64,000 bases of DNA from Candidatus Spongiihabitans sp. (GTDB lineage: Bacteria > Pseudomonadota > Gammaproteobacteria > Arenicellales > Poriferihabitantaceae). The DNA lies in assembly GCA_965206355.1 (NCBI GenBank), contig OZ242212.1, forward strand, positions 1,118,814 to 1,182,813, in the 5' to 3' direction. The position numbers were made by a program, and so were the translations under genes. The notes under the pieces were generated by a model. The model saw only the letters and a program-made list of their open reading frames with translations. It was not told the origin of the DNA and did not search any database. The stretch's first letter is position 1; every line of letters begins with the position of its first letter. Below, piece after piece: positions 1 to 64,000 of this stretch.

Positions 1-431
1 GCCCCCGCTTTGGTTTTCCATGATGCGCTTATTCTGCTGACCTTAAAACCACGCGACTGGTAAGACGAAGCTATCGTATCCAGATTCTCGGCAGAACCAG
101 CCAGGGTAGGAAGTGCAGAAAAGGAATGTAACGCGTTTTCGGCTTGATTAGCAGGCTCCGCGATCAGAGTAGTTTCAATGTGCACGGAATGACCATTGCC
201 CGACATCTGCAAACCAGACGATAAATTACGGCTGGTGGTGGCATCAAATCCATGATCCGCTCCACGACTAACCTCACGGTCAACAGCGTCATTCGCATCG
301 GCATTCGTTGGTAAGCCGATGAGCGTTGCCATCAGCACCGCTATTGCCATGACGTTGAGCACAAAGAAAGCTGTTGGCGTTACTCCAGTGCTTTTTTTTC
401 TTGCGCTATTTAAGAATGGCGTGAATTTCAT
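1..431 (-). CDS. Secreted hypothetical protein, N-terminal part only (CDS runs off the left edge)
   Basis: A reverse-strand ATG at 429-431 opens a frame that stays open to position 1. The translation begins MKFTPFLNSARKKSTGVTPTAFFVLNVMAIAVLMATLIGLPTNADA, which looks like a signal peptide. No family recognised. Confidence 0.4.
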   Translation of the reverse strand, partial: MKFTPFLNSARKKSTGVTPTAFFVLNVMAIAVLMATLIGLPTNADANDAVDREVSRGADHGFDATTSRNLSSGLQMSGNGHSVHIETTLIAEPANQAENALHSFSALPTLAGSAENLDTIASSYQSRGFKVSRISASWKTKAG

Positions 432-539
432 CTGTCATACTCGAACCATAACCGCAAACCAGAAAACCAGAACGGTCGCTTATGCGATTGTATGAGTTTG
501 TTTGCAATTTTTCCACTTAAATTTGAGATTTGTTAAATC

Positions 540-700
540 GAGACCTTGTGCACGGAAGATGATTTCGCTTTCAGGTAAGGCAAAAACGCACGGAATGAGG
601 GAGTTTATGCTTATAAATGACCGATTGAGTGATTTTAGCAACAGTAGGCGCTTGTAGGCGACGCAGCATGCAGGTGAAATAGCTTTCGTGCAAAGGTCTC
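540..700 (+). mobile_element. MITE copy, long form (161 bp), slightly degenerate
   Basis: Matches the 162-bp consensus. The left TIR is degenerate (gagaccttgtgcacg) and the right TIR is cgtgcaaaggtctc. Flanks are aaatc/aaaac, an imperfect TSD. Lies between two minus-strand genes. Confidence 0.85.
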
Positions 701-740
701 AAAACAGTACCGCTCCCTTTCACCCACATTCGGAAACATC

Positions 741-1868
741 CTATCTTCTTAATTTCCTTGACTTTATTGCTTTATCTCGCGCATCACCGACCCAGTCCAG
801 TCCCGAGCCCTTGCTTTCAACCGAACGCCCCTCTCTATCAACACAATATCGACCAAACACCACCGCTTCCGAGAGCACACCGTGTTTACGCATCAAGGTA
901 TGCTCGAATAACAGACTTCTATGCACTCTAGCACCACCTTCCAGATAACAACCATGAGAAATCCATGTTGGACCTTGAATTTCACATCCGGCCTCAATTC
1001 TTGAATTTGAACCGATATAGACCGGGCCTTCAATAAACACATCATCCCAGTCAACATCCACGTTCAGACCGCTCCATATCCGTGGCATAACTTCAGTCCC
1101 CGGCATATTGATACCGCGAACGACACCACGCATTAATTGTTGGTTAACCTGCCAATAATCGCTCAACCTCCCAATATCAACCCATCTGAAAGGCAACTCA
1201 ATGGCAGCAAAGGACAACCCCTTGACCAGCAAATCCGGCAACAAATCAGCACCGATATCATAGACGACTTCACTCGGGATCAAATCAATAATTTCCGGTT
1301 CAAAAATATAAATACCGGTATTGACCAGTGTCGATTTAGCCTCTTGCACAGTGGGCTTTTCCTGAAACGAAATAATTGCCCCGCTTTCATCCGCAACCAC
1401 CACCCCATAATCGGCGACCCTTGCTTTTGCTACCCGCTTAACGACGATGCTGGCTTTTGCACCAGACTGCCAGTGTTTCCGCATCACATCGGTTAAATTT
1501 AGATCAATAATGGCATCGCCACAGACCACGATAAAGGTATCGTCAAAAAACCCGCCAAATTCCTGAATACGTTTTATCCCTCCAGCCGACCCCAAAGGCT
1601 CACCAAACAATTCCCCGTTTTCGATATGTCCCTCAAAAGAATAGCCGATATTAACCCCCCAACGCCGCCCGTCTCCAAAATAAGTCTCAATCGGTTCAGG
1701 TAAATGGCTGACATTGACCATAACATCATAAAAACCGTGATTCGCCAACTGTTCAATCAGATATTCCATCACTGGTTTACCGAGAATCGGAATCATTGGC
1801 TTGGGCATCTCATAAGTAAGTGGTTGCACGCGCGTCCCTTTCCCCGCTGCCAAAATCATTGCCTTCAT
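741..1868 (-). CDS. NDP-sugar pyrophosphorylase (nucleotidyltransferase with C-terminal left-handed beta-helix)
   Basis: 375-aa ORF. The N-terminus MKAMILAAGKGTRVQPLTYEMPKPMIPILGKP carries the sugar-1-phosphate nucleotidyltransferase signature (GxGTRxxPLT, KP). The C-terminal half resembles hexapeptide repeats. Sugar specificity cannot be determined. Confidence 0.8.
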   Translation of the reverse strand: MKAMILAAGKGTRVQPLTYEMPKPMIPILGKPVMEYLIEQLANHGFYDVMVNVSHLPEPIETYFGDGRRWGVNIGYSFEGHIENGELFGEPLGSAGGIKRIQEFGGFFDDTFIVVCGDAIIDLNLTDVMRKHWQSGAKASIVVKRVAKARVADYGVVVADESGAIISFQEKPTVQEAKSTLVNTGIYIFEPEIIDLIPSEVVYDIGADLLPDLLVKGLSFAAIELPFRWVDIGRLSDYWQVNQQLMRGVVRGINMPGTEVMPRIWSGLNVDVDWDDVFIEGPVYIGSNSRIEAGCEIQGPTWISHGCYLEGGARVHRSLLFEHTLMRKHGVLSEAVVFGRYCVDREGRSVESKGSGLDWVGDARDKAIKSRKLRR

Positions 1869-1973
1869 TATTTTATATTCCGTACTGAAAAATTTTAATT
1901 CCCGCGATGGTAAAGGATTCTGTTTAAGGATTCCATTATCGCGCTCCGATAATAGCGTGCAATATGTTTCTAA

Positions 1974-2130
1974 GAGACCTTTGCACGGAAGATGATTTCG
2001 CTTTCAGGCCAGGCAAAAACGCACGGAATGAGGGAGTTTATGCTTATAAATGACCGATTGAGACCAATTTTACCAACAGTAGGCGCTTTTAGGCGACGTA
2101 GCATGCAGGTGAAATGGCTGCAAAGGTCTC
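1974..2130 (+). mobile_element. MITE copy, long form (157 bp)
   Basis: Consensus match with a 5-bp deletion next to the right TIR (gaaatggctgcaaaggtctc). Flanks tctaa/aaaga do not match, so there is no TSD. Confidence 0.85.
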
Positions 2131-2248
2131 AAAGAGCATATCCAAATGTTGGATATAAACTTGGATGTCCCATATTAGCACCGTCTCCCGTATTAGCACC
2201 GTAATTAGCAAAAAAACAGCCCCTGAACGCAAAGAAATGCGTTAAACT

Positions 2249-2668
2249 ATGGCATCTACCAAACTTAAATACATAATGTCCCCTGAAATTCTTACCATTA
2301 TCGGCATGACTGCCACTATTCTCATCGCCACTTGGACGATGAACCGTAGCTTGCGCTCGGAGTTACAGGCAGAGATAAAAGGTATTCGTAGCGAGTTAAA
2401 GGAGGAAATCCAGGGTTTACGAAGTGAACTGAAGGAAGGAATCCAAGATTTGCGAAGTGAACTGAAGGAAGAAATCCAAGATTTGCGAAGTGAGATGAAA
2501 GTAGCAATCCAAGATTTGCGAAGTGAGATGAAAGAAGAAATCCACGGTCTGCGCGATGCTCAGAACAGCCTCAACGAACGTATGAACGGTCTCAACGAGC
2601 GCATGGCTGGTGTGGAGGGATTGGTTACCGGACTTAAAGAATCTATCGTTATCCGCGCCGTTGCTTAA
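2249..2668 (+). CDS. Membrane-anchored coiled-coil protein with six tandem 11-residue repeats
   Basis: 139-aa ORF with an N-terminal hydrophobic helix (ILTIIGMTATILIATWTM). Next come LRSELKEEIQG-type hendecad repeats and LNERMNGLNERMAG. No strong SD. The repeat periodicity preserves the frame. Confidence 0.6.
   Translation: MASTKLKYIMSPEILTIIGMTATILIATWTMNRSLRSELQAEIKGIRSELKEEIQGLRSELKEGIQDLRSELKEEIQDLRSEMKVAIQDLRSEMKEEIHGLRDAQNSLNERMNGLNERMAGVEGLVTGLKESIVIRAVA
2351..2548 (+). repeat. Six tandem 33-bp (11-codon) repeats inside the coiled-coil CDS
   Basis: Units encode LRSELQAEIKG / IRSELKEEIQG / LRSELKEGIQD / LRSELKEEIQD / LRSEMKVAIQD / LRSEMKEEIHG. Confidence 0.9.
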
Positions 2669-2757
2669 ACAAGCTGTTGCTTAAGCCAAAAGAGTCGCGT
2701 CCAAACAACCGACATCTGCGTTCACACCACCATTAACCCGAAAGCACCTGTTTCATA

Positions 2758-2896
2758 GAGACCTTTGCACGAAAGCCATTTCACCTGCATGCTGCGTTAA
2801 AATCGTACTCAATCGGTCATTTATAAGCATAAACTCCCTCATTCCGTGCGTTTTTGCCTTGCCTGAAAGCGAAATCATCTTCCGTGCAAAGGTCTC
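2758..2896 (-). mobile_element. MITE copy, short form (139 bp), reverse orientation
   Basis: Perfect TIRs. Lacks the 23-bp internal segment of the long form. 5-bp TSD tcata at 2753-2757 and 2897-2901. Confidence 0.92.
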
Positions 2897-3192
2897 TCAT
2901 AACCAGAGGCAAGTGCGGTTTTTTGGAAAAACATTAATTTTTTTTAATAATTATGCGAAAAAAGGGGTAAAAGCGGTTGCAATAATAAAAAATGTAGGTA
3001 TAGTCCGTGCGCAAGTGGTGTGAATGCAGGTTATTCACATTACTGAATTGTCATGCTAGATGGTGGTTTGATGCCGTTTGGGTTGCAGTTCTTAATTTAG
3101 TTTTTTTAACTCGATCTTTTTTTTAACTTGATCTATGGAACATCTTCCGTAATGGAATGTTCTTTAATCACAATCTATTACAGAGAAATAAA

Positions 3193-4260
3193 ATGAAAAA
3201 ATCATTCATAAAATCGCTCACAAAATCGCTCATGGCAGTCGGCATGGTCGGTTTACTTGGGCTTACCTCGGTGGCAATCGCTGCTGAAGTTGATTGGTAC
3301 GGTAGTATCCGAGCAGGTATTACGAAGGAGGACGCTGATGATTCTAACAATCTTGGCGCAACGGGTCATGACGGTACGGCTGATCTTTTCACCCGTATCG
3401 GTGTCAGAGGTGCTACCGACCTGGGCAGTGGTCAAACTGCTGGCGGAAACGTTGAAATTAACGTCACAAACGAACTGAGTGTACGCCTCAGCAATCTCTG
3501 GCTTGCTGGCGAATGGGGCAAACTGACTTTAGGTCAGCAAGATAACCCATACCGCGCTTCTGCCAACTGGGATCAAGCCTGGATTGTAGGTGGACAAGTC
3601 AGACATAATGATGGCGGTAGTCGTATTGAAGGTCTGAAATACTCCAGTAACGTTGCCGGCCCTTTCAGTTTTGATGTTATGGTTACTGGCGATCAGAGTA
3701 ACGACGAAAGCATAGATCGTCTAATCGCAAACGCTCATTATGACTTTGGTTTAGCGACTGTTAATGTGGGTTATAACGCGAATAATTTGCCCCCGGTTGT
3801 GGCAGTTACTGAAGTACTGGGTACTGCAACTCACACTCTACTTGGTGGTGGTTCAGGTACACGGACAGTGACTATAACTGAGGCGGTGAAAGCTGTGCCG
3901 AGCTACAACAGCGTAGTCATCAGCGTCAATGGTTCGAATGCTGGATTAGATTGGTATCTTGCTCACGAGACAAGCAGTGGCAATGCTGGTGATGACGCTA
4001 CTGCCAACCCCGCTGCTGCGGATACCAGTATAACTGGTTTATTCTTGTCCTACGGTTTCAGTGCTGCGGACAAGGTGTATCTTGAGTACGAAGCAGCTGA
4101 TACTAACGATGTTGATGATGATATAAAATCTACTCTGCTTGGTTATTCCCGTAACTTCGGCGAAGGTATTACATTCCTCGCCGAGCATGTGACCGTTGAT
4201 CCAGCGGGTTCTAGTGAGACAGATAAAACCCTGGTTCTGGCTCTCAAATACGATTTCTAA
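3193..4260 (+). CDS. Outer-membrane porin (Gram-negative general porin-like)
   Basis: ATG at 3193 gives MKKSFIKSLTKSLMAVGMVGLLGLTSVAIA|AEVDWYG, a signal peptide with an AxA cleavage site. Composition is Gly/Asn/Asp-rich with alternating beta-strand character. The C-terminus is ...LALKYDF with the terminal Phe typical of OMPs. The ORF track starts at 3157, and I prefer the internal Met. Confidence 0.8.
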   Translation: MKKSFIKSLTKSLMAVGMVGLLGLTSVAIAAEVDWYGSIRAGITKEDADDSNNLGATGHDGTADLFTRIGVRGATDLGSGQTAGGNVEINVTNELSVRLSNLWLAGEWGKLTLGQQDNPYRASANWDQAWIVGGQVRHNDGGSRIEGLKYSSNVAGPFSFDVMVTGDQSNDESIDRLIANAHYDFGLATVNVGYNANNLPPVVAVTEVLGTATHTLLGGGSGTRTVTITEAVKAVPSYNSVVISVNGSNAGLDWYLAHETSSGNAGDDATANPAAADTSITGLFLSYGFSAADKVYLEYEAADTNDVDDDIKSTLLGYSRNFGEGITFLAEHVTVDPAGSSETDKTLVLALKYDF

Positions 4261-4286
4261 TGTTTTTTTGATTCGTTACAAAGTGA

Positions 4287-4314
4287 GGGCGTTCTTCGGA
4301 ACGCCCTTTTTTTT
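4287..4314 (+). terminator. Rho-independent terminator of the porin gene
   Basis: gggcgttc-ttcg-gaacgccc stem-loop followed by eight T residues, 27 nt after the stop codon. Confidence 0.85.
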
Positions 4315-4446
4315 GCTCCTCTCTCCAGCCCTTCCCACAAGGTTGACAGACCATAGTGTTTTTAAGGTTAGGAGACCTTTGCAGGATGGAGACCCATCCA
4401 ATTTAGCTTACTCAACCCAATCGGCCAATCGGTGTCATCGCGGTTG

Positions 4447-5160
4447 CTAAAGCGTAAGCAACTGCCATTCCTTGTTGATGAAACCAAATGTCGGTCTGAA
4501 GCGGGTTTTATAGCTCATTTTTTTGCAATCTTCGATCCAGTAGCCGAGGTATAACCAGTCTAATTGCATGTTACGAACATACTCAATCTGTTTCATAATG
4601 GCGAATGTTCCCAGACTGCGTTTTGATAAATCGGGATCGAAAAAAGTATAAACCGCCGACATACCATCATCCGGCAAGTCACAGACAGACAGCCCAATTA
4701 GCTTTCCCGCCAGCCGATATTCCAGAAATACCGTTTCAACGACCGATTTGATCATAAACTCCTTGTAGCGATCTGGGTCGTCGTGATCCATAATATCACC
4801 AGTGTGTCGCCACGACTGATAACGACAATATAAGTCAAAATGTTCTTGTTGAAAATGGGCGGGTATCATGCTGCTGTGGACATCCTGATTTTTTTTGTAG
4901 CACCGACTTTGCGCGCGATTAGCCACATACTCACTGACTGGAATCCTCACCGATACACAGGCAGTGCAGTTTCGACAATGGGGTCTGTAAATGATTGCTC
5001 CGCTACGGCGAAACCCCGACTTTAACAACAGGCTAAATAGCGCGTTATCAACTTTGTGATGTGTGTCCAGCAGAACTGTGGTCGCTGTCTGAGGTTTAAT
5101 GTATGGACAGGCGTGCGGGGCAGAAACATAAAGTTTCGGCGGGTTTGATTGAATGCTCAT
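4447..5160 (-). CDS. bpt: Arginyl/aspartyl-glutamyl tRNA-protein transferase (bacterial Bpt, ATE family)
   Basis: 237 aa. SAPHACPYIKPQTATTVLLD...GFRRSGAIIYRPHCRNCTACVSVRIPVSEY matches the conserved Bpt/ATE N-terminal Cys-rich region. Sits adjacent to aat, as in many proteobacteria. Confidence 0.85.
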   Translation of the reverse strand: MSIQSNPPKLYVSAPHACPYIKPQTATTVLLDTHHKVDNALFSLLLKSGFRRSGAIIYRPHCRNCTACVSVRIPVSEYVANRAQSRCYKKNQDVHSSMIPAHFQQEHFDLYCRYQSWRHTGDIMDHDDPDRYKEFMIKSVVETVFLEYRLAGKLIGLSVCDLPDDGMSAVYTFFDPDLSKRSLGTFAIMKQIEYVRNMQLDWLYLGYWIEDCKKMSYKTRFRPTFGFINKEWQLLTL

Positions 5161-5185
5161 CGCTGTTTATCCCATCGCATTTACT

Positions 5186-5347
5186 GAGACCTTTGCACGA
5201 AAGCCATTTCACCTGCATGCTGCGTCGCCTAAAAGCGCCTACTGTTGGTAAAATCGTACTCAATCGGTCATTTATAAGCATAAACTCCCTCATTCCGTGC
5301 GTTTTTGCCTTGCCTAAAAGCGAAATCATCTTCCGTGCAAAGGTCTC
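5186..5347 (-). mobile_element. MITE copy, long form (162 bp), reverse orientation, inside the aat-bpt operon
   Basis: Perfect TIRs. TSD ttact at 5181-5185 and 5348-5352. The right-hand TSD copy contains the aat stop codon (tta at 5348-5350 on the + strand). Confidence 0.95.
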
Positions 5348-6070
5348 TTACTGTTTTTCCCCTGATTGCCGATAACACGATGCTAACGGCATGTTTTTCC
5401 AGTTTCCGGGTTTGCCGGGTTGCATCAACGCATATTCCAACCGCTCAAGGAATTCTGTGCGTGCCATTTCTACGGCACCCAGACGCAATAAATGCGGGGA
5501 TGTTATTTGGCAATCAATAAGCTGAAAATTCCATAGGGTTAAATGGGAAATTAAAAAATTCAATGCCGCTTTCGAGGCATCGCTAACTTGACTAAACATA
5601 CTCTCACCAAAAAATATGCCGCCCAAAGCAATGCCGTATAAACCGCCAACCAATTCGTCACTTATGCGGGTTTCTACGGAATGCGCATAGCCAGATTGAT
5701 GCAGACGTATATAAGCATCACGCATATCTTTGCTAAGCCATGTGTCAGAATCCGAATTCTTGGTACGCGGTGCGGCGCAGTGATTGATGACCGCTGCAAA
5801 GGCATCATCAAAAGAAAAAACAAAGTGCTGTTTTTTAATTGTTTTTTTCAGGCTTCGCTGTGCTTTATACTGGTCGGGCAATAATACGCATCTGGGGTCG
5901 GGAGACCACCACAGGATGGGCTCGCCAGCATTATACCAGGGGAAGATTCCTTTTCGATAAGCCGCCAGCAGACGTTTCACACTTAAATCACCGCCAATAG
6001 CCAACAACCCCTGTTCTGAAGCGTATCTAACATCGGGAAAATCTTCTGTGCTATTCATCATCAAATTCAT
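5348..6070 (-). CDS. aat: Leucyl/phenylalanyl-tRNA-protein transferase
   Basis: 240 aa. GLLAIGGDLSVKRLLAAYRKGIFPWYNAGEPILWWSPDPRCVL aligns closely with the E. coli Aat N-terminal region. Confidence 0.92.
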   Translation of the reverse strand: MNLMMNSTEDFPDVRYASEQGLLAIGGDLSVKRLLAAYRKGIFPWYNAGEPILWWSPDPRCVLLPDQYKAQRSLKKTIKKQHFVFSFDDAFAAVINHCAAPRTKNSDSDTWLSKDMRDAYIRLHQSGYAHSVETRISDELVGGLYGIALGGIFFGESMFSQVSDASKAALNFLISHLTLWNFQLIDCQITSPHLLRLGAVEMARTEFLERLEYALMQPGKPGNWKNMPLASCYRQSGEKQ

Positions 6071-6078
6071 TACTCAAT

Positions 6079-6235
6079 GAGACCTTTGCAGCCATTTCAC
6101 CTGCATGCTGCGTCGCCTAAAAGCACCTACTGTTGGTAAAAATGGTCTCAATCGGTCATTTATAAGCATCAACTCCCTCATTCCGTGCGTTTTTGCCTGG
6201 CCTGAAAGCGAAATCATCTTCCGTGCAAAGGTCTC
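6079..6235 (-). mobile_element. MITE copy, long form (157 bp), reverse orientation
   Basis: 5-bp deletion beside one TIR (tttgcagccattt). TSD tcaat at 6074-6078 and 6236-6240. Begins 8 nt upstream of the aat start codon, in the aat/tsaD divergent region. Confidence 0.92.
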
Positions 6236-6316
6236 TCAATTTCACTGCACTTGTTGTGGCCACAATCAGGTCGTTTAGTCTGGCACTATACTATCTAGCC
6301 GTTGTAAAATCCATTG

Positions 6317-7327
6317 ATGAGAATTTTAGGCATTGAAACTTCATGCGATGATACTGGCGTGGCCATTTATGACAGCTATCAGGGCTTAATTGTACACAGA
6401 CTGGCATCCCAGATTGACTTGCATCAACAATACGGTGGCGTTGTTCCGGAACTGGCGGCGCGCGATCATATTCGGACGTTGTTGCCACTGATTGACAGCG
6501 TGGTTAATGATCGCTTGAATGATGCAAAAAAACCAGATGCGGTCGCTTATACCGCTGGACCGGGTTTGGCTGGTGCGCTACTTGTGGGGGCTTCGTTGGG
6601 TAAAAGTTTGGCTCAATCCTGGCAGGTTCCCGCCATCGGTATACATCATCTGGAAGGGCATTTGCTGGCACCCATGCTGGAAGATAATCCCCCACAATTT
6701 CCATTTTTAGCACTGTTAGTTTCCGGCGGACACACCCTTTTGGTGGATGTTGAATCAGCCGGCAACTACAACATCCTCGGACAGTCGCTGGATGATGCTG
6801 CTGGTGAGGCGTTTGATAAAACGGCCAAACTGCTGGGCTTGGGCTATCCTGGAGGAGCGGCTATCGCAAAGATCGCTGTTAATGGCAATCCTGATCGATT
6901 TACTTTTCCGCAACCCATGTGCAATCGCCCCGGTCTGGATTTCAGTTTCAGCGGATTAAAAACACATACCCTGACCACCGTGCAGAAGCAGCCGTCCGAT
7001 CAGCAAACTATTGCGGATATTGCTTTAGCCTTTGAGCTGGCTGTCGTCGGAGTACTCAAGATTAAGTGTTGCCGAGCGTTATTGCAAAGCCAGCGGAAAC
7101 GATTGGTGGTGGCGGGTGGCGTTGGCGCAAACCAGCGTCTGCGTTCAACATTACATGCGTTGGCAGAGCAGAAAGGGTTTGAATTATTCTATCCGCGCCC
7201 TGAGTTTTGCACCGATAACGGCGCCATGATTGCCTATGCTGGACACTTTCGCTTAGCAAGCGAGCAACCTGTTGTCAACGACTATGCGTTTGACGTGCAT
7301 CCGCGCTGGAGTCTGGAAGACATTTAG
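6317..7327 (+). CDS. tsaD: tRNA N6-adenosine threonylcarbamoyltransferase
   Basis: [19 protein letters not shown]..., [10 protein letters not shown] and GGVGAN motifs typical of TsaD/Kae1. ATG at 6317 is preferred over the TTG at 6314. Confidence 0.95.
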
Positions 7328-7345
7328 CGGTCATAATGTGACTCA

Positions 7346-7657
7346 AAGACCTTTGCACGAGCCGGAATTTTATTTGTTAGTGAGACCTTTGCACGGAAGA
7401 TGATTTCGCTTTCAGGCCAGGCAAAAACGCACGGAATGAGGGAGTTTATGCTTATAAATGACCGATTGAGACCAATTTTACCAACAGTAGGCGCTTTTAG
7501 GCGACGCAGCATGCAGGTGAAATGGCTTTCGTGCAAAGGTCTCTTAGTAAAGAAAAAGCGCATGAAATGAGGGAGTTTATGCTTATAAATGACCGATTGA
7601 GACCAATTTTACCAACAGTAGGTGCTTTTAGGCGACGCAGTATGCAGGTGAAATGGC
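7346..7657 (+). mobile_element. Older, diverged MITE copy split by a nested younger copy and truncated at its right end
   Basis: Left arm 7346-7381 begins aagacctttgcacga. Right arm 7544-7657 matches consensus positions from about 43 to about 150 (aaaaagcgcatgaaatgagggagtttatgc...gcaggtgaaatggc). The right TIR is missing, and the element ends against the plsY stop codon (7659). Confidence 0.75.
7382..7543 (+). mobile_element. MITE copy, long form (162 bp), nested inside the older copy
   Basis: Perfect TIRs. TSD ttagt at 7377-7381 and 7544-7548. Both flanks are themselves MITE-derived sequence. Confidence 0.95.
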
Positions 7658-7658
7658 C

Positions 7659-8255
7659 TCACCTGGTGATTTTACTTTCCTCTCCGGATAACAGTCGTGC
7701 AATGTTTTGCTTATGACGCCAAAACAAGCAGATGGCAATAACCAGAGTGAGTAGAAAAAAGGGCAGACCGGGCAACAGCCATAACACCAAAAAGGGAGCC
7801 GCTGCCGCTGCGCTGAGCGCCGCCAGTGATGAATAGCGAAACAAGGCCACCATACCCAACCAAATCGCCAACAATATCAAGCTGAGTGATCCGCTCAACC
7901 CCATAAAGACACCGCTGGCAGTGGCAACTCCTTTTCCACCCTTGAAGCTAAAAAAAAGCGGATACAAATGCCCGAGAAATGCCGCCGCACCGACCAGCGC
8001 AATAATTGTCGCATTATTGCTCAACATCTTTGCGATGAGCATGGGCAACAAGCCTTTGAGAACATCGCCTATTAAGGTGATCAGCGCAGCTTTTTTACCG
8101 CCAATACGCAGGACATTGGTTGCGCCCGGATTATTTGAGCCACTGTTGCGCGGATCGGGCAGGCGCATGATACGACAGACGAGAATCGCGCTGGAGATTG
8201 AACCAAAACAATAGGCAAATATCGGCAGGAGTCCGGATAGCATGGAATTTAACAT
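7659..8255 (-). CDS. plsY: Glycerol-3-phosphate acyltransferase PlsY
   Basis: 198 aa, polytopic membrane protein. SGSNNPGATNVLRIGGKK and the FKGGKGVAT motif are typical of PlsY. Confidence 0.93.
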   Translation of the reverse strand: MLNSMLSGLLPIFAYCFGSISSAILVCRIMRLPDPRNSGSNNPGATNVLRIGGKKAALITLIGDVLKGLLPMLIAKMLSNNATIIALVGAAAFLGHLYPLFFSFKGGKGVATASGVFMGLSGSLSLILLAIWLGMVALFRYSSLAALSAAAAAPFLVLWLLPGLPFFLLTLVIAICLFWRHKQNIARLLSGEESKITR

Positions 8256-8323
8256 TGGATGTTGATCTGAATTTGAATTACATTTGCTGTATTATAATCA
8301 GCCTTAGCATAAAAGAATTAACG

Positions 8324-8680
8324 ATGGATATTATTTATCTGCACGGACTAAAAGTCGATTGCGTTATTGGCGTTTGGAAATGGGAAAGAGAAATTACCCA
8401 GGTTATTACTATTGATCTTGATATGGGCTTCGATATTTCTGTTGCGGCAAACAGCGATGATTTGCATGACACATTAAGTTATAAGCAGGTCGCTAAGCGC
8501 GTGCAATCTTTTGCCCAGAAATCCACATTTGCTCTGGTAGAAAAACTGACAGAGGAAATCGCCACCATTCTACTCACCGAATTTCCGATTAAGTGGTGTC
8601 GGGTAAAAGTCAATAAATTCGGTGCCGTTCGGGCAGCAGGGGATGTTGGAGTGATTATAGAAAGAGGCAAAATGGGGTGA
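8324..8680 (+). CDS. folB: Dihydroneopterin aldolase
   Basis: From the internal ATG at 8324: MDIIYLHGLKVDCVIGVWKWEREITQ...LSYKQVAKRV...FALVEKLTEEIA...GAVRAAGDVGVIIERG aligns along the length of E. coli FolB. The ORF-track start at 8198 would overlap plsY. Confidence 0.9.
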   Translation: MDIIYLHGLKVDCVIGVWKWEREITQVITIDLDMGFDISVAANSDDLHDTLSYKQVAKRVQSFAQKSTFALVEKLTEEIATILLTEFPIKWCRVKVNKFGAVRAAGDVGVIIERGKMG

Positions 8681-9162
8681 TTCGTACTGTCTTGAGTCTG
8701 GGCAGCAATATCAACCGTGAAAAAAATATTCGCTTTGCGGTTAAGCAAATTAACAATCTGTACGGCGACATTGAGATTTCACCCGTCTATGAAACCGCCT
8801 CAATAGGATTTACCGGAGCGGCATTTTTTAATTTAGTGATTAGCTTTAAGACATCAACCCCGTTGATTGATATAAGAGATCAATTACGGGATATTGAAGC
8901 GACAGCAGGACGTATTCGTGCTAAAAAGTCATTCGATAATCGACTCCTGGATATTGACATTATCCTGTTCGGCAATAAAAGTTTGCGTGCTGACGACTTT
9001 AATATCCCCAGGGATGAGATTGAGAAATACGCTTATGTTTTGAAACCATTATCAGACTTATACCCGACGCTAACACACCCGATAAGTGGTGTCAGCTTCA
9101 AACAAATGTGGTTGGATTTTGATAATACGCAAGTGCTTAAAGTAGCGAACTTTTCGTTGTAA
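8677..9162 (+). CDS. folK: 2-amino-4-hydroxy-6-hydroxymethyldihydropteridine diphosphokinase
   Basis: 161 aa. The GTG start overlaps the folB stop (GTGA). SLGSNINRE...ISPVYETASIGF...LDIDIILFG are HPPK signatures. Confidence 0.9.
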   Translation: MIRTVLSLGSNINREKNIRFAVKQINNLYGDIEISPVYETASIGFTGAAFFNLVISFKTSTPLIDIRDQLRDIEATAGRIRAKKSFDNRLLDIDIILFGNKSLRADDFNIPRDEIEKYAYVLKPLSDLYPTLTHPISGVSFKQMWLDFDNTQVLKVANFSL

Positions 9163-9196
9163 AAGAAAAGCCGTTGAGGACACTGTCAATAATTTT

Positions 9197-9358
9197 GTGA
9201 CCTTTGCACGGAAGATGATTTCGCTTTTAGGCAAGGCAAAAACGCACGGAATGAGGGAGTTTATGCTTATAAATGACCGATTGAGACCGTTTTTACCAAC
9301 AGTAGGCGCTTTTAGGCGACGTAGCATGCAGATGAAATGGCTTTCGTGCAAAGCTCTC
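9197..9358 (+). mobile_element. MITE copy, long form (162 bp)
   Basis: TIRs carry one mismatch each (gtgacc... / ...aagctctc). Flanks atttt/aaact do not match, so there is no TSD. Confidence 0.88.
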
Positions 9359-9534
9359 AAACTAAAATACATCCGAATTGTGCCTATTAAAGGTTGTATT
9401 ATTAGGCGAATATGAGAAGCGCAAATTGGCTTAGCCGACAACGGACAGGTTGGGTATGTTGTGGTTGTATATTACGCATCGTTGCAACCAAGTTCGGGCT
9501 ATCGCTTTTTGTGAAGTCATGATAAAAACAGTAT

Positions 9535-9696
9535 GAGACCTTTGCACGGAAGATGATTTCGCTTGTAGGCAAGGCAAAAACGCACGGAATGAGGGAGTTT
9601 ATGCTTATAAATGACCGATTGAGTACGATTTTACCAACAGTAGGCGCTTTTAGGCGACGTAGCATGCAGATGAAATGGCTTTCGTGCAAAGGTCTC
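9535..9696 (+). mobile_element. MITE copy, long form (162 bp)
   Basis: Perfect TIRs. TSD agtat at 9530-9534 and 9697-9701. Same orientation as the copy 176 bp upstream. Confidence 0.95.
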
Positions 9697-9769
9697 AGTA
9701 TATATCATCCTGTGGCTGATATTTCAGGTACACTTGCGGGGTTGCAACTATGAAAAACGGAGTGAATTG

Positions 9770-11047
9770 ATGGCCAATAATAACAGCGAGCAGGGTCGTT
9801 ATGTCAGTTTGCTGACACGCGATACGCTGGTGCTAATCCTTGCCGGCGGTCAGGGTTCCCGCTTGTATGAATTGACCGAATGGCGTGCTAAGCCGGCGGT
9901 GTATTTTGGTGGTAAGTTGCGCATCATTGATTTTCCGTTGTCCAACTGTATCAATTCAGGGATACGGCGGATTGGTGTGTTGACTCAGTATAAGGCGCAT
10001 TCCCTGATCCGCCATCTGGTGCATGGCTGGACTGGTTTCCAGCACGATCGGAGCAGCTTTATCGAAATTTTGCCAGCTTCACAACGTACTGGTCAGGAAT
10101 GGTATCTTGGCACTGCGGATGCAGTCTATCAGAATCTTGATATTATTCGCACGCATGATCCGGGTTATGTGCTGATACTCGCCGGTGATCATGTGTACAA
10201 GATGGATTATGGTTCTCTGCTGGCATGGCATTCGGAAAAACAGGCGGATATGACAGTATGCTGTGTCAAAGTGCCGCTGGCAGAAGCTGCCGGCACACTT
10301 GGGGTAATGACGGTTAATGAGCATGGCCGTGTCATTGCCTTTGACGAAAAGCCTGAAAACCCGCAACCCATACCCGGGCAAAACGAGCTGTGTCTGGCAT
10401 CAATGGGAAACTATGTGTTTAACACGGCTTTTCTGTTTGAGCAGGTCATCAAAGATGCCGATACCCGCCATTCTGCACATGATTTTGGTAAGAACATTAT
10501 TCCGTCCATCATTGATAGCTGTCAAATTTATGCGTTCCCGTTTCAGGATAATACCTTGCGACAACCTTACTGGCGCGATGTCGGTACACTGGATGCGTTC
10601 TGGGAGGCGAATATGGAACTCATCGGTATTGAGCCGGCACTTGACCTGTATGACAGTAACTGGCCGATTTTTTCATATCAGACACAATCACCGCCGGCAA
10701 AGTTTGTCTTTGATGAACCCAGTCGTCGTGGTGAAGCGATAGCCTCTATAGTATCAGCAGGCTGTATTATTTCCGGCGCAAGTGTCAAACGTTCCGTGTT
10801 GTTTTCAAATTGCCGTGTCCGCTCATATGCTTCCATAGAAGATGCCGTGATACTGCCAGATTGTGAAATCAATCGGCATTGCCGCATTAAGAACGCCATC
10901 ATTGATCGTGGCACGATTATTCCGCAAGCTATGGAAGTGGGTGTTGATCTTGAGGCGGATCGTGAGCGTGGATTTCGGGTGACGGCTGGTGGACGCACAC
11001 TGGTAACGCCGGATATGTTGGGGCAGACTTTGCACTATACGAGATAG
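9770..11047 (+). CDS. glgC: Glucose-1-phosphate adenylyltransferase
   Basis: [64 protein letters not shown] is the canonical GlgC N-terminus. ATG at 9770 is preferred over the TTG at 9734. Confidence 0.95.
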
Positions 11048-11055
11048 CCATTACC

Positions 11056-12609
11056 ATGCTGAGAATTTGGCTGGTTGCGGCAGAAAATGGCGCACTCAAG
11101 GGGGGTAAAGTTGGTGGTATTGCCGATGTTATCCGTGACCTGCCGCAGGCACTGACTGCCCTCGGTCATCAGGTTACAGTCATTACTCCCGCCTACGGTA
11201 TCTTCAACAAGCTGCCACAAGCCCGCCATATTGGCAATTTGTGGGTCGCCTTCGCTGGCACACAACATATGACACAAATCTGGCAAGTCCAGCCAGCAGG
11301 CGCAGCATCATCGGTCGAAGCTATTGCTATTGAGCATCCACTGTTGTCGCCTAAGGGGGCCGGTGTCATTTACCATGATGACGGCGCTGTCTCCCCGTAT
11401 GCCGTTGATGCCAGTCGTTTCGCTTTTTTTTGTGCGGCTACGGTGGCTTATGTCGAGCAATCCAACAACCCGCCGGATGTTTTGCACTTGCACGACTGGC
11501 ATTTAGGGCTGGTGCTGGCGTTGCGTCAGTATGATGAGACTTTGCACAAGGTGCGCACTGTGCGTACTGTATTCACTATTCATAATCTCGCCTTTCAGGG
11601 CATTCGCCCGTTGCAGCAGCACGAATCGTCCTTTGCAAGCTGGTTCCCGCAACTGCGCTATCAGCGAGCAGAAATCGCTGATCCACGCTACCACGATTGC
11701 GTCAATCCTATGGCGGCGGCGATCCGCCTCGCCGATAAGTTGAATACGGTCTCTCCGACTTATGCCAGTGAGATTTTGCAGGCGAATGAGCCGGAGCGGG
11801 GATTCAGCGGTGGCGAGGGATTGGAAACTGAGCTACGGGTGGCTGCCGCAGAAAATCGCTTGACCGGTATTCTCAATGGTTGTTGCTACGGTGGCGGCAG
11901 TCGCCATCGCGGTGGTGGACGGCGACCGGGTTGGTCACGATTGTTGCAAGCGATTGCTAAGGAAAAGCATCTGTTGCAAAATAATCTACTGGCGCAGCAG
12001 ACACTACAGCGACTGCCACGCAGAAGACCTGCAAAACTGTTGGTTAGCATCGGTCGCATCAGCGTACAAAAAGTTTCGCTGTTGCTGGCACCGACTCAAA
12101 ACTATGATTCCGCACTTGAGATGATACTCGAGCAGCACGGTAACACGCTGTGTTTCATTATGCTCGGCAGTGGCGACAAAGCACTGGAAAAACGACTGCG
12201 CCGAATCGCTTCGGCACGGCGGAACTTTCTGTTCCTGTCCGGCTATTCCGAAACTTTGTCCGAGTGGTTGTATGATGTGGGTGATCTTTTCCTGATGCCG
12301 AGCAGTTTTGAGCCTTGTGGCATTAGCCAGATGTTGGCGATGCGCATGGGACAGCCTTGTGTTGTGCATGCGGTGGGTGGTTTGCAGGATAGCGTGACTG
12401 ATGAGGTCGACGGCTTTGTCTTTGTCGGTGCGAATCCAAACGAGCAGGCAGAGAATTTTGTGTTATCAGTCAATCGGGCACTGCGTATAAAAGCCACCGA
12501 CAAACAGCGCTGGCAACAGATTCGTAATAATGCGAAAGCCATGCGTTTTAGCTGGGAAGTGGCCGCCGCCGCCTATGTCTCGGAGCTGTATGAATCCACG
12601 ACCGCATAA
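11056..12609 (+). CDS. glgA: Glycogen synthase (ADP-glucose type)
   Basis: 517 aa. The N-terminus has KGGKVGGIADV (a variant of the KTGGLADV motif), and the C-terminal region has the GT-B fold motif FLMPSSFEPCGISQMLAMRMGQPCVVHAVGGLQDSV. Confidence 0.9.
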   Translation: MLRIWLVAAENGALKGGKVGGIADVIRDLPQALTALGHQVTVITPAYGIFNKLPQARHIGNLWVAFAGTQHMTQIWQVQPAGAASSVEAIAIEHPLLSPKGAGVIYHDDGAVSPYAVDASRFAFFCAATVAYVEQSNNPPDVLHLHDWHLGLVLALRQYDETLHKVRTVRTVFTIHNLAFQGIRPLQQHESSFASWFPQLRYQRAEIADPRYHDCVNPMAAAIRLADKLNTVSPTYASEILQANEPERGFSGGEGLETELRVAAAENRLTGILNGCCYGGGSRHRGGGRRPGWSRLLQAIAKEKHLLQNNLLAQQTLQRLPRRRPAKLLVSIGRISVQKVSLLLAPTQNYDSALEMILEQHGNTLCFIMLGSGDKALEKRLRRIASARRNFLFLSGYSETLSEWLYDVGDLFLMPSSFEPCGISQMLAMRMGQPCVVHAVGGLQDSVTDEVDGFVFVGANPNEQAENFVLSVNRALRIKATDKQRWQQIRNNAKAMRFSWEVAAAAYVSELYESTTA

Positions 12610-14803
12610 TCAGCCCAATCAGTCACTTGCTCATCAGTCTGATTCGGCAGCTATATGGCAGGCGTTGGCAGAGGGTCGGCATAGCAATCCATTTGCACTG
12701 CTTGGCATCCATATGGAAAAAGGTGTCCGTGTAGTCAGAACCTTGCAACCGCATGCCCAATCAGTAACCCTGCTCGATGGTCTTGGTAATGAACTGCTGC
12801 CAATGCGTCTGGTGCATAGCGGTGGTATCTTTGAAGCGCCGATGACGGCAAGGAAACGGCACTATAAATTGCGTATCACAACAAAATCCGCTACCGTTTT
12901 TGATATTGAGGATGCCTATCGGTTGCCGTCAATGTTGGCGGACTTGTCCCAGACAGCAGAAGAAGGGCATCCGCAAATTTTCAATAAACTCGGCGCACAA
13001 CCGACTCGTCTGCTGGGTCTGAGTGGCACCTGTTTTTCAGTCTGGGCACCCAATGCACTGCGCGTCAGCGTGATTGGAGATTTTAATGATTGGGATGGGC
13101 GGCGACACGTTATGCGTTTGCATCCGCATAGTGGTATCTGGGAAATTTTTATACCCGCCGTTGCTGTTGGTAGCTACTACAAATATGAACTACTTGATCA
13201 GCAGGGCAAGTTACTGCCGCTGAAGAGCGACCCGCAGGCATATTTTTTTGAGCCACCGCCGGGAAATGCGTCAATCGTTTATCGCAGTCAGCATCGCTGG
13301 CGTGATGCGATATGGATGAAGCAACGCCCCAGTGTGCCACAGCTCAATCAGCCGCTCAGTATTTATGAGGTTCACCTCGGTTCTTGGCGGCGCAACCCTG
13401 ATCAAGGAAACCGTCCTTTGCGCTATCGTGAGCTGGCAGACGAGCTGGTCGCTTATGTGGTGGAGATGGGATTTACCCATGTTGAGCTGTTACCGATTAC
13501 TGAGCATCCTTTTGATGGTTCCTGGGGTTATCAGCCCATCGGTATGTATGCGCCGACTCAGCGTTTCGGCAATCCGGATGACTTTCGTTACTTTATTGAT
13601 TGTTGTCATCGCGCCAACATCGCGGTCATTCTGGATTGGGTTCCCGCGCATTTTCCGCGTGATACCCATGGTCTCGGTCGTTTTGACGGTAGCGCATTGT
13701 ATGAACACCAAGACCCACGTAAAGGTGAGCATAGCGACTGGGGTACGCTGATTTTTAACTATGGGCGGCATGAAGTCATTAACTACTTGATTAACAATGC
13801 TCTGTATTGGATTGACGAATTCCACATTGACGCATTGCGTGTCGATGCTGTGGCATCCATGCTGTATCTCGATTATTCACGCGCACCAGGTGAATGGCTT
13901 GCCAACCAATATGGTGGCAATGAAAACCTTGAAGCGATTGATTTTATTCGCCGTCTGAATATTGCCATTCACGCGCGTGGAGCATGTTGTTTCGCCGAGG
14001 AATCAACTGACTGGGCAGGGGTCTCGCATCCGACCGACAGCGGTGGGCTGGGTTTTACCTACAAGTGGAACATGGGCTGGATGAACGATACGCTGGCATA
14101 TATGCGTAAACAACCTATCCACCGCAAGCATCACCATGACAAAATGAGCTTCGGGCTGGTCTATGCTTTCAATGAAAATTTTGTGTTGCCACTATCGCAT
14201 GACGAGGTCGTGCACGGCAAAGGATCGTTGCTCGGACGGATGCCCGGGGACGATTGGCAACGCTTTGCCAACCTGCGTGCCTATTTCGGTTTTATGTATG
14301 CCCATCCGGGCAAAAAACTGTTGTTTATGGGTGCCGAGCTTGCCCAGCATAAGGAATGGGATCACGATCAATCGCTGGACTGGCATTTGCTTGAGCAGCC
14401 ACGTCATCGCGGTATGCAAACACTGGTACGCGATCTGAACTGTGTTTACCGCACCACGCCAGCACTCTATCAACAGGATTTCAAAAGTGTAGGTTTTGAA
14501 TGGATTGACTGGCAGGATAACGATAACAGCGTACTCGCATGGATACGCTATGCCGACAATGGTGATTTCGTGGTCTGTCTTTCCAACTTCACCCCACAGC
14601 TTCTCAAGCACTACCGTATCGGCGTGCCAACTGCTGGCAATTACCGTGAACGGCTCAATACCGATGCCCATCAATATGGTGGCAGTGGCAAGGTGCATTC
14701 AAAGAGACTAACATCGCAAGCCAGCCCATGCCATGGTCGTCGAGATTCGTTATTGCTGACTTTAGCGCCACTGGCAACGCTGATTTTGCAACTGGAAGAC
14801 TGA
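12590..14803 (+). CDS. glgB: 1,4-alpha-glucan branching enzyme
   Basis: GH13 branching-enzyme motifs (YEVHLGSW, DWVPAHF, GFRVDAV-like HIDALRVDAVASMLY, FAEESTDW, LPLSHDEVVHGK). ATG at 12590 overlaps the glgA stop by 20 nt. The ORF-track start at 12530 is less likely. Confidence 0.92.
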   Translation: MNPRPHNQPNQSLAHQSDSAAIWQALAEGRHSNPFALLGIHMEKGVRVVRTLQPHAQSVTLLDGLGNELLPMRLVHSGGIFEAPMTARKRHYKLRITTKSATVFDIEDAYRLPSMLADLSQTAEEGHPQIFNKLGAQPTRLLGLSGTCFSVWAPNALRVSVIGDFNDWDGRRHVMRLHPHSGIWEIFIPAVAVGSYYKYELLDQQGKLLPLKSDPQAYFFEPPPGNASIVYRSQHRWRDAIWMKQRPSVPQLNQPLSIYEVHLGSWRRNPDQGNRPLRYRELADELVAYVVEMGFTHVELLPITEHPFDGSWGYQPIGMYAPTQRFGNPDDFRYFIDCCHRANIAVILDWVPAHFPRDTHGLGRFDGSALYEHQDPRKGEHSDWGTLIFNYGRHEVINYLINNALYWIDEFHIDALRVDAVASMLYLDYSRAPGEWLANQYGGNENLEAIDFIRRLNIAIHARGACCFAEESTDWAGVSHPTDSGGLGFTYKWNMGWMNDTLAYMRKQPIHRKHHHDKMSFGLVYAFNENFVLPLSHDEVVHGKGSLLGRMPGDDWQRFANLRAYFGFMYAHPGKKLLFMGAELAQHKEWDHDQSLDWHLLEQPRHRGMQTLVRDLNCVYRTTPALYQQDFKSVGFEWIDWQDNDNSVLAWIRYADNGDFVVCLSNFTPQLLKHYRIGVPTAGNYRERLNTDAHQYGGSGKVHSKRLTSQASPCHGRRDSLLLTLAPLATLILQLED

Positions 14804-14846
14804 TTTGGGAATTACGATCGGGGTTTCAATGCCTATTGGGTATATA

Positions 14847-14985
14847 GAGACCTTTGCACGGAAGATGATTTCGCTTTCAGGCCAGGCAAAAACGCACGGA
14901 ATGAGGGAGTTTATGCTTATAAATGACCGATTGAGTACGTTTTTAACGCAGCATGCAGGTGAAAGGGCTTTCGTGCAAAGGTCTC
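14847..14985 (+). mobile_element. MITE copy, short form (139 bp)
   Basis: Perfect TIRs. TSD atata at 14842-14846 and 14986-14990. Sits between glgB and glgP. Confidence 0.95.
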
Positions 14986-15229
14986 ATATAATTTGAGGAC
15001 CTATCATTCGGACAGTGCTGTCTATTCCACGACAGCCGATTATGCGGATATTGCATGGGTGTCGTGCTTTGATTTTTTATGTTTGGCGAGAAAATAAAAT
15101 CTGGCGAATTCAACTCATAAGTGCAGTATAATATGCCCCATACACAATCCAGAGCAGTAAGCAAAACCAATTATATGGGTGTTGCTGATTCTCTGGATTT
15201 TTTTGAGTCACTTGATTAAGGAGCGCCTG

Positions 15230-17770
15230 ATGAGAGTGGACACTCACACAAACCATCAAAACCACCAGAGCCACCAAAACCACCAGAGCCACCAAAACCT
15301 CGACCACACCGCATTATTGTCGGCACCCGCATTGTCAATGAATGCCGATGCGTTGCTGGAGGATTTTGCCCATTACTTTGATCGGCTACTGGGTTGTCAT
15401 GTCCCTCGGCAACCGTATTTGTTTGATGCGTTGGTCTATGCGGCTCGCGCCCGTTTGATGGAGCGTTGGAGTCGCACCAATCAGGCATTGCAACGCAGGC
15501 AGAATCGCCGTGCATACTATATTTCGCTGGAATTTCTGATTGGCCGTCTGTTACGCAATACATTGTTGAATCTGGATATTGAGGATCATGCCAGCGATGC
15601 GTTGCGGCGGATTGGCGTTGAACTGGAAGACCTTTACGATCAGGAACAGGATGCCGGGCTCGGCAATGGCGGGCTTGGACGGCTGGCAGCCTGCTTGCTT
15701 GACAGTTGTGCGACCTTACAACTGCCAGTTATCGGTTATGGCATCCGCTATCACTACGGTATGTTCCGTCAGCATTTCCAACAGGGTCGTCAGGTTGAAG
15801 AGCCTGATACTTGGTTGCATGGCGGTTTTCCTTGGGAGGTTAAGCGCATTGAATTGAGTCAGACAGTCAAATTCGATGGTAGGTGTGTCAGCGATGTTGA
15901 TGAAGATGGGCGGACACGGCATCGTTGGGTTGATACCCACGATGTGCTGGCGATACCCTTTGATGTACCGATTCCCGGCTATCGGAACGATATAGTCAAT
16001 ACGCTGAGATTGTGGTCGGCAACCGCCACGCATGAGTTTGATCTTGATGAGTTTAATGCGGGTAGCTATGCCGATGCCGTGGCACTGAAAAATGCAGCCG
16101 AAAACATCACCATGGTGCTGTACCCGAATAATGAATCCGAAAATGGTCAGGTGTTGAGGTTGCGGCAACAGTATTTTCTTGCCTCAGCCAGCCTGCAAGA
16201 CGTGTTGTCCGACTGGCAGGCACATCATGGCGATGATTTTACCGATTTTTCCGCAAACAACTGTTTTCAACTGAACGACACCCATCCGGCAATCTCAATT
16301 CCGGAACTGATGCGTCTGTTAATGGATGAACACGGTATGCGCTGGAGCGTCGCTTGGGATATTACCCGAACAACGATGGCGTACACCAACCACACGCTGT
16401 TGCCCGAAGCCTTGGAGTTATGGCCACAAGCTATGCTGGAGAGGCTGTTGCCGCGCATTATGGAAATCATTAACGAGATCAACAGACGTTTTATGATTGA
16501 GGTCAGCGAACACTGGCCCGGCGACTGGCGACGCTTGCGGCGTATGTCGCTCATTCAGTCCGGGCGGCCCGGGCAATCGCCTATGGTGCGTATGGCGTAT
16601 CTTGCCATTGTCGGCAGTTATTCGGTCAACGGTGTCGCCGAACTGCATTCCAGATTACTGCGTCAGGGCATGCTCAAGGACTTCGCCGAGTATTGGCCGG
16701 AGAAATTTAACAATAAGACCAATGGCGTAACACAACGCCGCTGGTTGCTAAGCTGCAATCCGGCACTGAGTGAACTGATTAGCGATAACATCGGCTGTGG
16801 CTGGATTACTGATCTTGAGCAACTAGCACGATTGCAGGATTTTGTTGACGACCCCACCTTCAATGAAGATTGGCGAGCAGTCAGGAAAGCCAATAAAATG
16901 CGTCTGGCAGATGCCATTGAAGCCCGTACCGCAATGCCCATTGATGCCACTATGCTGTTTGACGTGCAGGTCAAGCGTATCCATGAATATAAGCGACAAC
17001 TGCTTAATCTGTTGCATGTGATTTACCTGTACGACCGTATCAGGCGTGGTGATGATGGGCTGGTGCCGCGACTGGTTGTGGTGGGTGGTAAGGCGGCTCC
17101 GGGCTATGTGATGGCAAAGAACATAATCAAGTGTATCAATGATGTCGCTCAGGTTATTAATGCGGATGCGGCGATGCAAGGGCGGTTGCAACTGTTGTTC
17201 TATCCTGATTACAATGTCTCGGCGATGGAGCTGATTTGCCCAGCAACCGACCTGTCCGAACAGATTTCAACGGCAGGCAAAGAGGCTTCTGGTACTGGCA
17301 ATATGAAGTTTATGATGAACGGCGCACTGACCATAGGCACGCTGGACGGTGCCAATGTTGAGATTCTCGAAGCGGTTGGCGAGCAGAACTTTTTCCGTTT
17401 TGGACTCACTGTTGAAGAGATTGAGAAAATGGCTTGTGATTATGTACCACAATCCATTATTGACGGCGACCCGGATTTGTCGCGTGTTTTGCATTTGCTG
17501 GAAAGCGGACACTTCAATACGGATGAGTCGGGGGTATTTGATGCGGTTATCCATGCGCTGAAAAATCCGGCTGATCCGTGGATGACGACGGCAGATTTTC
17601 GCGGCTTTATTAACGCCCAGACACGGGTAGGTCAAGCCTTCAAAGAGGTGCGACACTGGACACAGATGAGCATTCGCAATACCGCCGCATCCGGCAGGTT
17701 CTCCACTGACCGCACCATCCGTGACTATAATCAGCATATCTGGCGACTGCAACCGCTTCAGCTTGATTGA
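15230..17770 (+). CDS. glgP: Glycogen/maltodextrin phosphorylase with a His/Gln-rich N-terminal extension
   Basis: Strong SD (taaggag) lies 6 nt before the ATG at 15230. The GT35 body includes the pyridoxal-phosphate region EASGTGNMKFMMNGALTIGTLDGANVE. The conserved alignment to E. coli GlgP starts near residue 37 (MNADALLEDF). Confidence 0.93.
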   Translation: MRVDTHTNHQNHQSHQNHQSHQNLDHTALLSAPALSMNADALLEDFAHYFDRLLGCHVPRQPYLFDALVYAARARLMERWSRTNQALQRRQNRRAYYISLEFLIGRLLRNTLLNLDIEDHASDALRRIGVELEDLYDQEQDAGLGNGGLGRLAACLLDSCATLQLPVIGYGIRYHYGMFRQHFQQGRQVEEPDTWLHGGFPWEVKRIELSQTVKFDGRCVSDVDEDGRTRHRWVDTHDVLAIPFDVPIPGYRNDIVNTLRLWSATATHEFDLDEFNAGSYADAVALKNAAENITMVLYPNNESENGQVLRLRQQYFLASASLQDVLSDWQAHHGDDFTDFSANNCFQLNDTHPAISIPELMRLLMDEHGMRWSVAWDITRTTMAYTNHTLLPEALELWPQAMLERLLPRIMEIINEINRRFMIEVSEHWPGDWRRLRRMSLIQSGRPGQSPMVRMAYLAIVGSYSVNGVAELHSRLLRQGMLKDFAEYWPEKFNNKTNGVTQRRWLLSCNPALSELISDNIGCGWITDLEQLARLQDFVDDPTFNEDWRAVRKANKMRLADAIEARTAMPIDATMLFDVQVKRIHEYKRQLLNLLHVIYLYDRIRRGDDGLVPRLVVVGGKAAPGYVMAKNIIKCINDVAQVINADAAMQGRLQLLFYPDYNVSAMELICPATDLSEQISTAGKEASGTGNMKFMMNGALTIGTLDGANVEILEAVGEQNFFRFGLTVEEIEKMACDYVPQSIIDGDPDLSRVLHLLESGHFNTDESGVFDAVIHALKNPADPWMTTADFRGFINAQTRVGQAFKEVRHWTQMSIRNTAASGRFSTDRTIRDYNQHIWRLQPLQLD
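15261..15296 (+). repeat. Perfect 18-bp tandem duplication (accaccagagccaccaaa x2) encoding HQSHQN repeats
   Basis: Read directly from the sequence. In frame within the glgP 5' extension (THTNHQNHQSHQNHQSHQNLDH). Confidence 0.9.
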
Positions 17771-17839
17771 GCATAATGAACGCCGGGTAATAATTATACC
17801 TCAACCCTTCATCTTAAAAGGGATTGACATAGAGAATAT

Positions 17840-17978
17840 GAGACCTTTGCACGAAAGCCATTTCACCTGCATGCTGCGTTAAAAACGTACTCAATCGGTC
17901 ATTTATAAGCATAAACTCCCTCATTCCGTGCGTTTTTGCCTTGCCTGAAAGCGAAATCATCTTCCGTGCAAAGGTCTC
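17840..17978 (-). mobile_element. MITE copy, short form (139 bp), reverse orientation
   Basis: Perfect TIRs. TSD aatat at 17835-17839 and 17979-17983. Confidence 0.95.
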
Positions 17979-18063
17979 AATATAGGTATTGTCCGCTCGT
18001 TTTTAGTCTTGACACGTTATACTGCCAACTCCCAACAACAGATATACCCTAGCCATCCTAGCC

Positions 18064-18711
18064 ATGTCCAACTTAGATAAGCTAAAAGCCCGCATATCAC
18101 CGGGCGACTCAGTTTGTTTTGCATTTCGTGGGCAGAGACTGAATGGCACTGTCGTTGCGCTCGGACCCAAGCGTGTCGGCATCACGCTCTCAAGTGGAGA
18201 GTGCTATCGGGTTCCGTATCCACTTATTCAACCGTTGGGAGAGACGAAAAACTATGCCAATCAAGAGCAGGGCGTACTGAAGAACGCTCGCAGGCTCCTG
18301 CGTAAACATGGTTTGAGCGATTGGTCGGTCGCTCTTGATGATGCAAGCAGTCGAGCGGGGGCATGCAACTACAAAAGCAAGCAAATCCTGCTTGCCCGAC
18401 TTTTCCTGAGAAAGGCCTCTGAATCGGCAATACGGGATACGATTTTGCATGAAATTGCTCATGCACTGGCGGGTATGGCGCATCATCATGATGCGGTTTG
18501 GCGCAGGATTGCCCGAGGGATAGGATGTAGCGCAGCACGTTGTCATGATATTGACTTCAGTCCACCGCGCTGGATTATGCAATGCCCGAATGGCTGTTTT
18601 GTATATGCCAGAAAGCGGCGCAATAGCGGGATGATTTGTAAAAAATGCAAGCAGCCGCCTCGATTTATCTCCTGGACAAAAGAGCGGGCATTGACGTTGG
18701 GGCTGTGTTGA
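18064..18711 (+). CDS. SprT-like zinc metallopeptidase domain protein
   Basis: 215 aa. It has an HExxH motif (ILHEIAHAL), an ACNYKSKQILLARLF segment typical of SprT-like domains, and a C-terminal Cys-rich ribbon (CPNGC...CKKCKQ). Confidence 0.75.
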   Translation: MSNLDKLKARISPGDSVCFAFRGQRLNGTVVALGPKRVGITLSSGECYRVPYPLIQPLGETKNYANQEQGVLKNARRLLRKHGLSDWSVALDDASSRAGACNYKSKQILLARLFLRKASESAIRDTILHEIAHALAGMAHHHDAVWRRIARGIGCSAARCHDIDFSPPRWIMQCPNGCFVYARKRRNSGMICKKCKQPPRFISWTKERALTLGLC

Positions 18712-18947
18712 TGACGAGAGCTTGAGCAATAGTAGCAGACGATGATGGAACTCCTCATGCCAGGTAACATCCATGTTAATGATGCAAAGCCGAGCGTAAG
18801 CACCCTGGTTAGCGGGATGGTGAGCCGAGATACCCCCGAAATACCCTTGGGTAATGACATGGACGCATCTATAAAAATTAAGTAGATACTGCTAGTATCC
18901 GCCTGTAATTCATATCTGTCCTAATTCTATACCGGGTAAGAAGCAAA

Positions 18948-19979
18948 ATGACGACACAAATTTCAACGCATAACTACACACGGACTATTCTCCTGCAAAT
19001 GGGCGTCGTATTTTTATTGCTCGCGGGAATCATCATCTGGCAACGCCAGACTGTTTACAATATTTATATTGCTAATCAGGTAAATAGCGTAGGCTGGGCC
19101 GTGAATGGTAGTATCATGTTATTGTTTGGTTGCGGCTTGATTGGGCTGATTAAGCGGTTCTTTGAGTATCGCAGTCAGGAACAAGCCATCAATAAATTCA
19201 ACAATAATATAAAACTCAATGCCGAACCCCTGAGCGGGATACGGCAGGAATATATGGTGGCAGAACGATTCCTGACCCTGACATCGTTGCATCGCCGTCG
19301 TGCCAATGTCAATCAGAACGCCCTTGCGGCAACGCTACTTGCTAGCGAATCAAGCCGCAATAGTTTTCTAAAATTTGTACACAATATTCTGATACTTACT
19401 GGCGTATTCGGCACCATTATTTCACTTTCAATTTCACTGTTAGGCGCTTCGGATATCTTGCAAAGTGGGGGTCGGGCAGTTGCTCAGACAAGCGGGTTGA
19501 ATACCATGATCTATGGGATGTCCACGGCACTTTCAACCACTATGACAGCGATTATTGCTTACTTGTTCTTCGGTTATTTCTATATCAAGTTGACCGATAC
19601 CCAGACTTTTTTGATTAGCAAAATTGAAGAAGTGACTGCCACGACACTGTTGCCACATTTACAGATCAATCAGGATGCCGTGGCTATGGATTATGCTGAG
19701 AGCATTCGCTCTGCCAATGAATTGATTAAAAAGCTTGATCGATCCCAACAAAAATATGCAGATTCCGCAGAATCTCTGGAGCTGGCGACTCAAGGGTTGG
19801 TGAATAAAATCACCCCATTGGATCTGAGTGAGCGATCCAGCGAAGGTCAGGAATTTATGACGTTGATTCGCGAAGTTATGGAACAGCAACAACAAACCAA
19901 CAACGACAATAATGAAACGATGAGAGAGGTTGTCAATCTTCTGCAACGTGGTTTTCGGTTACGCACCGAGAACCTGTAA
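18948..19979 (+). CDS. MotA/TolQ/ExbB-like proton-channel family protein with a helical C-terminal tail
   Basis: 343 aa with four predicted TM helices in 2+2 topology and a loop of about 70 aa between them. TM3/TM4 carry ILTGVFGTIISL and GMSTALSTTMTAIIAYLFF, which resemble the LGLLGTVxGM / ALxTTxxGLxxAIPA signatures of this family. A helical tail of about 120 aa follows. Confidence 0.65.
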   Translation: MTTQISTHNYTRTILLQMGVVFLLLAGIIIWQRQTVYNIYIANQVNSVGWAVNGSIMLLFGCGLIGLIKRFFEYRSQEQAINKFNNNIKLNAEPLSGIRQEYMVAERFLTLTSLHRRRANVNQNALAATLLASESSRNSFLKFVHNILILTGVFGTIISLSISLLGASDILQSGGRAVAQTSGLNTMIYGMSTALSTTMTAIIAYLFFGYFYIKLTDTQTFLISKIEEVTATTLLPHLQINQDAVAMDYAESIRSANELIKKLDRSQQKYADSAESLELATQGLVNKITPLDLSERSSEGQEFMTLIREVMEQQQQTNNDNNETMREVVNLLQRGFRLRTENL

Positions 19980-19992
19980 CACGAATAAGCCC

Positions 19993-20988
19993 ATGTCAGA
20001 AACCCGCGGTTTTATTGATCTTCGAGTCGGTTCCGGTACGGGTGGTGTGGGTGACGATAGCGTATGGCCGTCTTTTACCGACATTATGACGGTGATCGTG
20101 ATGATTTTCCTGATGGCATTAGTGGTCATCATGGTGCGCAATTTTGAACTTGACCGCGAGTTAATCTCCACGACCACGGCAAAGGATGCAGTGGCGCTGG
20201 CAAATCAGGATTTAGTGCGGCGTTTAATACAGATCGAACATACGCTGGACGATTCAAAAACTGAAAAGGATGTTCTGGAGGCCAATTTAAGCGTGGCCTT
20301 GAAACGCCTTTCCGCATTGCTTTTGCAGCAGCAAGCATTAAAAACAGACCTTGAAGCGGTAACAAGTGAACAGCAACAATTAGCGCAAGCTAAGCAACTG
20401 CTTGAGCAACAACAACAAGCCGACCAGTTGCAAATCAGCACATTGACTAAAAATGAGCAGGCATTGAGTCGGCAAATCGAAAACTTGTTGCGACAATTAT
20501 CAACCTTGAAATTACAATTCAGCGAACAGATTGCCGGCCTGACCAGCGACAAGCAATTGCTGGATCGGGAAATATTAGCCCTGATGGCATTGATTGAGCA
20601 GCGCACGGCAGAGAACACGGCATTACAGGCACAGGCGACCACTTCGGGGCGGCAATTTAGGTCGTTACAAGAGGAGTACGAAGCACTGGATGCCAAATAT
20701 CGAAAGCTAATCAGACCAGCAAGGAGTACCGCGGGGAAGCAGGTTGTAACGGTCTGGATAGAAAAAGCCGCTGTCGGGTTGCAGTATAAAATGAAACAGC
20801 CGCATCAATCAGAACCACATATCGTTAATCCGCAACAACTGCATCGCACCTTACAAGCGTTAAAAGCGCAATTCGGTAATCTGCTGTATGTCAAAGTGGT
20901 GATTCCGAAAGAAAGTGGATTATTGTATGAAGAAGCCGCGAGTGCCACGCAGGACATTCTACAAAAATATGACTATTATTCGCAATAG
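19993..20988 (+). CDS. MotB/ExbD-like stator partner with a long Gln-rich coiled coil
   Basis: The ATG at 19993 is 13 nt after the upstream stop. The N-terminus VWPSFTDIMTVIVMIFLMALVVI resembles the MotB YADFMTAMMAFFLVMW segment, including the conserved Asp (D30 here). It is followed by about 200 aa of heptad-like Q/L/E-rich sequence. A C-terminal region of about 85 aa (VVTVWIEK...LYVKVVIPKESGLLYEEAASATQDI) resembles ExbD/TolR periplasmic domains. No OmpA-like peptidoglycan-binding motif was seen. Confidence 0.6.
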   Translation: MSETRGFIDLRVGSGTGGVGDDSVWPSFTDIMTVIVMIFLMALVVIMVRNFELDRELISTTTAKDAVALANQDLVRRLIQIEHTLDDSKTEKDVLEANLSVALKRLSALLLQQQALKTDLEAVTSEQQQLAQAKQLLEQQQQADQLQISTLTKNEQALSRQIENLLRQLSTLKLQFSEQIAGLTSDKQLLDREILALMALIEQRTAENTALQAQATTSGRQFRSLQEEYEALDAKYRKLIRPARSTAGKQVVTVWIEKAAVGLQYKMKQPHQSEPHIVNPQQLHRTLQALKAQFGNLLYVKVVIPKESGLLYEEAASATQDILQKYDYYSQ

Positions 20989-21096
20989 GGGTTCGAAATA
21001 GCCGCTTCTAGCCATCTGTTTGTTATGCTAAAGTGGAACGCAAACTCAACATGTTAATCGACAGTCTTGATGCCGTCTTAATGGGCATATTTTTTG

Positions 21097-22989
21097 ATGA
21101 AATATCCGGAAAACTTTGAGGTTATTGTCATAGGTGGCGGTCACGCTGGTGTGGAAGCGGCGCTTGCTTCGGCGCGCATGCAATGCCAGACATTGCTAGT
21201 AACTCATAACATTGAAACGGTCGGGCAAATGTCCTGTAACCCGGCTATCGGTGGAATCGGTAAAGGGCATATTGTCAAGGAAATTGATGCGCTCGGTGGC
21301 ATTATGGCACGCGCCATTGATGAAGCGGGCATCCATTTCAGAATACTGAATCGCCGTAAGGGTGCCGCGGTACAGGCGACTCGGGCGCAGGCAGATCGGG
21401 CATTATATAAAATAGCGATTCGTCGGGCAGTCGAGCATCAACAACATTTAACCCTGTTCCAACAGTCGGTTGATGATTTGATCATTGAAGGCGATCAAAT
21501 TAAAGGCTTACGCACCCAATCGGGTATCGAGTTCAGAGCCGCTGCGGTAATCCTGACGACCGGAACATTTCTAAATGGAAAAATCCATATCGGTATGGCG
21601 CAGACACAAGGCGGGCGGGCGGGCGACCCACCCTCGTTAGCGCTTGCCCATCGATTGCGAGAATTACCGCTTGCTGTTGGGCAACTGAAAACCGGCACGC
21701 CGCCACGTATAGATGGCAAAACCATCGACTATACATGTCTCGACAAACAACCCGGCGACGACCCGCTTCCAGCATTTTCATTCCTTGGAGCGGTGTCTCA
21801 ACACCCGCGTCAGGTTTGCTGTCATATCACACATACCAATAACCAAACCCATGACATCATAGCCAACGCCCTTGATCGTTCACCGCTCTATGGTGGTGTC
21901 ATCGACAGTGTTGGCCCGCGTTATTGTCCTTCAATTGAAGACAAAATAGTGCGCTTTGCCGACCAAAACAGCCATCAAATTTTTATCGAACCTGAGGGCT
22001 TGAATACCACTGAAGTTTATCCCAATGGCATTTCCACAAGCCTGCCATTTGATGTGCAACTGCAATTTGTGCGCTCTATCAGGGGGTTTGAAAATGCCAT
22101 GATAACCCGACCGGGTTACGCCATTGAATATGACTTTTTTGATCCGCGGGGATTAAAAAGCTCGTTGGAAACCAAATGTATAGACGGGTTATTTTTTGCC
22201 GGACAGATTAATGGCACCACAGGTTACGAAGAAGCGGCGGGTCAGGGGCTGATTGCCGGATTAAATGCAGCACTGAAAATCAAACAGGCAGTAGCCTGGT
22301 GTCCGGCGAGAAACGAAGCGTATATCGGCGTGATGATTGATGATCTGATTACCCGAGGCACGGCAGAACCTTACCGGATGTTTACATCCCGTGCCGAATA
22401 TCGTTTGCAGCTTCGAGAAGACAACGCCGATTTGCGCTTGACCGACAAAGGTTATACGCTGGGGCTGGTTGATGAGCAGCGCATGACCGCATTCAACAGC
22501 AAGCGCGATGATATTGATAAAGAAAGAAGCCGTCTGCAAACAACTTGGATTCGTCCCGGCGTGGATGCTGCAAGCGTTGAAAAAATACTGGGTCAGCCGT
22601 TACAGAGAGAGAGTAATTTAATGGATTTGTTACGGCGACCGCAAGTGAGTTACCAGAAACTGGTTGAGTTAATCGGGTTGAAGGCGCCGTTACAGAATCA
22701 ACAAAGTATTCGGCAACTTGAAATACAGGCAAGATATAGCGGTTATATTGAGCGACAGGTTGCCGAAATCAAACGCCAGAAAAACAGTGAAAATCTGACT
22801 ATTCCGAGCGACACTGACTATACCCAGGCGCGTGGATTGTCCAGTGAAGTGCAACAAAAATTGAGTACAATTCGCCCCCAAACCATCGGTCAAGCAGCCA
22901 GAATTCCGGGCGTAACACCGGCTGCCATATCGTTACTACTGGTGTATCTAAAGAAAACATCACCCTGTCAAACAACCAGAACGGTATAA
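21097..22989 (+). CDS. mnmG: tRNA uridine 5-carboxymethylaminomethyl modification enzyme
   Basis: [28 protein letters not shown]..., [12 protein letters not shown] and [16 protein letters not shown] are canonical GidA/MnmG motifs. Confidence 0.96.
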
Positions 22990-23020
22990 AGAAAACCTGG
23001 TCAGGCTACGTTACTTACCC

Positions 23021-23210
23021 GCCATCATCGGCATTGCTGCTACCAAAAACACGCTCGACTCATCCATTCCGACAGTAGCACTCGGCAGCGTACATCCAGC
23101 GAAATTTCCGCAAGCCATAAAACTGGCAACCGATGTTGATGTCGCGACCCGCAGGTTTGGGAGATTTAATGCAGCGACAAGAACAATTTGTTGAGGTTGA
23201 TAATGATATT
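23021..23210 (+). pseudogene. thrC: Threonine synthase 3'-terminal remnant (frameshifted, both ends missing)
   Basis: One frame reads ...PTVALGSVHPAKFPQAIKLATDVDV, matching the conserved ATAHPAKF region near the ThrC C-terminus. After a frameshift near 23145, a second frame continues RPAGLGDLMQRQEQFVEVDNDI up to the MITE boundary. No N-terminal 80-85% of the gene is present. Confidence 0.6.
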
Positions 23211-23343
23211 GAGACCTTTGCACGAAAGATGATTTCGCTTTCAGGCCAGGCAAAAACGCACGGAATGAGGGAGTTTATGCTTATAAATGACCGATTGAGT
23301 ACGTTTTTACCAACAGTAGGCGCTTTTAGGCGACGTAGCATGC
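23211..23343 (+). mobile_element. MITE copy, long form, truncated (right 29 bp missing)
   Basis: Consensus match from the left TIR to ...ggcgacgtagcatgc, then unrelated sequence. Its last 18 nt are the final 5 codons plus the stop of the Sel1-repeat CDS on the opposite strand. Confidence 0.9.
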
Positions 23344-24867
23344 TATTTCCTGGGCTTTGAGTATGTCAGCCGTGTTCATTTTTTTAGCAACTTTTTCCCT
23401 GCTTGATGGAGCAGATTCCTCTCCGTTTGCGGCTGCAAGGTTGAGCCATAAATGTGCGCGCAAATAATCCTGCGGGACACCCTCGCCGATGTCGTACATC
23501 AAGCCAAGATTGTACTGCGCAGTGGCATTTCCCTGTTCAGCCACCAACCGGTACCACTTGACGGCTTCGACATCATCCTGCGGGACGCCCTCGCCGTGGT
23601 CATACATCAAAGCAAGGTTGAACTGCGCATCGGCGAATCCCTGTTTGGCCGCCAACCGGTACCACTTGACGGCTTCGGCATAATCCTGCGCGACGCCCTC
23701 GCCAGCCTCGTACATCACACCAAGGATGAACTGCGCCGCGGCGAATCCCTGTTTAGCCGCCAACCGGAACCACTTGACGGCTTCGGCATCATCCTGCGGG
23801 ACGCCCTTGCCGCTGAGGTACATCACACCAAGGTTGAACTGCGCAGTGGCGTAACCCTGTTTGGCCGCCAACCGGTACCACTTGACGGCTTCGGCATCAT
23901 TCTGCGCGACGCCCTTGCCGTTGAGGTACATCACACCAAGGTTGTACTGCGCTTCGGCAAACCCCTGCTCGGCGGCCAGCCTGAACCACTTGAGGGCCTC
24001 GGCATCATCCTGCGGGACGCCCTCGCCGTTGAGGTACATCAAACCGAGGATGAACTGCGCCCTGGCGACTCCCTGTTTGGCCGCCAACCGATACCACTTG
24101 ACGGCTTCGGCATAATTCTGCGGGACGCCCTTGCCGTTGAGGTACATCACACCAAGGTTGTACTGCGCTTCGGCGATCCCCTGCGTAGCGGCCAGCTTGT
24201 ACCACTTGATGGCCTCGGCATCATCCTGCGCGACGCCTTTGCCAGCCTCGTACATCACACCAAGGTTGTACTGCGCATCGGCGTCTCCCTGTTTGGCCGC
24301 CGATCGGTAACACTTGACGGCTTCGGCGTAATCCTGCGGGACGCCTTTGCCAGCCTGGTACATCAAACCAAGGTTGAACTGCGCCTTGGCGTAACCCCGT
24401 TTGGCCGCCAATCGGAACCACTTGACGGCTTCGGCATAATTCTGCGGGACGCCCTTGCCAGCCTCGTACATCACACCAAGGTTGTACTGCGCATCGGCGA
24501 ATCCCTGTTTGGCCGCCAATCGGAACCACTTGACGGCTTCGGCATAATTCTGCGCGACGCCCTTGCCGTTGAGGTACATCACACCAAGGTTATGCTGTGC
24601 CCTGGCGACTCCCTGTTTGGCCGCCAACCGGTACCACTTGACGGCTTCGGCATCATTCTGCGGGACGCCCTCGCCGTTGGAGTACATCAAACCAAGGTTG
24701 AACTGCGCTTTGGCGTCTCCTTGTTCAGCAAGTGGTCGCCAATGTTTTAGGGCGGTTTCATAATCTCCGACCCGGGACGCTTCCCACCCTGCCTCCAAAT
24801 CCTGAGCCAACATTGCAGATGGGAGCAGGATCAGGATGATCGCCGTTACTTGGATCATTTTACGCAT
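23326..24867 (-). CDS. Secreted Sel1-repeat (SLR/TPR-like) protein, 12 tandem repeats
   Basis: 513 aa with signal peptide MRKMIQVTAIILILLPSAMLA. It has twelve 36-aa units of the form AEAVKWYRLAAKQGxAxAQxNLGVMYxxGxGVPQD. The C-terminal ACYVA-stop is read from MITE sequence. Confidence 0.9.
   Translation of the reverse strand: MRKMIQVTAIILILLPSAMLAQDLEAGWEASRVGDYETALKHWRPLAEQGDAKAQFNLGLMYSNGEGVPQNDAEAVKWYRLAAKQGVARAQHNLGVMYLNGKGVAQNYAEAVKWFRLAAKQGFADAQYNLGVMYEAGKGVPQNYAEAVKWFRLAAKRGYAKAQFNLGLMYQAGKGVPQDYAEAVKCYRSAAKQGDADAQYNLGVMYEAGKGVAQDDAEAIKWYKLAATQGIAEAQYNLGVMYLNGKGVPQNYAEAVKWYRLAAKQGVARAQFILGLMYLNGEGVPQDDAEALKWFRLAAEQGFAEAQYNLGVMYLNGKGVAQNDAEAVKWYRLAAKQGYATAQFNLGVMYLSGKGVPQDDAEAVKWFRLAAKQGFAAAQFILGVMYEAGEGVAQDYAEAVKWYRLAAKQGFADAQFNLALMYDHGEGVPQDDVEAVKWYRLVAEQGNATAQYNLGLMYDIGEGVPQDYLRAHLWLNLAAANGEESAPSSREKVAKKMNTADILKAQEIACYVA
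23450..24745 (-). repeat. About 12 tandem 108-bp DNA repeats (Sel1 units), coordinates approximate
   Basis: Blocks such as ccgccaaccggtaccacttgacggcttcggcat recur with 108-bp periodicity, and many units are near-identical at the DNA level. Confidence 0.85.
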
Positions 24868-25125
24868 ATCTGAATCTCCTCTTGGATATTGCCCGGCAAA
24901 GCGGGTTTTGACGGCGCCAGCCTGACAGGATTTTATCGTGTTGGCATTCTACCACGTTCCGTGAACCAGGCACTCGGCCAGCACGTTTGGCGAACGCAGG
25001 TGGCATGGATGAATAAGTATATAATTTTCAAAAAAACAACAAGTAACAAGATTGATTTGACCCGTGTCGGATTGTCCGCTGCTGCCGACTCATTGTTACG
25101 CCTGCGAAGCATCAGCAAATGAAGT

Positions 25126-25287
25126 GAGACCTTTGCACGAAAGCTATTTCACCTGCATGCTGCGTCGCCTAAAAGTGCCTACTGTTGGTAAAATTGGTCT
25201 CAATCGGTCATTTATAAGCATAAACTCCCTCATTCCATGCGTTTTTGCCTGGCCTGAAAGCGAAATCATCTTCCATGCAAATATCTT
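25126..25287 (-). mobile_element. MITE copy, long form (162 bp), reverse orientation, decaying
   Basis: Left end is perfect. Right end is degenerate (ttccatgcaaatatctt versus ttccgtgcaaaggtctc). No recognisable TSD. Confidence 0.85.
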
Positions 25288-25386
25288 TAATCATAATTAT
25301 TTGGTGGAAGATGCGGGGAAAAAATTTGTGGCCGGGATTTAGGTATAATGCGCTTCTTTAATCCTAATCAATAATACATATTTATA

Positions 25387-26595
25387 ATGCCTGAAATAAA
25401 TAAAACGGTACTGGCCTATTCGGGTGGGCTGGATACTTCAATTATTATGCAATGGTTGCAGGATGAATATCACTGCGAGGTGGTAACATTTACAGCGGAT
25501 ATTGGTCAGGGGGAAGACCTTGAGCCTGCTCGGATAAAAGCGGCGAAATCGGGTATTCAGGAAATTTTTGTCGAGGACTTGAAAGAGGAATTTGCACGGG
25601 ATTATGTGTTTCCAATGATGCGAGCAAATGCGCTTTATGAAGGCGAGTATATGTTGGGAACCGCTATCGCTCGTCCTTTGATTGCAAAGTATCTGGTTGA
25701 TATAGCATATAAAACTGCTGCCGATGCGATTTCTCACGGAGCAACCGGGAAGGGTAATGATCAGGTGCGTTTTGAATTATCAGCTTACGCATTAAATGCC
25801 GATATTCGTATTATTGCACCGTGGCGGGAATGGGACCTGACTTCCCGCGAAAAGTTGATGGCGTATGCACAAACGCATGGTATTGAGGTTGAAAAGAAAA
25901 GAGATGGCGGTTCACCTTACTCCATTGATGCTAATTTGCTACATATTTCGCATGAAGGCGGGGAGTTGGAAGACCCTTGGCAGACGCCAGATGATGAGGC
26001 GTGGAGCTGGACAAATTCGCCTATGGATGCGCCGGATGAGGCGGAGGAATTGCTGCTTGAATTTAGCCGTGGCGACATCATTGCCGTTAATGGTGAGGCG
26101 TTGACACCAGCGGGTGTTTTGAGCGCGCTTAATGACTTGGGGGCGAAGCATGGTATCGGGCGTGCCGATATTGTCGAGAATCGCTATGTAGGCATGAAAA
26201 ACCGGGGGTGTTACGAAACCCCCGGCGGCACGATCATCTTGAAAACACATCGTGCTATGGAGTCGCTTACTGTGGATAGAGAGGTGGCACACTTGAAAGA
26301 TGAGCTTATGCCGCGATATGCGAAATTAATTTACAATGGTTATTGGTTCAGCCCGGAGCGCGTGATGATGCAGAAGATGATTGATGCGTCTCAGCAGCCT
26401 GTCAACGGTGAGGTTAAGGCGCGTTTGTACAAGGGTAATGTGGATATTCTGGGTCGTCAATCGCTGTCGGATTCATTGTTTGATCAAGATATTGTCACGT
26501 TTGAGGACGATGCGGGTGCATATGATCAAGCGGATGCCACCGGCTTTATTCGGCTGAATGCGTTACGTCTTCGTATTGCTAACCGCAAGCGATAA
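25387..26595 (+). CDS. argG: Argininosuccinate synthase
   Basis: 402 aa. The [12 protein letters not shown]-binding motif and [13 protein letters not shown] are both present. Confidence 0.96.
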
Positions 26596-26647
26596 TATCG
26601 GCTTTCAGGAGTTTACGCTGTTGTACGTGGTATTTTGTTAGCATATT

Positions 26648-27373
26648 ATGAGCGCCAGGTTACTCATTTCAATCATTGTTCCGATTTATAACGAGACTAA
26701 TCATGTTGCACAGTTGCTTGAACATCTGTGCGGGTTAGCGGGGGTTGATGAGGTGATTCTGGTGGATGCCAGCGATCACCCGCAGTCCAGGGCGACAGTG
26801 TCCGGGCATTTGCAGGCGCTGCCGAAAACGCATATCGCTTCTAGGATTGATTTGGTTATCAGCAACCAATCAGGTCGTGCCTTGCAGATGAATCTGGGGG
26901 CAAAGTCTGCCACTGGGGATATTCTGGTTTTTCTGCATTGCGATACTCGCTTGCCCGATGAGGCGATGCGGTTGATTCGGCAGGTTGTTGAAAACGGCTA
27001 TGCGTGGGGGCGATTTGATATATCACTGGCGTGCAAAGGGTGGGTTTATCGGTTAATAGAACGAATGGTCAACCTGCGCTCGCGGCTACGCCGAATTGGC
27101 ACAGGTGATCAGGCGATGTTTGTTACTGCCGATGTGTTCAAGCAATGTGAAGGTTATCCGGAGATTGCGTTAATGGAAGATATTGCTATGTGTAAAAAGC
27201 TGAATCGACATGGGCGACCCGGGCTGATAAAAAAAGCGGTGGTTACTTCTGCCCGCCGCTGGCAAAATCAGGGTGTTTTAGAGACTATTTTTTTGATGTG
27301 GAAGTTGCGCTTGTTATTCTGGCTTGGTGTTGATTCGACACACCTTGCCAGCCTGTATCGTGATGAACGCTGA
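26648..27373 (+). CDS. Family-2 glycosyltransferase (TIGR04283-like, the family usually paired with DUF2064)
   Basis: 241 aa. IIVPIYNE...VILVDASD...FLHCDTRLP is a GT2 DxD-type core. It is translationally coupled to the next gene. The family assignment is from memory of the signature and the pairing, not from a search. Confidence 0.7.
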   Translation: MSARLLISIIVPIYNETNHVAQLLEHLCGLAGVDEVILVDASDHPQSRATVSGHLQALPKTHIASRIDLVISNQSGRALQMNLGAKSATGDILVFLHCDTRLPDEAMRLIRQVVENGYAWGRFDISLACKGWVYRLIERMVNLRSRLRRIGTGDQAMFVTADVFKQCEGYPEIALMEDIAMCKKLNRHGRPGLIKKAVVTSARRWQNQGVLETIFLMWKLRLLFWLGVDSTHLASLYRDER

Positions 27374-28013
27374 TGCCGGCATTCCATTGTATCTGTTTGC
27401 CAAGGCGCCGGTGCCGGGGCAGGTGAAAACACGTATGCAACCACAATTAACCGCAGTTCAGTCGGCACGGTTGGCAACTCAGATGCTCAGGCAATCGGTG
27501 GAAAAAGTGTGCCAATTCTGGCGCGGGAAATTGATTCTAACCGTTTCACCCACTAGCGATTATCCGCTATTTCAAGATCTTGCACGCAACAATAATCTGG
27601 ATTTAGAGATTCAGATGGCTGGTGATTTGGGCGAGAAGATGTTGTATGTGCTTCGCAAAGGTATTGCGCAATTTGGCAGTGCGGTGGTGATGGGCAGTGA
27701 TGTTCCGCATATAACCGATGAGATATTGATTGAGGTGCATCGTTTAGTCACACAAAAAAATAATGTCATCGGCCCGACGCGCGATGGTGGATTTTATTTG
27801 TTAGGACTTAACAAGATGGCGAACGCTATGTTTGAGGGTGTTGACTGGGGTAGTGAACGGGTCATGACGCGGCTATGCCAAAATTTTCAGGGTCTGGGTA
27901 TCGGCTTATCACTTTGTAGCGAATTACGGGATATTGATAACTGGGATGATTTATGTTGGCTTGGGTCGCAGGATTCAAGCTATCAGGAGTTTGTCAGCGG
28001 ATATGCTTGCTGA
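27363..28013 (+). CDS. DUF2064 / TIGR04282-like nucleotidyl-transferase-fold protein
   Basis: ATG at 27363 overlaps the upstream stop by 11 nt. MNADAGIPLYLFAKAPVPGQVKTRM...GSDVPHIT...DGGFYLLGL are hallmark DUF2064 segments. Confidence 0.7.
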   Translation: MNADAGIPLYLFAKAPVPGQVKTRMQPQLTAVQSARLATQMLRQSVEKVCQFWRGKLILTVSPTSDYPLFQDLARNNNLDLEIQMAGDLGEKMLYVLRKGIAQFGSAVVMGSDVPHITDEILIEVHRLVTQKNNVIGPTRDGGFYLLGLNKMANAMFEGVDWGSERVMTRLCQNFQGLGIGLSLCSELRDIDNWDDLCWLGSQDSSYQEFVSGYAC

Positions 28014-28096
28014 TCATGCTGTTTTGAGTCTATATCATTGCGCAAATCGAGACATGTTGAGTCCTGTTCATATCATCCATATCGCTCGTGCCGTTC

Positions 28097-29047
28097 ATGT
28101 CCACTAAATCGGTTCATGCTGACATTGCGGCACTCCGATTTCAGGCGTTGTTTCTGAAACCGGCATACTGGGGTATATGGTTGATGCTACTGTTTTTATG
28201 GCTCATTATGTGGTTGCCGAGAAAGTGGATTATGGCCATCGGTGCATTTGTTGGCGATCAAATGCGTCTGCGTCACGCCAAGCGTCGCCGCATTGCTGAA
28301 ATAAATATTCGCTTGTGTTTCCCCAATCTCTCTGAGGTTCAGCAGCAACAACGGCTTAAAGCGCATTTCCGTTGTTACGGCAGAAGTTTGGTAGATATGG
28401 GTTTGGTGATGATGGGATCGCGTCGCAGAATTGAAAAATATTCGGATATCAGTGGTGTTGAAGCGTTGCAGGCATTGTTGAAAACCCGCAAGATAATTTT
28501 TGTGACCTATCACACGACTACTTTGGACATGCTCGGACTGTCAGCGTTGTCCGAAATCGAGGCGGTGACAATGATGAAACGTGACAATAATCCGTTGCTT
28601 AACTGGTTCCTGCATCGTGCGCGAATACGCTACAAAAAAGCACTTATTTTGATGCGTGATGAGGGCTTGCGTGGCATTATAGCGGCTATGAAGCAGGGCA
28701 GGTTATGCTATTTGATTCCGGACGAAGATTTTGGCGATGGAAAACATAGTGTCTTTGCCCCATTTTTTGGACAACCACGCTCGACTTTGAATACCGTGAG
28801 TCGATTAGCCAAAATTACCGATGCCGCGGTCATTCTGAGTATCTGCAGGTTGATACCAGAGACCGGTAGATACCAGATCATAGTGTGTCCGCCACTGGAA
28901 AATTTCCCCTCTGGTGATTATGTTGCCGATGCGACAGCGATACATCAGGCTATGGAGCAACTCATCCTGAATGCGCCGGAGCAATATATGTGGACTTTTC
29001 GCTGGTTTCGAACTCAGCAAGGTGGGAAACCAAGTCCGTACTTGTAG
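28097..29047 (+). CDS. Lipid A biosynthesis lauroyl/palmitoleoyl acyltransferase family protein (LpxL/HtrB-like)
   Basis: N-terminal FLKPAYWGIWLMLLFLWLIMWLP membrane anchor. HTTTLD is in the position of the HX4D acyltransferase motif, followed by YLIPDEDFG and a C-terminal EQYMWTFRWF. The start could also be the GTG at 28088. Confidence 0.75.
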   Translation: MSTKSVHADIAALRFQALFLKPAYWGIWLMLLFLWLIMWLPRKWIMAIGAFVGDQMRLRHAKRRRIAEINIRLCFPNLSEVQQQQRLKAHFRCYGRSLVDMGLVMMGSRRRIEKYSDISGVEALQALLKTRKIIFVTYHTTTLDMLGLSALSEIEAVTMMKRDNNPLLNWFLHRARIRYKKALILMRDEGLRGIIAAMKQGRLCYLIPDEDFGDGKHSVFAPFFGQPRSTLNTVSRLAKITDAAVILSICRLIPETGRYQIIVCPPLENFPSGDYVADATAIHQAMEQLILNAPEQYMWTFRWFRTQQGGKPSPYL

Positions 29048-29060
29048 CTTCACGCCATGT

Positions 29061-29990
29061 CTAGCTTAACATTGTCTCAAACTCTTTCTCTGATATCGCG
29101 GCCTCGCGCTTGAGCCAATCACGAAAGGCGGCAATTTGTGGCTCGGTTTCGCGCCCCAGAACGCACACGAAAAAATACGACACATTGGATTTGCTTTTAA
29201 TCTCTGGAAATAACCGCACCAAGCGGCCGGCTTTAACATCGTCAAGGACATGTGCGCTACGCGCCAGTGCCACCCCCTGATCGTCAATAGCCGCCTGAAG
29301 CGCCAGACTGGTTTGCGGGAATTGTGTGCCTTTGGGCATTTTTTTAACCAGCACCTCCGCATCCTTGAACCAATCGCGCCACCTTTGTAAAATGTCTACG
29401 GCATTACGCCGCAACAGCGGTAGATTTAATAAATCTTCAGGATTTTTCGGTGTGCCATATTCTTCAAGAAAATGTGGGCTACATACCGGAAAAATATATT
29501 CGCTCAGCAAGGGTTCTTCATAGAGATTTCCCCAATTTCCATAACCGAGACGGATACCGACATCGGCTGTTTTCGAGTCGAAAACGACCAGTTCATCGGA
29601 GGTGGATATCCATATATCAATATCAGGATGTTCACGGTTGAAGTGCCCCAGCCTCGGCACCAGCCATTTGAAGGCAAAAGATTGCAGCAAGGTGACGCGT
29701 AGGGCTGACGGGCCTTCATTTTTCTCGGTAATCTCCTCTAGTGTCGCGCTTATGCGGCGGATAAAATCCCGCACCACTGGTGCCAGAGCGTGTCCGGCTT
29801 GGGTCGGGATAATGCGTCGCCCGCGCCGCTCAAATAATTTGACTCCCCACAAGGCTTCAATATGCTTGATTTGGTGGCTGATAGCACTTTGGGTAACAAA
29901 CAGTTCCTCAGCAGCGTGGGTATAGCTTGAATGTCGGGCAGCAGCCTCCAAAGCACGTAAGGCTGCCATCGGTGGGAAGCGAATGGACAT
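29061..29990 (-). CDS. LysR-family transcriptional regulator (GcvA-like)
   Basis: 309 aa. The N-terminal wHTH is LRALEAAARHSSYTHAAEELFVTQSAISHQIKHIE, followed by a LysR substrate-binding fold. Confidence 0.9.
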   Translation of the reverse strand: MSIRFPPMAALRALEAAARHSSYTHAAEELFVTQSAISHQIKHIEALWGVKLFERRGRRIIPTQAGHALAPVVRDFIRRISATLEEITEKNEGPSALRVTLLQSFAFKWLVPRLGHFNREHPDIDIWISTSDELVVFDSKTADVGIRLGYGNWGNLYEEPLLSEYIFPVCSPHFLEEYGTPKNPEDLLNLPLLRRNAVDILQRWRDWFKDAEVLVKKMPKGTQFPQTSLALQAAIDDQGVALARSAHVLDDVKAGRLVRLFPEIKSKSNVSYFFVCVLGRETEPQIAAFRDWLKREAAISEKEFETMLS

Positions 29991-30009
29991 GGTTATACGA
30001 ATTTAATAT

Positions 30010-30025
30010 ATGAGTAATTACTCAT
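30010..30025. promoter_or_regulatory. Perfect 16-bp palindrome atgagtaattactcat, candidate LysR operator
   Basis: Read from the sequence. It lies 20 nt upstream of the LysR start codon, in the region divergent from the DUF1127 gene. LysR regulators typically bind dyads in such positions. Confidence 0.4.
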
Positions 30026-30253
30026 GTATTGTATGAAAAACTTTCGTTTGTCTGCAAGGCATTTTAGCACTATATTCTCGTCATCAGCTAATACATAGCT
30101 AACGCTTAAACAACAAATTTAAGCAGCAAACTTAAACGGTAAACTTTGAGGGTCAGAAAAATGGCAAGCCAATTATTTATTAGAGTGGGTGTCGCGTATG
30201 TCGGTACTCTCACATTATTAACCATCATGATTTTGATCAACTAGGAGGCTAAC

Positions 30254-30532
30254 ATGAATAATACTGTAAATACGAAAGAAAACGCAAATGTGGTGCATGG
30301 TGTGTTTCGGCGGGGGATTTTGATGCGGATTTTTGACAAGGTCGAGGCTTTGATTGAACGCAGAAACACACTCCGTCAATTAAACATGCTGTCCGACAGA
30401 ATGTTACTTGATATTGGTATCGAACGCGCTCATATTCGCGCTTCACTGCATAGCCGCAACACATTGACACAAATGCTTGAAAAGCGCTCTGACCAACCCA
30501 GCGTATCCGTCAAGGCGCGCCGTGCCGCGTAA
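30254..30532 (+). CDS. DUF1127 domain-containing small protein
   Basis: 92 aa. LNMLSDRMLLDIGIERAHI matches the DUF1127 core (LSDxxLxDIGxxR). SD aggagg lies upstream (ctaggaggctaacATG). Confidence 0.8.
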   Translation: MNNTVNTKENANVVHGVFRRGILMRIFDKVEALIERRNTLRQLNMLSDRMLLDIGIERAHIRASLHSRNTLTQMLEKRSDQPSVSVKARRAA

Positions 30533-30564
30533 AGTTTTATCCTCCATTAAGGGATCTCCCTTGA

Positions 30565-30592
30565 GGACGTTCTTCCGAACGTCCTTTTTTTT
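30565..30592 (+). terminator. Rho-independent terminator after the DUF1127 gene
   Basis: ggacgttc-ttcc-gaacgtcc stem-loop followed by eight T residues. Confidence 0.85.
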
Positions 30593-30836
30593 GCCTGTTT
30601 GATTTTTGCCATCAGCGGTTTCAGATAGATAGGAGAGTACCTCTCTATTTGGGTTGGCGGTCCCCGCTTAGCGACTGTGATTTGTGTTGTCTGTGTCATT
30701 CATTGTTGACTATGCACTTGCGCCTGATTGTGATTGATGCGCGCGTTATGAAGCATAGACAATTCACCAATATCAGGGGCAGTTAATCATCTGCTGCGAA
30801 ATTAACCGAATTTCTTTGAAGGTTGGTTTATAATCT

Positions 30837-30998
30837 GAGACCTTTGCACGGAAGATGATTTCGCTTTCAGGCAAGGCAAAAACGCACGGAATGAGGGAGT
30901 TTATGCTTATAAATGACCGATTGAGTACGATTTTACCAACAGTAGGCGCTTTTAGGCGACGTAGCATGTAGGTGAAATGGCTTTCGTGCAAAGGCCTC
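30837..30998 (+). mobile_element. MITE copy, long form (162 bp)
   Basis: TSD aatct at 30832-30836 and 30999-31003. The right TIR has one mismatch (aaggcctc). Confidence 0.93.
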
Positions 30999-31167
30999 AA
31001 TCTGTTGTGCAAAGCGATGCCATATAGTTATTAATAGACCTTTGCATTGTTGTCAGAAGCGCAATGTTAGCCGTGCCGGATTTATTGTTGGGTTATATGC
31101 TGGGTATTGTTGGGATGGTGCAATTAAAGCCCCGATGGCGCTGGATTGAGTGAATTTTGAATGATGT

Positions 31168-31306
31168 GAGACCTTTGCACGGAAGATGATTTCGCTTTCA
31201 GGTAAGGCAAAAACGCACGGAATGAGGGAGTTTATGCTTATAAATGACCGATTGAGTACGTTTTTAACGTAGCATGCAGGTGAAAGGGCTTTCGTGCAAA
31301 GGTCTC
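31168..31306 (+). mobile_element. MITE copy, short form (139 bp)
   Basis: Perfect TIRs. TSD gatgt at 31163-31167 and 31307-31311. Ends 29 nt upstream of the ilvA start codon. Confidence 0.95.
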
Positions 31307-31335
31307 GATGTAAAAGTCTCAGTTAGCATAAAATT

Positions 31336-32886
31336 ATGACTAAAGATTACCCCGTAAATTATCTTAAAGCGATTCTCAATTCCCGTGTTTATGATGTGGC
31401 AAAAGAGACGCCGTTGGCGTTGTCGGCGCGATTGTCTGACCGTCTTAAAAGCCATGTCTGGTTGAAGCGGGAAGATATGCAACTGACTTTCTGCTACAAA
31501 ATTCGTGGCGCATACAACAAGATGGTCAGTTTAACGACTACCGAATTGCGCCGTGGTGTGGTTGTGGCATCGGCAGGCAATCATGCACAAGGTGTTGCTA
31601 TGAGTGCCAAACGGCTGGGTTGTGAGGCATTGATTGTGATGCCGCTTACTACGCCTTCCATTAAGATTGAAGCGGTTCGTCGCTGGGGTGCGGAAGTTAA
31701 ATTGATTGGAGACAGCTTTGACGATGCTTTTGAATACGCGCAGTCTGTTTGTAAAAAACAGCGGCGAAAATTTATTAGCCCATTTGATGACCCGTTGGTC
31801 ATTGCTGGTCAGGGTACTGTTGGGCTTGAACTCATTAAGCAAAGCGCTACGCCGCCGGATGCGGTATTTGTGCCAGTTGGTGGTGGTGGTTTGATCGCCG
31901 GTGTTGCCATCTGCATTAAGCAATTACGACCAGAAATTAAAATCATCGGGGTTGAGCCTTTTGAATCTGATGTGTTGTATCAGTCATTACAGGCAGGCAG
32001 ACGAGTCAAATTAAAACGGGTCGGTATTTTTGCTGATGGTGTTGCGGTCAAGCAGGTTGGAAAAGAAAATTTTAAATTGTGTCGGGATTTTGTTGATGAA
32101 GTGGTTAGGGTGAGTACAGATGAAATTTGTGCGGCAATCAAAGATATCTGCGAGGATACGCGCACTATCGTTGAGCCTGCTGGCGCACTGAGTGTCGCTG
32201 GTATTAAGTGCTGGTTGAAAGACCAACGGGAGCAGGACAGGGCAAAAGGCAAAAGGCATAAAAAAATGAATCTGGTAGCAGTGGTGTCTGGGGCGAATAT
32301 GAATTTTGATCGGTTGCGGCATGTTGCCGAACGCGCCGAAATCGGAGAGCGACGTGAAGCGATTATTGCCGTGACCATTCCTGAGCAACGGGGGAGTTTT
32401 CGGCGATTTTATCGAACTCTGGGACAACGTAGCGTTTCCGAATTCAACTATAGATATGCTAGCGAGACACAAGCACATATTTTTGTCGGGGTGCAGATTA
32501 AACATCGTAATGAAAGTGATAAATTGATAAAGAGATTGGTGGCAAAAGGTTTTCCCAGTCTTGATTTAACCGAAAATGAGCTTGCTAAAATACATGCGCG
32601 CTATATGGTTGGTGGCAGGGTGCCTGAACTTAGTAATGAGCGACTATTTAGTTTTGAGTTTCCGGAACGCCCGGGTGCTTTGGGTGATTTTGTGAATCGA
32701 ATTGGAACAACTTGGAATATCACGTTATTTCATTACCGTAACCACGGCTCGGATTTTGGGCGGGTGTTATGCGGTATTCAGGTGCCCAATGATAGCCGTA
32801 AGGCGTTCAATGGTTTCCTGAAGAGTTTGGGTTACGCTTATCGCGAGGAGAGTGATAATCCGGTCTATACGTTATTTTTACGTTAG
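31336..32886 (+). CDS. ilvA: Biosynthetic threonine dehydratase (threonine ammonia-lyase)
   Basis: 516 aa. It has a PLP-lysine region (LKREDMQLTFCYKIRGAYN) and two C-terminal ACT-like regulatory domains, as in E. coli IlvA. Confidence 0.93.
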   Translation: MTKDYPVNYLKAILNSRVYDVAKETPLALSARLSDRLKSHVWLKREDMQLTFCYKIRGAYNKMVSLTTTELRRGVVVASAGNHAQGVAMSAKRLGCEALIVMPLTTPSIKIEAVRRWGAEVKLIGDSFDDAFEYAQSVCKKQRRKFISPFDDPLVIAGQGTVGLELIKQSATPPDAVFVPVGGGGLIAGVAICIKQLRPEIKIIGVEPFESDVLYQSLQAGRRVKLKRVGIFADGVAVKQVGKENFKLCRDFVDEVVRVSTDEICAAIKDICEDTRTIVEPAGALSVAGIKCWLKDQREQDRAKGKRHKKMNLVAVVSGANMNFDRLRHVAERAEIGERREAIIAVTIPEQRGSFRRFYRTLGQRSVSEFNYRYASETQAHIFVGVQIKHRNESDKLIKRLVAKGFPSLDLTENELAKIHARYMVGGRVPELSNERLFSFEFPERPGALGDFVNRIGTTWNITLFHYRNHGSDFGRVLCGIQVPNDSRKAFNGFLKSLGYAYREESDNPVYTLFLR

Positions 32887-32904
32887 CCGACAGTCCACAA
32901 CAAA

Positions 32905-33132
32905 ATGAGCAAAATAGACATCAGCGCAGAAGTGGAACTGGGTGGAATTTATAATATTCCCGGGGAAGGCTTTGTGGTTGAGCTGAAAATATTGGATGCC
33001 GCTTACCTTTTTGATAAGCAGGGATTGCAATACCGGATTATTGAAAAAAAACAAAAAGGTTACGCTAGTACGGTCGAAGAAATGGCACTGACACAAATCA
33101 ATAATTTCGAACCTGTGTTTGATTTATGCTAA
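32905..33132 (+). CDS. Hypothetical small protein
   Basis: 75-aa ORF with no recognisable family or strong SD. Its stop overlaps the start of the downstream PPTase gene (33126), which hints at coupling. Confidence 0.35.
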   Translation: MSKIDISAEVELGGIYNIPGEGFVVELKILDAAYLFDKQGLQYRIIEKKQKGYASTVEEMALTQINNFEPVFDLC

Positions 33133-34115
33133 CCGATGATAAGGCGGTTGCCGAATGCCCCTTTTTCTGGAACGACACTGCTACAGGAGCCTGTTCAAAA
33201 CAGTCTCTTCAGAAAAATCAAATACACTTATGGATGGTGTCTCTGAATGGGTTTGCGACACGCTACGCCTGTTCATCTAAAAACGGCTGTTCCACAACAG
33301 CGGCTATGTCCGACTTGTCGGTGCCGCCTGACGCGGAGATATTAACCCAAGCGGAAAATAAGCGAGCCAGCCGCATCGTCAATAACGCCCGCCGCAAGGA
33401 CTATCTTGGTGGCAGAGTAGGGTTGCGAACTTTGTTATCTGCTTATACTGGAATCAGCAATGCTGAGCTTGAGTTTGGTTATGGAAGTCGTGGCAAGCCA
33501 CGCTTATTGAATACGGTTTCTAAACGGAAGCTGGCATTTAATTACAGCTTATCCAGAGGCTATGCCTTGTACGCATTTGGCTGGGATATGGAATTGGGTG
33601 TTGATCTGGAAATTTTTCCGCGCACGATTTCCACTGATCGTTTGGCAAAACGTATATTAACCGAGCGCGAACAAGGTGCTTGGCACAGCGTTGATCAAGC
33701 ACAACGGCATCACGCTATGCTGGCATGTTGGACTAGGAAAGAAGCTTATGGCAAGGTGCTAGGTGTCGGTATCCGATACAATATGAATCAAGTCAATTTG
33801 TTTACCGATTTGCAACAGGCGCGATGGTGTAGCACTGTTTCTGGTTTATTCGATAACGAAGCAGCCTGCTCAGAATTGTTTCCGCAACTATTGCCGCCAC
33901 AGTCGCTGCGTCCCCTGAAACAACCTATACAACAATTACAGGGGGTTCAACTGGCCTTACCTGTTTGCGGTGTCGCATCGCTGATGTATGCAGAAAATAC
34001 CGAAAACACCATGCCAGCAAACGAAGCTGAAAATGCCGTCTCTGAATGCAATCGGGCAGGGTCGGTCGCCATCAGCCATAATCCTGAACTGTCGACTTTT
34101 CAATTGTACTTGTGA
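33126..34115 (+). CDS. 4'-phosphopantetheinyl transferase superfamily protein (Sfp-type) with a C-terminal extension
   Basis: GRVGLRTLLSAYTGISNAELEFGYGSRGKPRL, FNYSLSRGYALYAF, GVDLE and WTRKEAYGKVLG follow the Sfp-type PPTase motif order. At 329 aa it is about 100 aa longer than typical members. Confidence 0.7.
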   Translation: MLTDDKAVAECPFFWNDTATGACSKQSLQKNQIHLWMVSLNGFATRYACSSKNGCSTTAAMSDLSVPPDAEILTQAENKRASRIVNNARRKDYLGGRVGLRTLLSAYTGISNAELEFGYGSRGKPRLLNTVSKRKLAFNYSLSRGYALYAFGWDMELGVDLEIFPRTISTDRLAKRILTEREQGAWHSVDQAQRHHAMLACWTRKEAYGKVLGVGIRYNMNQVNLFTDLQQARWCSTVSGLFDNEAACSELFPQLLPPQSLRPLKQPIQQLQGVQLALPVCGVASLMYAENTENTMPANEAENAVSECNRAGSVAISHNPELSTFQLYL

Positions 34116-34131
34116 GGGCTGGTGGATGGGT

Positions 34132-34158
34132 GTGCGGCTGTAAGCCGCGCCTTGTTTT
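34132..34158 (+). terminator. Possible intrinsic terminator after the PPTase gene
   Basis: gtgcggc-tgtaa-gccgcgc hairpin (7 bp including one G-U) followed by cttgtttt. The T-tract is weaker than in the other terminators. Confidence 0.45.
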
Positions 34159-34523
34159 ACAAAAATTTTAAGTTCATTTTACAAATATTTTTTGGGGATC
34201 ATTTGCGACTGAGCTTTAAGCGGCTTTTAATTACTTCTTGTTGGCTAATTTAACCGTGGTGATGTAGCCACCATTATTGTCGATTGTATGCGTACAGGAT
34301 GTGCATTTGTAATTTTAGAAGAAAGGAAGGAGCTACTGAAGTCTTTGGAGGCTGAAAGGCTGAACATGAACGCTGGGAAGCTGAACGCCTGAAGACTAAA
34401 CAGACAACCAGATAAATAAGCGGATTAAAGAAGTTGTTACGTTGACGTTCAGGCGTTTTCACAATAAGCTGCGCAAACAAAATGGCCTGTCGTCTGGGTA
34501 TTGAATGTAGTACACTCTCCGCT

Positions 34524-34970
34524 ATGAATACGGTTGCTTTTGACACGCTCGCCTTTGCCAAACGCTTGCAGGAAGCAGGGGTTCCGGCTGTGCAGGCGGA
34601 GGCGCATGCGATTGCACAAGCGGATTTTCTAACCCACCACCTGCTGAGCGAAGTCGCCACAAAGATCGATCTTAAAGCATTGGAGGTCGCCACTAAGACC
34701 GATCTCAAAGCATTGGAGGTCGCCACCAAGACCGATCTTAAAGCATTGGAGGTTGCCACCAAGACCGATCTCAAAGCCCTGAAAGCCGATATCAAAGCAC
34801 TGGAGATTGCCACTAAAGCTGACATCACGGCACTGAAAGACGCCACTAGAGCCGATTTGGCTGATATGCGAGTTGCTCTGGCGGGGATGGAAACCAAACT
34901 CAGTTTGCGGATGCTGTTTATGGTGGGTGCGCTGGCTACCTTGATGACCTTTTTTAAGTTTATGGGATAA
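34524..34970 (+). CDS. DUF1640-like coiled-coil protein with a C-terminal membrane anchor
   Basis: From the ATG at 34524: MNTVAFDTLAFAKRLQEAGVPAVQAEAHAIAQ is the characteristic DUF1640 N-terminus. Next come EVATKTDLKAL hendecad repeats and a terminal hydrophobic helix LRMLFMVGALATLMTFFKF. Confidence 0.75.
   Translation: MNTVAFDTLAFAKRLQEAGVPAVQAEAHAIAQADFLTHHLLSEVATKIDLKALEVATKTDLKALEVATKTDLKALEVATKTDLKALKADIKALEIATKADITALKDATRADLADMRVALAGMETKLSLRMLFMVGALATLMTFFKFMG
34650..34781 (+). repeat. Four tandem 33-bp (11-codon) repeats inside the DUF1640-like CDS
   Basis: Units encode EVATKIDLKAL / EVATKTDLKAL x3. More degenerate 11-mers follow, to about 34870. Confidence 0.9.
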
Positions 34971-35034
34971 TTACTCGGGCTCTTTCCTCAGGCTACTCCC
35001 TCACGCTCCTTCCCGAGCAACACTATTCGGTGGC

Positions 35035-35484
35035 TTACTCAGCCTGATCAACCATATACTGTACTGCTGCGGTAACGGCATTATCGCTGAGAGAGACATT
35101 GCCACCTTTGGCTGGCATGACACCAGTTGCGCCGCTAAAACCTTGGATGGCATGTGCCGTCAGGGTGTCGATGCCTTGTTCAATGCGTTCGCTCCAATCG
35201 CTGGCTTTTCCTAAAACAGGTGAGCCGGCAACACCGCTGTTGTGGCAGACAGCACAGGTGCGGTTGTAAATCGTTTCACCATCTTCGCCAGTATCGCTGT
35301 CGCCTGCATCGTCTGCATCATCCGTTCGCACTTTGTCTATCTGCAGTTTTCCGACTGCGGATACTCTGGCTTTTAGAGACGCGGGTGAGTTATGGATGGC
35401 AAGTGCAGAGGAGAAAGACGTTGCGAATAATAGTGAGGAAAACATGGCGACGATGCCACGCATGCTTATACTAAAAAATTTCAT
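35035..35484 (-). CDS. Class I c-type cytochrome (cytochrome c5-like)
   Basis: 149 aa with a signal peptide. A single CAVCH heme-binding motif sits in RTCAVCHNSGVAGSPVLG, with a distal Met region (GVMPAKGG). Confidence 0.85.
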   Translation of the reverse strand: MKFFSISMRGIVAMFSSLLFATSFSSALAIHNSPASLKARVSAVGKLQIDKVRTDDADDAGDSDTGEDGETIYNRTCAVCHNSGVAGSPVLGKASDWSERIEQGIDTLTAHAIQGFSGATGVMPAKGGNVSLSDNAVTAAVQYMVDQAE

Positions 35485-36013
35485 GGCTAATTATGTTGTT
35501 TATGTTGTCGGGAGACGGGTTGTTTGAACAAGTTCAAGGCGAATTCTAGCATTTTTCAAATGATTTTTATGGATATATTTTTTTGGCATAGCGTTGTCTT
35601 ACTAATGCTGTTTTATCAATGTTGTGAATGCGCAATGTGGTTGATGCGGTCTGCTCATAAAATAAATTGATTTTATTGATAAATTATTTTTGTGATTTAT
35701 TGTGCCATTTATGTACCACATTAAGGAAAAACAATTTATTTCCAATCTGTTTTTCAGTTACAGTAATGCGCATTGGTGTCATTGTCGTTCAATACGAGGT
35801 AGTCGCAGTGGCTGGCTAGAAGGCCTGGGTAGATAGTTGGACAGATAAAATGAGTGCGCAGGAAGTGCTAGCGTACCGATAATATACATTGAACACCAGC
35901 GCATTGATGGCGTAACAGATGACGGTTTCTACGGGTTGGTTTTTTGCCTGATTCGGGAATCTGATTAAACTGTTACAATCAACAATCACTAAAATTAGAT
36001 GAGGATTTGAACT

Positions 36014-37414
36014 ATGACTAATGAGCTTTCATCGCTAGTTGTTATATTTACCGAGTTTTATTACTGGATTACGGTGCCCCTGATGTTTCTGATTCATGTC
36101 GGCTTCTGCATGTATGAAGTCGGTGCATCGCGCTACAAGAACCACATGCACACCCTGATGAAAAATACCATGCTGATCCCTTTGGTGACCGTGACATTTT
36201 TCTTTTTCGGTTGGTGGCTTTATTTCGCACTGGTTAATGGTCCGGGTATCAATGGCGGTCTGGTAACCGCCTCCAATGCCACTCCTTGGAGTGAATTGAT
36301 GGGCGCACATCTGGGCGGGGCAGCCATACAAAATACGCTGAGCGTTGATGACACCAGTTACTGGGCGCGTATCAATGGCGTATTCTGGGCAGCCTTTTTG
36401 CTGTTTTCCTGGACTGCTGCATCAATCGTTTCCGGCTCGGTTATCGAACGTATCCGCCCCAGTGCATTCTGGATACTGGCTGTGCTGATTGGCTCGTTTA
36501 CATGGATTATTGACGCTTCATGGGGATGGTCATGGAATGGCTGGATGGTGCAGTTGCTGGGCTATCATGATGCTTATGCCTCGGGTGTTATCCACGCTGT
36601 AGCGGGTGGCTTTGCGCTGGGTATATTGGTGGTTTTAGGACCGCGAATTGGCAAATTTGCCAGTGATGGTTCGCCAAGAAATATTAACCCGCATAATCCC
36701 TGGTTGGTGACTATCGGGCTGTTCCTGATATACACCGGATTCTGGGGCTTCTATGTTGCCTGTAACATTCCTATCATTGATGTTTATGGCGGGGCGATGC
36801 TGGATGTTGCTGATAAAAGCTATTTCAGTGCCACCAATATCTATCTGCAACCGACCACGCTGTCTGCCATTACTTTTAACTTCCTGATGTCATTGTCAGG
36901 TGGATTGATGGCTGCTTATATGGTTTCCAAAGGTGATGCGTTCTGGACTTATTCCGGCGGATTGGCGGGCGTAATCGCCGCCTCAGCGGGGAACGATCTG
37001 TACCACCCGATTCAGGCGATGCTGATTGCGGCTGTTGTCGTGGTCATTATCTACAAGATGCACCATTGGGTTGAGCGTGTATTCAAAATTGATGATGCGG
37101 TTGGTGCTGTTGCGGTGCATGGTTATGCCGGTTTTCTGGGCGTGGTTATTGCAGGCTTTATGCTCTGGGGCTATCCATCATCTCCCTTTGAAGGGTATGC
37201 GGTAATTACCCCGTGGGGACAATTCGCCGGTGCAATAATTATGTTCTTTGTTCTGGGATTTATTCCAGCTTGGGTTGCGTCTAAAATTTTAAGCGCTATG
37301 GGTTTGCTTCGTATTCCGCGTGAACTCGAATTGGTTGGTCTGGATATGAGTTCCGAAGCGCAACGGCAGGTAGATGCACAGGCTGTTAGAGAAACCATTC
37401 GCAACGAAGCCTGA
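36014..37414 (+). CDS. amt: Ammonium (possibly methylammonium) transporter, Amt family
   Basis: 466 aa and polytopic. Amt/MEP-type segments include AVHGYAGFLGVVIAG and the conserved His-containing helices. Substrate preference cannot be read from the sequence. Confidence 0.88.
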   Translation: MTNELSSLVVIFTEFYYWITVPLMFLIHVGFCMYEVGASRYKNHMHTLMKNTMLIPLVTVTFFFFGWWLYFALVNGPGINGGLVTASNATPWSELMGAHLGGAAIQNTLSVDDTSYWARINGVFWAAFLLFSWTAASIVSGSVIERIRPSAFWILAVLIGSFTWIIDASWGWSWNGWMVQLLGYHDAYASGVIHAVAGGFALGILVVLGPRIGKFASDGSPRNINPHNPWLVTIGLFLIYTGFWGFYVACNIPIIDVYGGAMLDVADKSYFSATNIYLQPTTLSAITFNFLMSLSGGLMAAYMVSKGDAFWTYSGGLAGVIAASAGNDLYHPIQAMLIAAVVVVIIYKMHHWVERVFKIDDAVGAVAVHGYAGFLGVVIAGFMLWGYPSSPFEGYAVITPWGQFAGAIIMFFVLGFIPAWVASKILSAMGLLRIPRELELVGLDMSSEAQRQVDAQAVRETIRNEA

Positions 37415-37589
37415 GCTTGATTTAGAATTATTGACTTTTTATACAAGGGTGTCTCTGCTCATTAACGATGTTTTTGTGAGCGTAAGAAAGTCCCGTGCGC
37501 ATCAAGATAGCCAGCGCGGGACTGACGGCGCAATCGCGAAACAAGATAATTAACAGCGATACCCATAAACCTTAACACTGGAGATTATT

Positions 37590-37838
37590 ATGGCAACAGG
37601 TATGGTGAACAACTGGATCAATGTCGATACACTGGGTCCTATTTATCCTTTCGTAGGCTCTGAAAGTACATTAGTGCTGATTGGTTTGGCTTTCTGGCTA
37701 CTTTGGCATGTTTGGCAAATAAAGTCGGAATCGACCGAGTTCAAAATGGATATTGAGAAAATCGAACGGCACGGTGGTGTCGCTAAAGTGCTGGATAATG
37801 AAGGCGAGCGCGAGATTAGTGATTTGGCGGGCAGGTGA
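37590..37838 (+). CDS. Small membrane protein, unknown function
   Basis: 82 aa. SD ggag lies 8 nt before the ATG. One hydrophobic helix (STLVLIGLAFWLLWHVW). No family recognised. Confidence 0.5.
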   Translation: MATGMVNNWINVDTLGPIYPFVGSESTLVLIGLAFWLLWHVWQIKSESTEFKMDIEKIERHGGVAKVLDNEGEREISDLAGR

Positions 37839-37863
37839 TTATTTTTAATTTTTGTGACTAACT

Positions 37864-38025
37864 GAGACTTTTGCACGGAAGATGATTTCGCTTTCAGGCA
37901 AGGCAAAAACGCACGGAATGAGGGAGTTTATGCTTATAAATGACCGATTGAGTACGATTTTACCAACAGTAGGCGCTTTTAGGCGACGCAGCATGCAGGT
38001 GAAATGGCTTTCGTGCAAAGCTCTC
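37864..38025 (+). mobile_element. MITE copy, long form (162 bp)
   Basis: TSD taact at 37859-37863 and 38026-38030. One mismatch in each TIR. Inserted between the upstream stop codon and its terminator hairpin. Confidence 0.93.
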
Positions 38026-38039
38026 TAACTTTATTTGTG

Positions 38040-38070
38040 CCCCTTCACGGCCCGCCGTGAAGGGGCTTTT
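38040..38070 (+). terminator. Rho-independent terminator (now separated from its gene by a MITE)
   Basis: ccccttcacgg-cccg-ccgtgaagggg stem (11 bp) followed by ctttt. Confidence 0.75.
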
Positions 38071-38117
38071 CTATGTTCCGGACAGATGTGTTCGCTACGC
38101 AGGTTGAATGAACGGTT

Positions 38118-38615
38118 TTGATTCGCGGGATATTAAATTCCATTCCCGCCCGACCGGTACTGTACATCGCACCACTGGTGATGGTGTCGGTGTTGGTGTT
38201 TTATTATTGGGATCTGAAAAATCAGTGTACTGATCAGGTTAGTCAGCGCGAGTATTTCAGGCAGCACGTTCAGCAAGCAGCTGATACGGGCAGTCTGTTA
38301 CGGTTGGCGGATATAACCTCATTTGCTTGGCAACAGGTCAAAGGCTTTAGGGCTTTTAGACCGCAACAGCAAAGTAGAAGCTGTCCTTTTAAGTGGGATT
38401 GGTCAAGTCAGGAACGTCAGAACATTATTGATGCCGGTCAGTTATCGGTGATCATATTTATCCACGAAGGTTCGATTGCAAATTACATCGAGTTTCAAAG
38501 CGATCGAATTAAAATAGATGATTTCGGAAAAATCTTAACCCCGGAAACCGCCTTGTTCAGGGTGCAACGTGTGCCGGATGTTGTTCAGGCATACCAGCTT
38601 TCTTTGCTACCTTGA
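38118..38615 (+). CDS. Hypothetical membrane-anchored protein
   Basis: 165-aa ORF with a TTG start and an N-terminal hydrophobic helix (VLYIAPLVMVSVLVFYYW). No family recognised. Confidence 0.45.
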   Translation: MIRGILNSIPARPVLYIAPLVMVSVLVFYYWDLKNQCTDQVSQREYFRQHVQQAADTGSLLRLADITSFAWQQVKGFRAFRPQQQSRSCPFKWDWSSQERQNIIDAGQLSVIIFIHEGSIANYIEFQSDRIKIDDFGKILTPETALFRVQRVPDVVQAYQLSLLP

Positions 38616-38718
38616 TGGTCAGCAAGAGTTGCGAGTCTCGGGCTACTTTTTATGGAATGGGCAGAATATAACGCTGTCAGGCGAATGCACAGTGCCTCTG
38701 CACGGTTTGTGTATTCAA

Positions 38719-39399
38719 TCAAGTTCCGCCTAAATCCCGTTTTGCCTGATTTAGGTGTTGAATCATTAATGTTGATGCGCCTTCCATATCTCGCCGGATT
38801 ATGGTTTTTAGCAGTGCGTGATGTTGTTGGTTGTATTGGGCGATCTTTCCCGAGGTTAATATACCGAGCTTGCGGTGGCTCCACTGAGTATGGTTGCGAA
38901 TATCATTGATGCGCTGATATATCCAGATCAGTAAAGGGTTCTGAGAGTAGTTTGCTAGCATCAAATGGAACGCTTCGTCTGCGGATGAAAAAGAATTGGC
39001 ATCTTGTTGTGCATTTACCGTATCCTCTAACATCTCTTGCAACTTTCTCAGTTCACGGTTGTTGGCGTTTGCGACAACTAACCTGACAATATGGGGTTCT
39101 ATTGCCAGACGAGTTTCAATCAAATCCAGCGGGCTGGTTTCTTCGGATATATCTTCCTGATCGAATTTGATGTCGTAATTTACAAAGGTGCCACTACCAA
39201 ATTTTTTCCTGACAAAATTTGCGCGTTCCAGTTGATTGAGGGCGGATCTTACCGTGCCTCGCGCTACCGAATGCTGATCTGCCAGACTGCGCTCGGAAGG
39301 TAAGCGTTCGTTGTAGGTGTAGTCGCCATTGATGATGGCTGCACGGATATGATTGAATAATCCGGTAGCACCTGTTGTAACTTTTAAGTGATCTTGCAT
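38719..39399 (-). CDS. GntR-family transcriptional regulator (FadR subfamily, FCD domain)
   Basis: 226 aa. The N-terminal wHTH is LPSERSLADQHSVARGTVRSALNQLE, followed by an all-helical C-terminal domain. Confidence 0.88.
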   Translation of the reverse strand: MQDHLKVTTGATGLFNHIRAAIINGDYTYNERLPSERSLADQHSVARGTVRSALNQLERANFVRKKFGSGTFVNYDIKFDQEDISEETSPLDLIETRLAIEPHIVRLVVANANNRELRKLQEMLEDTVNAQQDANSFSSADEAFHLMLANYSQNPLLIWIYQRINDIRNHTQWSHRKLGILTSGKIAQYNQQHHALLKTIIRRDMEGASTLMIQHLNQAKRDLGGT

Positions 39400-39441
39400 A
39401 GTCGTTGGTAGTAAGTTGCTTATGGGCTGATGGCCTTATAA

Positions 39442-39594
39442 ATGGTTTATAAATGGTATATACAATAATAGCAATTAATAACAATATAGGTATTGTAAAT
39501 CGTACAGAGTTAGTGGTTAAATAGCACTGGTTGCAAATTACCTTAAAATGGTATAAATTACATTCCATAATTAAATGTACTAAAACTATACCAT
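39442..39594. promoter_or_regulatory. Cluster of ATGGTWTAT boxes, candidate GntR operators in the divergent promoter region
   Basis: atggtttat (39442-39450), atggtatat (39453-39461), atggtataa (39548-39556) and the inverted tataccat (39587-39594). FadR-type GntR operators are GT...AC dyads. The assignment is inference only. Confidence 0.3.
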
Positions 39595-39648
39595 AATTTA
39601 ACAATCATAAGCAACATTATATTAACAATCACAAAATAGAAATAAACC

Positions 39649-40989
39649 ATGGCATTTCCTCAGCACAGTAACTATCTTATTATTGGCGCCGGCATCCACG
39701 GATTGAGTACGGCATATCATTTAGCGTTAGAACTCAAAGCGAAAGGAAAAGGTGATGGAGGCGATATATTAGTCGTCGATAAAGCCTCTATTGGCGCGGG
39801 TGCTTCAGGCATCGCTTGTGGCGTTGTCAGAAATAACTATTTCCAACCGGCGATGCGCGAACTTATGGCACAATGTGTTGAGGTATGGGAAAGCGATACG
39901 ACGGCTTATAGTTATCACCCGGTCGGCTATATGCAGATAAGTCCTGATTCGATGTCTGAAGATGTCGCTTCCATCGCCGAACAACAAAAAGAAATCGGCT
40001 ACGAATCTGTTTTCATCGAAGGCGAGCAGGCCTCCACCAATTATATGAAGGGTTTGTTCCATGATTGGCAAGCGCAAGGCATCACTTCGGTATTGCACGA
40101 GAAGAAAGGTGGCTTTGCCAATAACACAAAATCGTTGTATGGACTCGCCAGTAAAGTTGAAGCACAGGGCGTGCGGATATTAACTGGTGTACAGGTTACT
40201 GGTTTTGAAAGTGATGATGCCAGTAGTGCGATTAAAGCGGTAATAACCGATAAAGGAAATATCTCTTGCGATCAATTGGTGGTTGCGCCGGGACCTTGGG
40301 CAAAAACGATTTGGGATATGCTGGAACTGCCCAAGTCAGTGGATATTAAATCCGACGGCGAGATACATAAAGATGTGCCGATGTGGGTTTACTGGTCATT
40401 GCAGGAAGGTACTTTGGGGGTTGATCCGGAGATACAAAAAACCAATGATGGCAAAGCGCCACCGGTTATTCATGTTGATTCTAATGCCCCCTTATATTCT
40501 GATGAGGATGGTTCCCTGATTACTGATGAACTATGGGGTATTTATTATAAACCCGATTTTCATTTCAAGGGTATACAAGGCGGTGCGGCACCATTTAAGG
40601 TGGAAACCGATCCGGATCAGGTTGCCGTGGACCCTTATGGCGTGGATTCACCCGATTTTATCGTTGGTGATGAATTTTCACACATGTGGGTGTCGGCGTT
40701 AGCACATTGTCAGAAACGTTTTCAGGGACAAATTGATAAATACAATAGTGAACCGTCTGGTGGAATAGGCTCGTTTACGCCAGACAGTTTTCCGGTTTTC
40801 GATAGCTTCAGAGACAACTGTTATTTCATTGCCGATTCCAATCATGGCTACAAGATGCTTGGGGTTGGCAAGCTGGTTGCCGAAGAACTGGTCGGTTCCA
40901 AAAGCAAACTATTGGAACCTTTTCGCTTTTCGCGTTATATTGAAGGCAGGTTACACCCGGTATCCAACAGCCCGTTTCCCTGGAGCTAG
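39649..40989 (+). CDS. FAD-dependent oxidoreductase (DAO family, sarcosine-oxidase-beta / N-methylglutamate-dehydrogenase-like)
   Basis: 446 aa. The N-terminal dinucleotide fold is YLIIGAGIHGLSTAYHLA with ...VVDKASIGAGASGIACGVVR. The first gene of the plus-strand cluster. Confidence 0.8.
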   Translation: MAFPQHSNYLIIGAGIHGLSTAYHLALELKAKGKGDGGDILVVDKASIGAGASGIACGVVRNNYFQPAMRELMAQCVEVWESDTTAYSYHPVGYMQISPDSMSEDVASIAEQQKEIGYESVFIEGEQASTNYMKGLFHDWQAQGITSVLHEKKGGFANNTKSLYGLASKVEAQGVRILTGVQVTGFESDDASSAIKAVITDKGNISCDQLVVAPGPWAKTIWDMLELPKSVDIKSDGEIHKDVPMWVYWSLQEGTLGVDPEIQKTNDGKAPPVIHVDSNAPLYSDEDGSLITDELWGIYYKPDFHFKGIQGGAAPFKVETDPDQVAVDPYGVDSPDFIVGDEFSHMWVSALAHCQKRFQGQIDKYNSEPSGGIGSFTPDSFPVFDSFRDNCYFIADSNHGYKMLGVGKLVAEELVGSKSKLLEPFRFSRYIEGRLHPVSNSPFPWS

Positions 40990-41119
40990 TCTGTTTTTTG
41001 GGTTATCAGGTCAACTTAATTATAAAGGGCATATATTAACCAGATCGGAAAAAAATGGTTAATAGAAATGCCTGGGATTTTAACCACTAACTAAAACGAT
41101 ATTATTATTGGAGATAGCA

Positions 41120-42655
41120 ATGGCTAAAAAGAAAGTAGCAAAAAAGACAACAACGACAAAACGATCCACCAGCAAAGTGCAAACGTCAACTGATTTAGAG
41201 CGGCGGGTCAATGCCCCGGGTCGAGCGCAACTGATTAGGCAGGTACGGGCGAAAATTAAAGAAACGGGTGTTACCTATGTTTACTTCCAGTTTGTTTCTG
41301 TTACCGGTCGAATTGTTGGAAAGGGTATTCCTGCCGACCATTGGGAACGGGTTGCAGAAAAAGGTTTCCAACTGGTTTATGGTTCTACTGCAAACCTGTT
41401 TATTGATCGGCATGGTGACTATATTGGTTATGGTCCGGAAGCCTCAGAACTGGTCGGCATTCCAGATCCTGAAACCTTTGTGCAACTGCCTTGGGATAAA
41501 CGTATCGCGCGCGTATTTTGTACCTGTTATCGTAACCGTGAAGAGCGTGTTAATCCGGGCGCGCACCTGACCTCCGACTGTCGTGGCAATCTGGAGATTA
41601 TCCACAAGGATTTTGAGAAAAAACACAAAATGCACATGCGGGTTGGTACCGAACCGGAAATGATGTGGCTCAAACTGGATGAGAATAAACAGTTGCAAGG
41701 GGGGGTGACTAAACCGAACTGCTATCACATCGATCAATTTGAAGAGCTACGTCCAGCGTTTATGCAGGTCATTGAATATGGTGAAAAAATGGGATTCGAT
41801 ATGATTCAGGGCGATCACGAAGATGCGCCCGGTCAGCTTGAACTGAACTGGATGTACGATGATGTGCTGAGAAATGCTGATCGACTGACCACCTATCGCC
41901 AAATTTGTGCGCAGGTTGCTCGGGAAAAAGGTTTGCATGCCTGTTTTATGTCTAAGCCTTTTATGAATGTTTCTGCATCGGGTTGTCACCATAATGTGTC
42001 GTTGTGGTCGGGTGGCAAAGATGTGGTGAATAAACTGCATCAAAAATCTATTGCCGCTATGGATGATGTGTTTTCCTATCGTGAAGGCGGTACTAACCAT
42101 TTTATGCCGGATCCGAAAATTGATGCGGTCAAACCCAATCCGATTGGTCTCAAATCAATCGGCGGTGTTATCGAACATCTTGGCGCATTGACATCCATTG
42201 GCTCATCCACGGTTAATTCCTATCGCCGTTTATGGGATACCGGCTTCTGGGCACCCGTTTTTGCCGACTGGGGATTTCAAAACAGAACCTGTGCGTTGCG
42301 CGTTTCCGCACCCGGTCGTTTTGAATATCGTTCGGTAGATTCTATGGTCAACCCGTATCTGATGGGTGGCGCATTACTCAAGGTATTCGACGATGGTATA
42401 TCCCGTAATCTTGATCCGGGTGAGCCTGAAGAGCGCAATATCTATGCGGCTATGGAAGCTGGCAAGCAGGTGAAAAAATTGCCGATGACGCTGGGAGATG
42501 CCTTAAAAGAACTGGAAAAAGATGATGTGGTGCGCACGTCGATGCCCGGCGAAATGTACACCGTGTATCACCACTATAAAAATGATGAATGGGAGCGATT
42601 TAATCATTCCGTTTCTGATTGGGACCTGGAAAATTATCTTGATTGCTTGCCTTAA
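41120..42655 (+). CDS. Glutamine synthetase family protein (gamma-glutamylmethylamide-synthetase-like)
   Basis: ATG at 41120. A Lys/Thr-rich leader of about 35 aa (MAKKKVAKKTTTTKRSTSKVQ) precedes a GS beta-grasp (YVYFQFVSVTGRIVGKGIP) and a catalytic domain (GTEPEMMWL, QGDHEDAPGQLELNW, SKPF...SGCHHNVSLW). Context with GltB-fragment genes suggests a GmaS-type role. Confidence 0.75.
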   Translation: MAKKKVAKKTTTTKRSTSKVQTSTDLERRVNAPGRAQLIRQVRAKIKETGVTYVYFQFVSVTGRIVGKGIPADHWERVAEKGFQLVYGSTANLFIDRHGDYIGYGPEASELVGIPDPETFVQLPWDKRIARVFCTCYRNREERVNPGAHLTSDCRGNLEIIHKDFEKKHKMHMRVGTEPEMMWLKLDENKQLQGGVTKPNCYHIDQFEELRPAFMQVIEYGEKMGFDMIQGDHEDAPGQLELNWMYDDVLRNADRLTTYRQICAQVAREKGLHACFMSKPFMNVSASGCHHNVSLWSGGKDVVNKLHQKSIAAMDDVFSYREGGTNHFMPDPKIDAVKPNPIGLKSIGGVIEHLGALTSIGSSTVNSYRRLWDTGFWAPVFADWGFQNRTCALRVSAPGRFEYRSVDSMVNPYLMGGALLKVFDDGISRNLDPGEPEERNIYAAMEAGKQVKKLPMTLGDALKELEKDDVVRTSMPGEMYTVYHHYKNDEWERFNHSVSDWDLENYLDCLP

Positions 42656-42785
42656 GACTGGTGGCAACTCGAGTGAGTTACCTGAAAAATTAACCTGAAC
42701 GGCAAAATCTCGGGGCGCTAACCCCCGAGGCGTTCAGTTTTAATCCTATTTTTTAATTAACCTTAATATACGGAGAACTTGCAAA

Positions 42786-43721
42786 ATGTGTGGTATCGCA
42801 GGACTTATACATCGGGGGAAAAGTTCCGACGTAGGGGCGGAGATGACATCGATGCTTCAATCTTTGAAGCATCGGGGACCGGATTCTACCGGTTTCGCGC
42901 TCTACGGGAAACCGACTAACAATCAGCATGTAATACGCTTCAATGTTGCCGAGCAGGAAGACATGAACAAGGGTTTTGACATACATCGACATGTGGTTGA
43001 ACGTCAAAAAGTGGTTGACGAACGACTGGAGAAACTGGGGGTGAAGGTAATATCTCGTGACCGACCGACCGAATACTCTAGTCGTTATACGTTTTCATTT
43101 GATGGTGACATGAAAAAACTCGCCGATTATCTTGAGGACATTGAAGGCGTGGAAATTCTGTCCATTGGTGAGGGTCTGGAATTGATTAAAGACCTTGGCG
43201 ACGCAACGGTGGTATCTGATCAATATGGTTTAGCAGATTTCACAGGCACTCACGGCATCGGTCATACGCGTATGGCGACCGAATCTGATGTGGATATTCG
43301 CTCTGCTCACCCTTACTGGGCTTATCCGTTTAACGACGTTTCGGTCGTACATAATGGCCAGCTTACCAACTACTGGGGTTTTCGTCGCCAGATGGAACGC
43401 CGTGGTCATCGTTTTATGTCGAATTGTGATTCGGAATTAATAGCCGTTTATATCGCCGACCGCATGGCCGAAGGTGATGATCTTGAAGAAGCCATGCTCC
43501 GATCTGTCGATGAACTGGATGGTGTTTTTACCTATCTGGTCGCAACCAGCGACAAACTGGGAATGGCAAAAGATGTTATGGCGGCTAAGCCGATGGTGTT
43601 ATATGAAAGCGATGAATTCGTTGGCTTGGCTTCCGAGGAAGTCGCTATCCGCAGCATATTTCCGAATGAAATTGAAACTTGGGATCCATATCACGGGGAG
43701 GTAAGAGTATGGCAGGCGTAG
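42786..43721 (+). CDS. Class II glutamine amidotransferase (GltB N-terminal-domain-like; MgsA/GlxB-like)
   Basis: 311 aa. It starts MCGIAGLI with the Ntn catalytic Cys2, and has GIGHTRMATESDV and VVHNGQLTNY. Confidence 0.85.
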   Translation: MCGIAGLIHRGKSSDVGAEMTSMLQSLKHRGPDSTGFALYGKPTNNQHVIRFNVAEQEDMNKGFDIHRHVVERQKVVDERLEKLGVKVISRDRPTEYSSRYTFSFDGDMKKLADYLEDIEGVEILSIGEGLELIKDLGDATVVSDQYGLADFTGTHGIGHTRMATESDVDIRSAHPYWAYPFNDVSVVHNGQLTNYWGFRRQMERRGHRFMSNCDSELIAVYIADRMAEGDDLEEAMLRSVDELDGVFTYLVATSDKLGMAKDVMAAKPMVLYESDEFVGLASEEVAIRSIFPNEIETWDPYHGEVRVWQA

Positions 43722-44548
43722 AACACAAATCCCATGACATGGGTCTGCATGCCGAGCAGTTAACCGGCAGAACGCAGCAGCGTTTTTTTAATGCCAGCGA
43801 GGAAGAGAATTTTACCTATCCTTGGGCGCATGAGGTTGATTTCAATAAAACCGCAGAATTTGATGCTGAACACATGGACAGCTCGGCGATTAACCTGAAA
43901 ATTCGGGAACTGATGCAATCAGGGCACGGTACCGTTACCGTCAAAAACCCACGCGCCAAACATGGTGTCGGGGTCGGTATTCTTAATCGTTTGAACCTGA
44001 AATTTGAAGGGAGTCTGGGCTATTTCGGCTGTGGCTTAGTGGATGGACCGAACATTCATATCAGCGGTCGGGTCGGCTGGTCGTGTGCAGAGAACATGAT
44101 GTCCGGCAAGGTGGTCATTGACAAGAATGCCGGTTCAACATTCGGTGCGGCGATTCGCGGTGGTGATTTGGTTTGTCGTGGCGATGTTGGTTCTCGAACC
44201 GGTATTGACCAAAAGGGCGGCACTATCATCGTTGGCGGTCGTACCGGCGCGTTCTCCGGATTTATGATGCAACGTGGGCGCATGATTATTTGTGGTGATG
44301 CGGGCAAGAATCTGGGTGATTCCATGTATGACGGCACCATCTATGTGGGTGGTGAAGTCGAGGATTTAGGTGTCGATTGCGTGCCCAGTGAACTCAATGA
44401 GGTTGATCTGAAATGGCTGAACACCAAGCTGGGAACGTATGGCATTAAACCCGCTTGTGGCATCGAAAACCTGAAGAAATTTGTCGCGGGTAAGCAGTTG
44501 TGGAACTATGATAACCTGGAACCCACCGAGAAAAAATTGATACTCTAA
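43709..44548 (+). CDS. GXGXG-motif protein (GltB C-terminal-domain-like; MgsB/GlxC-like)
   Basis: ATG at 43709 overlaps the upstream stop by 13 nt. Repeated beta-helix Gly motifs (GSLGYFGCG, GRVGWSCAENMMSG, GDVGSRTGIDQKGG, GDAGKNLGDSMYDG). Confidence 0.85.
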   Translation: MAGVEHKSHDMGLHAEQLTGRTQQRFFNASEEENFTYPWAHEVDFNKTAEFDAEHMDSSAINLKIRELMQSGHGTVTVKNPRAKHGVGVGILNRLNLKFEGSLGYFGCGLVDGPNIHISGRVGWSCAENMMSGKVVIDKNAGSTFGAAIRGGDLVCRGDVGSRTGIDQKGGTIIVGGRTGAFSGFMMQRGRMIICGDAGKNLGDSMYDGTIYVGGEVEDLGVDCVPSELNEVDLKWLNTKLGTYGIKPACGIENLKKFVAGKQLWNYDNLEPTEKKLIL

Positions 44549-45922
44549 ATGAGTATTCCAAGAACAAGAGGAAAAACAATTATGTCAAAAACAACAAGAG
44601 ATACCAGTCACCTGGGACAAAGTTTTATGTTCCCGCCGGAGGTGATGGATGATATTCATATCAAAGCGGAATTGGGACGTTACCGTATGCGTGGCTTCTC
44701 ATTATTCAAAAAAATCCCGACCTGGGATGATCTGACTTTTATGCCCGGCACCCTGACCCGTTTTGTTATTGAAGGGTATCGGGAAAAATGTTTAACCGAA
44801 ACGGTCATTGGCCCAAAAGCAAAACGCCCGATGGTATTGGATATTCCGGTTTACATAACCGGTATGAGTTTTGGGGCATTATCTTATGAGGCTAAAACGG
44901 CATTGGCGCGGGGTGCCACCATGGCAGGCACAGCGACCTGTTCGGGTGAAGGCGGTATGATTCCCGATGAACGCCGCTACTCCGAAAAGTGGATGTATCA
45001 ATGTATTCAATCCCGCTACGGCTTCAATCCGAATCATTTACGCCTTGCCGATTGCGTGGAATTTTTTATCGGTCAGGGCTGTAAGGTCGGGTTGGGTGGA
45101 CACTTGATGGGACAAAAAGTAACCGATCAGGTTGCTGAAATGCGTTCCTTGCCGGCCGGAATTGATCAGCGTTCTCCGGCGCGTCACCCGGACTGGTTAG
45201 GGCCTGATGATCTGGCTTTGAAAATCAACGAAATTCGTGAAGCGACCAACGGCGAAATTCCGATTCAGTTGAAGCTGGGCGCGGCGCGAGTTTATGATGA
45301 TGTGCGGATGGCAGCGAAAACCGGTCCCGACTCCATCTATATTGATGGCATGGAAGGCGGTACTGGTGCCGGTCCGCACCTGGCGACCGAAGAAACCGGT
45401 GTGCCGGGTATTGCCGCAATCCGACAAGCACGTAGAGCGATTGAAGATGTCGGTAAATCTGGGGAAATATCTCTGGTTTATGCCGGTGGTATCCGTAATG
45501 GTGGTGATCTGGCTAAAGCCTTGGCACTGGGCGCGGATGCGGTCGCTATTGGGCACTCGGCATTGATGGCATTGAACTGCAACAAAGACATTCCGGAAGC
45601 GGATTTCGAGAAAGAAATGGGGGTTGAGGCTGGTCATTGTTATCATTGCCATACTGGTCGCTGTCCAGTGGGGGTGGCCACGCAGGATCCGACTTTACGC
45701 AAACGTCTGAATCCTGATGCAGCAGCAGAAAGGGTCTATAACTTTCTACACACGCTGACCATTGAAGCACAACTTTTGGCGCGGGCTTGTGGCAAGACCA
45801 ATATCCATTCTCTTGAGCCGGAAGATTTATCCGCATTAACGATGGAGGCTTCTGCATTGGCACAAGTTCCTCTGGCAGGTACCCAGCATACCGTTGGGCG
45901 ACCTGATTTGACTCGATTCTAG
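44549..45922 (+). CDS. FMN-binding glutamate-synthase-family protein (GltB central-domain-like; MgsC/GlxD-like)
   Basis: GMSFGALS, KVGLGGHL, IYIDGMEGGTGAGP and YAGGIRNGGDLAKALALGADAV are glutamate synthase FMN-domain motifs. The start is either the ATG at 44549, directly after the upstream stop, or the ATG at 44582, which has SD agagga. Confidence 0.88.
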   Translation: MSIPRTRGKTIMSKTTRDTSHLGQSFMFPPEVMDDIHIKAELGRYRMRGFSLFKKIPTWDDLTFMPGTLTRFVIEGYREKCLTETVIGPKAKRPMVLDIPVYITGMSFGALSYEAKTALARGATMAGTATCSGEGGMIPDERRYSEKWMYQCIQSRYGFNPNHLRLADCVEFFIGQGCKVGLGGHLMGQKVTDQVAEMRSLPAGIDQRSPARHPDWLGPDDLALKINEIREATNGEIPIQLKLGAARVYDDVRMAAKTGPDSIYIDGMEGGTGAGPHLATEETGVPGIAAIRQARRAIEDVGKSGEISLVYAGGIRNGGDLAKALALGADAVAIGHSALMALNCNKDIPEADFEKEMGVEAGHCYHCHTGRCPVGVATQDPTLRKRLNPDAAAERVYNFLHTLTIEAQLLARACGKTNIHSLEPEDLSALTMEASALAQVPLAGTQHTVGRPDLTRF

Positions 45923-45933
45923 GAGGTAGAAAA

Positions 45934-46329
45934 ATGAGTGAAAACACCAATGCAAACGTCGATAAATTTATCGAATCAGATGGCCTGGACAGCGGTCGGG
46001 AAAAAGATATCGGTCAGCACATCGGTTATCGTTATGATGTGAATTTAGTGCCGGATATGGATCGCTGCCCTGAATTTCTTAAAAAATATATGGAAATGAT
46101 GGGCTGGGATGATTTGAACTGGCTTGAAGATGTCCACATGGGTTATGAAGAAGGCCGACCGGCTGTATTTGACCGCAACATCAATGGTTGGGTACAGGTT
46201 CCCGAAGACCTGAAACTGCCGGATAACCAACAGGATCGGGATATGATTGCGCGGGAATTGCTGATCAAATTCCAGATGTCAAAAACCCATCCGATGGTTG
46301 ATTTGATGAATGCCTATAAGAAGTTTTAG
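45934..46329 (+). CDS. Hypothetical acidic protein, last gene of the cluster
   Basis: 131 aa. A strong SD (taggaggtagaaaaATG) lies 11 nt after the mgsC-like stop. No family recognised. Confidence 0.6.
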   Translation: MSENTNANVDKFIESDGLDSGREKDIGQHIGYRYDVNLVPDMDRCPEFLKKYMEMMGWDDLNWLEDVHMGYEEGRPAVFDRNINGWVQVPEDLKLPDNQQDRDMIARELLIKFQMSKTHPMVDLMNAYKKF

Positions 46330-46419
46330 TGTCTGCCTTCCTCTTCATGGGGTGGTGCTCATTTAATTCAAGAGATAACTTTATGAAGAGTGTAATGAAT
46401 CTTCTGAAAGCAGCACTAT

Positions 46420-46558
46420 GAGACCTTTGCACGGAAGATGATTTCGCTTTCAGGCCAGGCAAAAACGCACGGAATGAGGGAGTTTATGCTTATAAATGAC
46501 CGATTGAGTACGATTTTAACGCAGCATGTAGGTGAAATGGCTTTCGTGCAAAGGCCTC
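46420..46558 (+). mobile_element. MITE copy, short form (139 bp)
   Basis: TSD actat at 46415-46419 and 46559-46563. The right TIR has one mismatch (aaggcctc). Confidence 0.93.
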
Positions 46559-46779
46559 ACTATATGAGTGCTGTTGTCCAAAACACATAGAAGCGATAAG
46601 TGAGTCAAGTATATTTGAAAATGCACTGTATTGGAGATCTCACCGTTTTTGCTAAAAAGATCCTGCTGCTAACGAAAATTTGGATATAGTCAGTGCTTTA
46701 AGCATATCGTATGCGGCTGTCTTGCATTGATAGATTAGCTCATGCGATAATTTCTGAAGACTCGGATTGATCTTCTAAA

Positions 46780-46974
46780 GATGCTGAGTTATATGCGCAC
46801 ATCATTTCACAACGAGGTAAATTGAAATCTGGTGCAGAAATACACTTCGGGGCTAGAATAAGTCGCAGATTCGTTCTTGATCACGGCTACGGAACGGTTA
46901 TTGGTGATACCGCCGTGATTGGAAATGATTGTTATGTACTTGGAGGTGTCATTCTCGGCGCAAAGGTCTCATAA
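46780..46974 (+). pseudogene. cysE: Serine O-acetyltransferase-like hexapeptide-repeat fragment (about 64 codons, no start)
   Basis: The open frame reads ...SGAEIHFGARISRRFVLDHGYGTVIGDTAVIGNDCYVLGGVILGAKVS*. It matches the CysE core ([44 protein letters not shown]). Both the N-terminal domain and the C-terminus are missing. The last 11 nt (gcaaaggtctc) equal a MITE right terminus. Confidence 0.55.
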
Positions 46975-46982
46975 TATAATTT

Positions 46983-47700
46983 GGGGCTGTCCTAGATAAC
47001 ACTGAAAGAGTGCTATCATGGGATCAATGAGAAAGAGTCGTTTAAGCCGTTATAAACAAGGTCGTCTTATTGAGCATTTTGTGTCGGGTTCAACCGCCCG
47101 CACGGCAGCATTGCTGGTTGGGATCAACAAGTCCACATCGGCGTATTTTTATCACCAGTTGCGCGAGATTATCGCATATGAGCTTGAACAAGAAAGCCAT
47201 GAGGTTTTTGACGGGGAGATTGAAGTCGATGAAAGTTATTTTGGCGGTGGTCGCAAAGGCAAACGAGGTCGGGGAGCGGCGGGGAAAATCCCGGTGTTTG
47301 GCTTACTCAAACGGGGCGGGAAGGTTTACGCCAAGATTATCCCGGATGCTTGTTCAGCAACCTTGATGCCAATTATTGAGCGTAAAGTGGTTCCGGACAG
47401 CATCGTTTATTCCGACTGTTGGAGCGGTTATAATGTGCTGGACGTGAGCGATTTCAAGCACCACCGCATCAACCATTCCCAACGCTTCGCGGAGCAGGGG
47501 AATCACATCAACGGCATTGAGAACTTTTGGAGTCAGGCGAAGCGTCATATGCACAAATTCAACGGTGTTCCCAAGGCGCATTTTGGGCTGTTTTTGAAGG
47601 AGTGCGAGTGGCGTTTTAACAACAGCGACCCAATATCTCAATTATTTCAATTAAAACAATGGGTTGGAGTTCATTTAAACTAGTTATCTAGGACAGCCCC
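46983..47700 (+). mobile_element. IS1595-family insertion sequence (ISXO2-like), apparently intact
   Basis: 718 bp. Perfect 18-bp TIRs ggggctgtcctagataac / gttatctaggacagcccc. 8-bp TSD tataattt at 46975-46982 and 47701-47708. A single transposase ORF. Confidence 0.92.
47018..47683 (+). CDS. IS1595-family transposase (DDE, ISXO2-like)
   Basis: 221 aa. GEIEVDESYFGG..KGKRGRGAAGKIPVFGLLKRGGKVYAKII, YSDCWSGYNVL and INGIENFWSQAKRHM are typical ISXO2-like transposase segments. Confidence 0.9.
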   Translation: MGSMRKSRLSRYKQGRLIEHFVSGSTARTAALLVGINKSTSAYFYHQLREIIAYELEQESHEVFDGEIEVDESYFGGGRKGKRGRGAAGKIPVFGLLKRGGKVYAKIIPDACSATLMPIIERKVVPDSIVYSDCWSGYNVLDVSDFKHHRINHSQRFAEQGNHINGIENFWSQAKRHMHKFNGVPKAHFGLFLKECEWRFNNSDPISQLFQLKQWVGVHLN

Positions 47701-47715
47701 TATAATTTTTCGCTC

Positions 47716-49794
47716 ATGATAGAACGTGGTTGCCCCGCCCCGCTGGGGGCGTGCTGGGATGGTGAGGGGGTGAATTTTGCGTTGTATTCATCGCTTGCCG
47801 AGCGGGTTGAGTTGTGTCTGTTTGATAAAGCGGGGCTTGAGACAGCACGCTTCGTTTTACCCGCTCAGGATGATGATATCTGGCACGGTTACTTGCCGGA
47901 CTGCAAACCGGGTCAGTGTTATGGTTATCGCGTCCACGGACAATATACGCCGACACAAGGTCTTCGCTGCAACGCCAACAAGTTGCTGATTGATCCTTAT
48001 GCACGTGCTTTGAAGGGGGGGATGTCCTGGTCACCCGCTGTGTTTGATTTTGACCCGAACAGTCCTGCCGAGGAGATGCAGACCAGTACTCTGGACAGCG
48101 CATCTTGTGTGCCGAAATGCGTGGTAACTGCCACACAAAATGACCAGTCGCTTTCACGACCGCGCATTCCCTGGTCAAAAACCATTATTTATGAGACCAA
48201 CGTACGTGGTTTCACTATGCGCCACCCGGCAGTTTCAGAATCTGATCGGGGAAAATTCCGCGCTATGTGTCATGCCGAGATACTGGACTATCTCAAAGCA
48301 TTGGGCATTACCACCATTGAGCTGATGCCGGTGCATGCTTTTATTGACGAGGGTTGTCTGGTGAAACGGCAACTGCGGAATTTCTGGGGCTACAACAGTA
48401 TCAATTTTTTCACCCCCGAAGCGCGTTATGCGGATGGCAACGCTATTTACGAATTCCGAGAAATGATCAATGCCATTCACGATGCTGGCATTGAAGTGAT
48501 TCTTGACGTGGTTTACAACCACACCGCTGAAAGCGACCAGCATGGTCCGACACTGAGTTTTCGGGGCATTGACAATCTCACTTATTACCAAACACGGCCG
48601 CATAATCCGGGGCATTACCTCAACCACAGCGGTTGCGGGAATACCCTGAATGTTGAGCATCCGCGCGTTCAAGAGCTGATACTTGACAGTCTCAGGTATT
48701 GGCATCAGCAAATGGGGGTGGATGGCTTCCGTTTCGACCTCGCACCAGTGCTGGGCAGAAACAACGCGTGTTTTGACTCCGACCATCCCTTGCTCAAGAG
48801 CATCAGCAACGATGACCTTCTCAAGGGCATCAAGTTAATTGCCGAACCCTGGGACCTTGCTGCAGACGGCTATCAACTGGGGCAGTTCCCGCGCGCATGG
48901 GCAGAATGGAATGATCGCTATCGGGACAGTGTGCGGCGCTTCTGGCGTGGTGATTTCGGGGAAAGCGGCGAGCTTGCCAGACGTTTGCACGGCTCCGCCG
49001 ACCTGTTTGAAGCGGGTGGACGTAGCGCAAACGCCAGCATCAACTTGATTACTAGCCATGATGGCTTCAGCCTGACCGATGTGGTGAGCTATGAATCCAG
49101 ACACAATCTGGACAATGGCGAGGACAACCGTGATGGTCATACACTTAATCTCAGTCGCAACTACGGAATTGAGGGCGAAACCAGCAACCACACCATCAAC
49201 CAGCTACGTCGCCGACAACGATTGAATATGCTCGCCACCTTACTGCTATCACAAGGCACACCGATGTTACTGGCAGGTGATGAATTTGGCAACTCACAAC
49301 GTGGCAATAACAATGCTTACGCACAAGATAACGAGATTGGTTGGCTCGACTGGAGCGGGCTGCTAACCGATGCCGATTTTCAAACACAGGTACGCAAACT
49401 GATTGCGCTACGACTCGACACCACTTTACTAAGACAGCAACAGTACCTGCACAGTCAGTCATCAGATGTAAAAGGACAGTCGGTCATAAGCTGGCTCACA
49501 GCGGATAGCAAGCAAATGATGCCAGCGGATTGGCAACAGACACAAACCCTAACCGTCATCATCAGCCATCTCAACAACCACAAAACCCCGCCAGATCAAA
49601 CCCAATCCATCGCCATTATGCTGAACGCATCCGCATCAACAACCCATTTCACGCTACCCCAAGCATCACCGCACAATACCTGGTTGCTGGCATTCAGTAG
49701 CAGCGACACACCCGCAAACCCACTCGGTAACCATATCTGGCAACTCCAGAATTCATCCATTACCTGTCTGCGTCAGTGTCGTCAATGCCGGTAA
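47716..49794 (+). CDS. glgX: Glycogen debranching enzyme
   Basis: 692 aa. N-terminal PLGACWDGEGVNFALYS, and GH13 motifs (DVVYNHT, GFRFDLA, AEPWD, ITSHDGF). Confidence 0.93.
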   Translation: MIERGCPAPLGACWDGEGVNFALYSSLAERVELCLFDKAGLETARFVLPAQDDDIWHGYLPDCKPGQCYGYRVHGQYTPTQGLRCNANKLLIDPYARALKGGMSWSPAVFDFDPNSPAEEMQTSTLDSASCVPKCVVTATQNDQSLSRPRIPWSKTIIYETNVRGFTMRHPAVSESDRGKFRAMCHAEILDYLKALGITTIELMPVHAFIDEGCLVKRQLRNFWGYNSINFFTPEARYADGNAIYEFREMINAIHDAGIEVILDVVYNHTAESDQHGPTLSFRGIDNLTYYQTRPHNPGHYLNHSGCGNTLNVEHPRVQELILDSLRYWHQQMGVDGFRFDLAPVLGRNNACFDSDHPLLKSISNDDLLKGIKLIAEPWDLAADGYQLGQFPRAWAEWNDRYRDSVRRFWRGDFGESGELARRLHGSADLFEAGGRSANASINLITSHDGFSLTDVVSYESRHNLDNGEDNRDGHTLNLSRNYGIEGETSNHTINQLRRRQRLNMLATLLLSQGTPMLLAGDEFGNSQRGNNNAYAQDNEIGWLDWSGLLTDADFQTQVRKLIALRLDTTLLRQQQYLHSQSSDVKGQSVISWLTADSKQMMPADWQQTQTLTVIISHLNNHKTPPDQTQSIAIMLNASASTTHFTLPQASPHNTWLLAFSSSDTPANPLGNHIWQLQNSSITCLRQCRQCR

Positions 49795-50196
49795 TGTCCT
49801 GCCCTTAGCAAGAGGAAGTAGCCATACAAAGAGGATGATAGGTGGCAGCTATCTTCATGATTTTTTACAGAAATACACCAATCAAATAATGCCGATAGGA
49901 TCAAAAATATATCCGTCTCCACGATCTTATCCTTTTACATCTACGTTCAGCGACGGTCATACTCTACACTTCAAAAGCATGGTCAATCAACAAAACAACC
50001 GAATAAATAGGCACAATATATTGCTTACATCGGCTGATTGATAAGTTGGATTTTCGCACAGGAAGCCATGCTTGTCAGGGTGGATCGCCGTTCATTTTCG
50101 GGCAAAAATGCTAATATCAACGCCAATGAATCACAGACTGAAAAAATCTGACAGAATGGTTTAAAATCCAAATTTATATAAATCACTGAAATTATT

Positions 50197-51159
50197 ATGA
50201 GTATTGATTATCTCGAATTTGAGAAACCTATCGCTGAGTTACAGGAGAAAATTACCGAGTTACAGAGAGTCAGTTCGGGAGGTGCAGTCAATCTGGATGC
50301 GGAAATCAACCGGCTTCGTGTCAAGAGTCGCCGACTGACGAAAGAGATATTCTCGAAACTTGATGCCTGGCAGATTACCCAGATCGCTCGCCATCCCTTG
50401 CGACCCTACACACTGGATTATATCAACCGAATTGTGACCAATTTTCAAGAGTTGCATGGTGACAGAATGTATGCGGATGATCCTGCCATAGTAACTGGAT
50501 TGGGGTGGATTGGTGGTCATCGAGTTGCCATTATTGGGCATCAGAAAGGTAGAGATACCAAAGAACGTACCCACCGCAATTTTGGTATGTCAAGACCAGA
50601 GGGCTACCGTAAAGCGCAGCGGATAATGCGACTGGCAGAGCGCTTTCATCTTGCGCTTGTCACCTTTATTGACACTCCGGGTGCTTATCCCGGAGTAGGT
50701 GCTGAGGAAAGGGGGCAAAGTCAGGCGATTGCACAATCTATTGAAGTGATGACCACTCTGAAAACACCTATCATTTCTGTGGTCATCGGTGAGGGGGGAT
50801 CTGGCGGTGCGCTTGCAATCGGGGTTTGCGATAAATTGCTGATGTTGGAATATTCCACCTATTCGGTAATCTCGCCTGAAGGCTGTGCCTCTATTTTGTG
50901 GAAGAGCGCGGAGAAGGCTGTCGAGGCGGCTACAGCGATGCGTGTTACTACGCCGGAAATTGCAAAAGTGGGCTTGGTGGATGGCGTTATTAGCGAGCCT
51001 GCGGGTGGCGCACATCGCGATTATGATGAAACAGCACTATCGGTCAAAGACCGCATTATTGACACGTTGCGCGAGTTTGAGAATATCAATAATGAACAAC
51101 TACTTGAAAACCGCTATACGCGACTTATGAATCTGGGGAGATTTGAAATTAAAAATTAA
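50197..51159 (+). CDS. accA: Acetyl-CoA carboxylase carboxyltransferase alpha subunit
   Basis: 320 aa. [14 protein letters not shown]..., RPYTLDYI and [19 protein letters not shown] are canonical AccA. Confidence 0.96.
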
Positions 51160-52576
51160 GTCGCCTACCGCCGCATTTCCCGCTACTGAATTTTCCGTTC
51201 AGGCACTAGCGGGAATTTTATTTGAACACTTTGGCTTGGCAAAAAATACCCGATTTGTCGTTGCTTATAGTGGTGGTTGCGATTCGCAAGTTTTGTTGCA
51301 TGGGCTGGCATTGTTGCGCAAGCAAACGAACATTGATGTGGTTGCGGCGCACTTTGATCATGGATTGCAGGTGCAATCGAGACTATGGGCGCGGCAATGT
51401 AAACATTGGTGCAGTGAGCTTGAGGTAGAGTTTGTGGCTGTTCGTCGGCTTGTTGTTAGCGAGCGCGGGCAAAGCATAGAGGCTAATGCGCGGAATGCCC
51501 GATACCTTTGGCTTGATGAAATTTCCCAGTCACGACAGGTAGTGGTCAGTGCACATCATGCGGATGATCAGGCGGAAACGTTTTTATTGCATTTGTTTCA
51601 GGGAAAAGAGCTTGCACAACTTGCCGGAGTCGCACCGGCAAGGTCATTGGTTCACGGCTCGAAAACCGTATTGATTCGTCCATTGCTGCCATTTAGCAGA
51701 GCGCAATTACTGGATTATGCCCGACTCAAAAAACTGCAATGGATTGAGGATCCGATGAATCGTGATTTACGCTTTTATCGGAATTATATTCGTCATAGGT
51801 TAATGCCTGTGCTTGCTCAGCGATCGCCTGGTATAGTGGGCGCACTAAATCGGGCAGCCGCTTGCTGTCGCCGAATTGACGAACGCGACCGTGCCACATT
51901 ATCGGCATGCTATGAAAACTTCTGTTGCCCGAAATCCGCAGGGGTTTTTTGTCTGACCATGCCATTGAACCTGCAACACCTTAATCTGCGGCTGCTGGAT
52001 GACAATACTGTGTTGATCGGATTGATTCGTTACTGGATTCACCGTGCCGGTTATGCCTCGCCTTCACAGGGGCAGTTGGCGACACTGTGTCAACAAATTG
52101 TCGCGCAACGGACCACACAGGCAACCCTCAATTTTAATGGTCTAGTAGTACGCTATTATAATCGCCATTTATATCTGACCAAATTGATGCCGCTCCGAAC
52201 GTCCCGAATGCCCCGAATTTATTGTGCTAATCCCTGGGATATGCAGATAATTCACATTCCGCAATATGGTATCACAGTGAAAATAGTCGGCACGACATCG
52301 GCACAGACAATGCGACATACCTTGCCACAGGGGGAAATCCATTTGTGCTGGCGTAAGGGAGGTGAGCGAGTGCGTCTACATAATCGACAGCACCATTCTT
52401 CGTTGAAGAAATTATTTCAGGCGAATGATGTGCTGCCTTGGGAACGGGATTGCCTACCTTTTCTGACCATCAATGATGAAATTGCCTGGGTTCATGGTAT
52501 CGGTGGGTTGGGAGAATATATGACAACGTTGAATAATATCGGACTCCATCTGCAATTTTCGTTGATAAATGATTGA
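51143..52576 (+). CDS. tilS: tRNA(Ile)-lysidine synthase
   Basis: The PP-loop [13 protein letters not shown] lies near the N-terminus, and the protein has a TilS C-terminal domain. The start is uncertain: a TTG at 51143 overlaps the accA end, and there is no in-frame ATG upstream of the PP-loop. Confidence 0.85.
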
Positions 52577-52696
52577 GAGTTGTGCCTGTATTTGGTAGTC
52601 TGTTTTCCTGTCAGGGAAACAGTATCTGTGCTATCTCCTCATTTTGCTTTTTTGCGCTTCAATTTGGTGAGGAGGGTTGTTTTTCAGGCTTGATGA

Positions 52697-54388
<1,692 letters not shown>

Positions 54389-54428
54389 TGTCCCCTATAC
54401 CCCCTGATACCCCATTGATAACTAACTG

Positions 54429-55283
54429 ATGATACCGCTATTTGAGACAAACCGAGACAAGCCTTTCTTTTTGATTGCCGGACCTTGCGTCATTGAATCA
54501 GAAGAATTGGCGCTATTGACTGCCGCAACATTAAAAGAAATCACCGGCCGACTCGGCATTGAGTTTGTTTATAAATCTTCATTCGACAAAGCCAATCGTA
54601 CTTCTGCCGATTCACCGCGCGGTCCGGGACGGGATGCCGGATTAGCCATCCTCAACAAAGTCCGGCAACAAATCGAGGTCGCCATATTAACTGATGTCCA
54701 TAGTGTTGCTGATGTTACCGATGCCTCTGAAGTTGTTGATGTTCTGCAAACCCCCGCATTTCTATGTCGCCAAACAGATCTGATTCAAGCAGCAGCGTTA
54801 TCCGGGAAGCCGGTCAACATCAAAAAGGGACAGTTTCTGTCGCCCCATGAAATGCAGCATGTTGTTGATAAAGCGCGCGCTGCTAATCGTGATGCCACGA
54901 TTATGGTCTGCGAACGTGGCTCGAGTTTCGGCTACAACAATCTAGTGGTGGATATGCGTAGTCTGGAAATTATGAAATCGACACAATGTGCAGTCGTGTT
55001 TGATGCCACCCACTCGGTACAGTTGCCCGGTGCTGGTCAGGGAAAACTCAAGGGGAAATCCAGTGGTCAACGAGAATTTGTTCCGGTGTTATCGAAAGCG
55101 GCAGTCGCTGTCGGGGTCGATGGATTATTCATGGAAACCCATCCTCAACCTGATAAGGCGTTTAGCGATGGTCCGAACGCCTGGCCACTTGATCAAATGG
55201 AAAAATTGCTCAAGCAACTGCTTGAAATAGATCGCCTGAGTCGCTTAAATCGCCTCAATAGCAATGCCTGTGACGATGCTTGA
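54429..55283 (+). CDS. kdsA: 2-dehydro-3-deoxyphosphooctonate aldolase (KDO-8-P synthase)
   Basis: 284 aa. [23 protein letters not shown] and [12 protein letters not shown]. Confidence 0.96.
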
Positions 55284-55421
55284 GATGATGTGGCAGATAA
55301 TCCCAACAAGTGATCATAGCAGCTCAATCAAGATAACTGATATGCGACCTTGGCAATGCTGATAAATCAGTCATTGCTTTTGGGTTATCCTCTCCGCCCA
55401 GAGATTTGACTGTCGTCGTAA

Positions 55422-56771
<1,350 letters not shown>

Positions 56772-56803
56772 CCCGATACGATCAATCTCAGAAAATCAAC
56801 AAA

Positions 56804-57085
56804 ATGCGCATTGCGAAACCGATTAACCTGCTATTGCTGATAACATTTATCGCTGTCCAATATGCGTTGTGGTTCGGGGACAAGAATGTATTTGACTTAT
56901 ATCGTCTGCATCAGACAGCGCAGCAAACCCGATTGCAAAATATCGAAATGGCACAAAGAAACCAGCGTCTTGTTGCCGAGGTTATTGATCTCAAGGAAGG
57001 TGGCGAAACCGTAGAAACTATTGCCCGATCGGAGCTTGGTTTAATAAAAAAACAGGAAACCTTTTACCAGATTATTGAGCAATAA
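56804..57085 (+). CDS. ftsB: Cell division protein FtsB
   Basis: 93 aa with an N-terminal TM helix and a leucine-zipper region. It has the conserved position after eno and ends ...ARSELGLIKKQETFYQII. Confidence 0.88.
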   Translation: MRIAKPINLLLLITFIAVQYALWFGDKNVFDLYRLHQTAQQTRLQNIEMAQRNQRLVAEVIDLKEGGETVETIARSELGLIKKQETFYQIIEQ

Positions 57086-57141
57086 TTAACGCGGGTTATT
57101 GATTTGCCATGAAGCAAATCTGTTTTGCTGATTTTTTAAGT

Positions 57142-57303
57142 GAGACCTTTGCACGGAAGATGATTTCGCTTTTAGGCCAGGCAAAAACGCACGGAATGAG
57201 GGAGTTTATGCTTATAAATGACCGATTGAGTACGATTTTACCAACAGTAGGCGCTTTTAGGCGACGCAGCATGCAGGTGAAATGGCTTTCGTGCAAAGGT
57301 CTC
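57142..57303 (+). mobile_element. MITE copy, long form (162 bp)
   Basis: Perfect TIRs. TSD taagt at 57137-57141 and 57304-57308. Its right end supplies an in-frame ATG (57282) to the csaA-like remnant. Confidence 0.95.
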
Positions 57304-57612
57304 TAAGTGTTGATATTCGTGTCGGCACCGTATTATCTGCCTCGCTAAATCCAAAAGCGCGACAACCAGTGTATGTTATGGAAATAGATTTTGGCGATGA
57401 ATTTGGTATAAAAACAAGCTCGGCGCAGTTGACAGAAAACTATGCCATTGACGATCTTGTTGGCAGGCAGGTTTGCGGAGTAATCAATTTTCCCCCGTTA
57501 TGAGGGTGGCTGGAATTAAGTCCGCAGTGCCTGTTCCGGCAATCTGCGATACACCGGTACGGTTTTAGTCACACCAGACCGGTCGGTTACAAATGGTGGG
57601 CGGTTAGCTTAA
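57304..57612 (+). pseudogene. csaA: CsaA-like tRNA-binding-domain (EMAP/OB-fold) gene, 5'-truncated and frameshifted
   Basis: Frame 1 reads VDIRVGTVLSASLNPKARQPVYVMEIDFGDEFGIKTSSAQLTENYAIDDLVGRQVCGVINFPP and then stops. Frame 2 continues RVAGIKSAV. Frame 3 ends GTVLVTPDRSVTNGGRLA*. Together they align with B. subtilis CsaA from residue 11 or so to the end. At least two frameshifts are present, and about 10 N-terminal codons are replaced by the MITE. Confidence 0.7.
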
Positions 57613-58512
57613 ATGAACACGTTACGCTCCCCCGTTTTTTTCGATTACCTGTTGCTGGTATTGCTGGCGGGTTTGCTTGGTAGCAGTTTTTTACTGATGA
57701 AAGTCGCTGTGGGTAGCGTGCCAATATTATATATCGTGTTTTTCAGATTGTTAGTCGCATTCCTTATTTTATATGCTTTTATGCGACTCAAACATTTTGC
57801 GTTACCCTCATTTCGGGAAAAAGGGTTTTGGAAAACAGCGGTTGTGCTTGGTTTTAGCGCGAATATTATTCCATTTTCACTCATTACTTGGGCAGAACAA
57901 ACAATAGACAGCAATCTGGCAGCCATATATATGGCAACCATTCCTATCTTTACTTTGATAATGGCGCATTGCCTAACCGATGACGAGAAAATATCCGTCA
58001 AAAAATCTATCGGCGTCTGTGTCGCTTTCTTTGGGGTGGTTATTCTACTATGGCAAGAAGCTGGAGATATGACATTCAATTTAATAGCGCAAATTGCTTG
58101 CCTGATCGCCGCTGTCTTTTATGCGTATTCGGGAATCAAGATCAAAAAGCTGGCAAATATCAATCCGGTCGTTATCAGCACAGGCGTATTGTTATGTGGG
58201 GTAGTAGTGATGCTTCCATTTGTCTTATATTTCGAGGATATAACCAATATAACCCCCGCAAACGAAGCTATCCTTGCTATCGTATTACTGGGTGTATTTC
58301 CGACTGCTCTGGCGTTTGTTGTTCTGTGCAAACTCATTGCTGATGTCGGTGCTGTCTATACGACAAACACCAACTATCTTATTCCCATTTTCGCTTTATT
58401 CTGGGGCTACATTTTCCTATCCGAGTTAATCAATGAAAGGATAATAATGGCACTGATGTTTATTATGACTGGTGTGTTTTTGGTTTCACAAAAAAGCATT
58501 GTAAAAAAGTAA
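57613..58512 (+). CDS. EamA/DMT-superfamily transporter
   Basis: 299 aa with ten predicted TM helices in two EamA-like halves. Confidence 0.85.
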   Translation: MNTLRSPVFFDYLLLVLLAGLLGSSFLLMKVAVGSVPILYIVFFRLLVAFLILYAFMRLKHFALPSFREKGFWKTAVVLGFSANIIPFSLITWAEQTIDSNLAAIYMATIPIFTLIMAHCLTDDEKISVKKSIGVCVAFFGVVILLWQEAGDMTFNLIAQIACLIAAVFYAYSGIKIKKLANINPVVISTGVLLCGVVVMLPFVLYFEDITNITPANEAILAIVLLGVFPTALAFVVLCKLIADVGAVYTTNTNYLIPIFALFWGYIFLSELINERIIMALMFIMTGVFLVSQKSIVKK

Positions 58513-58572
58513 GTAATATGAAGCGCACAACGGATCAGACAAGCAATTCCGTTCATTCTGTCTATTCAAGGT

Positions 58573-58711
58573 GAGACCTTTGCACGGAAGATGATTTCGC
58601 TTTCAGGCAAGGCAAAAACGCACGGAATGAGGGAGTTTATGCTTATAAATGACCGATTGAGTACGATTTTAACGCAGCATGCAGGTGAAATGGCTTTCGT
58701 GCAAAGGTCTC
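58573..58711 (+). mobile_element. MITE copy, short form (139 bp)
   Basis: Perfect TIRs. TSD aaggt at 58568-58572 and 58712-58716. Sits between convergent genes. Confidence 0.95.
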
Positions 58712-58745
58712 AAGGTAATGTTTTTATCCGGGTTGTTAGGGTCTA

Positions 58746-59786
58746 TTACGGAATTTCATAAGGCAGGGCAATGCGTTTCAGCTTTGCGCCCGTTACCGAA
58801 CCGATCATCAAATCACCCGCTTCAACCATGCCCGCCGGAACCATGGCGGATAATTGAAACTGATTATCTGCGGTTTTAACGGCATCAACCACCATACCCG
58901 ATTTCTGCACGGCTTGGCTTTGCACGGCTTGACTCTGACTGACTCGACTATAAATAGCATCACCGGGCGCAATGTTATGGTTTGATGCTACAGTGGCAAT
59001 AATCAGACGTTGTTTAGGGTGGCCCAAATGTTTTATTCTGGCAATAATTTCCTGCCCTGGAAAACAGCCTTTCCTGAAGCTGATGCCATCCACCAATTCC
59101 AGATTTATCGACTGCGGGATAAAGGTTTCAACGGTTTTCGCATAGATTTGAGGGATGCCAGATCGAATATCCAGCCACCGCCAAAAATCGCAATGCAATC
59201 GTGGTATGCTCTTGATTATGCTGTGGTTGGAGTCGGCAATAATCAGATGCCTGGGCACGATTGCATCAACCCGATAACAAAAACAACCAGAATCTTGTCT
59301 GCTTTGTCCGATTATCTCTTGCACTTTCTCCCCGCTCATTGCCCCTGTCATCCCCAACAATACATAACCGCTATCCGGCTCAATGGTCACTTTCGAGCGC
59401 ATGACAAACATTTTTAAGCGTCTGATTAGTGAATTGCTTATATCCTTAGGGACTATCATCCAGAACTCTTTACGCTTGCCCTCGTTCTCATTATTGGCCT
59501 GCTTATTAGTTTGGTCATTAGCGATGAGGCGGACAACCGCCAGACTCCTGCCCTTGCGATTACAATAGCTATGCAGTTGGCAGTGCTGTCTGCCCAGCGT
59601 CTTGAGATCATTACTGAACTGCCTTTGTAGAAAAGACTGCGCGTCATCGCCGCTAACCTGAATCAGATCGAGATGGGAAAGATCAATTAGATGATTGTGT
59701 GCCGAGCTACCCGCGACAATCGACTCCAGATCCATGCTCTCAAGACGAATCAGCGCAGAAGAATTATAGGGTTGTGATGATGTCAT
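58746..59786 (-). CDS. ygfZ: Folate-binding Fe-S cluster repair / tRNA-modification protein YgfZ
   Basis: 346 aa. The signature is FRKGCFPGQEIIARIKHLG (the K-G-C-[YF]-x-G-Q-E motif of the YgfZ/GcvT-like family). Confidence 0.85.
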   Translation of the reverse strand: MTSSQPYNSSALIRLESMDLESIVAGSSAHNHLIDLSHLDLIQVSGDDAQSFLQRQFSNDLKTLGRQHCQLHSYCNRKGRSLAVVRLIANDQTNKQANNENEGKRKEFWMIVPKDISNSLIRRLKMFVMRSKVTIEPDSGYVLLGMTGAMSGEKVQEIIGQSRQDSGCFCYRVDAIVPRHLIIADSNHSIIKSIPRLHCDFWRWLDIRSGIPQIYAKTVETFIPQSINLELVDGISFRKGCFPGQEIIARIKHLGHPKQRLIIATVASNHNIAPGDAIYSRVSQSQAVQSQAVQKSGMVVDAVKTADNQFQLSAMVPAGMVEAGDLMIGSVTGAKLKRIALPYEIP

Positions 59787-59978
59787 TATTGCGGATATTG
59801 AAAGTGTTTATATAAGCTCAAGTGCTGTCCTGTTTGGGGATTTAATTCTAACACCGCTTAATCGGAAAGAATATATCTCTATGCGGGTTCAACAGGTCGT
59901 TGGATAGTATCTATTAAAAACCACTGGGTGGCGATAATTAACACGATTGTTGTGATACGAGAGGGTTGGTATTTCATC

Positions 59979-60140
59979 GAGACCTTTGCACGGAAGATGA
60001 TTTCGCTTTCAGGTAAGGCAAAAACGCACGGAATGAGGGAGTTTATGCTTATAAATGACCGATTGAGTACGATTTTACCAACAGTAGGCGCTTTTAGGCG
60101 ACGCAGCATGCAGGTGAAATGGCTTTCGTGCAAAGGTCTC
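59979..60140 (+). mobile_element. MITE copy, long form (162 bp)
   Basis: Perfect TIRs, but flanks tcatc/atttt do not match (no TSD). Lies in the ygfZ/ppc divergent region. Confidence 0.93.
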
Positions 60141-60329
60141 ATTTTATATTACCCTTCTGCTACCTTTGCTAGGGGAGGAATTTGCTTATTCTCCATCCTT
60201 CCGCGATTAGATAAGCTGAACTAATTATTATCAACCACAGAATTTATCAATCAAACAGATGAATAGCGGTATTGCCAACACTACTCGTATAAAATACGGC
60301 ATCTTCTTTGTCAACATGGTCAATTACCT

Positions 60330-63110
60330 TTGGAACAGCTTAAATTGAATTCGCTCGAATCTCGCCCTGCCACGTCAAATCAAAGTCAGCATGATGCCTT
60401 GCGCGCCGATGTGCGCTTGCTGGGGAATCTGTTGGGAGAGACGATTAAAAAACAACATGGGGATAAGTTGTTTGATCTGGTTGAAGAAGTGCGTGGTATT
60501 GCTAAACAAGCGCGTAAGGGGGATACCGATCAAACACGGAAACTTATTGCGATTTTGTCTTGCTTGAAACCGGCACATCTTCTTAATCTTGCCCGTGCAT
60601 TTACGTTATTTTTGAATCTGGCAAATATCGCCGAGCAACACCACCAGATACGTCAACGACGTGCTCTTGCGGTGCGGCGATATACCTTTACCAACCCCTC
60701 TGCTGATGCTGATTCTGCCGACAAAGAAGCGACAAAAACCCATCCCGGTGGCTTCCTTGAATCGGAATTGCAGAATTTAATTGCGGCGAATATAAAACCT
60801 GAAGATTTGCATCAGCAGGTTTGTAACCTTAACATTGAACTCATTCTGACCGCCCACCCCACCGAAATTTTACGGCGTAGTGTGTCTTCTAAATTTCAAC
60901 GGATTGTCGGTCTGTTGGCGGAGCAAGATCGACAGGATCTGTCGGATACTGAAAGATTTGAAATTAAACTGGGATTGCATCGTGCTATCACCGAAGTCTG
61001 GGAAACCGATGAAATAAGACGGTTACGCCCAACGCCTGTGGATGAAGCAAAAACCGGACTGCTGACTATGGAAAATTCGCTTTGGGATGTTGTGCCCGGA
61101 ATTTTGCGCGAACTTGACCATGCAGTATTTACGGTAACGGGAAAACGACTGCCTCTGGAAAGCGTGCCTATTCGCTTTGGTTCGTGGATGGGTGGCGACC
61201 GCGATGGTAACCCGAATACCACACCTAAAGTAACCGCTCAGGTTTGTGCCTTGTCGCGCCTAAAAACTGCCGAAATGTTTTGGACGGAGATTAATGAACT
61301 ACGTCGCGATCTGTCCATGTCTAAGGCTAATCCAGCATTGTCGCAGACAGTCGGAGATGGCGTTTTGGAGCCGTATCGGGCGTTGCTTGAAAGCGTCCTC
61401 AGCAAATTGAATGCGACTATCAAATATCATGGCCGTGTTCTCGATAGTTACGCCTCAGCAAAACAGCCGCACCAGGTATCGATACCTAAAGTCGGTATTT
61501 ATCAACGGCGTGAACAACTGCAGCAGCCGTTAATGTTGTGTTACCAATCGCTCATTGATTGTGGTGATGGTATGATTGCGGATGGTCGGTTAACCGATAT
61601 TATGAGGAGACTCCGCACCTTCGGTTTGACTATGTTCAGGTTGGATATACGTCAGGAAGCGGTGCGTCATACCGAAACACTGGATGCGATTACCCGATTT
61701 TTGGGGCTTGGCAGTTACTTAGAGTGGGACGAGCAACGGCGTCAGGATTTTCTGTTAGCGGAACTTCAAAGCAACCGCCCGTTGATTACCTCCGCCTTTC
61801 CCGAAGCGGGTGATGCCAGCGAAGAGGTCAAGGAAGTGCTGACTACATTTCGAATGATTGCCGCTGAAAATCGCGAATCTTTTGGTGCTTATGTCATATC
61901 AATGGCAACCAGCCCTTCCGATATTCTCGCGGTAACCTTATTGCAGAAGGAATGTCGGATTAAACAACCGTTGCGCGTCGTACCGCTTTTTGAACGATTA
62001 AATGACCTTGAAGGTGCCCGTCAATGTATGGACACGCTGTTCAGCAATCCTTGGTACAAACAATACATAAACGGTCAACACGAAGTGATGATTGGTTATT
62101 CGGATTCTGCCAAAGATGCCGGAATTCTGTCCGCCTCATGGGGGCTGTATCAGGCACAGGAAGAACTGGTTGAAGTCTTTGCAAAACACGACATTGAACT
62201 AACGTTGTTTCACGGTCGTGGTGGTACTGTGGCGCGTGGTGGTGGGCCTGCTCATAAAGCGATATTGTCGCAACCGCCGGGCTCCGTAAATGGTTCAATT
62301 CGCATTACCGAACAAGGGGAGGTGATTCAGGCAAAATACGGTTTGCCCGGCATGGCAACGGAAACCTTGCAGGTTTATCTGGGTGCGGTACTGGAAGCGA
62401 CACTAACCCCACCACCCAAGCCGAAAGCGCAATGGCGACAACAAATGACTGAATTGTCGCGTCAGGCAGTGAATGAATTTCACGATGTGGTCAGGCATCA
62501 TGACGATTTTGTCGAGTACTTTCAGCAAGCGACCCCAGAACAGGAAATTGGTAATCTGAAAATCGGCAGCCGTCCGGCACGTCGGCGCAAAGGTAGTGGA
62601 ATACAATACTTACGTGCTATTCCCTGGATATTTGCCTGGACTCAAACCCGCTTGCTGTTGCCCGCATGGTTGGGGGTGGGGCATGCCTTGCAACATGCTG
62701 TGGATAATGATAAAAAAGCGATCTTACTGGATATGGAACAAAACTGGCCCTTTTTCAAGGCGACATTGAATGCCATTGAAATGGTGTTTTCAAAGTCTAA
62801 TGCCAATATTTCAGCGATTTATGATGAACGTCTGGTGCGTGAAGAGCTTCAGTATTTCGGTCAAACCCTGAGAGAAAAATATCACCGGACGGTCAGCTTG
62901 CTACTGGATATTACAGAACACCAGATACCACTCGAAAACGAACCGGTTGTGCATCAGTCGATTGCGGTCAGAAATACCTATGTTGTGCCGCTCAATCTGT
63001 TACAGGTTGAATTGCTGGCAAGGATGCGCGAACAAGAGGATGATACGGTACTGAACGCGCTATTAGTCACCATTAACGGCATTGCTGCCGGCATGCGTAA
63101 CACCGGATAG
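60330..63110 (+). CDS. ppc: Phosphoenolpyruvate carboxylase
   Basis: 926 aa. LRADVRLLGNLLGETI, LTAHPTE, GYSDSAKDAG, FHGRGGTVARGGGP and the C-terminal ...GMRNTG. The start is probably a TTG (60330 or 60345), since there is no in-frame ATG upstream of the conserved N-terminus. Confidence 0.95.
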   Translation: MEQLKLNSLESRPATSNQSQHDALRADVRLLGNLLGETIKKQHGDKLFDLVEEVRGIAKQARKGDTDQTRKLIAILSCLKPAHLLNLARAFTLFLNLANIAEQHHQIRQRRALAVRRYTFTNPSADADSADKEATKTHPGGFLESELQNLIAANIKPEDLHQQVCNLNIELILTAHPTEILRRSVSSKFQRIVGLLAEQDRQDLSDTERFEIKLGLHRAITEVWETDEIRRLRPTPVDEAKTGLLTMENSLWDVVPGILRELDHAVFTVTGKRLPLESVPIRFGSWMGGDRDGNPNTTPKVTAQVCALSRLKTAEMFWTEINELRRDLSMSKANPALSQTVGDGVLEPYRALLESVLSKLNATIKYHGRVLDSYASAKQPHQVSIPKVGIYQRREQLQQPLMLCYQSLIDCGDGMIADGRLTDIMRRLRTFGLTMFRLDIRQEAVRHTETLDAITRFLGLGSYLEWDEQRRQDFLLAELQSNRPLITSAFPEAGDASEEVKEVLTTFRMIAAENRESFGAYVISMATSPSDILAVTLLQKECRIKQPLRVVPLFERLNDLEGARQCMDTLFSNPWYKQYINGQHEVMIGYSDSAKDAGILSASWGLYQAQEELVEVFAKHDIELTLFHGRGGTVARGGGPAHKAILSQPPGSVNGSIRITEQGEVIQAKYGLPGMATETLQVYLGAVLEATLTPPPKPKAQWRQQMTELSRQAVNEFHDVVRHHDDFVEYFQQATPEQEIGNLKIGSRPARRRKGSGIQYLRAIPWIFAWTQTRLLLPAWLGVGHALQHAVDNDKKAILLDMEQNWPFFKATLNAIEMVFSKSNANISAIYDERLVREELQYFGQTLREKYHRTVSLLLDITEHQIPLENEPVVHQSIAVRNTYVVPLNLLQVELLARMREQEDDTVLNALLVTINGIAAGMRNTG

Positions 63111-63152
63111 TGGGCAGTTGTCAGCGGGAAGTTACTGAAAACTGATAATGAC

Positions 63153-63854
63153 TTGCCTTCTCTGACCGCAACCACTGTCGATGCCCTGAGCCTGCTAATT
63201 AGCGGGGATGTTGAGTTGTGGGAAATAATTGGTATCTCTTTCAGGGTTTCGTGTACCGCCATACTGATTGCCGCTCCATTTGCGATTAGTATTGGATTTA
63301 TACTCGCCTATTTCGATTTCATCGGTCGGCGACTGCTGATTTCAATATTTAGCACCCTGCTGGCTTTTCCGGCTGTTGTAGTCGGCTTAGTGGTTTACAT
63401 CACCTTATCCAACCAAGGGGTGCTAGGCGACTGGAATTTATTGTTTTCCCAAACCGCAATGGTTATCGCGCAAATCATTCTATGTCTGCCGATTCTGATT
63501 TCAATGAGCCATGTCGCTTTCCAGTTTGCCGATCATCATGCTTGGGAGACGGCGAGAACCTTAGGAATCTCCAGAATCAAAGCCTTTGTTTTAATCCTGT
63601 ATGAGGTCAAGTTCGGACTTTTCGCGGCCATTCTTGCCGGCTTTGGTCGCATCATTGCCGAGGTCGGCGCATCAATGATGGTCGGTGGCAACATTCTGCA
63701 CTATACCCGCAATATACCTACCGCTATCGCGCTGGAAACCAGTAAAGGTAATTTTTCCCAAGGTATCGCTTTGGGCATGGTGCTGTTGCTTTTGGCGTTT
63801 GTATTAAATATCCTGCTTCAATATGTACAAGGACGAGGTAAACTGTCGCTATGA
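63153..63854 (+). CDS. ABC transporter permease (tungstate/sulfate-type, TupB-like)
   Basis: 233 aa with about 5-6 TM helices and an EAA-like loop (ETARTLGISRIKAFVLILYEVKFG). TTG start. Substrate assignment is tentative. Confidence 0.75.
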   Translation: MPSLTATTVDALSLLISGDVELWEIIGISFRVSCTAILIAAPFAISIGFILAYFDFIGRRLLISIFSTLLAFPAVVVGLVVYITLSNQGVLGDWNLLFSQTAMVIAQIILCLPILISMSHVAFQFADHHAWETARTLGISRIKAFVLILYEVKFGLFAAILAGFGRIIAEVGASMMVGGNILHYTRNIPTAIALETSKGNFSQGIALGMVLLLLAFVLNILLQYVQGRGKLSL

Positions 63855-64000
63855 GTATCTGCAAGCAAATAACCTTTAGCAAAATATCGAAGTCGTTCTG
63901 TGCGATGAGCTTGCTCAACAATATCAATATCACGCTGTGTGGCGGAAAAGTCATATTATTAACTGGTGAGAATGGAACCGGAAAAACCACGTTACTGAGG
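63851..64000 (+). CDS. ABC transporter ATP-binding protein, N-terminal part only (runs off the right edge)
   Basis: The ATG at 63851 overlaps the permease stop (ATGA). The translation reaches the Walker A motif GENGTGKTT at the window edge. Confidence 0.8.
   Translation, partial: MSICKQITFSKISKSFCAMSLLNNINITLCGGKVILLTGENGTGKTTLLR

Follow-up and report, generated by a model that had tools for sequence, protein, structure and literature searches.

Dense MITEs with ISAba23-Like Ends in the Intergenic DNA of Candidatus Spongiihabitans sp.

INTRODUCTION

ERIC/IRU and Correia (NEMIS) elements are MITE-like, fully palindromic intergenic repeats of ~100–160 bp that occur in high copy number and form co-transcribed RNA hairpins. 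Correia elements create TA duplications and are not known to have an autonomous partner. The MITE described here may be regarded as analogous to these families in size, intergenic location and palindromic structure, although the sequences are unrelated, and it differs from Correia elements in its 5-bp duplication and in having an identifiable IS5-family source.

The MITE resembles ISAba23, an insertion sequence of Acinetobacter and Moraxella, in its terminal sequence and in the length of its target duplication; ISAba23 has been published as a member of the IS5 family, 1,249 bp long, that duplicates 5 bp (PMC4110982). However, ISAba23 carries its own transposase gene (~330 aa) and is autonomous, whereas the MITE is non-coding and similar to it at the ends only; the hosts also differ, being clinical Moraxellaceae in the former case and uncultured marine Gammaproteobacteria in the latter. 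ISNme1/IS1106 from Neisseria, and ISPg1 and BrickBuilt/MITEPgRS from Porphyromonas gingivalis, have the same or nearly the same first 12 nt at their ends (GAGACCTTTGCAAAA in ISNme1, GAGACCATTGCA in ISPg1 and GAGACCTTTGCA in BrickBuilt_4; PMC4596501), but differ from the MITE from position 13 on. The BrickBuilt MITEs likewise share their ends with IS5-family elements; unlike the MITE here, they possess an internal minisatellite and show inconsistent duplications.

The DNA analysed is a stretch of 64,000 nucleotides from Candidatus Spongiihabitans sp. (GCA_965206355.1, OZ242212.1:1118814-1182813), referred to below as the window. Its MITE family most likely consists of non-coding deletion derivatives, or end mimics, of an ISAba23-like IS5-family insertion sequence, a reading to which we assign a probability of roughly 0.87. 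The family is apparently unnamed; although real and unusually dense, it is ordinary in kind and reveals no new type of element.

COPIES IN THE WINDOW

The original prediction, made from the sequence alone, was of about 20 copies of a 162-bp unit occupying ~5% of the window. BLASTN with its consensus and an nhmmer profile gave the same count, 20 copies, all between positions 540 and 60140, with a summed length of 3,004 bp (4.7%). The predicted length is that of the long form (157–162 bp, n = 12), while a short form of 139 bp (n = 6), which lacks consensus positions 100–122, had gone unmentioned; two further copies are truncated. The perfect 14-bp terminal inverted repeat, GAGACCTTTGCACG, extends imperfectly to ~28 bp, and this 14-mer is found 35 times in the window with at most one mismatch, against 0.01 expected. 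Both ends are present in 18 of the 20 copies. As predicted, copies lie in both orientations (14 +, 6 −); their pairwise identity averages 96%, and the only ORF of the 139–162-bp element has 48 codons.

Perfect, A+T-rich 5-bp target duplications flank 13 of the 18 two-ended copies, and the list of 5-mers recovered is identical to that given originally. Among the long copies, that at 5186-5347 (−, 162 bp) is flanked by AGTAA in element orientation, a duplication that includes the TAA stop codon with which the gene for leucyl/phenylalanyl-tRNA-protein transferase ends (− strand, 5348-6070), and that at 6079-6235 (−, 157 bp) by TCAAT on the + strand. The 162-bp copies at 9535-9696 (AGTAT), 30837-30998 (AATCT), 37864-38025 (TAACT) and 57142-57303 (TAAGT) are all in + orientation, the last being nearest to the consensus (99.4%). 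The 162-bp copy at 7382-7543 (+, TTAGT) lies in the 331-bp spacer between the convergent tsaD and plsY genes, together with a truncated fragment (7554-7657, +; consensus positions ~42–145) that has lost both ends. The same spacer, absent in relatives, contains a solo repeat-like 14-mer, AAGACCTTTGCACG (7346-7359, +), probably the leftover of an older MITE copy.

The 139-bp copies are found at 14847-14985 (+, ATATA), between glgB and the glycogen phosphorylase gene; at 17840-17978 (−, ATATT in element orientation, aatat on the + strand); at 31168-31306 (+, GATGT), 29 bp upstream of ilvA; and at 46420-46558 (+, ACTAT). Those at 2758-2896 (−, TATGA in element orientation, tcata on the + strand) and 58573-58711 (+, AAGGT) are an identical pair.

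The duplication is missing in 5 of the 18 two-ended copies. The copy at 540-700 (+, 161 bp) has a 1-nt insertion in its left repeat and flanks that match at four of five positions (AAATC/AAAAC); that at 1974-2130 (+, 157 bp) has lost 5 bp close to its right end and has no intact duplication. The 162-bp copies at 9197-9358 (+) and 25126-25287 (−) have, respectively, a 1-nt mutation at each end and one degenerate end (AAGATATTTGCATG), and that at 59979-60140 (+, 162 bp) has perfect ends between the flanks TCATC and ATTTT. Copy 9197-9358 marks the point, after folK, where the gene order shared with relatives stops. Synteny breakpoints and lost duplications suggest that copies take part in rearrangements.

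All 20 copies are intergenic, lying among housekeeping genes of this marine gammaproteobacterium, and none interrupts a gene; the 3′ end of a Sel1/TPR-repeat ORF (23326-24867, − strand) extends 18 bp into the copy at 23211-23343 (+, 133 bp), which is truncated at its right end. The density is one copy per 3.2 kb; non-coding DNA amounts to ~11.4 kb in the window, and the copies occupy roughly one quarter of it. To call the intergenic DNA saturated was nevertheless an overstatement, as ~17 of ~55 intergenic regions hold a copy. At least six further copies are present elsewhere on the same 2.36-Mb contig.

TARGET DUPLICATIONS, EMPTY SITES, AND DISTRIBUTION

The duplications are not peculiar to this genome. 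A set of 94 loci taken from other genomes contains 82 two-ended elements with the same ends. Perfect 5-bp duplications flank 51 of the 82, whereas an offset control gave 2 of 79. The 64 perfect duplications from the window and the other genomes have an A+T content of 81%, compared with 53% for the window.

Empty sites, the test proposed in the original prediction, favor mobility. Between aat and tsaD, where the window has TCAAT on both sides of copy 6079-6235, the relative L151 has conserved gene order and a single TCAAT. The tsaD-plsY gap, occupied in the window by a MITE and fragments, is only 2–8 bp long in three relatives (L110, L111, and L151), in which the two genes thus abut. These relatives are ~77–78% identical to the window in DNA and are therefore different species rather than strains. 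The MITE assignment made at the outset is supported: the copies are numerous, small and non-coding, with inverted repeats at their ends and 5-bp target duplications of varying sequence. The accompanying proposal of a recent burst fares less evenly. Identical copies do exist, but a second genome (OZ242189.1) has the two length variants as well, together with several of the polymorphisms, so this diversity is older than, or exchanged between, the two genomes.

Another MAG contains the element at ~95% identity, and sister subfamilies that have only the ends in common are distributed across marine Gammaproteobacteria. Subfamilies A and B agree over just ~18–20 nt of terminal sequence, which fits a transposase that requires the ends. 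The MITE is widespread in uncultured marine Gammaproteobacteria, namely in MAGs of Halieaceae, Cellvibrionaceae, Candidatus Endobugula, Thiotrichaceae, and Thiomicrorhabdus.

SOURCE OF THE TERMINAL REPEATS

The right end of ISAba23, TTTCGTGCAAAGGTCTC, is identical to the right end of the MITE over 17 of 17 nt; its left end is GAAACCTTTGCACGAA, and the ISAba23 copy at L148 is flanked by a 5-bp duplication, AAAAA. A metagenome search with a pattern consisting of the 14-mer end, a gap of 235–265 nt and the transposase motif MFKxLLLQRWY identified 19 contigs, 12 of which reach the far end of the element. The 12 complete elements are 1,172–1,257 bp long (about 1.17–1.27 kb), with a far-end 14-mer that is exact or has at most three mismatches, and the exact 14-mer was seen at the ends of full-length elements among L127–L145. 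NCBIfam places proteins of the full-length elements in the IS5 family (NF033581), and they also pass Pfam DUF772 and DDE_Tnp_1. Five-bp duplications flank the full-length elements L127 (GAAAC) and L135 (AGAGT), as well as the more distant relatives L117 (ATATA), L120 (AAGGT), and L123 (AAGCT). A putative IS1106 protein sequence, used as a search seed only, is just ~30–40% identical to this clade.

Three of these elements, L127, L130, and L135, are IS5-family elements of 1,232–1,233 bp on low-G+C metagenome contigs, with a transposase 53% identical to that of ISAba23. Their left end is the exact 14-mer and their right end matches it at 13 of 14 positions; the left end of L127 matches the right end of the MITE at 22 of 24 nt. 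Because the similarity stops after ~24 nt, they are regarded as cousins of the parent and not as the parent itself. The ends and the 5-bp duplication common to both support derivation of the MITE ends from the ISAba23-like clade of the IS5 family, which supplies the source family left unnamed in the original prediction. In BLASTN comparisons with every full-length element found, only 14–25 nt at the ends of the MITE align, the similarity giving out after ~17–24 nt, and no internal similarity was detected, so that descent from a parent by internal deletion is not traceable in its interior. A related truncated element (L045) in a MITE-bearing MAG, with the exact end and 35 N-terminal transposase codons, shows that deletion derivatives do form.

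A matching transposase was found neither in the window nor at ~100 loci (L001–L112) from MITE-bearing genomes. The sole transposase gene in the window belongs, as originally described, to an IS1595-family element (46983-47700), whose 18-bp repeat, GGGGCTGTCCTAGATAAC, is unrelated to the MITE ends and whose duplication is 8 bp long (TATAATTT). When a longer element with the same ends was sought at the 94 genome loci, inverted end pairs 400–4,000 bp apart proved to be MITE pairs flanking ordinary genes, and a search there for shared extensions beyond the ends and for all-vs-all repeats of at least 450 bp gave a longest common segment of 216 bp. BLASTN of the consensus against plasmids gave no match. 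An 18-mer scan of viral contigs gave 11 matches, ten of them chance matches in one conserved phage gene and the eleventh with nothing related.

Other candidates were set aside. The 48-codon ORF (MISLSGQ...MLINDRLSTILP...) was considered as a remnant of a transposase N-terminus; the resemblance to FLDEIDRLIDW is weak (score ~25) and ~100 nt out of register, the start codon is unconserved (among 13 diverse relatives, 7 have ATA in place of ATG), and no transposase among 5.8 billion proteins carries the ORF. A 552-aa DUF772 transposase adjoining tsaD in L111 is unrelated and has different ends (TAGACCCTGCTCA). An IS5-family element of a Marinomonas plasmid and elements of Francisella, Prevotella, and Bealeia were uninformative: their tips are of the GAGACC or AAGACC type, but their ends are different, and none of the examined copies shows a clear 5-bp duplication.

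HAIRPIN STRUCTURE AND ALTERNATIVE READINGS

The MITE is self-complementary along its entire length (hairpin z = −5.9), and its 49 stem pairs are 96.7% paired. Compensatory changes are found in 11 of the 49 pairs, compared with 3.7 ± 1.2 in shuffled and 1–2 in slid controls. Together with the greater stability of one strand, these substitutions suggest that the hairpin itself is maintained. Covariation had been named in the original prediction as a possible sign of a structured RNA gene; the conserved fold is there, and it adds to the mobile reading without replacing it.

It is conceivable, though we consider it rather doubtful, that the MITE is mobile in origin and persists mainly as a co-opted, strand-specific RNA module, whose co-transcribed hairpin would govern how stable the mRNA of the neighbors is, or how it is processed or translated, in the manner reported for ERIC and Correia elements. 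The compensatory changes across genomes include internal helices 2 and 3, beyond the transposase-binding ends. In subfamily B, the predicted stability of the + strand RNA exceeds that of the − strand by ~12 kcal/mol in 47 of 48 elements, and 31 of 33 subfamily A elements are asymmetric in the same way; the asymmetry means G·U pairs rather than A·C mismatches. On the other hand, covariation between the arms could come from templated repair or conversion within the palindrome, and a few events may underlie many of the compensatory cells. Subfamily B elements between same-direction genes point with those genes in 16 of 22 cases (p = 0.052), whereas the stable strand of subfamily A opposes the flanking genes in 12 of 18; the pooled ratio of 22:18 shows no bias. 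Since one subfamily is suggestive and the other opposite, orientation supports no claim. In addition, no outward promoter-like or terminator-like consensus site was found inside the copies, and there was no Rfam match, either at gathering scores over the whole window or at E ≤ 1 over two copies.

Origin as a Tn3-family derived miniature element (TIME) is very improbable. TIMEs also make 5-bp A+T-rich duplications, as the MITE does. However, Tn3-family ends are ~38 bp long and begin with GGGG, whereas those of the MITE begin with GAGACC and recur identically in ISAba23 and in full-length IS5-family elements, which also make 5-bp duplications; this match already contradicts such an origin. A REP/BIME-type structural repeat or structured ncRNA gene family, spread by duplication or recombination without transposing, would account for the strong palindrome with conserved pairing and for the intergenic position of every copy, but it is scarcely credible, being already contradicted by the empty site with its single 5-mer and by 64 different perfect duplications, and opposed also by the sister subfamilies with identical ends and unrelated interiors, the ends common to autonomous insertion sequences, and the lack of an Rfam match.

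PROPOSED MECHANISM AND IMPLICATIONS

If the MITE is a deletion derivative or end mimic of an ISAba23-like element, the following scheme may be proposed. Each intact copy, 139 or 162 bp long, has the inverted 14-mer at its ends and a 5-bp A+T-rich target on both sides. A DDE transposase (DUF772 and DDE_Tnp_1, ~320–345 aa) encoded elsewhere, either in this genome or transiently supplied by a horizontally acquired element, would recognize both ends, excise or copy the MITE, and join it to A+T-rich intergenic DNA that has been cut with a 5-bp stagger. Selection would purge insertions in genes, leaving intergenic copies alone to survive, and RNA co-transcribed with the neighbors would fold into a long hairpin (about −57 kcal/mol).

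A source family can now be named for this apparently undescribed MITE, which offers a clean system for the cross-mobilization of short elements by IS5-family transposases; the ~18–20 nt of end sequence common to the two subfamilies narrows the likely recognition site. There are practical consequences as well, since gene callers misread copies as spurious "hypothetical proteins" of 59–82 aa (P0126–P0135) and the repeats will break short-read assemblies. The MITE also allows RNA-level selection on the full-length hairpin to be tested. The idea that the family is a widely shared, strand-specific RNA hairpin cassette, retained between housekeeping genes of marine, probably host-associated Gammaproteobacteria, is put forward only tentatively; if it is true, selection on the full-length fold would explain both the compensatory changes and the G·U pairs on one strand. 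If the density in the window holds genome-wide, the MITE load would be among the densest known in a bacterium, and the family would have a major influence on how operons are expressed and on rearrangements in a 2.4-Mb genome that is shrinking.

Copies of the Element and Their Setting

The window is ordinary chromosomal DNA, with glycogen genes, mnmG, pyrG, ppc, ilvA, tsaD and plsY. The 14-mer GAGACCTTTGCACG, with at most one mismatch, occurs 35 times in it, against 0.01 expected by chance. BLASTN with the 162-bp consensus of the original prediction and an nhmmer profile built from an alignment of the copies concordantly located exactly 20 copies of the MITE, spanning 540-60140, and thus confirmed the repeat family. 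Twelve have the long form (157-162 bp) and six are a 139-bp variant without consensus positions 100-122, which the original prediction does not mention; truncated copies lie at 7554-7657 and 23211-23343. All 20 are intergenic, in both orientations; their total of 3,004 bp is 4.7% of the window and accounts for roughly one quarter of the non-coding DNA. Both ends are present in 18 copies, and perfect 5-bp direct repeats flank 13 of these, with the same sequences as first listed. Mean pairwise identity is 96.0%; one pair of copies is identical and three differ by a single base.

The insertion point of the copy at 5186-5347 (region 5181-5352) falls precisely on the stop codon of the leucyl/phenylalanyl-tRNA-protein transferase gene, 0 bp from the MITE; the duplicated AGTAA (minus strand) provides the TAA, and the end of the reading frame is unchanged. 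The truncated copy at 23211-23343 shares 18 bp with the 3' end of a 513-aa Sel1/TPR-repeat ORF (23326-24867, minus strand). The C-terminus and stop codon of this ORF may derive from MITE sequence, or a deletion may have taken the right end of the MITE together with the original gene end. Elsewhere, ORFs overlap on both strands at 34274-34970; the plus-strand ORF (34482-34970) contains the tandem peptide repeat KALEVATKTDL four times, and the minus-strand ORF has no Pfam match.

The sole transposase gene in the window (47018-47683, 221 aa, PF12762) lies within a complete IS1595-family element of 718 bp (46983-47700), very short for an autonomous element, with perfect 18-bp inverted repeats GGGGCTGTCCTAGATAAC and the 8-bp duplication TATAATTT. 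It is 425 bp from the MITE copy at 46420-46558. Its inverted repeat, as stated originally, is unrelated to that of the MITE, and no transposase gene with MITE ends was found in the window.

Evidence for Mobility

Scanning one genome per species for GAGACCTTTGCACGRAAG yielded at least 94 loci, in uncultured marine Gammaproteobacteria (Halieaceae, Cellvibrionaceae, Candidatus Endobugula, Thiotrichaceae, Thiomicrorhabdus and others). Among the matches listed, 82 elements of 76-280 bp have two ends, and perfect 5-bp duplications flank 51 of them; when the right-hand 5-mer was shifted 3 bp outward as a control, only 2 of 79 showed duplications. The 64 duplications from the matches listed and the window are all different in sequence and 81% A+T, compared with 53% A+T in the window.

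The empty-site comparison proposed in the original prediction was carried out with three relatives of conserved gene order (L110, L111/L112 and L151), whose TsaD is 82-85% identical to that of the window. The aat-tsaD spacer of L151 is 83 bp long and has one TCAAT, where the window has TCAAT, a 157-bp MITE and a second TCAAT. The convergent tsaD and plsY genes are separated by 2-8 bp in the relatives and by 331 bp in the window, the extra DNA being a solo end, a full MITE copy (duplication TTAGT) and a fragment.

Among the matches listed, two main groups can be distinguished in other genomes: subfamily B (139/140/162 bp), to which the window copies also belong, and subfamily A (about 159 bp), found mostly in Thiotrichaceae and Thiomicrorhabdus. 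The two have only the terminal 18-20 nt in common, and their interiors are unrelated, a pattern that fits ends recognized by a transposase but not a conserved RNA gene. By these three lines of evidence, duplications, empty sites and sister families, the MITE family is mobile DNA, and the transposition reading of the original prediction is supported.

The gene order aat-tsaD-plsY-folB-folK is common to the window and the three relatives and stops directly after folK. There the relatives have rpmB and rpmG, and the window has two MITEs, one without a duplication, and then another gene (window 9162-9734 compared with L110 12541-13306 and L151 12671-12774); the MITEs may have been involved in a rearrangement at this site. 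ATTTT is both the left flank of copy 9197 and the right flank of copy 59979, which could be chance. In L110, on a 2.74-Mb contig, the aat-tsaD spacer (8790-9990) contains about 10 units of about 130 bp in tandem, about 1.2 kb in total, a different repeat family at an intergenic site where the window has a MITE.

Source of the Ends

Literature matches to the MITE end sequence were limited to ISNme1 and BrickBuilt, plus probable chance matches to primers. ISNme1, of the IS5 family, ends in GAGACCTTTGCAAAA, and ISPg1 in GAGACCATTGCA (table in PMC4596501). An IS1106-like transposase sequence, used purely as a search seed, led to IS5-family elements on plasmids. A Desulfolutivibrio plasmid carries one of 1,263 bp, which ends in GAGACCGTTGCACGGAAAAATGG and is flanked by a perfect duplication of ATATA, and metagenome relatives of its transposase lie in elements of 1,270-1,271 bp with the duplications AAGGT and AAGCT.

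A pattern combining the MITE 14-mer, a gap of 235-265 nt and MFKxLLLQRWY, a back-translated transposase motif, was then run against metagenome contigs and matched 19 of them; the 12 that span the far end carry elements of 1,172-1,257 bp with the inverted 14-mer there too (0-3 mismatches). Their transposases pass NCBIfam NF033581 (IS5 family transposase) and have the Pfam domains DUF772 and DDE_Tnp_1. A low-G+C group (L127, L130, L135) has elements of 1,232-1,233 bp with a 327-aa transposase and the 5-bp duplications GAAAC and AGAGT. Among named elements, ISAba23 comes closest; published as a member of the IS5 family (PMC4110982), it measures 1,249 bp and has inverted repeats of 16 bp and a duplication of 5 bp. 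Its transposase is 53% identical to that of the low-G+C group, and its right end, TTTCGTGCAAAGGTCTC, equals that of the MITE across 17 nt.

The agreement in end sequence and in duplication length, which are independent characters, thus supports ISAba23-like IS5-family elements as the probable source of the MITE ends, filling a gap in the original prediction. Longer elements with these ends and a transposase gene occur in metagenome contigs, but their similarity to the MITE is confined to the ends: it stops after 14-25 nt in each full-length element, and no internal homology was found. The ISAba23/L127-type transposase is absent from the window and from every locus fetched from MITE-bearing genomes. 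One MITE-bearing MAG (L045) has a truncated element with an exact end and 35 N-terminal transposase codons, indicating that deletion derivatives do arise in these lineages.

Two other IS5/IS1182-type genes or fragments near the tsaD locus of relatives, a 119-aa DUF772 fragment in L151 (13688-14047) and a 552-aa protein with DUF772 and DDE_Tnp_1_2 in L111 (7675-9333, ends TAGACCCTGCTCA), do not fit the MITE ends. A high-G+C group (L129, L134, L137, L139, L140, L143-L145; 62-68% G+C) has IS5-family elements of about 1,172-1,239 bp with GAGACCTTTGCACG on one side and GAGACCTTTGCGCG or similar on the other. Most are bordered by 8-bp mutually inverted complements, e.g., TCATGCTG and CAGCATGA, which are either part of true inverted repeats 8 bp longer or a palindromic insertion target.

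Age of the Insertions

The window copies vary mainly at a handful of positions, where the same alternative states recur. A Halieaceae MAG (OZ242189.1) shares several of these states and both length variants; its copies have a mean identity of 94.6% to those of the window, against 96.0% among the window copies themselves. The shared variants imply that the diversity is older than both genomes or was exchanged between them. The data do not demonstrate one recent burst in the source genome, as originally suggested; nevertheless, some window insertions are probably young, judging by identical or nearly identical copies whose duplications are intact.

At least six more copies occur elsewhere on the 2,363,323-bp source contig, seen as short "proteins" reading out into different flanks. 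Such gene calls of 59-82 aa (P0126-P0135, from this contig and others) start at the internal ATG of the MITE and run into unrelated flanks; they are annotation artefacts made by the MITE. OZ242189.1 also carries other repeat families: a 1.5-kb stretch (L002 6460-8000) is built from several other short interspersed repeats and lacks any ORF of at least 80 aa, and a 460-bp segment of it is repeated in L072.

Hairpin Structure

The MITE is self-complementary over its full length (consensus fold -62 kcal/mol, z = -5.9). For 13 diverse subfamily B elements, RNAalifold predicted 49 pairs, with 96.7% of cells paired. Compensatory changes affect 11 pairs, mainly in internal helices rather than the terminal 18 bp. 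Column shuffles gave 3.7 +/- 1.2 such pairs, with none of 500 shuffles attaining 11, and sliding the partners by 1-3 columns gave 1-2. The plus strand of subfamily B folds more stably than the minus strand (mean -56.7 vs. -44.9 kcal/mol) in 47 of 48 elements, and 31 of 33 subfamily A elements show the same asymmetry. Imperfect pairs on the more stable strand are thus G.U rather than A.C, the signature expected for RNA.

These G.U pairs and the 11 compensatory pairs provide a testable structural lead that the hairpin may be selected or act as RNA, which would be a secondary layer. However, arm-to-arm conversion in a palindrome can likewise yield covariation, Rfam gave no match, and no promoter-like or terminator-like consensus was found inside the copies. 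Moreover, orientation relative to flanking genes that share a direction gives a ratio of 16:6 for subfamily B and the opposite tendency, 6:12, for subfamily A. A 48-codon ORF in the MITE was rejected as a gene, because its apparent Shine-Dalgarno sequence and ATG (positions 57-70) are part of the apical stem, and in 7 of 13 relatives this start codon is replaced by ATA.

Relation to Known Elements

By type, the mobile family of the window belongs with the classical bacterial MITEs, alongside those linked to IS5 in Porphyromonas (PMC4596501) and the IS1106-related elements tallied in large surveys (PMC11602168), and its full-length hairpin resembles those of ERIC and Correia elements. No paper or database entry describing it was found, and the original prediction did not recognize it as any named MITE. 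Nothing in the family lies outside established transposon biology; its local density is high, and it is widely distributed in marine, probably host-associated, Gammaproteobacteria.

Follow-up and report, generated by a model that had tools for sequence, protein, structure and literature searches.

Motors of the 5:2 type turn the proton gradient into mechanical work in the flagellar stator, the Ton and Tol systems, the gliding/T9SS machinery and the Zorya system, and every 5:2 family added to this set has brought to light another way in which rotation can be coupled to a task. Two threonines of the pore, Thr148 and Thr181 in ExbB (Thr145 and Thr178 in TolQ), are essential (PMC12905483). We analysed a 64,000-nucleotide window (the whole stretch of DNA under study) from Candidatus Spongiihabitans sp. 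and describe here a pair of its genes, A and B, as a so-far undescribed relative of the flagellar, Ton/Tol and Zorya proton-driven motors. A literature search for this architecture or family returned only general papers on 5:2 motors and on Zorya. The genes are arranged as follows.

18948..19979, + strand: gene A, ATG start, 343 aa; MotA/ExbB/ZorA-superfamily membrane protein by comparison, putative pentameric subunit.
19980..19992, + strand: A–B spacer of 13 nt, with no signal in between; the genes are translationally close.
19993..20988, + strand: gene B, ATG start, 331 aa; ZorB/ExbD/MotB-type by comparison, putative dimeric axle; always directly 3' of A.

The TAA stop codon of A (19977-19979) and the ATG of B (19993) leave a gap of 13 nt, and the coordinates thus bear out the two tightly linked genes reported in the first-pass annotation of this DNA. 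Among relatives, the A–B spacer is mostly between -8 and +30 nt. A mechanical list of open reading frames starts B at a TTG (19930), in a longer version that overlaps A; we rejected this start and take the ATG at 19993 as the real one, because the homologues all begin at the MSET.GF position and align from that ATG. The neighbours of the pair are, as originally named, an SprT-like peptidase (Pfam match, E 8e-12) and mnmG; the former is peculiar to this genome and not typical of relatives. A promoter and terminator scan found no + strand terminator between A and mnmG, while promoter-like sites were at background level and uninformative. The annotation had also seen no adjacent flagellar, TonB, Tol-Pal or Zorya genes. 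Indeed, no Zor effector adjoins the pair, no tol, exb or mot homologues were found elsewhere in the 64-kb window, and a tblastn search of the window with E. coli TolA, TolB, Pal and CpoB gave no match.

Protein A is predicted to consist of four parts.

18984..19151, + strand: A residues 13-68, TM1 and TM2 with a short, conserved loop/helix in the periplasm between them (AF2 helices, invariant columns).
19152..19376, + strand: A residues 69-143, cytoplasmic domain next to the membrane; strong conservation (NQNALAATLLASESSRNSF), 12 K/R (alignment, AF2, charge count).
19377..19583, + strand: A residues 144-212, TM3-TM4 pore hairpin (hhalign register, invariance).
19584..19976, + strand: A residues 213-343, cytoplasmic helical tail (AF2, alignment, Foldseek).

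The AF2 model of A (pLDDT 70) reproduces a 2+2 TM layout and a helical tail of ~130 aa, in which the TM4 helix runs on to about residue 288 and a second helix spans residues 299-335; the protein ends in a conserved L-L-x-x-G-F-R-L motif. The model agrees with the layout and with the helical tail first noted (then put at ~120 aa), and the peptides GVFGTIISL in TM3 and STALSTTMTAIIAYLFF in TM4, which had been likened to MotA/TolQ/ExbB channel sequences, are present. The charge distribution is positive-inside, with only one K/R in each short loop, and so points to a MotA-like topology. Invariant residues in the periplasmic loop/helix are W31, Q32, I39, Y40, N43, Q44, N46, G49 and N53. The pore hairpin carries T156 (codon 19413-19415) and T198 (codon 19539-19541), and D169 sits in its periplasmic turn.

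A HMMER profile of A run against PDB sequences matched no solved motor, only designed helical proteins, so that a fold search and hhalign were needed to reveal the homology of A. In the Foldseek search of the PDB with the model of A, every one of the top 50 matches was a chain of ExbB, TolQ, ZorA, MotA or PomA (probability ~1; best E 2e-3; TM-scores, normalised to the target, reached 0.65); the best matches were ExbB chains, and the longest alignments (283-304 columns) were with the tail-bearing chains of ZorA. Using hhalign, T156 and T198 of A aligned with Thr148 and Thr181 of ExbB, and both threonines are invariant in 30 homologues; the hhalign comparison with E. coli MotA was not significant. 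The Pfam model MotA_ExbB (PF01618) gave a sub-threshold match to A of the window (16.3 bits, cutoff 22.9; E 0.0086; residues 132-227). At E<=0.01 the same model matched 13 out of 30 members of the A family, the best with E 1.4e-5, and a distant relative, P0384, lies above its cutoff. Some A-family members match ZorA, whereas the window proteins do not reach the ZorA models. As judged from these alignments and from the modelled fold, A is a remote member of the MotA/ExbB/TolQ/ZorA superfamily.

Protein B can likewise be divided into four predicted parts.

19993..20064, + strand: B residues 1-24, N-terminal peptide on the cytoplasmic side; F7, D9 and R11 are invariant (G-F-x-D-L-R; alignment).
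20065..20136, + strand: B residues 25-48, the single TM helix (WPSFTD...), in which Asp30 (20080-20082) is invariant (profile comparison).
20137..20709, + strand: B residues 49-239, 191-residue coiled coil, ~28 nm if straight (AF2, heptad frame analysis).
20710..20985, + strand: B residues 240-331, R-P-A-R junction and an orphan beta-beta-beta-alpha-beta-alpha domain ending Y-D-Y-Y (AF2, pLDDT 82-89).

The AF2 model of B (pLDDT 79) shows the TM segment, a long helix and a small alpha/beta domain. We split B into N-terminal and C-terminal modules for the profile searches, as the whole-B profile was swamped by myosin and SMC coils when compared with the PDB. The N-terminal module matched ZorB (8vvn_B, E 8e-4; 8vvi_A) and the TM helix of ExbD with the aspartate aligned, so that Asp30 corresponds to Asp25 of ExbD. 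The PADLOC ZorB models matched only the TM region of B (E 2e-4). No Pfam model, including ExbD (PF02472), MotB_plug and OmpA, matched B of the window; the homologue P0215 is above the Pfam ExbD cutoff (28.5 bits vs 25.4). According to these profile matches, the TM helix of B is of the ZorB/ExbD type, with Asp30 invariant. B had been said to open with a MotB/ExbD-like TM segment bearing the aspartate; the identity of the segment stands, but it does not lie at the very start of the protein, since the peptide concerned, WPSFTDIMTVIVMIFLMAL, occupies residues 25-43. Homology of the pair to MotA/ExbB and MotB/ExbD, which the first-pass annotation presupposed, is thus detectable by Foldseek, hhalign and the ZorB/ExbD match of the TM profile.

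The coiled coil of B runs on from the TM helix without a linker (AF2 helices 29-182 and 188-239). Rich in L, Q, A and E and free of Pro and Cys, it holds one heptad frame to about residue 185, where a +4 stutter follows; the Q/L/E-rich coil of about 200 aa noted earlier is therefore real, at 191 residues. The length of ~30 nm then proposed is sound for the window protein (~28 nm) but lies at the short end of the family, in which coils measure ~22-94 nm with a median of ~50 nm. The distance from the TM Asp to RPAR fell into one class modulo 7 in 25 of 40 distinct lengths (p ~3e-12), and 22 of 46 distances in a second set likewise shared one class. Coil lengths thus come almost only in whole heptads, and therefore the TM helices with their Asp, the coil and the tip domain form a rigid, phase-locked unit. 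A typical periplasm is 25-30 nm wide. With a median of ~50 nm and a maximum of ~94 nm, the coil would be too long to stand in it as a perpendicular rod, and a simple picture in which B reaches the outer membrane fails for most members. SMC and myosin profiles also match the coil, and some sources label B homologues 'chromosome segregation ATPase'; the matches reflect composition only, and no ATPase domain is present.

The tip domain gave nothing significant against Pfam and PDB profiles and showed no significant similarity to E. coli TolA. In hhalign it reached E 0.52 against ExbD and 0.27 against TolR, with a compatible order of secondary structure, and Foldseek of the full B model returned only generic RNase-H-like or ribosomal alpha/beta matches (E>0.1). 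We therefore dropped the earlier assignment of a short ExbD/TolR-like C-terminal domain (hhalign E 0.27-0.5, no Pfam or PDB match, generic Foldseek folds). Ligand-binding relatives of the domain were not recognisable in Pfam, the PDB or Foldseek. The earlier observation that B has no OmpA-type peptidoglycan-binding motif held in every search: such a domain had no Pfam match in B, was absent from 22 C-terminal domains of the family (E<=10) and did not occur among the top Foldseek matches.

Database searches yielded 2733 homologues of A and 1101 of B, and the two genes lie side by side in each of 69 distinct loci. These numbers, together with the adjacency in every locus examined, place the pair far beyond chance. 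The family comprises ~230-590 clusters, the upper figure being the number of cluster representatives in the exhaustive profile search. We found no curated family model for the pair, which, with the 590 representatives, upholds the suggestion that it lies outside the characterised families. In profile comparisons the pair is a discrete family, with ZorAB as its nearest sequence relatives. A rare variant (P0299, 669 aa; L078) has a ZorA-like A tail of ~440 aa. Most carriers of the pair belong to Arenicellales, Poriferihabitaceae and Spongiihabitans; so far they are only uncultured or barely cultured marine and sponge-associated lineages.

In most loci the gene order is mnmE-A-B-mnmG, within the rnpA-yidC-mnmE/mnmG cluster. 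This position stays fixed even among genomes that share only 45-75% identity in A, and the identity of A tracks that of mnmG (rho 0.79, n=54). In distant lineages the pair lies away from mnmG, flanked by unrelated housekeeping genes. No conserved third or partner gene stands beside the pair, distant loci included, and tolB, pal, cpoB or a separate TolA or TonB were not found next to it in related loci. Collections of viral contigs, plasmids and phages contained no match to the pair. The mnmE-A-B-mnmG order, the co-variation of A with mnmG and the absence from phage and plasmid collections argue for a housekeeping role and not for defence, and point to a vertically inherited housekeeping component of Arenicellales-type Gammaproteobacteria. 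The view that function could not be inferred from context thus gives way, since relatives place the pair between mnmE and mnmG and co-diverging with the latter. In this group of marine bacteria, many of them associated with sponges, the pair thus seems to belong to the core housekeeping machinery.

The explanation that we favour, though tentatively and with slightly less than even confidence, is that A and B form a proton-driven A5B2 motor that is mechanically coupled to the envelope through B. The proposal of a new ion-driven, stator-type module with a coiled coil on the B subunit gains from the fold matches, from the invariant Asp30, T156 and T198, and from the obligate pairing of the two genes. 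By analogy, A and B would assemble into a 5:2 (A5B2) motor of the inner membrane, with a TM core nearest to that of ZorAB. Protons may pass between Asp30 of B and T156/T198 of A and so make the A ring and the B dimer rotate against each other, if homology is a guide. The N-terminus of B would be cytoplasmic, as in ZorB and ExbD, and the TM helix would lead into a periplasmic coiled coil of two parallel strands, with a small dimeric alpha/beta domain as its cap. B could then act as a mechanical strut or shaft, which either carries force or torque from the motor to an envelope target bound by the tip, or holds the motor against that target; we read it so because TM helices, coil and tip are one rigid, phase-locked unit. 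Such a B subunit might be a fused solution, of the TolR-plus-TolA or GldM kind.

It is also possible that the output is cytoplasmic, as A has highly conserved cytoplasmic surfaces and a tail-tip motif. Following the logic of ZorAB and MotAB, B would then be a static periplasmic anchor and the rotating A pentamer would act on, or signal to, an unlinked cytoplasmic partner through its short tail and the conserved GFRL end, so that the whole would sense or transduce the state of the envelope. This is an unlikely account that nevertheless has several observations on its side. The closest relatives of the pair are ZorA and ZorB, TM4 of A extends into a cytoplasmic helical tail that aligns with tail-bearing ZorA structures, the variant with a ~440-aa tail (P0299, L078) is ZorA-like in just this respect, and the periplasmic domain of ZorB is likewise fused without a linker. 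Conservation is strong, moreover, at three places: in A, the cytoplasmic domain and the tip of the tail, and in B, the GFxDLR peptide. However, a mere anchor needs no phase-locked coil of 22-94 nm; the distance from the inner membrane to the peptidoglycan is ~9 nm in E. coli, as cited by the Zorya paper. Nor was a peptidoglycan-binding domain detected in B, or a gene for a cytoplasmic partner linked to the pair. The same kinship with ZorA and ZorB profiles, and with a ZorAB-type pair, could be read as a sign of anti-phage defence, in which a Zorya-like sensor would work with effectors from other loci or with as yet unrecognised ones. We consider this improbable. In 69 loci the pair has no ZorC, D, E, F or G gene beside it and no third gene that is conserved, the fixed mnmE/mnmG position and the co-divergence with mnmG are unlike the patchy occurrence of island-borne systems, and the plasmid, phage and viral-contig collections hold no matches. 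In addition, the window proteins fall below the ZorA models, and B has no peptidoglycan-binding domain.

A passive, membrane-anchored coiled-coil scaffold that is no motor at all, possibly cytoplasmic and related to the chromosome or its origin, has very little probability in our view. The 'chromosome segregation ATPase' label, the SMC/myosin matches of the coil and the location inside the rnpA-yidC-mnmE/mnmG cluster would suit it, and the very variable coil length would fit the cytoplasm more easily. Yet those matches amount to coil composition, with no ATPase domain, and in distant lineages the pair is found away from mnmG. The window has no cluster of DnaA boxes and no oriC signature; an origin beside the pair was rejected, as DnaA boxes are at chance level (17 found vs 16.4 expected). 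The invariant Asp/Thr/Thr triad and the pore motifs are difficult to account for unless ions are conducted, and the TM helix of B with its acidic N-flank is homologous to that of ZorB, for which an N-in topology has been solved. The long coils led us to consider an inverted topology with a cytoplasmic coil, which we judged unlikely from the charge distribution of A and from the ZorB homology.

As a rigid lever of fixed heptad phase on the B subunit, the coil offers a handle on which subunit moves and on torque along a coiled coil, and coil lengths beyond the normal width of the periplasm are a concrete structural puzzle. The family also gives the Zorya defence sensor a conserved relative that apparently serves housekeeping, and this bears on whether defence arose from core machinery or the reverse.

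Of the described motors, ZorAB (ZorA5B2; PDB 8qyd, 8vvn) is the closest sequence relative of both A and B. The two systems share the gene order A then B. B and ZorB both have a TM helix of the W-x-S-F-[ST]-D type, which bears the essential Asp and is preceded by an acidic flank, and in both the periplasmic part is fused to this helix with neither plug nor linker; in both A and ZorA the last TM helix continues into a cytoplasmic helical tail. ZorA, however, has three TM helices against four (2+2) in A and a tail of ~500 aa (70 nm) against ~130 aa, and B has a 22-94 nm coil and an orphan tip domain in place of the OmpA-like peptidoglycan-binding domain of ZorB. Zorya is island-borne, whereas our pair is chromosomal, syntenic and vertically inherited, with no ZorC, D, E, F or G partner in 69 loci. 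The earlier view of the pair as the inverse of ZorAB is therefore too simple: no other system is nearer to it in sequence than ZorAB, and A retains a cytoplasmic tail that is short but ZorA-like. Nor is B the only B-type subunit to contain a coiled-coil spacer, as the TM helix and coil of B (residues 24-184) match NCBIfam PRK09039-type proteins (E 6e-6); B scores only 26 bits against a cutoff of 305, and those proteins end in an OmpA-like peptidoglycan-binding domain that B does not have.

With the flagellar stator units MotAB and PomAB the pair shares the 2+2 TM layout of A with both termini cytoplasmic, a single-TM B with its Asp near the cytoplasmic end, and adjacent, co-oriented genes. It differs in lacking a torque-generating cytoplasmic domain as large as that of MotA, a plug or flexible linker, and an OmpA-like peptidoglycan-binding domain; no flagellar genes are near, and A versus MotA was not significant in hhalign. 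The likeness to ExbB and TolQ lies in the pore motif G-[VL]-F-G-T, both essential threonines and the B Asp, all conserved in register, and the long periplasmic helical element with a small globular end recalls domains II and III of TolA. In the pair, however, this element is part of the Asp-bearing B, whereas Ton and Tol use a third protein docked outside A. An additional TM helix at the N-terminus and a tail at the C-terminus set A apart, the tip domain bears no significant similarity to the C-terminal domains of ExbD, TolR or TolA, and no tolB, pal, cpoB or tonB is near the pair.

GldLM and PorLM, which drive gliding and type IX secretion, showed no detectable sequence relationship to the pair (GldL, E 1.4) and are restricted to Bacteroidota; GldM is built of globular domains and not of a coiled coil, and the charged residues of the ion pathway differ. 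What they share with it is a concept, namely a 5:2 motor whose dimeric single-TM subunit reaches rigidly far into the periplasm to energise components of the outer envelope. We offer as a speculative extension, rather less likely than the A5B2 motor itself, that the pair represents an unrecognised housekeeping class of 5:2 motor, in which the B dimer is a phase-locked, 22-94 nm coiled-coil drive shaft with a new tip domain. If so, the strict heptad quantisation would imply that angular register, and hence torque in addition to reach, is transmitted, and the pair may be a third independent architecture for delivering proton-motive energy to the periplasm or outer envelope, beside TonB/TolA and GldM and of the same stock as the Zorya phage sensor.

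Genes A and B lie in tandem between an SprT-like gene on the 5′ side (Pfam E 8e-12) and mnmG on the 3′ side:

18948-19979, + strand: gene A, 343 aa, stop codon TAA at 19977-19979
19993-20988, + strand: gene B, 331 aa counted from its ATG

The first-pass annotation had read these two open reading frames as an orphan MotA/ExbB-like and MotB/ExbD-like pair. Both were found where it had placed them, 13 nt apart from the stop of A to the ATG of B, and all the peptide motifs it quoted are present in the translated proteins. A TTG at 19930, overlapping A and offered by the ORF listing as the start of B, was rejected because every homologue aligns from MSET.GF, which fixes the start at 19993. When E. 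coli TolQ, TolR, TolA, TolB, Pal, CpoB, ExbB, ExbD, MotA and MotB were used as tblastn queries, nothing matched in the 64 kb apart from A itself, whose TM3-TM4 is weakly similar to ExbB and TolQ.

We analysed A by profile, alignment and fold. It scored 16.3 bits against Pfam MotA_ExbB, under the cutoff of 22.9, and 13 of 30 members of its family matched this model at E≤0.01; no NCBIfam model matched A, and a HMMER profile built from 30 A homologues retrieved no solved motor. AlphaFold2 modelled A (pLDDT 70) as four TM helices arranged 2+2, together with a small domain in the cytoplasm and a tail in which TM4 continues as a helix. With this model as the Foldseek query against the PDB, the top 50 hits were all ExbB, TolQ, ZorA, MotA or PomA chains (probability ~1, target-normalised TM-score up to 0.65). 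In the hhalign alignment with E. coli ExbB, G-V-F-G-T156 of A stands opposite G-L-F-G-T148, and T198 opposite T181; T148 and T181 are the threonines essential to the ExbB pore, with Thr145 and Thr178 as their TolQ counterparts (PMC12905483). T156 and T198 are invariant across the A family. Judged by its charges (12 Lys/Arg in residues 69-143, 14 in the tail and one per short loop), the predicted topology of A is MotA-like. The cytoplasmic tip of the tail, L-L-x-x-G-F-R-L, is strongly conserved, even in relatives 37-45% identical.

Pfam gave no match to B, and its N-terminus matched the PADLOC ZorB models (E 2e-4) and NCBIfam PRK09039 (E 6e-6) below threshold. A profile of its first 62 residues, in turn, matched ZorB (8vvn_B at E 8e-4, plus 8vvi_A and 8qyd_F) and also the ExbD TM helix, aligning the invariant Asp30 with the essential Asp of ZorB and ExbD. 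One B homologue, P0215, clears the Pfam ExbD cutoff through its N-terminal region. The similarity to MotA/ExbB and MotB/ExbD is thus marginal by simple profiles and clear by Foldseek, hhalign and the B N-terminal profile. From the stronger methods (fold, hhalign, N-terminal profile and charges) it therefore follows that the proton-path triad and the 5:2 motor core architecture are present. The pair is probably a 5:2-type ion-driven motor module, with the stoichiometry putative. The N-terminus of B (19993-20064) also carries a short, strongly conserved cytoplasmic motif, G-F-x-D-L-R. ZorAB offers an analogy, its ZorB N-terminus acting as a plug where the ZorA tail opens, and this suggests that the B N-terminus may contact the A tail.

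In the AlphaFold2 model of B (pLDDT 79, and >90 along most of the coil) the TM helix passes directly into a helix spanning residues 29-182, followed by a short break and a helix at 188-239. In a heptad scan, one a/d frame persists without interruption from where the TM helix ends to about residue 185; a +4 stutter then coincides exactly with the predicted break, and a second frame continues up to the R-P-A-R junction. The coil contains neither Pro nor Cys. Family members differ in how many residues separate the TM Asp from RPAR: 187-421 for 113 homologues taken from the database, and 165-652 for 62 loci of species-representative genomes. This spacing equals 1 mod 7 in 77 and 40 of them, respectively. 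With each distinct length counted a single time, 22 of 46 lengths (database) and 25 of 40 (loci; binomial p 3e-12) fall in this class, where chance would give ~6. The remaining lengths, at 4 and 5 mod 7, match the stammer and stutter offsets and are in the minority. The coil is thus free in length and fixed in phase. Such locking only makes sense if TM helix, coil and tip domain are continuous with one another as a single rigid body in register, neither end of the coil being attached through a flexible linker. In this B differs from MotB, with its plug and long linker, and resembles ZorB, whose TM helix leads straight into the periplasmic domain.

The N-in topologies of ZorB and ExbD have been solved, and their homology to B makes the coil probably periplasmic; an inverted topology seems unlikely. 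The window coil, at 191 residues and ~28 nm if straight, spans roughly one periplasm width and is among the shortest in the family (median ~50 nm, maximum ~94 nm). Rods from the median to the longest are too long to stand perpendicular within a periplasm of ordinary width; either they run at an angle or in-plane, or they bend at stutters, or the hosts' envelope is unusual.

Residues 250-331 of B, the tip, are modelled by AlphaFold2 as a well-predicted beta-beta-beta-alpha-beta-alpha domain. The earlier description of this domain as ExbD/TolR-like was not borne out, as Pfam and PDB profile searches, Foldseek, and hhalign against E. coli ExbD, TolR and TolA gave nothing significant; the order of its secondary structure elements is compatible with ExbD/TolR. 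B contains no OmpA-type domain.

Homologues in a 90%-clustered database number 2733 for A and 1101 for B, nearly all unnamed. HMMER, run exhaustively against 1.84 billion cluster representatives, gave only 590 matches at E≤1e-3, of which 232 reached E≤1e-10. By sequence the pair forms a discrete family, not a stray paralogue, and this family stays separate from the very large ExbB, TolQ and MotA families. In species-representative genomes, 69 loci carry it, as found with two conserved peptide patterns that more divergent carriers escape. The carriers are mostly Arenicellales, Candidatus Poriferihabitaceae and Candidatus Spongiihabitans, many being sponge-associated MAGs, with a few Zetaproteobacteria, Thiotrichaceae, Granulosicoccaceae and Acidiferrobacterales; the window A is 75% identical to that of Spongiihabitans genomes, which makes this genus the probable source of the window.

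Beyond the family, the closest relatives are ZorA-type: members P0250 and P0276 and 3 of 30 aligned members matched ZorA2 profiles (about 1e-6 to 2e-7), and the distant matches P0384 and P0387 are ZorA-like (3e-17). At locus L077 (129-2381), P0387 (538 aa), the closest outgroup of the A family, is followed by a 207-aa OmpA-domain ZorB-like protein, and a W-P-x-x-T-D TM motif is common to both B types; this contig is too short to reveal any Zorya effectors downstream. Locus L078 (6001-9410, contig ERZ25766727 ctg359183) encodes a variant A, P0299, of 669 aa, whose repetitive helical C-terminal tail of ~440 aa resembles that of ZorA in length. Its B homologue (439 aa) has a coiled coil and the same RPARS...YDYYYQ tip domain, and is followed by a Fic-domain gene.

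B lies directly 3′ of A in all 73 fetched loci (69 distinct), with spacers mostly of -8 to +30 nt in relatives. Arenicellales-type loci share the order rnpA-yidC-mnmE-A-B-mnmG; mnmG is downstream in 57 and mnmE upstream in 49 of the 69, several of the others being short contigs. Identity of A correlates with that of mnmG across homologues (Spearman 0.79, n=54), as expected under long vertical co-inheritance. Distant lineages carry the pair in unrelated housekeeping settings, such as with uvrB and ftsEX in a Zetaproteobacterium or beside Cys/Met-metabolism genes (loci L062 and L066), and no third gene travels with it there. Viral contigs, plasmids and phage genomes gave no match. An oriC beside the pair was considered and rejected, DnaA boxes being at chance level in the window.

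The window itself has glgB-glgP-SprT upstream of A, in the place of mnmE, and carries several repeats:

12530-17770: glgB, encoding branching enzyme, and glgP, encoding glycogen phosphorylase, both preceding the SprT-like gene
1961-2144, 5185-5347, 7369-7552, 9184-9367, 9522-9705, 14834-15017, 17816-17984: MITE-like copies
23198-23381, 25125-25286, 30824-31007, 37851-38034, 57129-57312, 59966-60149, and others: further MITE-like copies
23326-24867, - strand: Sel1/TPR-like repeat protein, 513 aa, 12 tandem 108-nt (36-aa) units of 79-84% mutual identity
2367-2564 and 34650-34835: two 33-nt (11-aa) tandem repeat arrays, apparently within coding regions

Since relatives have rnpA-yidC-mnmE at the glgB-glgP position, the window genome has undergone a local rearrangement. 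The MITE-like intergenic element (~160-184 nt) has at least 20 copies in the 64 kb, in both orientations and up to 99% identical; it carries terminal inverted repeats, folds into a long imperfect hairpin (dG -58.8 kcal/mol, z -4.2) and drew no Rfam match. Copies border the SprT-A-B-mnmG block and may account for the rearrangement and the lost mnmE-A synteny. The tandem units of the Sel1/TPR-like gene give rise to a long spurious ORF opposite it, and the 33-nt arrays may encode hendecad-type repeat proteins.

Our best reading of the whole, offered tentatively and at slightly less than even confidence, is a proton-driven A5B2 motor. Protons would pass through it via D30, T156 and T198, and their flow would rotate the ring of A subunits with respect to the B dimer. 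B would be a rigid mechanical element joining the motor to an envelope target held by the tip domain, and the role would be constitutive and housekeeping. It is possible, if rather unlikely, that the pair instead follows ZorAB/MotAB logic, with B an anchor only and the output residing in A's conserved cytoplasmic domain and GFRL-tipped tail. A role in defence is improbable: the pair is syntenic, co-diverges with mnmG, lacks effectors and is absent from mobile elements, all of which speaks against it. Least probable, and very much so, is a non-motor scaffold, against which the invariant triad speaks.

Curated Pfam, NCBIfam and PADLOC models cover neither A nor B, and none of the papers retrieved by literature search describes the family. 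According to a recent survey (PMC12505986), structure varies among the non-flagellar relatives of MotAB, which may bear very large periplasmic domains, and diversity of the A-B kind is therefore expected. The pair is thus not categorically new; it represents a separate family, related to ZorAB, in which the B subunit has a new architecture and the role appears to be housekeeping. In function, B would resemble a fused TolR and TolA, or GldM.

Follow-up and report, generated by a model that had tools for sequence, protein, structure and literature searches.

A proposed gamma-glutamyl, N-methylglutamate-synthase-like gene module in Candidatus Spongiihabitans, with dimethylamine as a tentative substrate

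We analyzed a 64,000-nucleotide stretch of a Candidatus Spongiihabitans genome (the window) and found that it carries one complete copy of a widespread, uncharacterized gene module. The genes named in a first-pass annotation of this DNA were all found where that annotation had placed them: an Amt transporter gene, a GntR/FCD regulator gene, and genes for a DAO-family flavoprotein, a glutamine synthetase (GS)-like protein, three glutamate-synthase-like subunits and a 131-amino-acid protein. On the plus strand, the Amt-family transporter gene (36014-37414; PF00909, 183 bits), of the subtype found in methylated-amine clusters, is followed by genes for an 82-amino-acid small membrane protein, the partner of Amt (37590-37838), and for a 165-amino-acid protein with an N-terminal hydrophobic segment, from a family without a name (38118-38615). 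The regulator, of the FadR subfamily (PF00392, 58 bits; PF07729, 90 bits), is encoded on the minus strand (38719-39399), divergent from the operon as annotated; a divergent promoter region (39400-39648) lies between the two. The operon, on the plus strand, contains genes for a 446-amino-acid DAO-family FAD oxidoreductase (39649-40989), a predicted gamma-glutamyl-amine ligase of the GS superfamily, here called GS-long (41120-42655; PF00120, 253 bits), an MgsA-like Ntn (class II) amidotransferase subunit (42786-43721; PF13522 and PF13537; N-terminus MCGI), an MgsB/GlxC-like GXGXG subunit (43709-44548; PF01493), an MgsC/GlxD-like FMN subunit (44549-45922; PF01645, 300 bits) and the 131-amino-acid protein, orf131 (45934-46329). 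The most probable start codon of GS-long is the ATG at 41120, which gives 511 amino acids, and not the TTG at 41108. The tight spacing reported earlier was confirmed. The ATG at 43709 yields a 13-nt overlap of the amidotransferase and GXGXG genes, the spacer before the FMN subunit gene is 0 nt, orf131 lies 11 nt past the stop codon of that gene, and the end of the Amt gene is 2.2 kb from the start of the DAO gene.

The Amt protein is 69% identical to the Amt encoded between dmmDABC and mgsABC-gmaS on a Ruegeria conchae plasmid. It scored 179 bits against TIGR00836, below the 343-bit cut-off, and copies with 68-87% identity adjoin the module in 17 of 80 related loci. The 82-amino-acid protein is 35% identical to the product of the 71-amino-acid gene that follows Amt in the Ruegeria cluster, and the same pair of genes is present at loci L024, L026, L042, L043 and L061. 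Downstream of the pair, a pattern match identified a putative terminator hairpin on the plus strand (38039-38066), whose stem of 12 bp includes 9 G-C pairs and precedes a run of T. Profile searches of Pfam and NCBIfam gave no match for the 165-amino-acid protein, and homologues (30-60% identity) are found in the same post-Amt position at L001, L002, L024, L043, L050 and L057. Both of these conserved small genes are members of the set. A divergent GntR/FCD homologue is present at the equivalent position in 47 of the 80 loci. The divergent spacer in the window contains TGGT(A/T)TA / TATACCA boxes near 39443, 39454, 39549 and 39587; 22 of those 47 loci, from distant taxa, have this 7-mer in their corresponding spacer too, and the boxes are candidate operators.

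We found that GS-long has lost the ammonium site, as has GmaS. Trp takes the place of the Glu in the Glu-flap, and Asp50' is gone, which is the result that the first-pass annotation had asked about. GS-long retains the catalytic set of GmaS (Q175, D177, E179, E186 and N188), along with Y147 and K30', and carries an insert of approximately 28 amino acids. As predicted from its active site, GS-long is an amine ligase and not a glutamine synthetase. However, it is not GmaS proper: it scored 299 bits against TIGR03105, the GmaS/GlnT family, for which the cut-off is 469.6 bits, and it forms a clade of its own (support 100/99), distinct from GmaS, GlnT and GlnA. The sister of this clade consists of ligases from amine clusters with P450, aldehyde dehydrogenase and gamma-glutamyl hydrolase genes; the closest outgroups are in clusters of Paracoccus sp. 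TOH, Ruegeria sp. SCSIO 43209 and Rhodococcus opacus 1CP. Some copies of GS-long are not accompanied by the synthase, orf131 or DAO genes. In two genomes (G018 and G430), such a copy precedes mgdABCD-mgsABC-gmaS. In cyanobacteria, it comes after tmm-tdm, and its neighbours include tmm and genes for MOSC, desaturase-like and copper amine oxidase proteins.

The three synthase subunits of the module form a sister clade of true MgsABC; the FMN subunits branch beside MgsC as a clade of their own. Identity to the Ruegeria proteins is 35% for the amidotransferase subunit (MgsA) and 39% for the GXGXG subunit (MgsB), which has an N-terminus approximately 50 amino acids longer; the FMN subunit is 52% identical to MgsC. 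Among copies of the module, FMN subunits are 82-96% identical and have an invariant C-x2-C-x4-C motif (CYHCHTGRC), whereas marine MgsC does not have these cysteines. Position and conservation identify orf131 as the fifth core gene, with 59 invariant columns in an alignment of 33 sequences. Sequence searches of Pfam, NCBIfam and the PDB gave no match to orf131, nor did a fold search with its AlphaFold model (pLDDT 69). Only 305 clusters match it among 1.84 billion representatives, informative fusions were absent from these, and true mgs operons have no counterpart. orf131 is probably a new small subunit of the synthase.

The gene order ligase, amidotransferase, GXGXG, FMN, orf131 is kept in 43 of the 53 related loci that have enough downstream DNA, with protein identities of 60-96% and across phyla. 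This arrangement is far beyond chance. The module is patchy in distribution and horizontally spread, and it is repeatedly linked across phyla to tdm, tmoX, mgs, gmaS and sox/mgd-type genes. Loci of the SUP05 type, among others, have genes for Tdm (NF053776, 1118 bits) and for an ABC transporter of the TmoX type after orf131. Downstream of orf131, the nearest relatives (L001 and L002) have a gene for a 192-amino-acid unknown protein, pdxJ and, at 1.5 kb, tdm. Here, the 192-amino-acid gene, pdxJ and tdm are at C1:732-740 kb, and collinearity ends at window position 46316. Comparison with L001 and L002 defined a synteny break (46330-47715) made up of a cysE-like fragment, a MITE end and IS1595, the transposase gene of which is at 47018-47683. 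The module and tdm are 430 kb apart in this genome because this IS- and MITE-marked break moved tdm.

The DAO protein is the module's own flavoprotein. Orthologues (at least 59% identity) were found in 29 of 37 genomes with orf131 and in 0 of 10 genomes without it. They were absent from the other 8 of the 37 module genomes and from all 5 genomes that are both Tdm-positive and Dmm-positive. The DAO gene is directly 5' of the ligase gene in 29 of 73 loci. The match to PF01266 covers residues 9-225, the N-terminal half only, and the best solved relatives, sarcosine and dimethylglycine oxidases, are distant (53 bits for a Pyrococcus 'sarcosine oxidase' subunit, the highest score to any solved structure). 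Like the sarcosine, dimethylglycine and N-methyltryptophan oxidases of PF01266, DAO has an N-terminal FAD domain, and its predicted chemistry is that of sarcosine-type oxidases, oxidative N-demethylation of an N-methyl amino acid. It differs from them in its divergent, longer substrate domain and in lacking a folate-binding (GcvT) domain, either fused or on a partner protein.

True GmaS is also present in 26 of the 31 genomes with GS-long, and in the two nearest relatives examined its gene belongs to an mgsABC-gmaS operon at another chromosomal site. Thus, the module is no substitute for the canonical set. In L024, L055 and G467, the module and true GmaS are in one island. Beyond the module, this genome lacks gmaS and mgs genes, the canonical set having been lost or never present; tmm (825 bits), tdm (1158 bits) and tmoXWV-like genes are there. 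The cluster had been likened at first to the gmaS-mgsABC route for methylamine, with another small primary amine as an equally possible substrate. Methylated-amine metabolism, the gmaS-mgsABC build, the lost ammonium residues and the similarity of Amt to that of Ruegeria all uphold this in part, but the score and separate clade of the ligase and the low identities of the subunits indicate that the cluster is not the canonical system itself. A canonical cluster elsewhere, which had been proposed as the mark of a paralogous system for another substrate, is found in the nearest relatives but not in this genome.

We compared the distribution of the module to those of Tdm and the dimethylamine monooxygenase Dmm. 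DmmA and DmmC were each found in 0 of 30 module carriers, with a DmmC positive control detected. In a sample of 400 gammaproteobacterial genomes, 21 were Tdm-positive: 15 had the module only, 5 had DmmC only, and one (58% complete) had neither. The PF11927 protein of G140, a member of the 15, is not orthologous to DmmC. Similarly, 12 of 201 alphaproteobacterial genomes were Tdm-positive, 10 with the module only and 2 with DmmC only. In the two samples pooled (33 tdm-positive genomes), 25 had the module only, 7 had Dmm only and 0 had both (Fisher's exact test on the combined table, p = 1.4e-5, with G140 conservatively entered as both and kinship ignored; family-level test in Gammaproteobacteria, p = 0.013). 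Every adequately complete sampled Tdm-positive genome had exactly one of the two. Many of the genomes are MAGs, and the complementarity could partly mirror lineage and lifestyle. The module is also found without Tdm, in 9 of 24 gammaproteobacterial and 7 of 17 alphaproteobacterial module genomes. Four sampled Gammaproteobacteria (G044, G239, G325 and G395), all without Tdm, combine the full module with genuine dmmDABC, mgsABC-gmaS and mgd, which means that module and Dmm do not simply replace each other.

Based on these results, we suggest that this is very probably a methylated-amine module paralogous to the N-methylglutamate (NMG) route. The choice of substrate is more tentative. Gene distribution is the basis for proposing dimethylamine, the product of Tdm, and we give it a little under an even chance; the full description, a gamma-glutamyl, NMG-synthase-like module with dimethylamine as its most likely substrate, is offered just as tentatively. 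The module comprises a dedicated Amt with two small partners, a FadR-type repressor, DAO, GS-long, the three-subunit FMN enzyme and the probable 131-amino-acid subunit. GS-long would join the amine to the gamma-carboxyl of glutamate in an ATP-dependent reaction, the Ntn amidotransferase subunit would free the amine inside the synthase, the FMN/Fe-S and GXGXG subunits with orf131 would place it on 2-oxoglutarate to give an N-alkylated glutamate, and DAO would remove a methyl group oxidatively. With dimethylamine, the path would lead from N5,N5-dimethylglutamine through N,N-dimethylglutamate to N-methylglutamate, which would enter the ordinary pathway at N-methylglutamate dehydrogenase. Several loci have DAO plus soxBDA-type genes around the module, which matches the need for two successive demethylations. 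We know of no established precedent for a secondary amine as substrate of a GS-type ligase or Ntn amidotransferase, except for a weak side activity of GmaS. The copies of GS-long found apart from the other module genes, the 8 module genomes without DAO and the four genomes that combine the module with Dmm also weigh against dimethylamine. If the dimethylamine reading is true, the module stands in for dimethylamine monooxygenase in bacteria without Dmm. Lidbury et al. 2017 (PMC5520151) reported tmm, tdm and gmaS without dmmDABC in SAR11 and in abundant Gamma- and Deltaproteobacteria of the sea. The module is a good, testable candidate for dimethylamine use by many marine bacteria without the known dimethylamine monooxygenase.

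The NMG pathway (GmaS, MgsABC and MgdABCD of Methyloversatilis universalis, Methylocella silvestris and Ruegeria pomeroyi; annotated glnT-glxBCD-soxBDAG in SAR11) shares with the module a GS-superfamily ligase without ammonium-site residues, the gene order Ntn amidotransferase, GXGXG, FMN, an adjacent Amt of the same subtype, location in TMA/TMAO islands, and oxidative demethylation by a DAO/sarcosine-oxidase-family flavoprotein. In contrast, the ligase of the module is in another clade and under the family cut-off, its synthase subunits are only 35-52% identical, it has an extra invariant 131-amino-acid subunit, and its single flavoprotein replaces a four-subunit dehydrogenase with a folate-binding domain. 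FCD-GntR or HTH-cupin regulators accompany the module, as opposed to the AraC-type TmaR of the NMG pathway, and the two usually coexist. DmmDABC (Ruegeria pomeroyi, Methylocella, Paracoccus aminophilus) occupies the same island place, between tdm and the methylamine genes, and is complementary to the module among tdm-positive genomes; the two are unrelated in sequence. Free methylamine is the product of Dmm, a haem/flavin/Fe-S monooxygenase that depends on O2 and NADPH, whereas the module would be ATP-dependent and keep the nitrogen on glutamate.

However, the module might also be a second route for monomethylamine, with GS-long isofunctional with GmaS, the subunits and orf131 isofunctional with NMG synthase, and DAO a single-subunit N-methylglutamate oxidase. 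It would then scavenge nitrogen as a form of the NMG pathway with high affinity or different regulation, and this genome would have no other form. This main alternative is possible but somewhat unlikely. GS-long is identical to GmaS at 7 of 7 residues of the amine pocket and keeps the catalytic residues, so monomethylamine fits equally well as dimethylamine; the same pocket residues are also present in ligases of larger-amine clusters, and methylamine is thus not specified by the pocket. The gmaS-mgsABC architecture, the methylamine-cluster type of Amt, the lack of other gmaS or mgs in this genome and the four genomes with the module beside a complete dmm-gmaS-mgs-mgd set are also consistent with monomethylamine, and methylotrophs commonly carry two methylamine routes per genome. 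Against it, most carriers already have true GmaS, in three cases in the same island, and it explains neither why Tdm-positive genomes have one of module or Dmm nor why the module has its own flavoprotein beside Mgd-type genes.

It is distinctly unlikely that the substrate is another small amine (ethanolamine, ethylamine, N-methylated ethanolamine or a hydroxylamine made by Tmm) and that the linkage to tdm is merely ecological. The Tdm-less module genomes, the neighbours of cyanobacterial GS-long and the nearest outgroups, which are in clusters typical of alkylamine catabolism, are consistent with such a substrate. Known gamma-glutamylation pathways (PuuA-D for putrescine, IpuC-type for isopropylamine, GlnA4 for ethanolamine in Streptomyces) also begin with ATP-dependent gamma-glutamylation by a GS-like enzyme, and PuuB is DAO-family too. 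In those pathways, the alkyl chain is oxidized by a P450 and aldehyde dehydrogenase and a gamma-glutamyl hydrolase acts last, whereas the module has a glutamate-synthase-like enzyme and neither aldehyde dehydrogenase nor hydrolase. The NMG-synthase-like enzyme together with a sarcosine-oxidase-type flavoprotein indicates N-methyl chemistry, and the linkage to methylated-amine genes is tight and repeated across phyla.

Lastly, an alternative GS-GOGAT for ammonia, fed by Amt, with an archaeal-like split synthase and DAO as electron-input partner, is highly improbable: the module has the domain families of GlnA plus GltBD and of archaeal split glutamate synthase (GS and three GltB domains), the three-cysteine C-x-C-x-C motif of the GltB FMN domain, an adjacent Amt and very high, central-metabolism-like conservation, but this reading is largely refuted by the ligase active site, from which Asp50', which binds ammonium, and the flap's catalytic Glu are missing, and the module has no GltD, its patchy, accessory distribution and methylated-amine linkage are unlike those of a housekeeping system, and this genome has a normal GlnA, a GSII-type enzyme and a full-length GltB.

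We found every gene that the first-pass annotation had named, using the ORF list together with Pfam and NCBIfam scans of the window. An Amt-family transporter (36014-37414; PF00909) is followed by two small genes, one at 37590-37838 for a membrane protein of 82 aa and one at 38118-38615 for a protein of 165 aa. Both small genes also lie downstream of the Amt gene in relatives and are members of the gene set. A divergent gene on the minus strand (38719-39399) encodes a GntR+FCD regulator. Beyond it lie genes for a DAO-family flavoprotein of 446 aa (39649-40989), a glutamine synthetase (GS)-superfamily ligase of 511 aa that we call GS-long (41120-42655; the likeliest start is the ATG at 41120), an Ntn amidotransferase with the N-terminus MCGI (42786-43721; PF13522), a GXGXG subunit (43709-44548; PF01493), an FMN subunit (44549-45922; PF01645), and a 131-aa protein, orf131 (45934-46329), 11 nt beyond the stop of the FMN gene. 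The packing is as tight as had been claimed, with a 13-nt overlap between the amidotransferase and GXGXG genes and a 0-nt spacer between the GXGXG and FMN genes.

The transporter scored 182.6 bits on PF00909 (threshold 23.2) and 179 bits on TIGR00836. The latter is below the cut-off (343), and we therefore regard the protein as a divergent subtype of the Amt/Mep/Rh family. It is 69% identical to the Amt encoded within the dmmDABC-amt-mgsABC-gmaS cluster of a Ruegeria conchae plasmid, where the small partner gene is also conserved. The regulator matched PF00392 on residues 15-73 and PF07729 on residues 92-217, as expected for the FadR subfamily of the GntR family. The spacer between its gene and the operon (39400-39648) contains TGGT(A/T)TA / TATACCA boxes, among them a dyad ~30 nt apart immediately 5' of the DAO gene. 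In 22 of 47 loci, from distant taxa, the equivalent spacer has the same 7-mer, and the boxes are a candidate operator of the FCD-GntR regulator. Promoter and terminator scans of the window gave counts not above those of shuffled sequence, and Rfam and tRNA scans of the window gave no match. A G+C-rich hairpin with an 8-bp stem (42708-42730) lies in the 130 nt that separate the ligase gene from the amidotransferase gene; judged by pattern match, it may act as an internal attenuator or as a site of processing.

These genes form a conserved module and are not a chance neighbourhood. The order ligase-amidotransferase-GXGXG-FMN-orf131 was kept in 43 of the 53 loci with enough downstream sequence. 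Among the ten exceptions, one was interrupted by insertions, two had the ligase before a canonical mgdABCD-mgsABC-gmaS cluster, and seven, mostly cyanobacterial, had the ligase alone. Module copies shared 82-96% identity in the FMN subunit and 67-84% in orf131. The divergent GntR/FCD gene was found in 47/80 loci, the same Amt subtype in 17/80, and a DAO gene immediately 5' of the ligase in 29/73. The ligase has thousands of metagenomic close relatives (70-90% identity). In genome records, it occurs in Gamma- and Alphaproteobacteria, SUP05/Thioglobus, sponge-symbiont Poriferihabitaceae, Acidimicrobiia, Flavobacteriales, Vulcanimicrobiota and cyanobacteria; most of the genomes used were MAGs. 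Approximately 6% of the sampled gammaproteobacterial species and 8% of the alphaproteobacterial species have the module. The ligase tree is unlike the species tree and has short branches, which argues for horizontal spread under strong constraint.

Three cyanobacterial loci (L068, L077 and L078) encode a ligase, at 70-72% identity, but lack the synthase, orf131 and DAO. The ligase gene directly follows SBP-tdm-(173 aa)-tmm in L068 (3078-9494), and in L077 it has tmm/MOSC/desaturase-like genes on one side and a copper amine oxidase gene on the other.

We found that the flavoprotein belongs to the module. Orthologues with at least 59% identity were present in 29 of 37 orf131-positive genomes and in none of 10 orf131-negative genomes, which include all five Tdm-positive, Dmm-positive genomes (Tdm, TMAO demethylase; Dmm, dimethylamine monooxygenase) as well as ligase-only genomes. 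In SUP05 genomes, the DAO gene is ~11 kb downstream of the module on the same contig. The protein is a distant member of the sarcosine/dimethylglycine/proline dehydrogenase group (best solved match, 53 bits). MgdABCD, from the canonical N-methylglutamate (NMG) pathway, is a four-subunit heterotetramer of the sarcosine-oxidase type whose alpha subunit has a GcvT domain, whereas the window has a single DAO-family gene whose product is 24% identical to a soxB-type subunit. Two soxBDA(G)-type loci are present elsewhere in the genome.

GS-long is a gamma-glutamyl-amine ligase but not GmaS, as judged from its scores, residues and tree position. It scored 299.5 bits on TIGR03105 (GmaS/GlnT; curated cut-off 469.6), on which the true GmaS proteins of ligase-bearing (carrier) genomes scored 520-680 bits. 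It was about equidistant from solved GSI-alpha enzymes and GmaS. In a maximum-likelihood tree of the GS family that took in 11 GmaS/GlnT rows, GS-long sequences formed their own clade (100/99 support), apart from GmaS/GlnT and GlnA. The first-pass annotation had likened the gene arrangement to gmaS-mgsABC, and on both score and position the ligase falls outside the GmaS group. The sister group of GS-long consists of proteins labelled "glutamine synthetase family" from Paracoccus sp. TOH and Ruegeria sp. SCSIO 43209, and one from Rhodococcus opacus joins next. The genes for these ligases lie in clusters for amine catabolism that also encode P450, aldehyde dehydrogenase and gamma-glutamyl hydrolase.

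The ammonium site is lost from GS-long, as the annotation's recommended check of the ammonium-binding residues revealed. Using the residue numbering and active-site roles from the GmaS crystal structure (PMC7948447), we found that, as in GmaS, Trp takes the place of the catalytic "Glu flap" residue of GS in 18/18 sequences and that Asp50' is gone, with Val or Tyr instead in the alignment. GS-long keeps Tyr147, Gln175, Asp177, Glu179, Glu186, Asn188, Lys30' and Arg312 of GmaS. An insert of ~28 residues follows its HxN metal motif, and another insert lies in the N-domain. These losses, together with a score of 240 bits on the GlnA model TIGR00653 (cut-off 429), led us to reject GS-long as a glutamine synthetase. 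We also considered the amine-pocket residues as a discriminator between monomethylamine and dimethylamine, and dropped them since GmaS, GS-long and the ligases that act on larger amines do not differ in them.

Several features of individual ligases were seen in passing. A Lys/Thr-rich basic leader of ~23 residues (window 41120-41190) was present only in the nearest relatives (L001, L003, L004 and L006); leader-bearing ligases are 511-513 aa long, and most family members begin ~24 residues later (488-491 aa). Plasmid pGKT2 of Gordonia sp. KTR9 (L100) has an unannotated 39%-identical relative at 5001-6188, upstream of FAD oxidoreductase and P450 genes. In Thioglobus genome G015 (L092:8725-10047), a gene for a 472-aa GS-like protein, 30% identical to GmaS and on a long branch, lies directly before a canonical mgsABC-gmaS operon.

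The three split glutamate-synthase-like subunits were also confirmed by their Pfam matches (PF13522, PF01493 and PF01645), in the canonical mgsA-B-C order. They are not MgsABC itself. Relative to MgsA, B and C of R. conchae, whose plasmid supplied our MgsABC and GmaS references, the window subunits are 35, 39 and 52% identical, and the FMN subunit is 53% identical to beta-type MgsC. For the canonical genes in L047, from an uncultured gammaproteobacterium, identity to those of Ruegeria is 52-81%, and true mgsABC genes are separate from the module in relatives. In a tree of FMN subunits, canonical MgsC (marine and beta/acidithiobacillial) formed one clade (100/99) and the module copies another beside it. 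All module FMN subunits have an invariant CYHCHTGRC at the position of the GltB 3Fe-4S cysteines. The C-x2-C-x4-C pattern is also kept in MgsC of Aquabacterium and Acidithiobacillus caldus (L097 and L098), and the three cysteines are missing from marine MgsC (Ruegeria, Arenicellales and Thioglobus; L089:8619-9947, L090, L092 and L094). Canonical NMG synthases may therefore exist with and without an Fe-S cluster. In two loci (L026:4-2744 and L061:739-3536), a third type of split trio with glutamate-synthase-like subunits, encoded on the other strand, adjoins the module; it shares 39-44% identity with the module, is distinct from MgsABC and, in L026, comes with an HTH-cupin regulator.

Canonical MgsABC has three subunits and no further dedicated one; in contrast, the module adds orf131 after the FMN gene. 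There are 59 invariant columns in an alignment of 33 orf131 sequences. We found no Pfam or NCBIfam match for orf131 even at E=1, no PDB sequence match, and nothing below E=0.38 in a Foldseek search of PDB with an AlphaFold model of moderate confidence (pLDDT 69). A profile search of 1.84 billion representative proteins gave 305 matches, nearly all short, with no informative fusion among them. orf131 was missing from the entire R. conchae plasmid with canonical mgsABC-gmaS, and it was undetected in five other stretches with canonical mgs operons apart from the module. We also considered whether orf131 is a fragment split off from the central domain of GltB and rejected this (hhalign against host GltB, probability 0.3%). 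orf131 is most simply read as a putative fourth subunit of the synthase.

Methylated amines make up a sizeable share of the dissolved organic nitrogen in the sea and act as precursors of marine aerosols. Gene context links the module to these compounds. Downstream of orf131, loci of the SUP05 type, among others, encode a TMAO demethylase (NF053776, 1118 bits; cut-off 1100) and a TmoX-type ABC transporter. Elsewhere, orf131 precedes soxB-soxD-soxA-type genes, or true gmaS or mgsABC lies within a few kb. A 35-kb island in a 1.41-Mb alphaproteobacterial genome (G467) contains gmaS, the module with DAO, mgsABC, soxBA, tdm and tmoX.

The module is not a stand-in for gmaS-mgsABC: 26 of 31 ligase-bearing genomes or records also have a protein above the GmaS cut-off. 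The idea that GS-long replaces GmaS had first been drawn from L047, in which GS-long precedes mgdABCD-mgsABC, and was abandoned since gmaS lies just beyond the end of that locus. According to the first-pass annotation, a canonical cluster elsewhere in the genome would mark this one as a paralogous system for another substrate. The family is paralogous in that sense, because the two nearest relatives (L001 and L002) have a canonical mgsABC-gmaS operon elsewhere on the chromosome. The host itself differs on this point, as a search of its genome gave no canonical gmaS-mgsABC.

We found that, among tdm-positive genomes, the module and Dmm are nearly complementary. DmmA (NF041259) and DmmC (PF11927) were each found in 0/30 carrier genomes, host included; DmmC was detected in the Ruegeria plasmid used as positive control. 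We then searched two unbiased samples, 400 Gammaproteobacteria and 201 Alphaproteobacteria, for orf131, Tdm and DmmC (PF11927). The gammaproteobacterial genomes included 24 with orf131 and 21 with Tdm. Fifteen of the latter had the module without Dmm, five had DmmC without the module (on the tdm contig in 4/5), and one, a genome only 58% complete, had neither. One of the 15 module-only genomes (G140) encodes a PF11927 protein, but its identity to DmmC is only 26% and dmmA, dmmB and dmmD are missing from its surroundings. In the Alphaproteobacteria, orf131 was present in 17 genomes and Tdm in 12 (10 module only, 2 DmmC only), and none of the 201 had orf131 together with a strong DmmC match. With G140 conservatively counted as having both, Fisher's exact test on the combined table gave p = 1.4e-5, and a family-level table for Gammaproteobacteria gave p = 0.013; these statistics ignore kinship. 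Exclusion is not strict. Four Tdm-negative Gammaproteobacteria have a complete module and genuine dmmDABC, mgsABC-gmaS and mgd. We propose that the relation of Dmm to the module is one of functional analogy, not membership.

Based on these results, we tentatively suggest that the substrate is dimethylamine, a reading we hold at somewhat less than even confidence. In general outline, the ligase would gamma-glutamylate an amine, the amidotransferase subunit would free that amine within the synthase, the FMN/Fe-S subunit would fix it onto 2-oxoglutarate to give an N-alkylglutamate, and the DAO protein would demethylate the product. With dimethylamine, ATP-dependent gamma-glutamylation would yield N5,N5-dimethylglutamine, the sister of NMG synthase together with orf131 (four subunits) would form N,N-dimethylglutamate, and the dedicated flavoprotein would convert this to N-methylglutamate. 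Dimethylamine best explains why nearly all Tdm genomes sampled have either Dmm or the module (the 58% complete genome being the exception), why the module occurs alongside monomethylamine genes, and why it has its own oxidase beside Mgd-type enzymes, as two demethylations would be needed. It would also explain how the host manages without gmaS-mgsABC, because free methylamine would not be an intermediate. It is possible, and we put it forward with reserve, that the module is a previously undescribed ATP-dependent, monooxygenase-independent dimethylamine pathway that uses a four-subunit enzyme and a flavoprotein. Our literature searches found neither the module nor a gamma-glutamyl dimethylamine route described. 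How marine bacteria that have tmm, tdm and gmaS but no Dmm dispose of the dimethylamine they form was left open by Lidbury et al. 2017 (PMC5520151), and the published view is of a "metabolic bottleneck".

The main rival, a second route for monomethylamine, would fit the GmaS-like active site and the mgs-like subunit order, and is less likely given the true GmaS found in most ligase-bearing genomes. A route for another small amine, to which the amine-catabolic clusters of the sister ligases would point, appears improbable beside the recurring TMAO and methylamine genes. Ammonia assimilation, suggested by the GS superfamily and the Amt gene, is very improbable with the ammonium site lost.

If the dimethylamine reading is true, the "dimethylamine bottleneck" of SAR11-type, SUP05, Arenicellales and other Dmm-less marine bacteria would be closed, gene-based estimates of marine dimethylamine turnover would change, and a new enzyme complex and a new subunit would be defined. 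The module would then be the sole route to TMA/TMAO nitrogen in the host, which has tmm, tdm and tmoXWV. The host is a useful natural test case, because it has kept the module and the TMA/TMAO genes and is missing canonical gmaS-mgsABC. Even if the substrate is monomethylamine, "gmaS/mgs" marker surveys now overlook or mislabel a large, distinct gene family.

The host genome (2.39 Mb, 47% G+C, 99% complete) has Arenicellales MAGs as its nearest relatives. Besides its soxBDA(G)-type loci, it encodes GlnA (C1:1987937-1989385; C1, host genome coordinates) and a full-length GltB. Two further genes specify a GSII-type enzyme of 362 aa that resembles those of eukaryotes (C1:16906-17994) and a divergent GS-like protein of 451 aa (C1:1540206-1541561).

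In L001 and L002, orf131 is followed by a 192-aa unclassified gene, pdxJ and tdm. Collinearity of the host with these loci stops just past orf131 (window 46316-47715), where we found a cysE-like fragment, a MITE end and IS1595. The genes missing at this point are at C1:732042-740396, ~430 kb away, adjoining tmm (825 bits), tdm (1158 bits) and a tmoXWV-like transporter. From this arrangement, it looks like the island was split by a rearrangement mediated by mobile elements.

The host gene for the 192-aa protein (C1:739818-740396) is next to pdxJ and tmoV. A ~192-aa protein is conserved in L001-L005, L010, L026, G140 and the four genomes with both module and dmmDABC (G044, G239, G325 and G395), encoded immediately 3' of orf131 or placed as in the host. 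Profile searches gave no family match for this protein or for the 165-aa one; the former may be a further accessory of the pathway. The glycogen genes glgC, glgA, glgB and glgP are at window 9734-17770 and glgX is at 47716-49794, directly past IS1595; the ~30 kb between the four genes and glgX is taken up by unrelated genes, among them those of the amine module.
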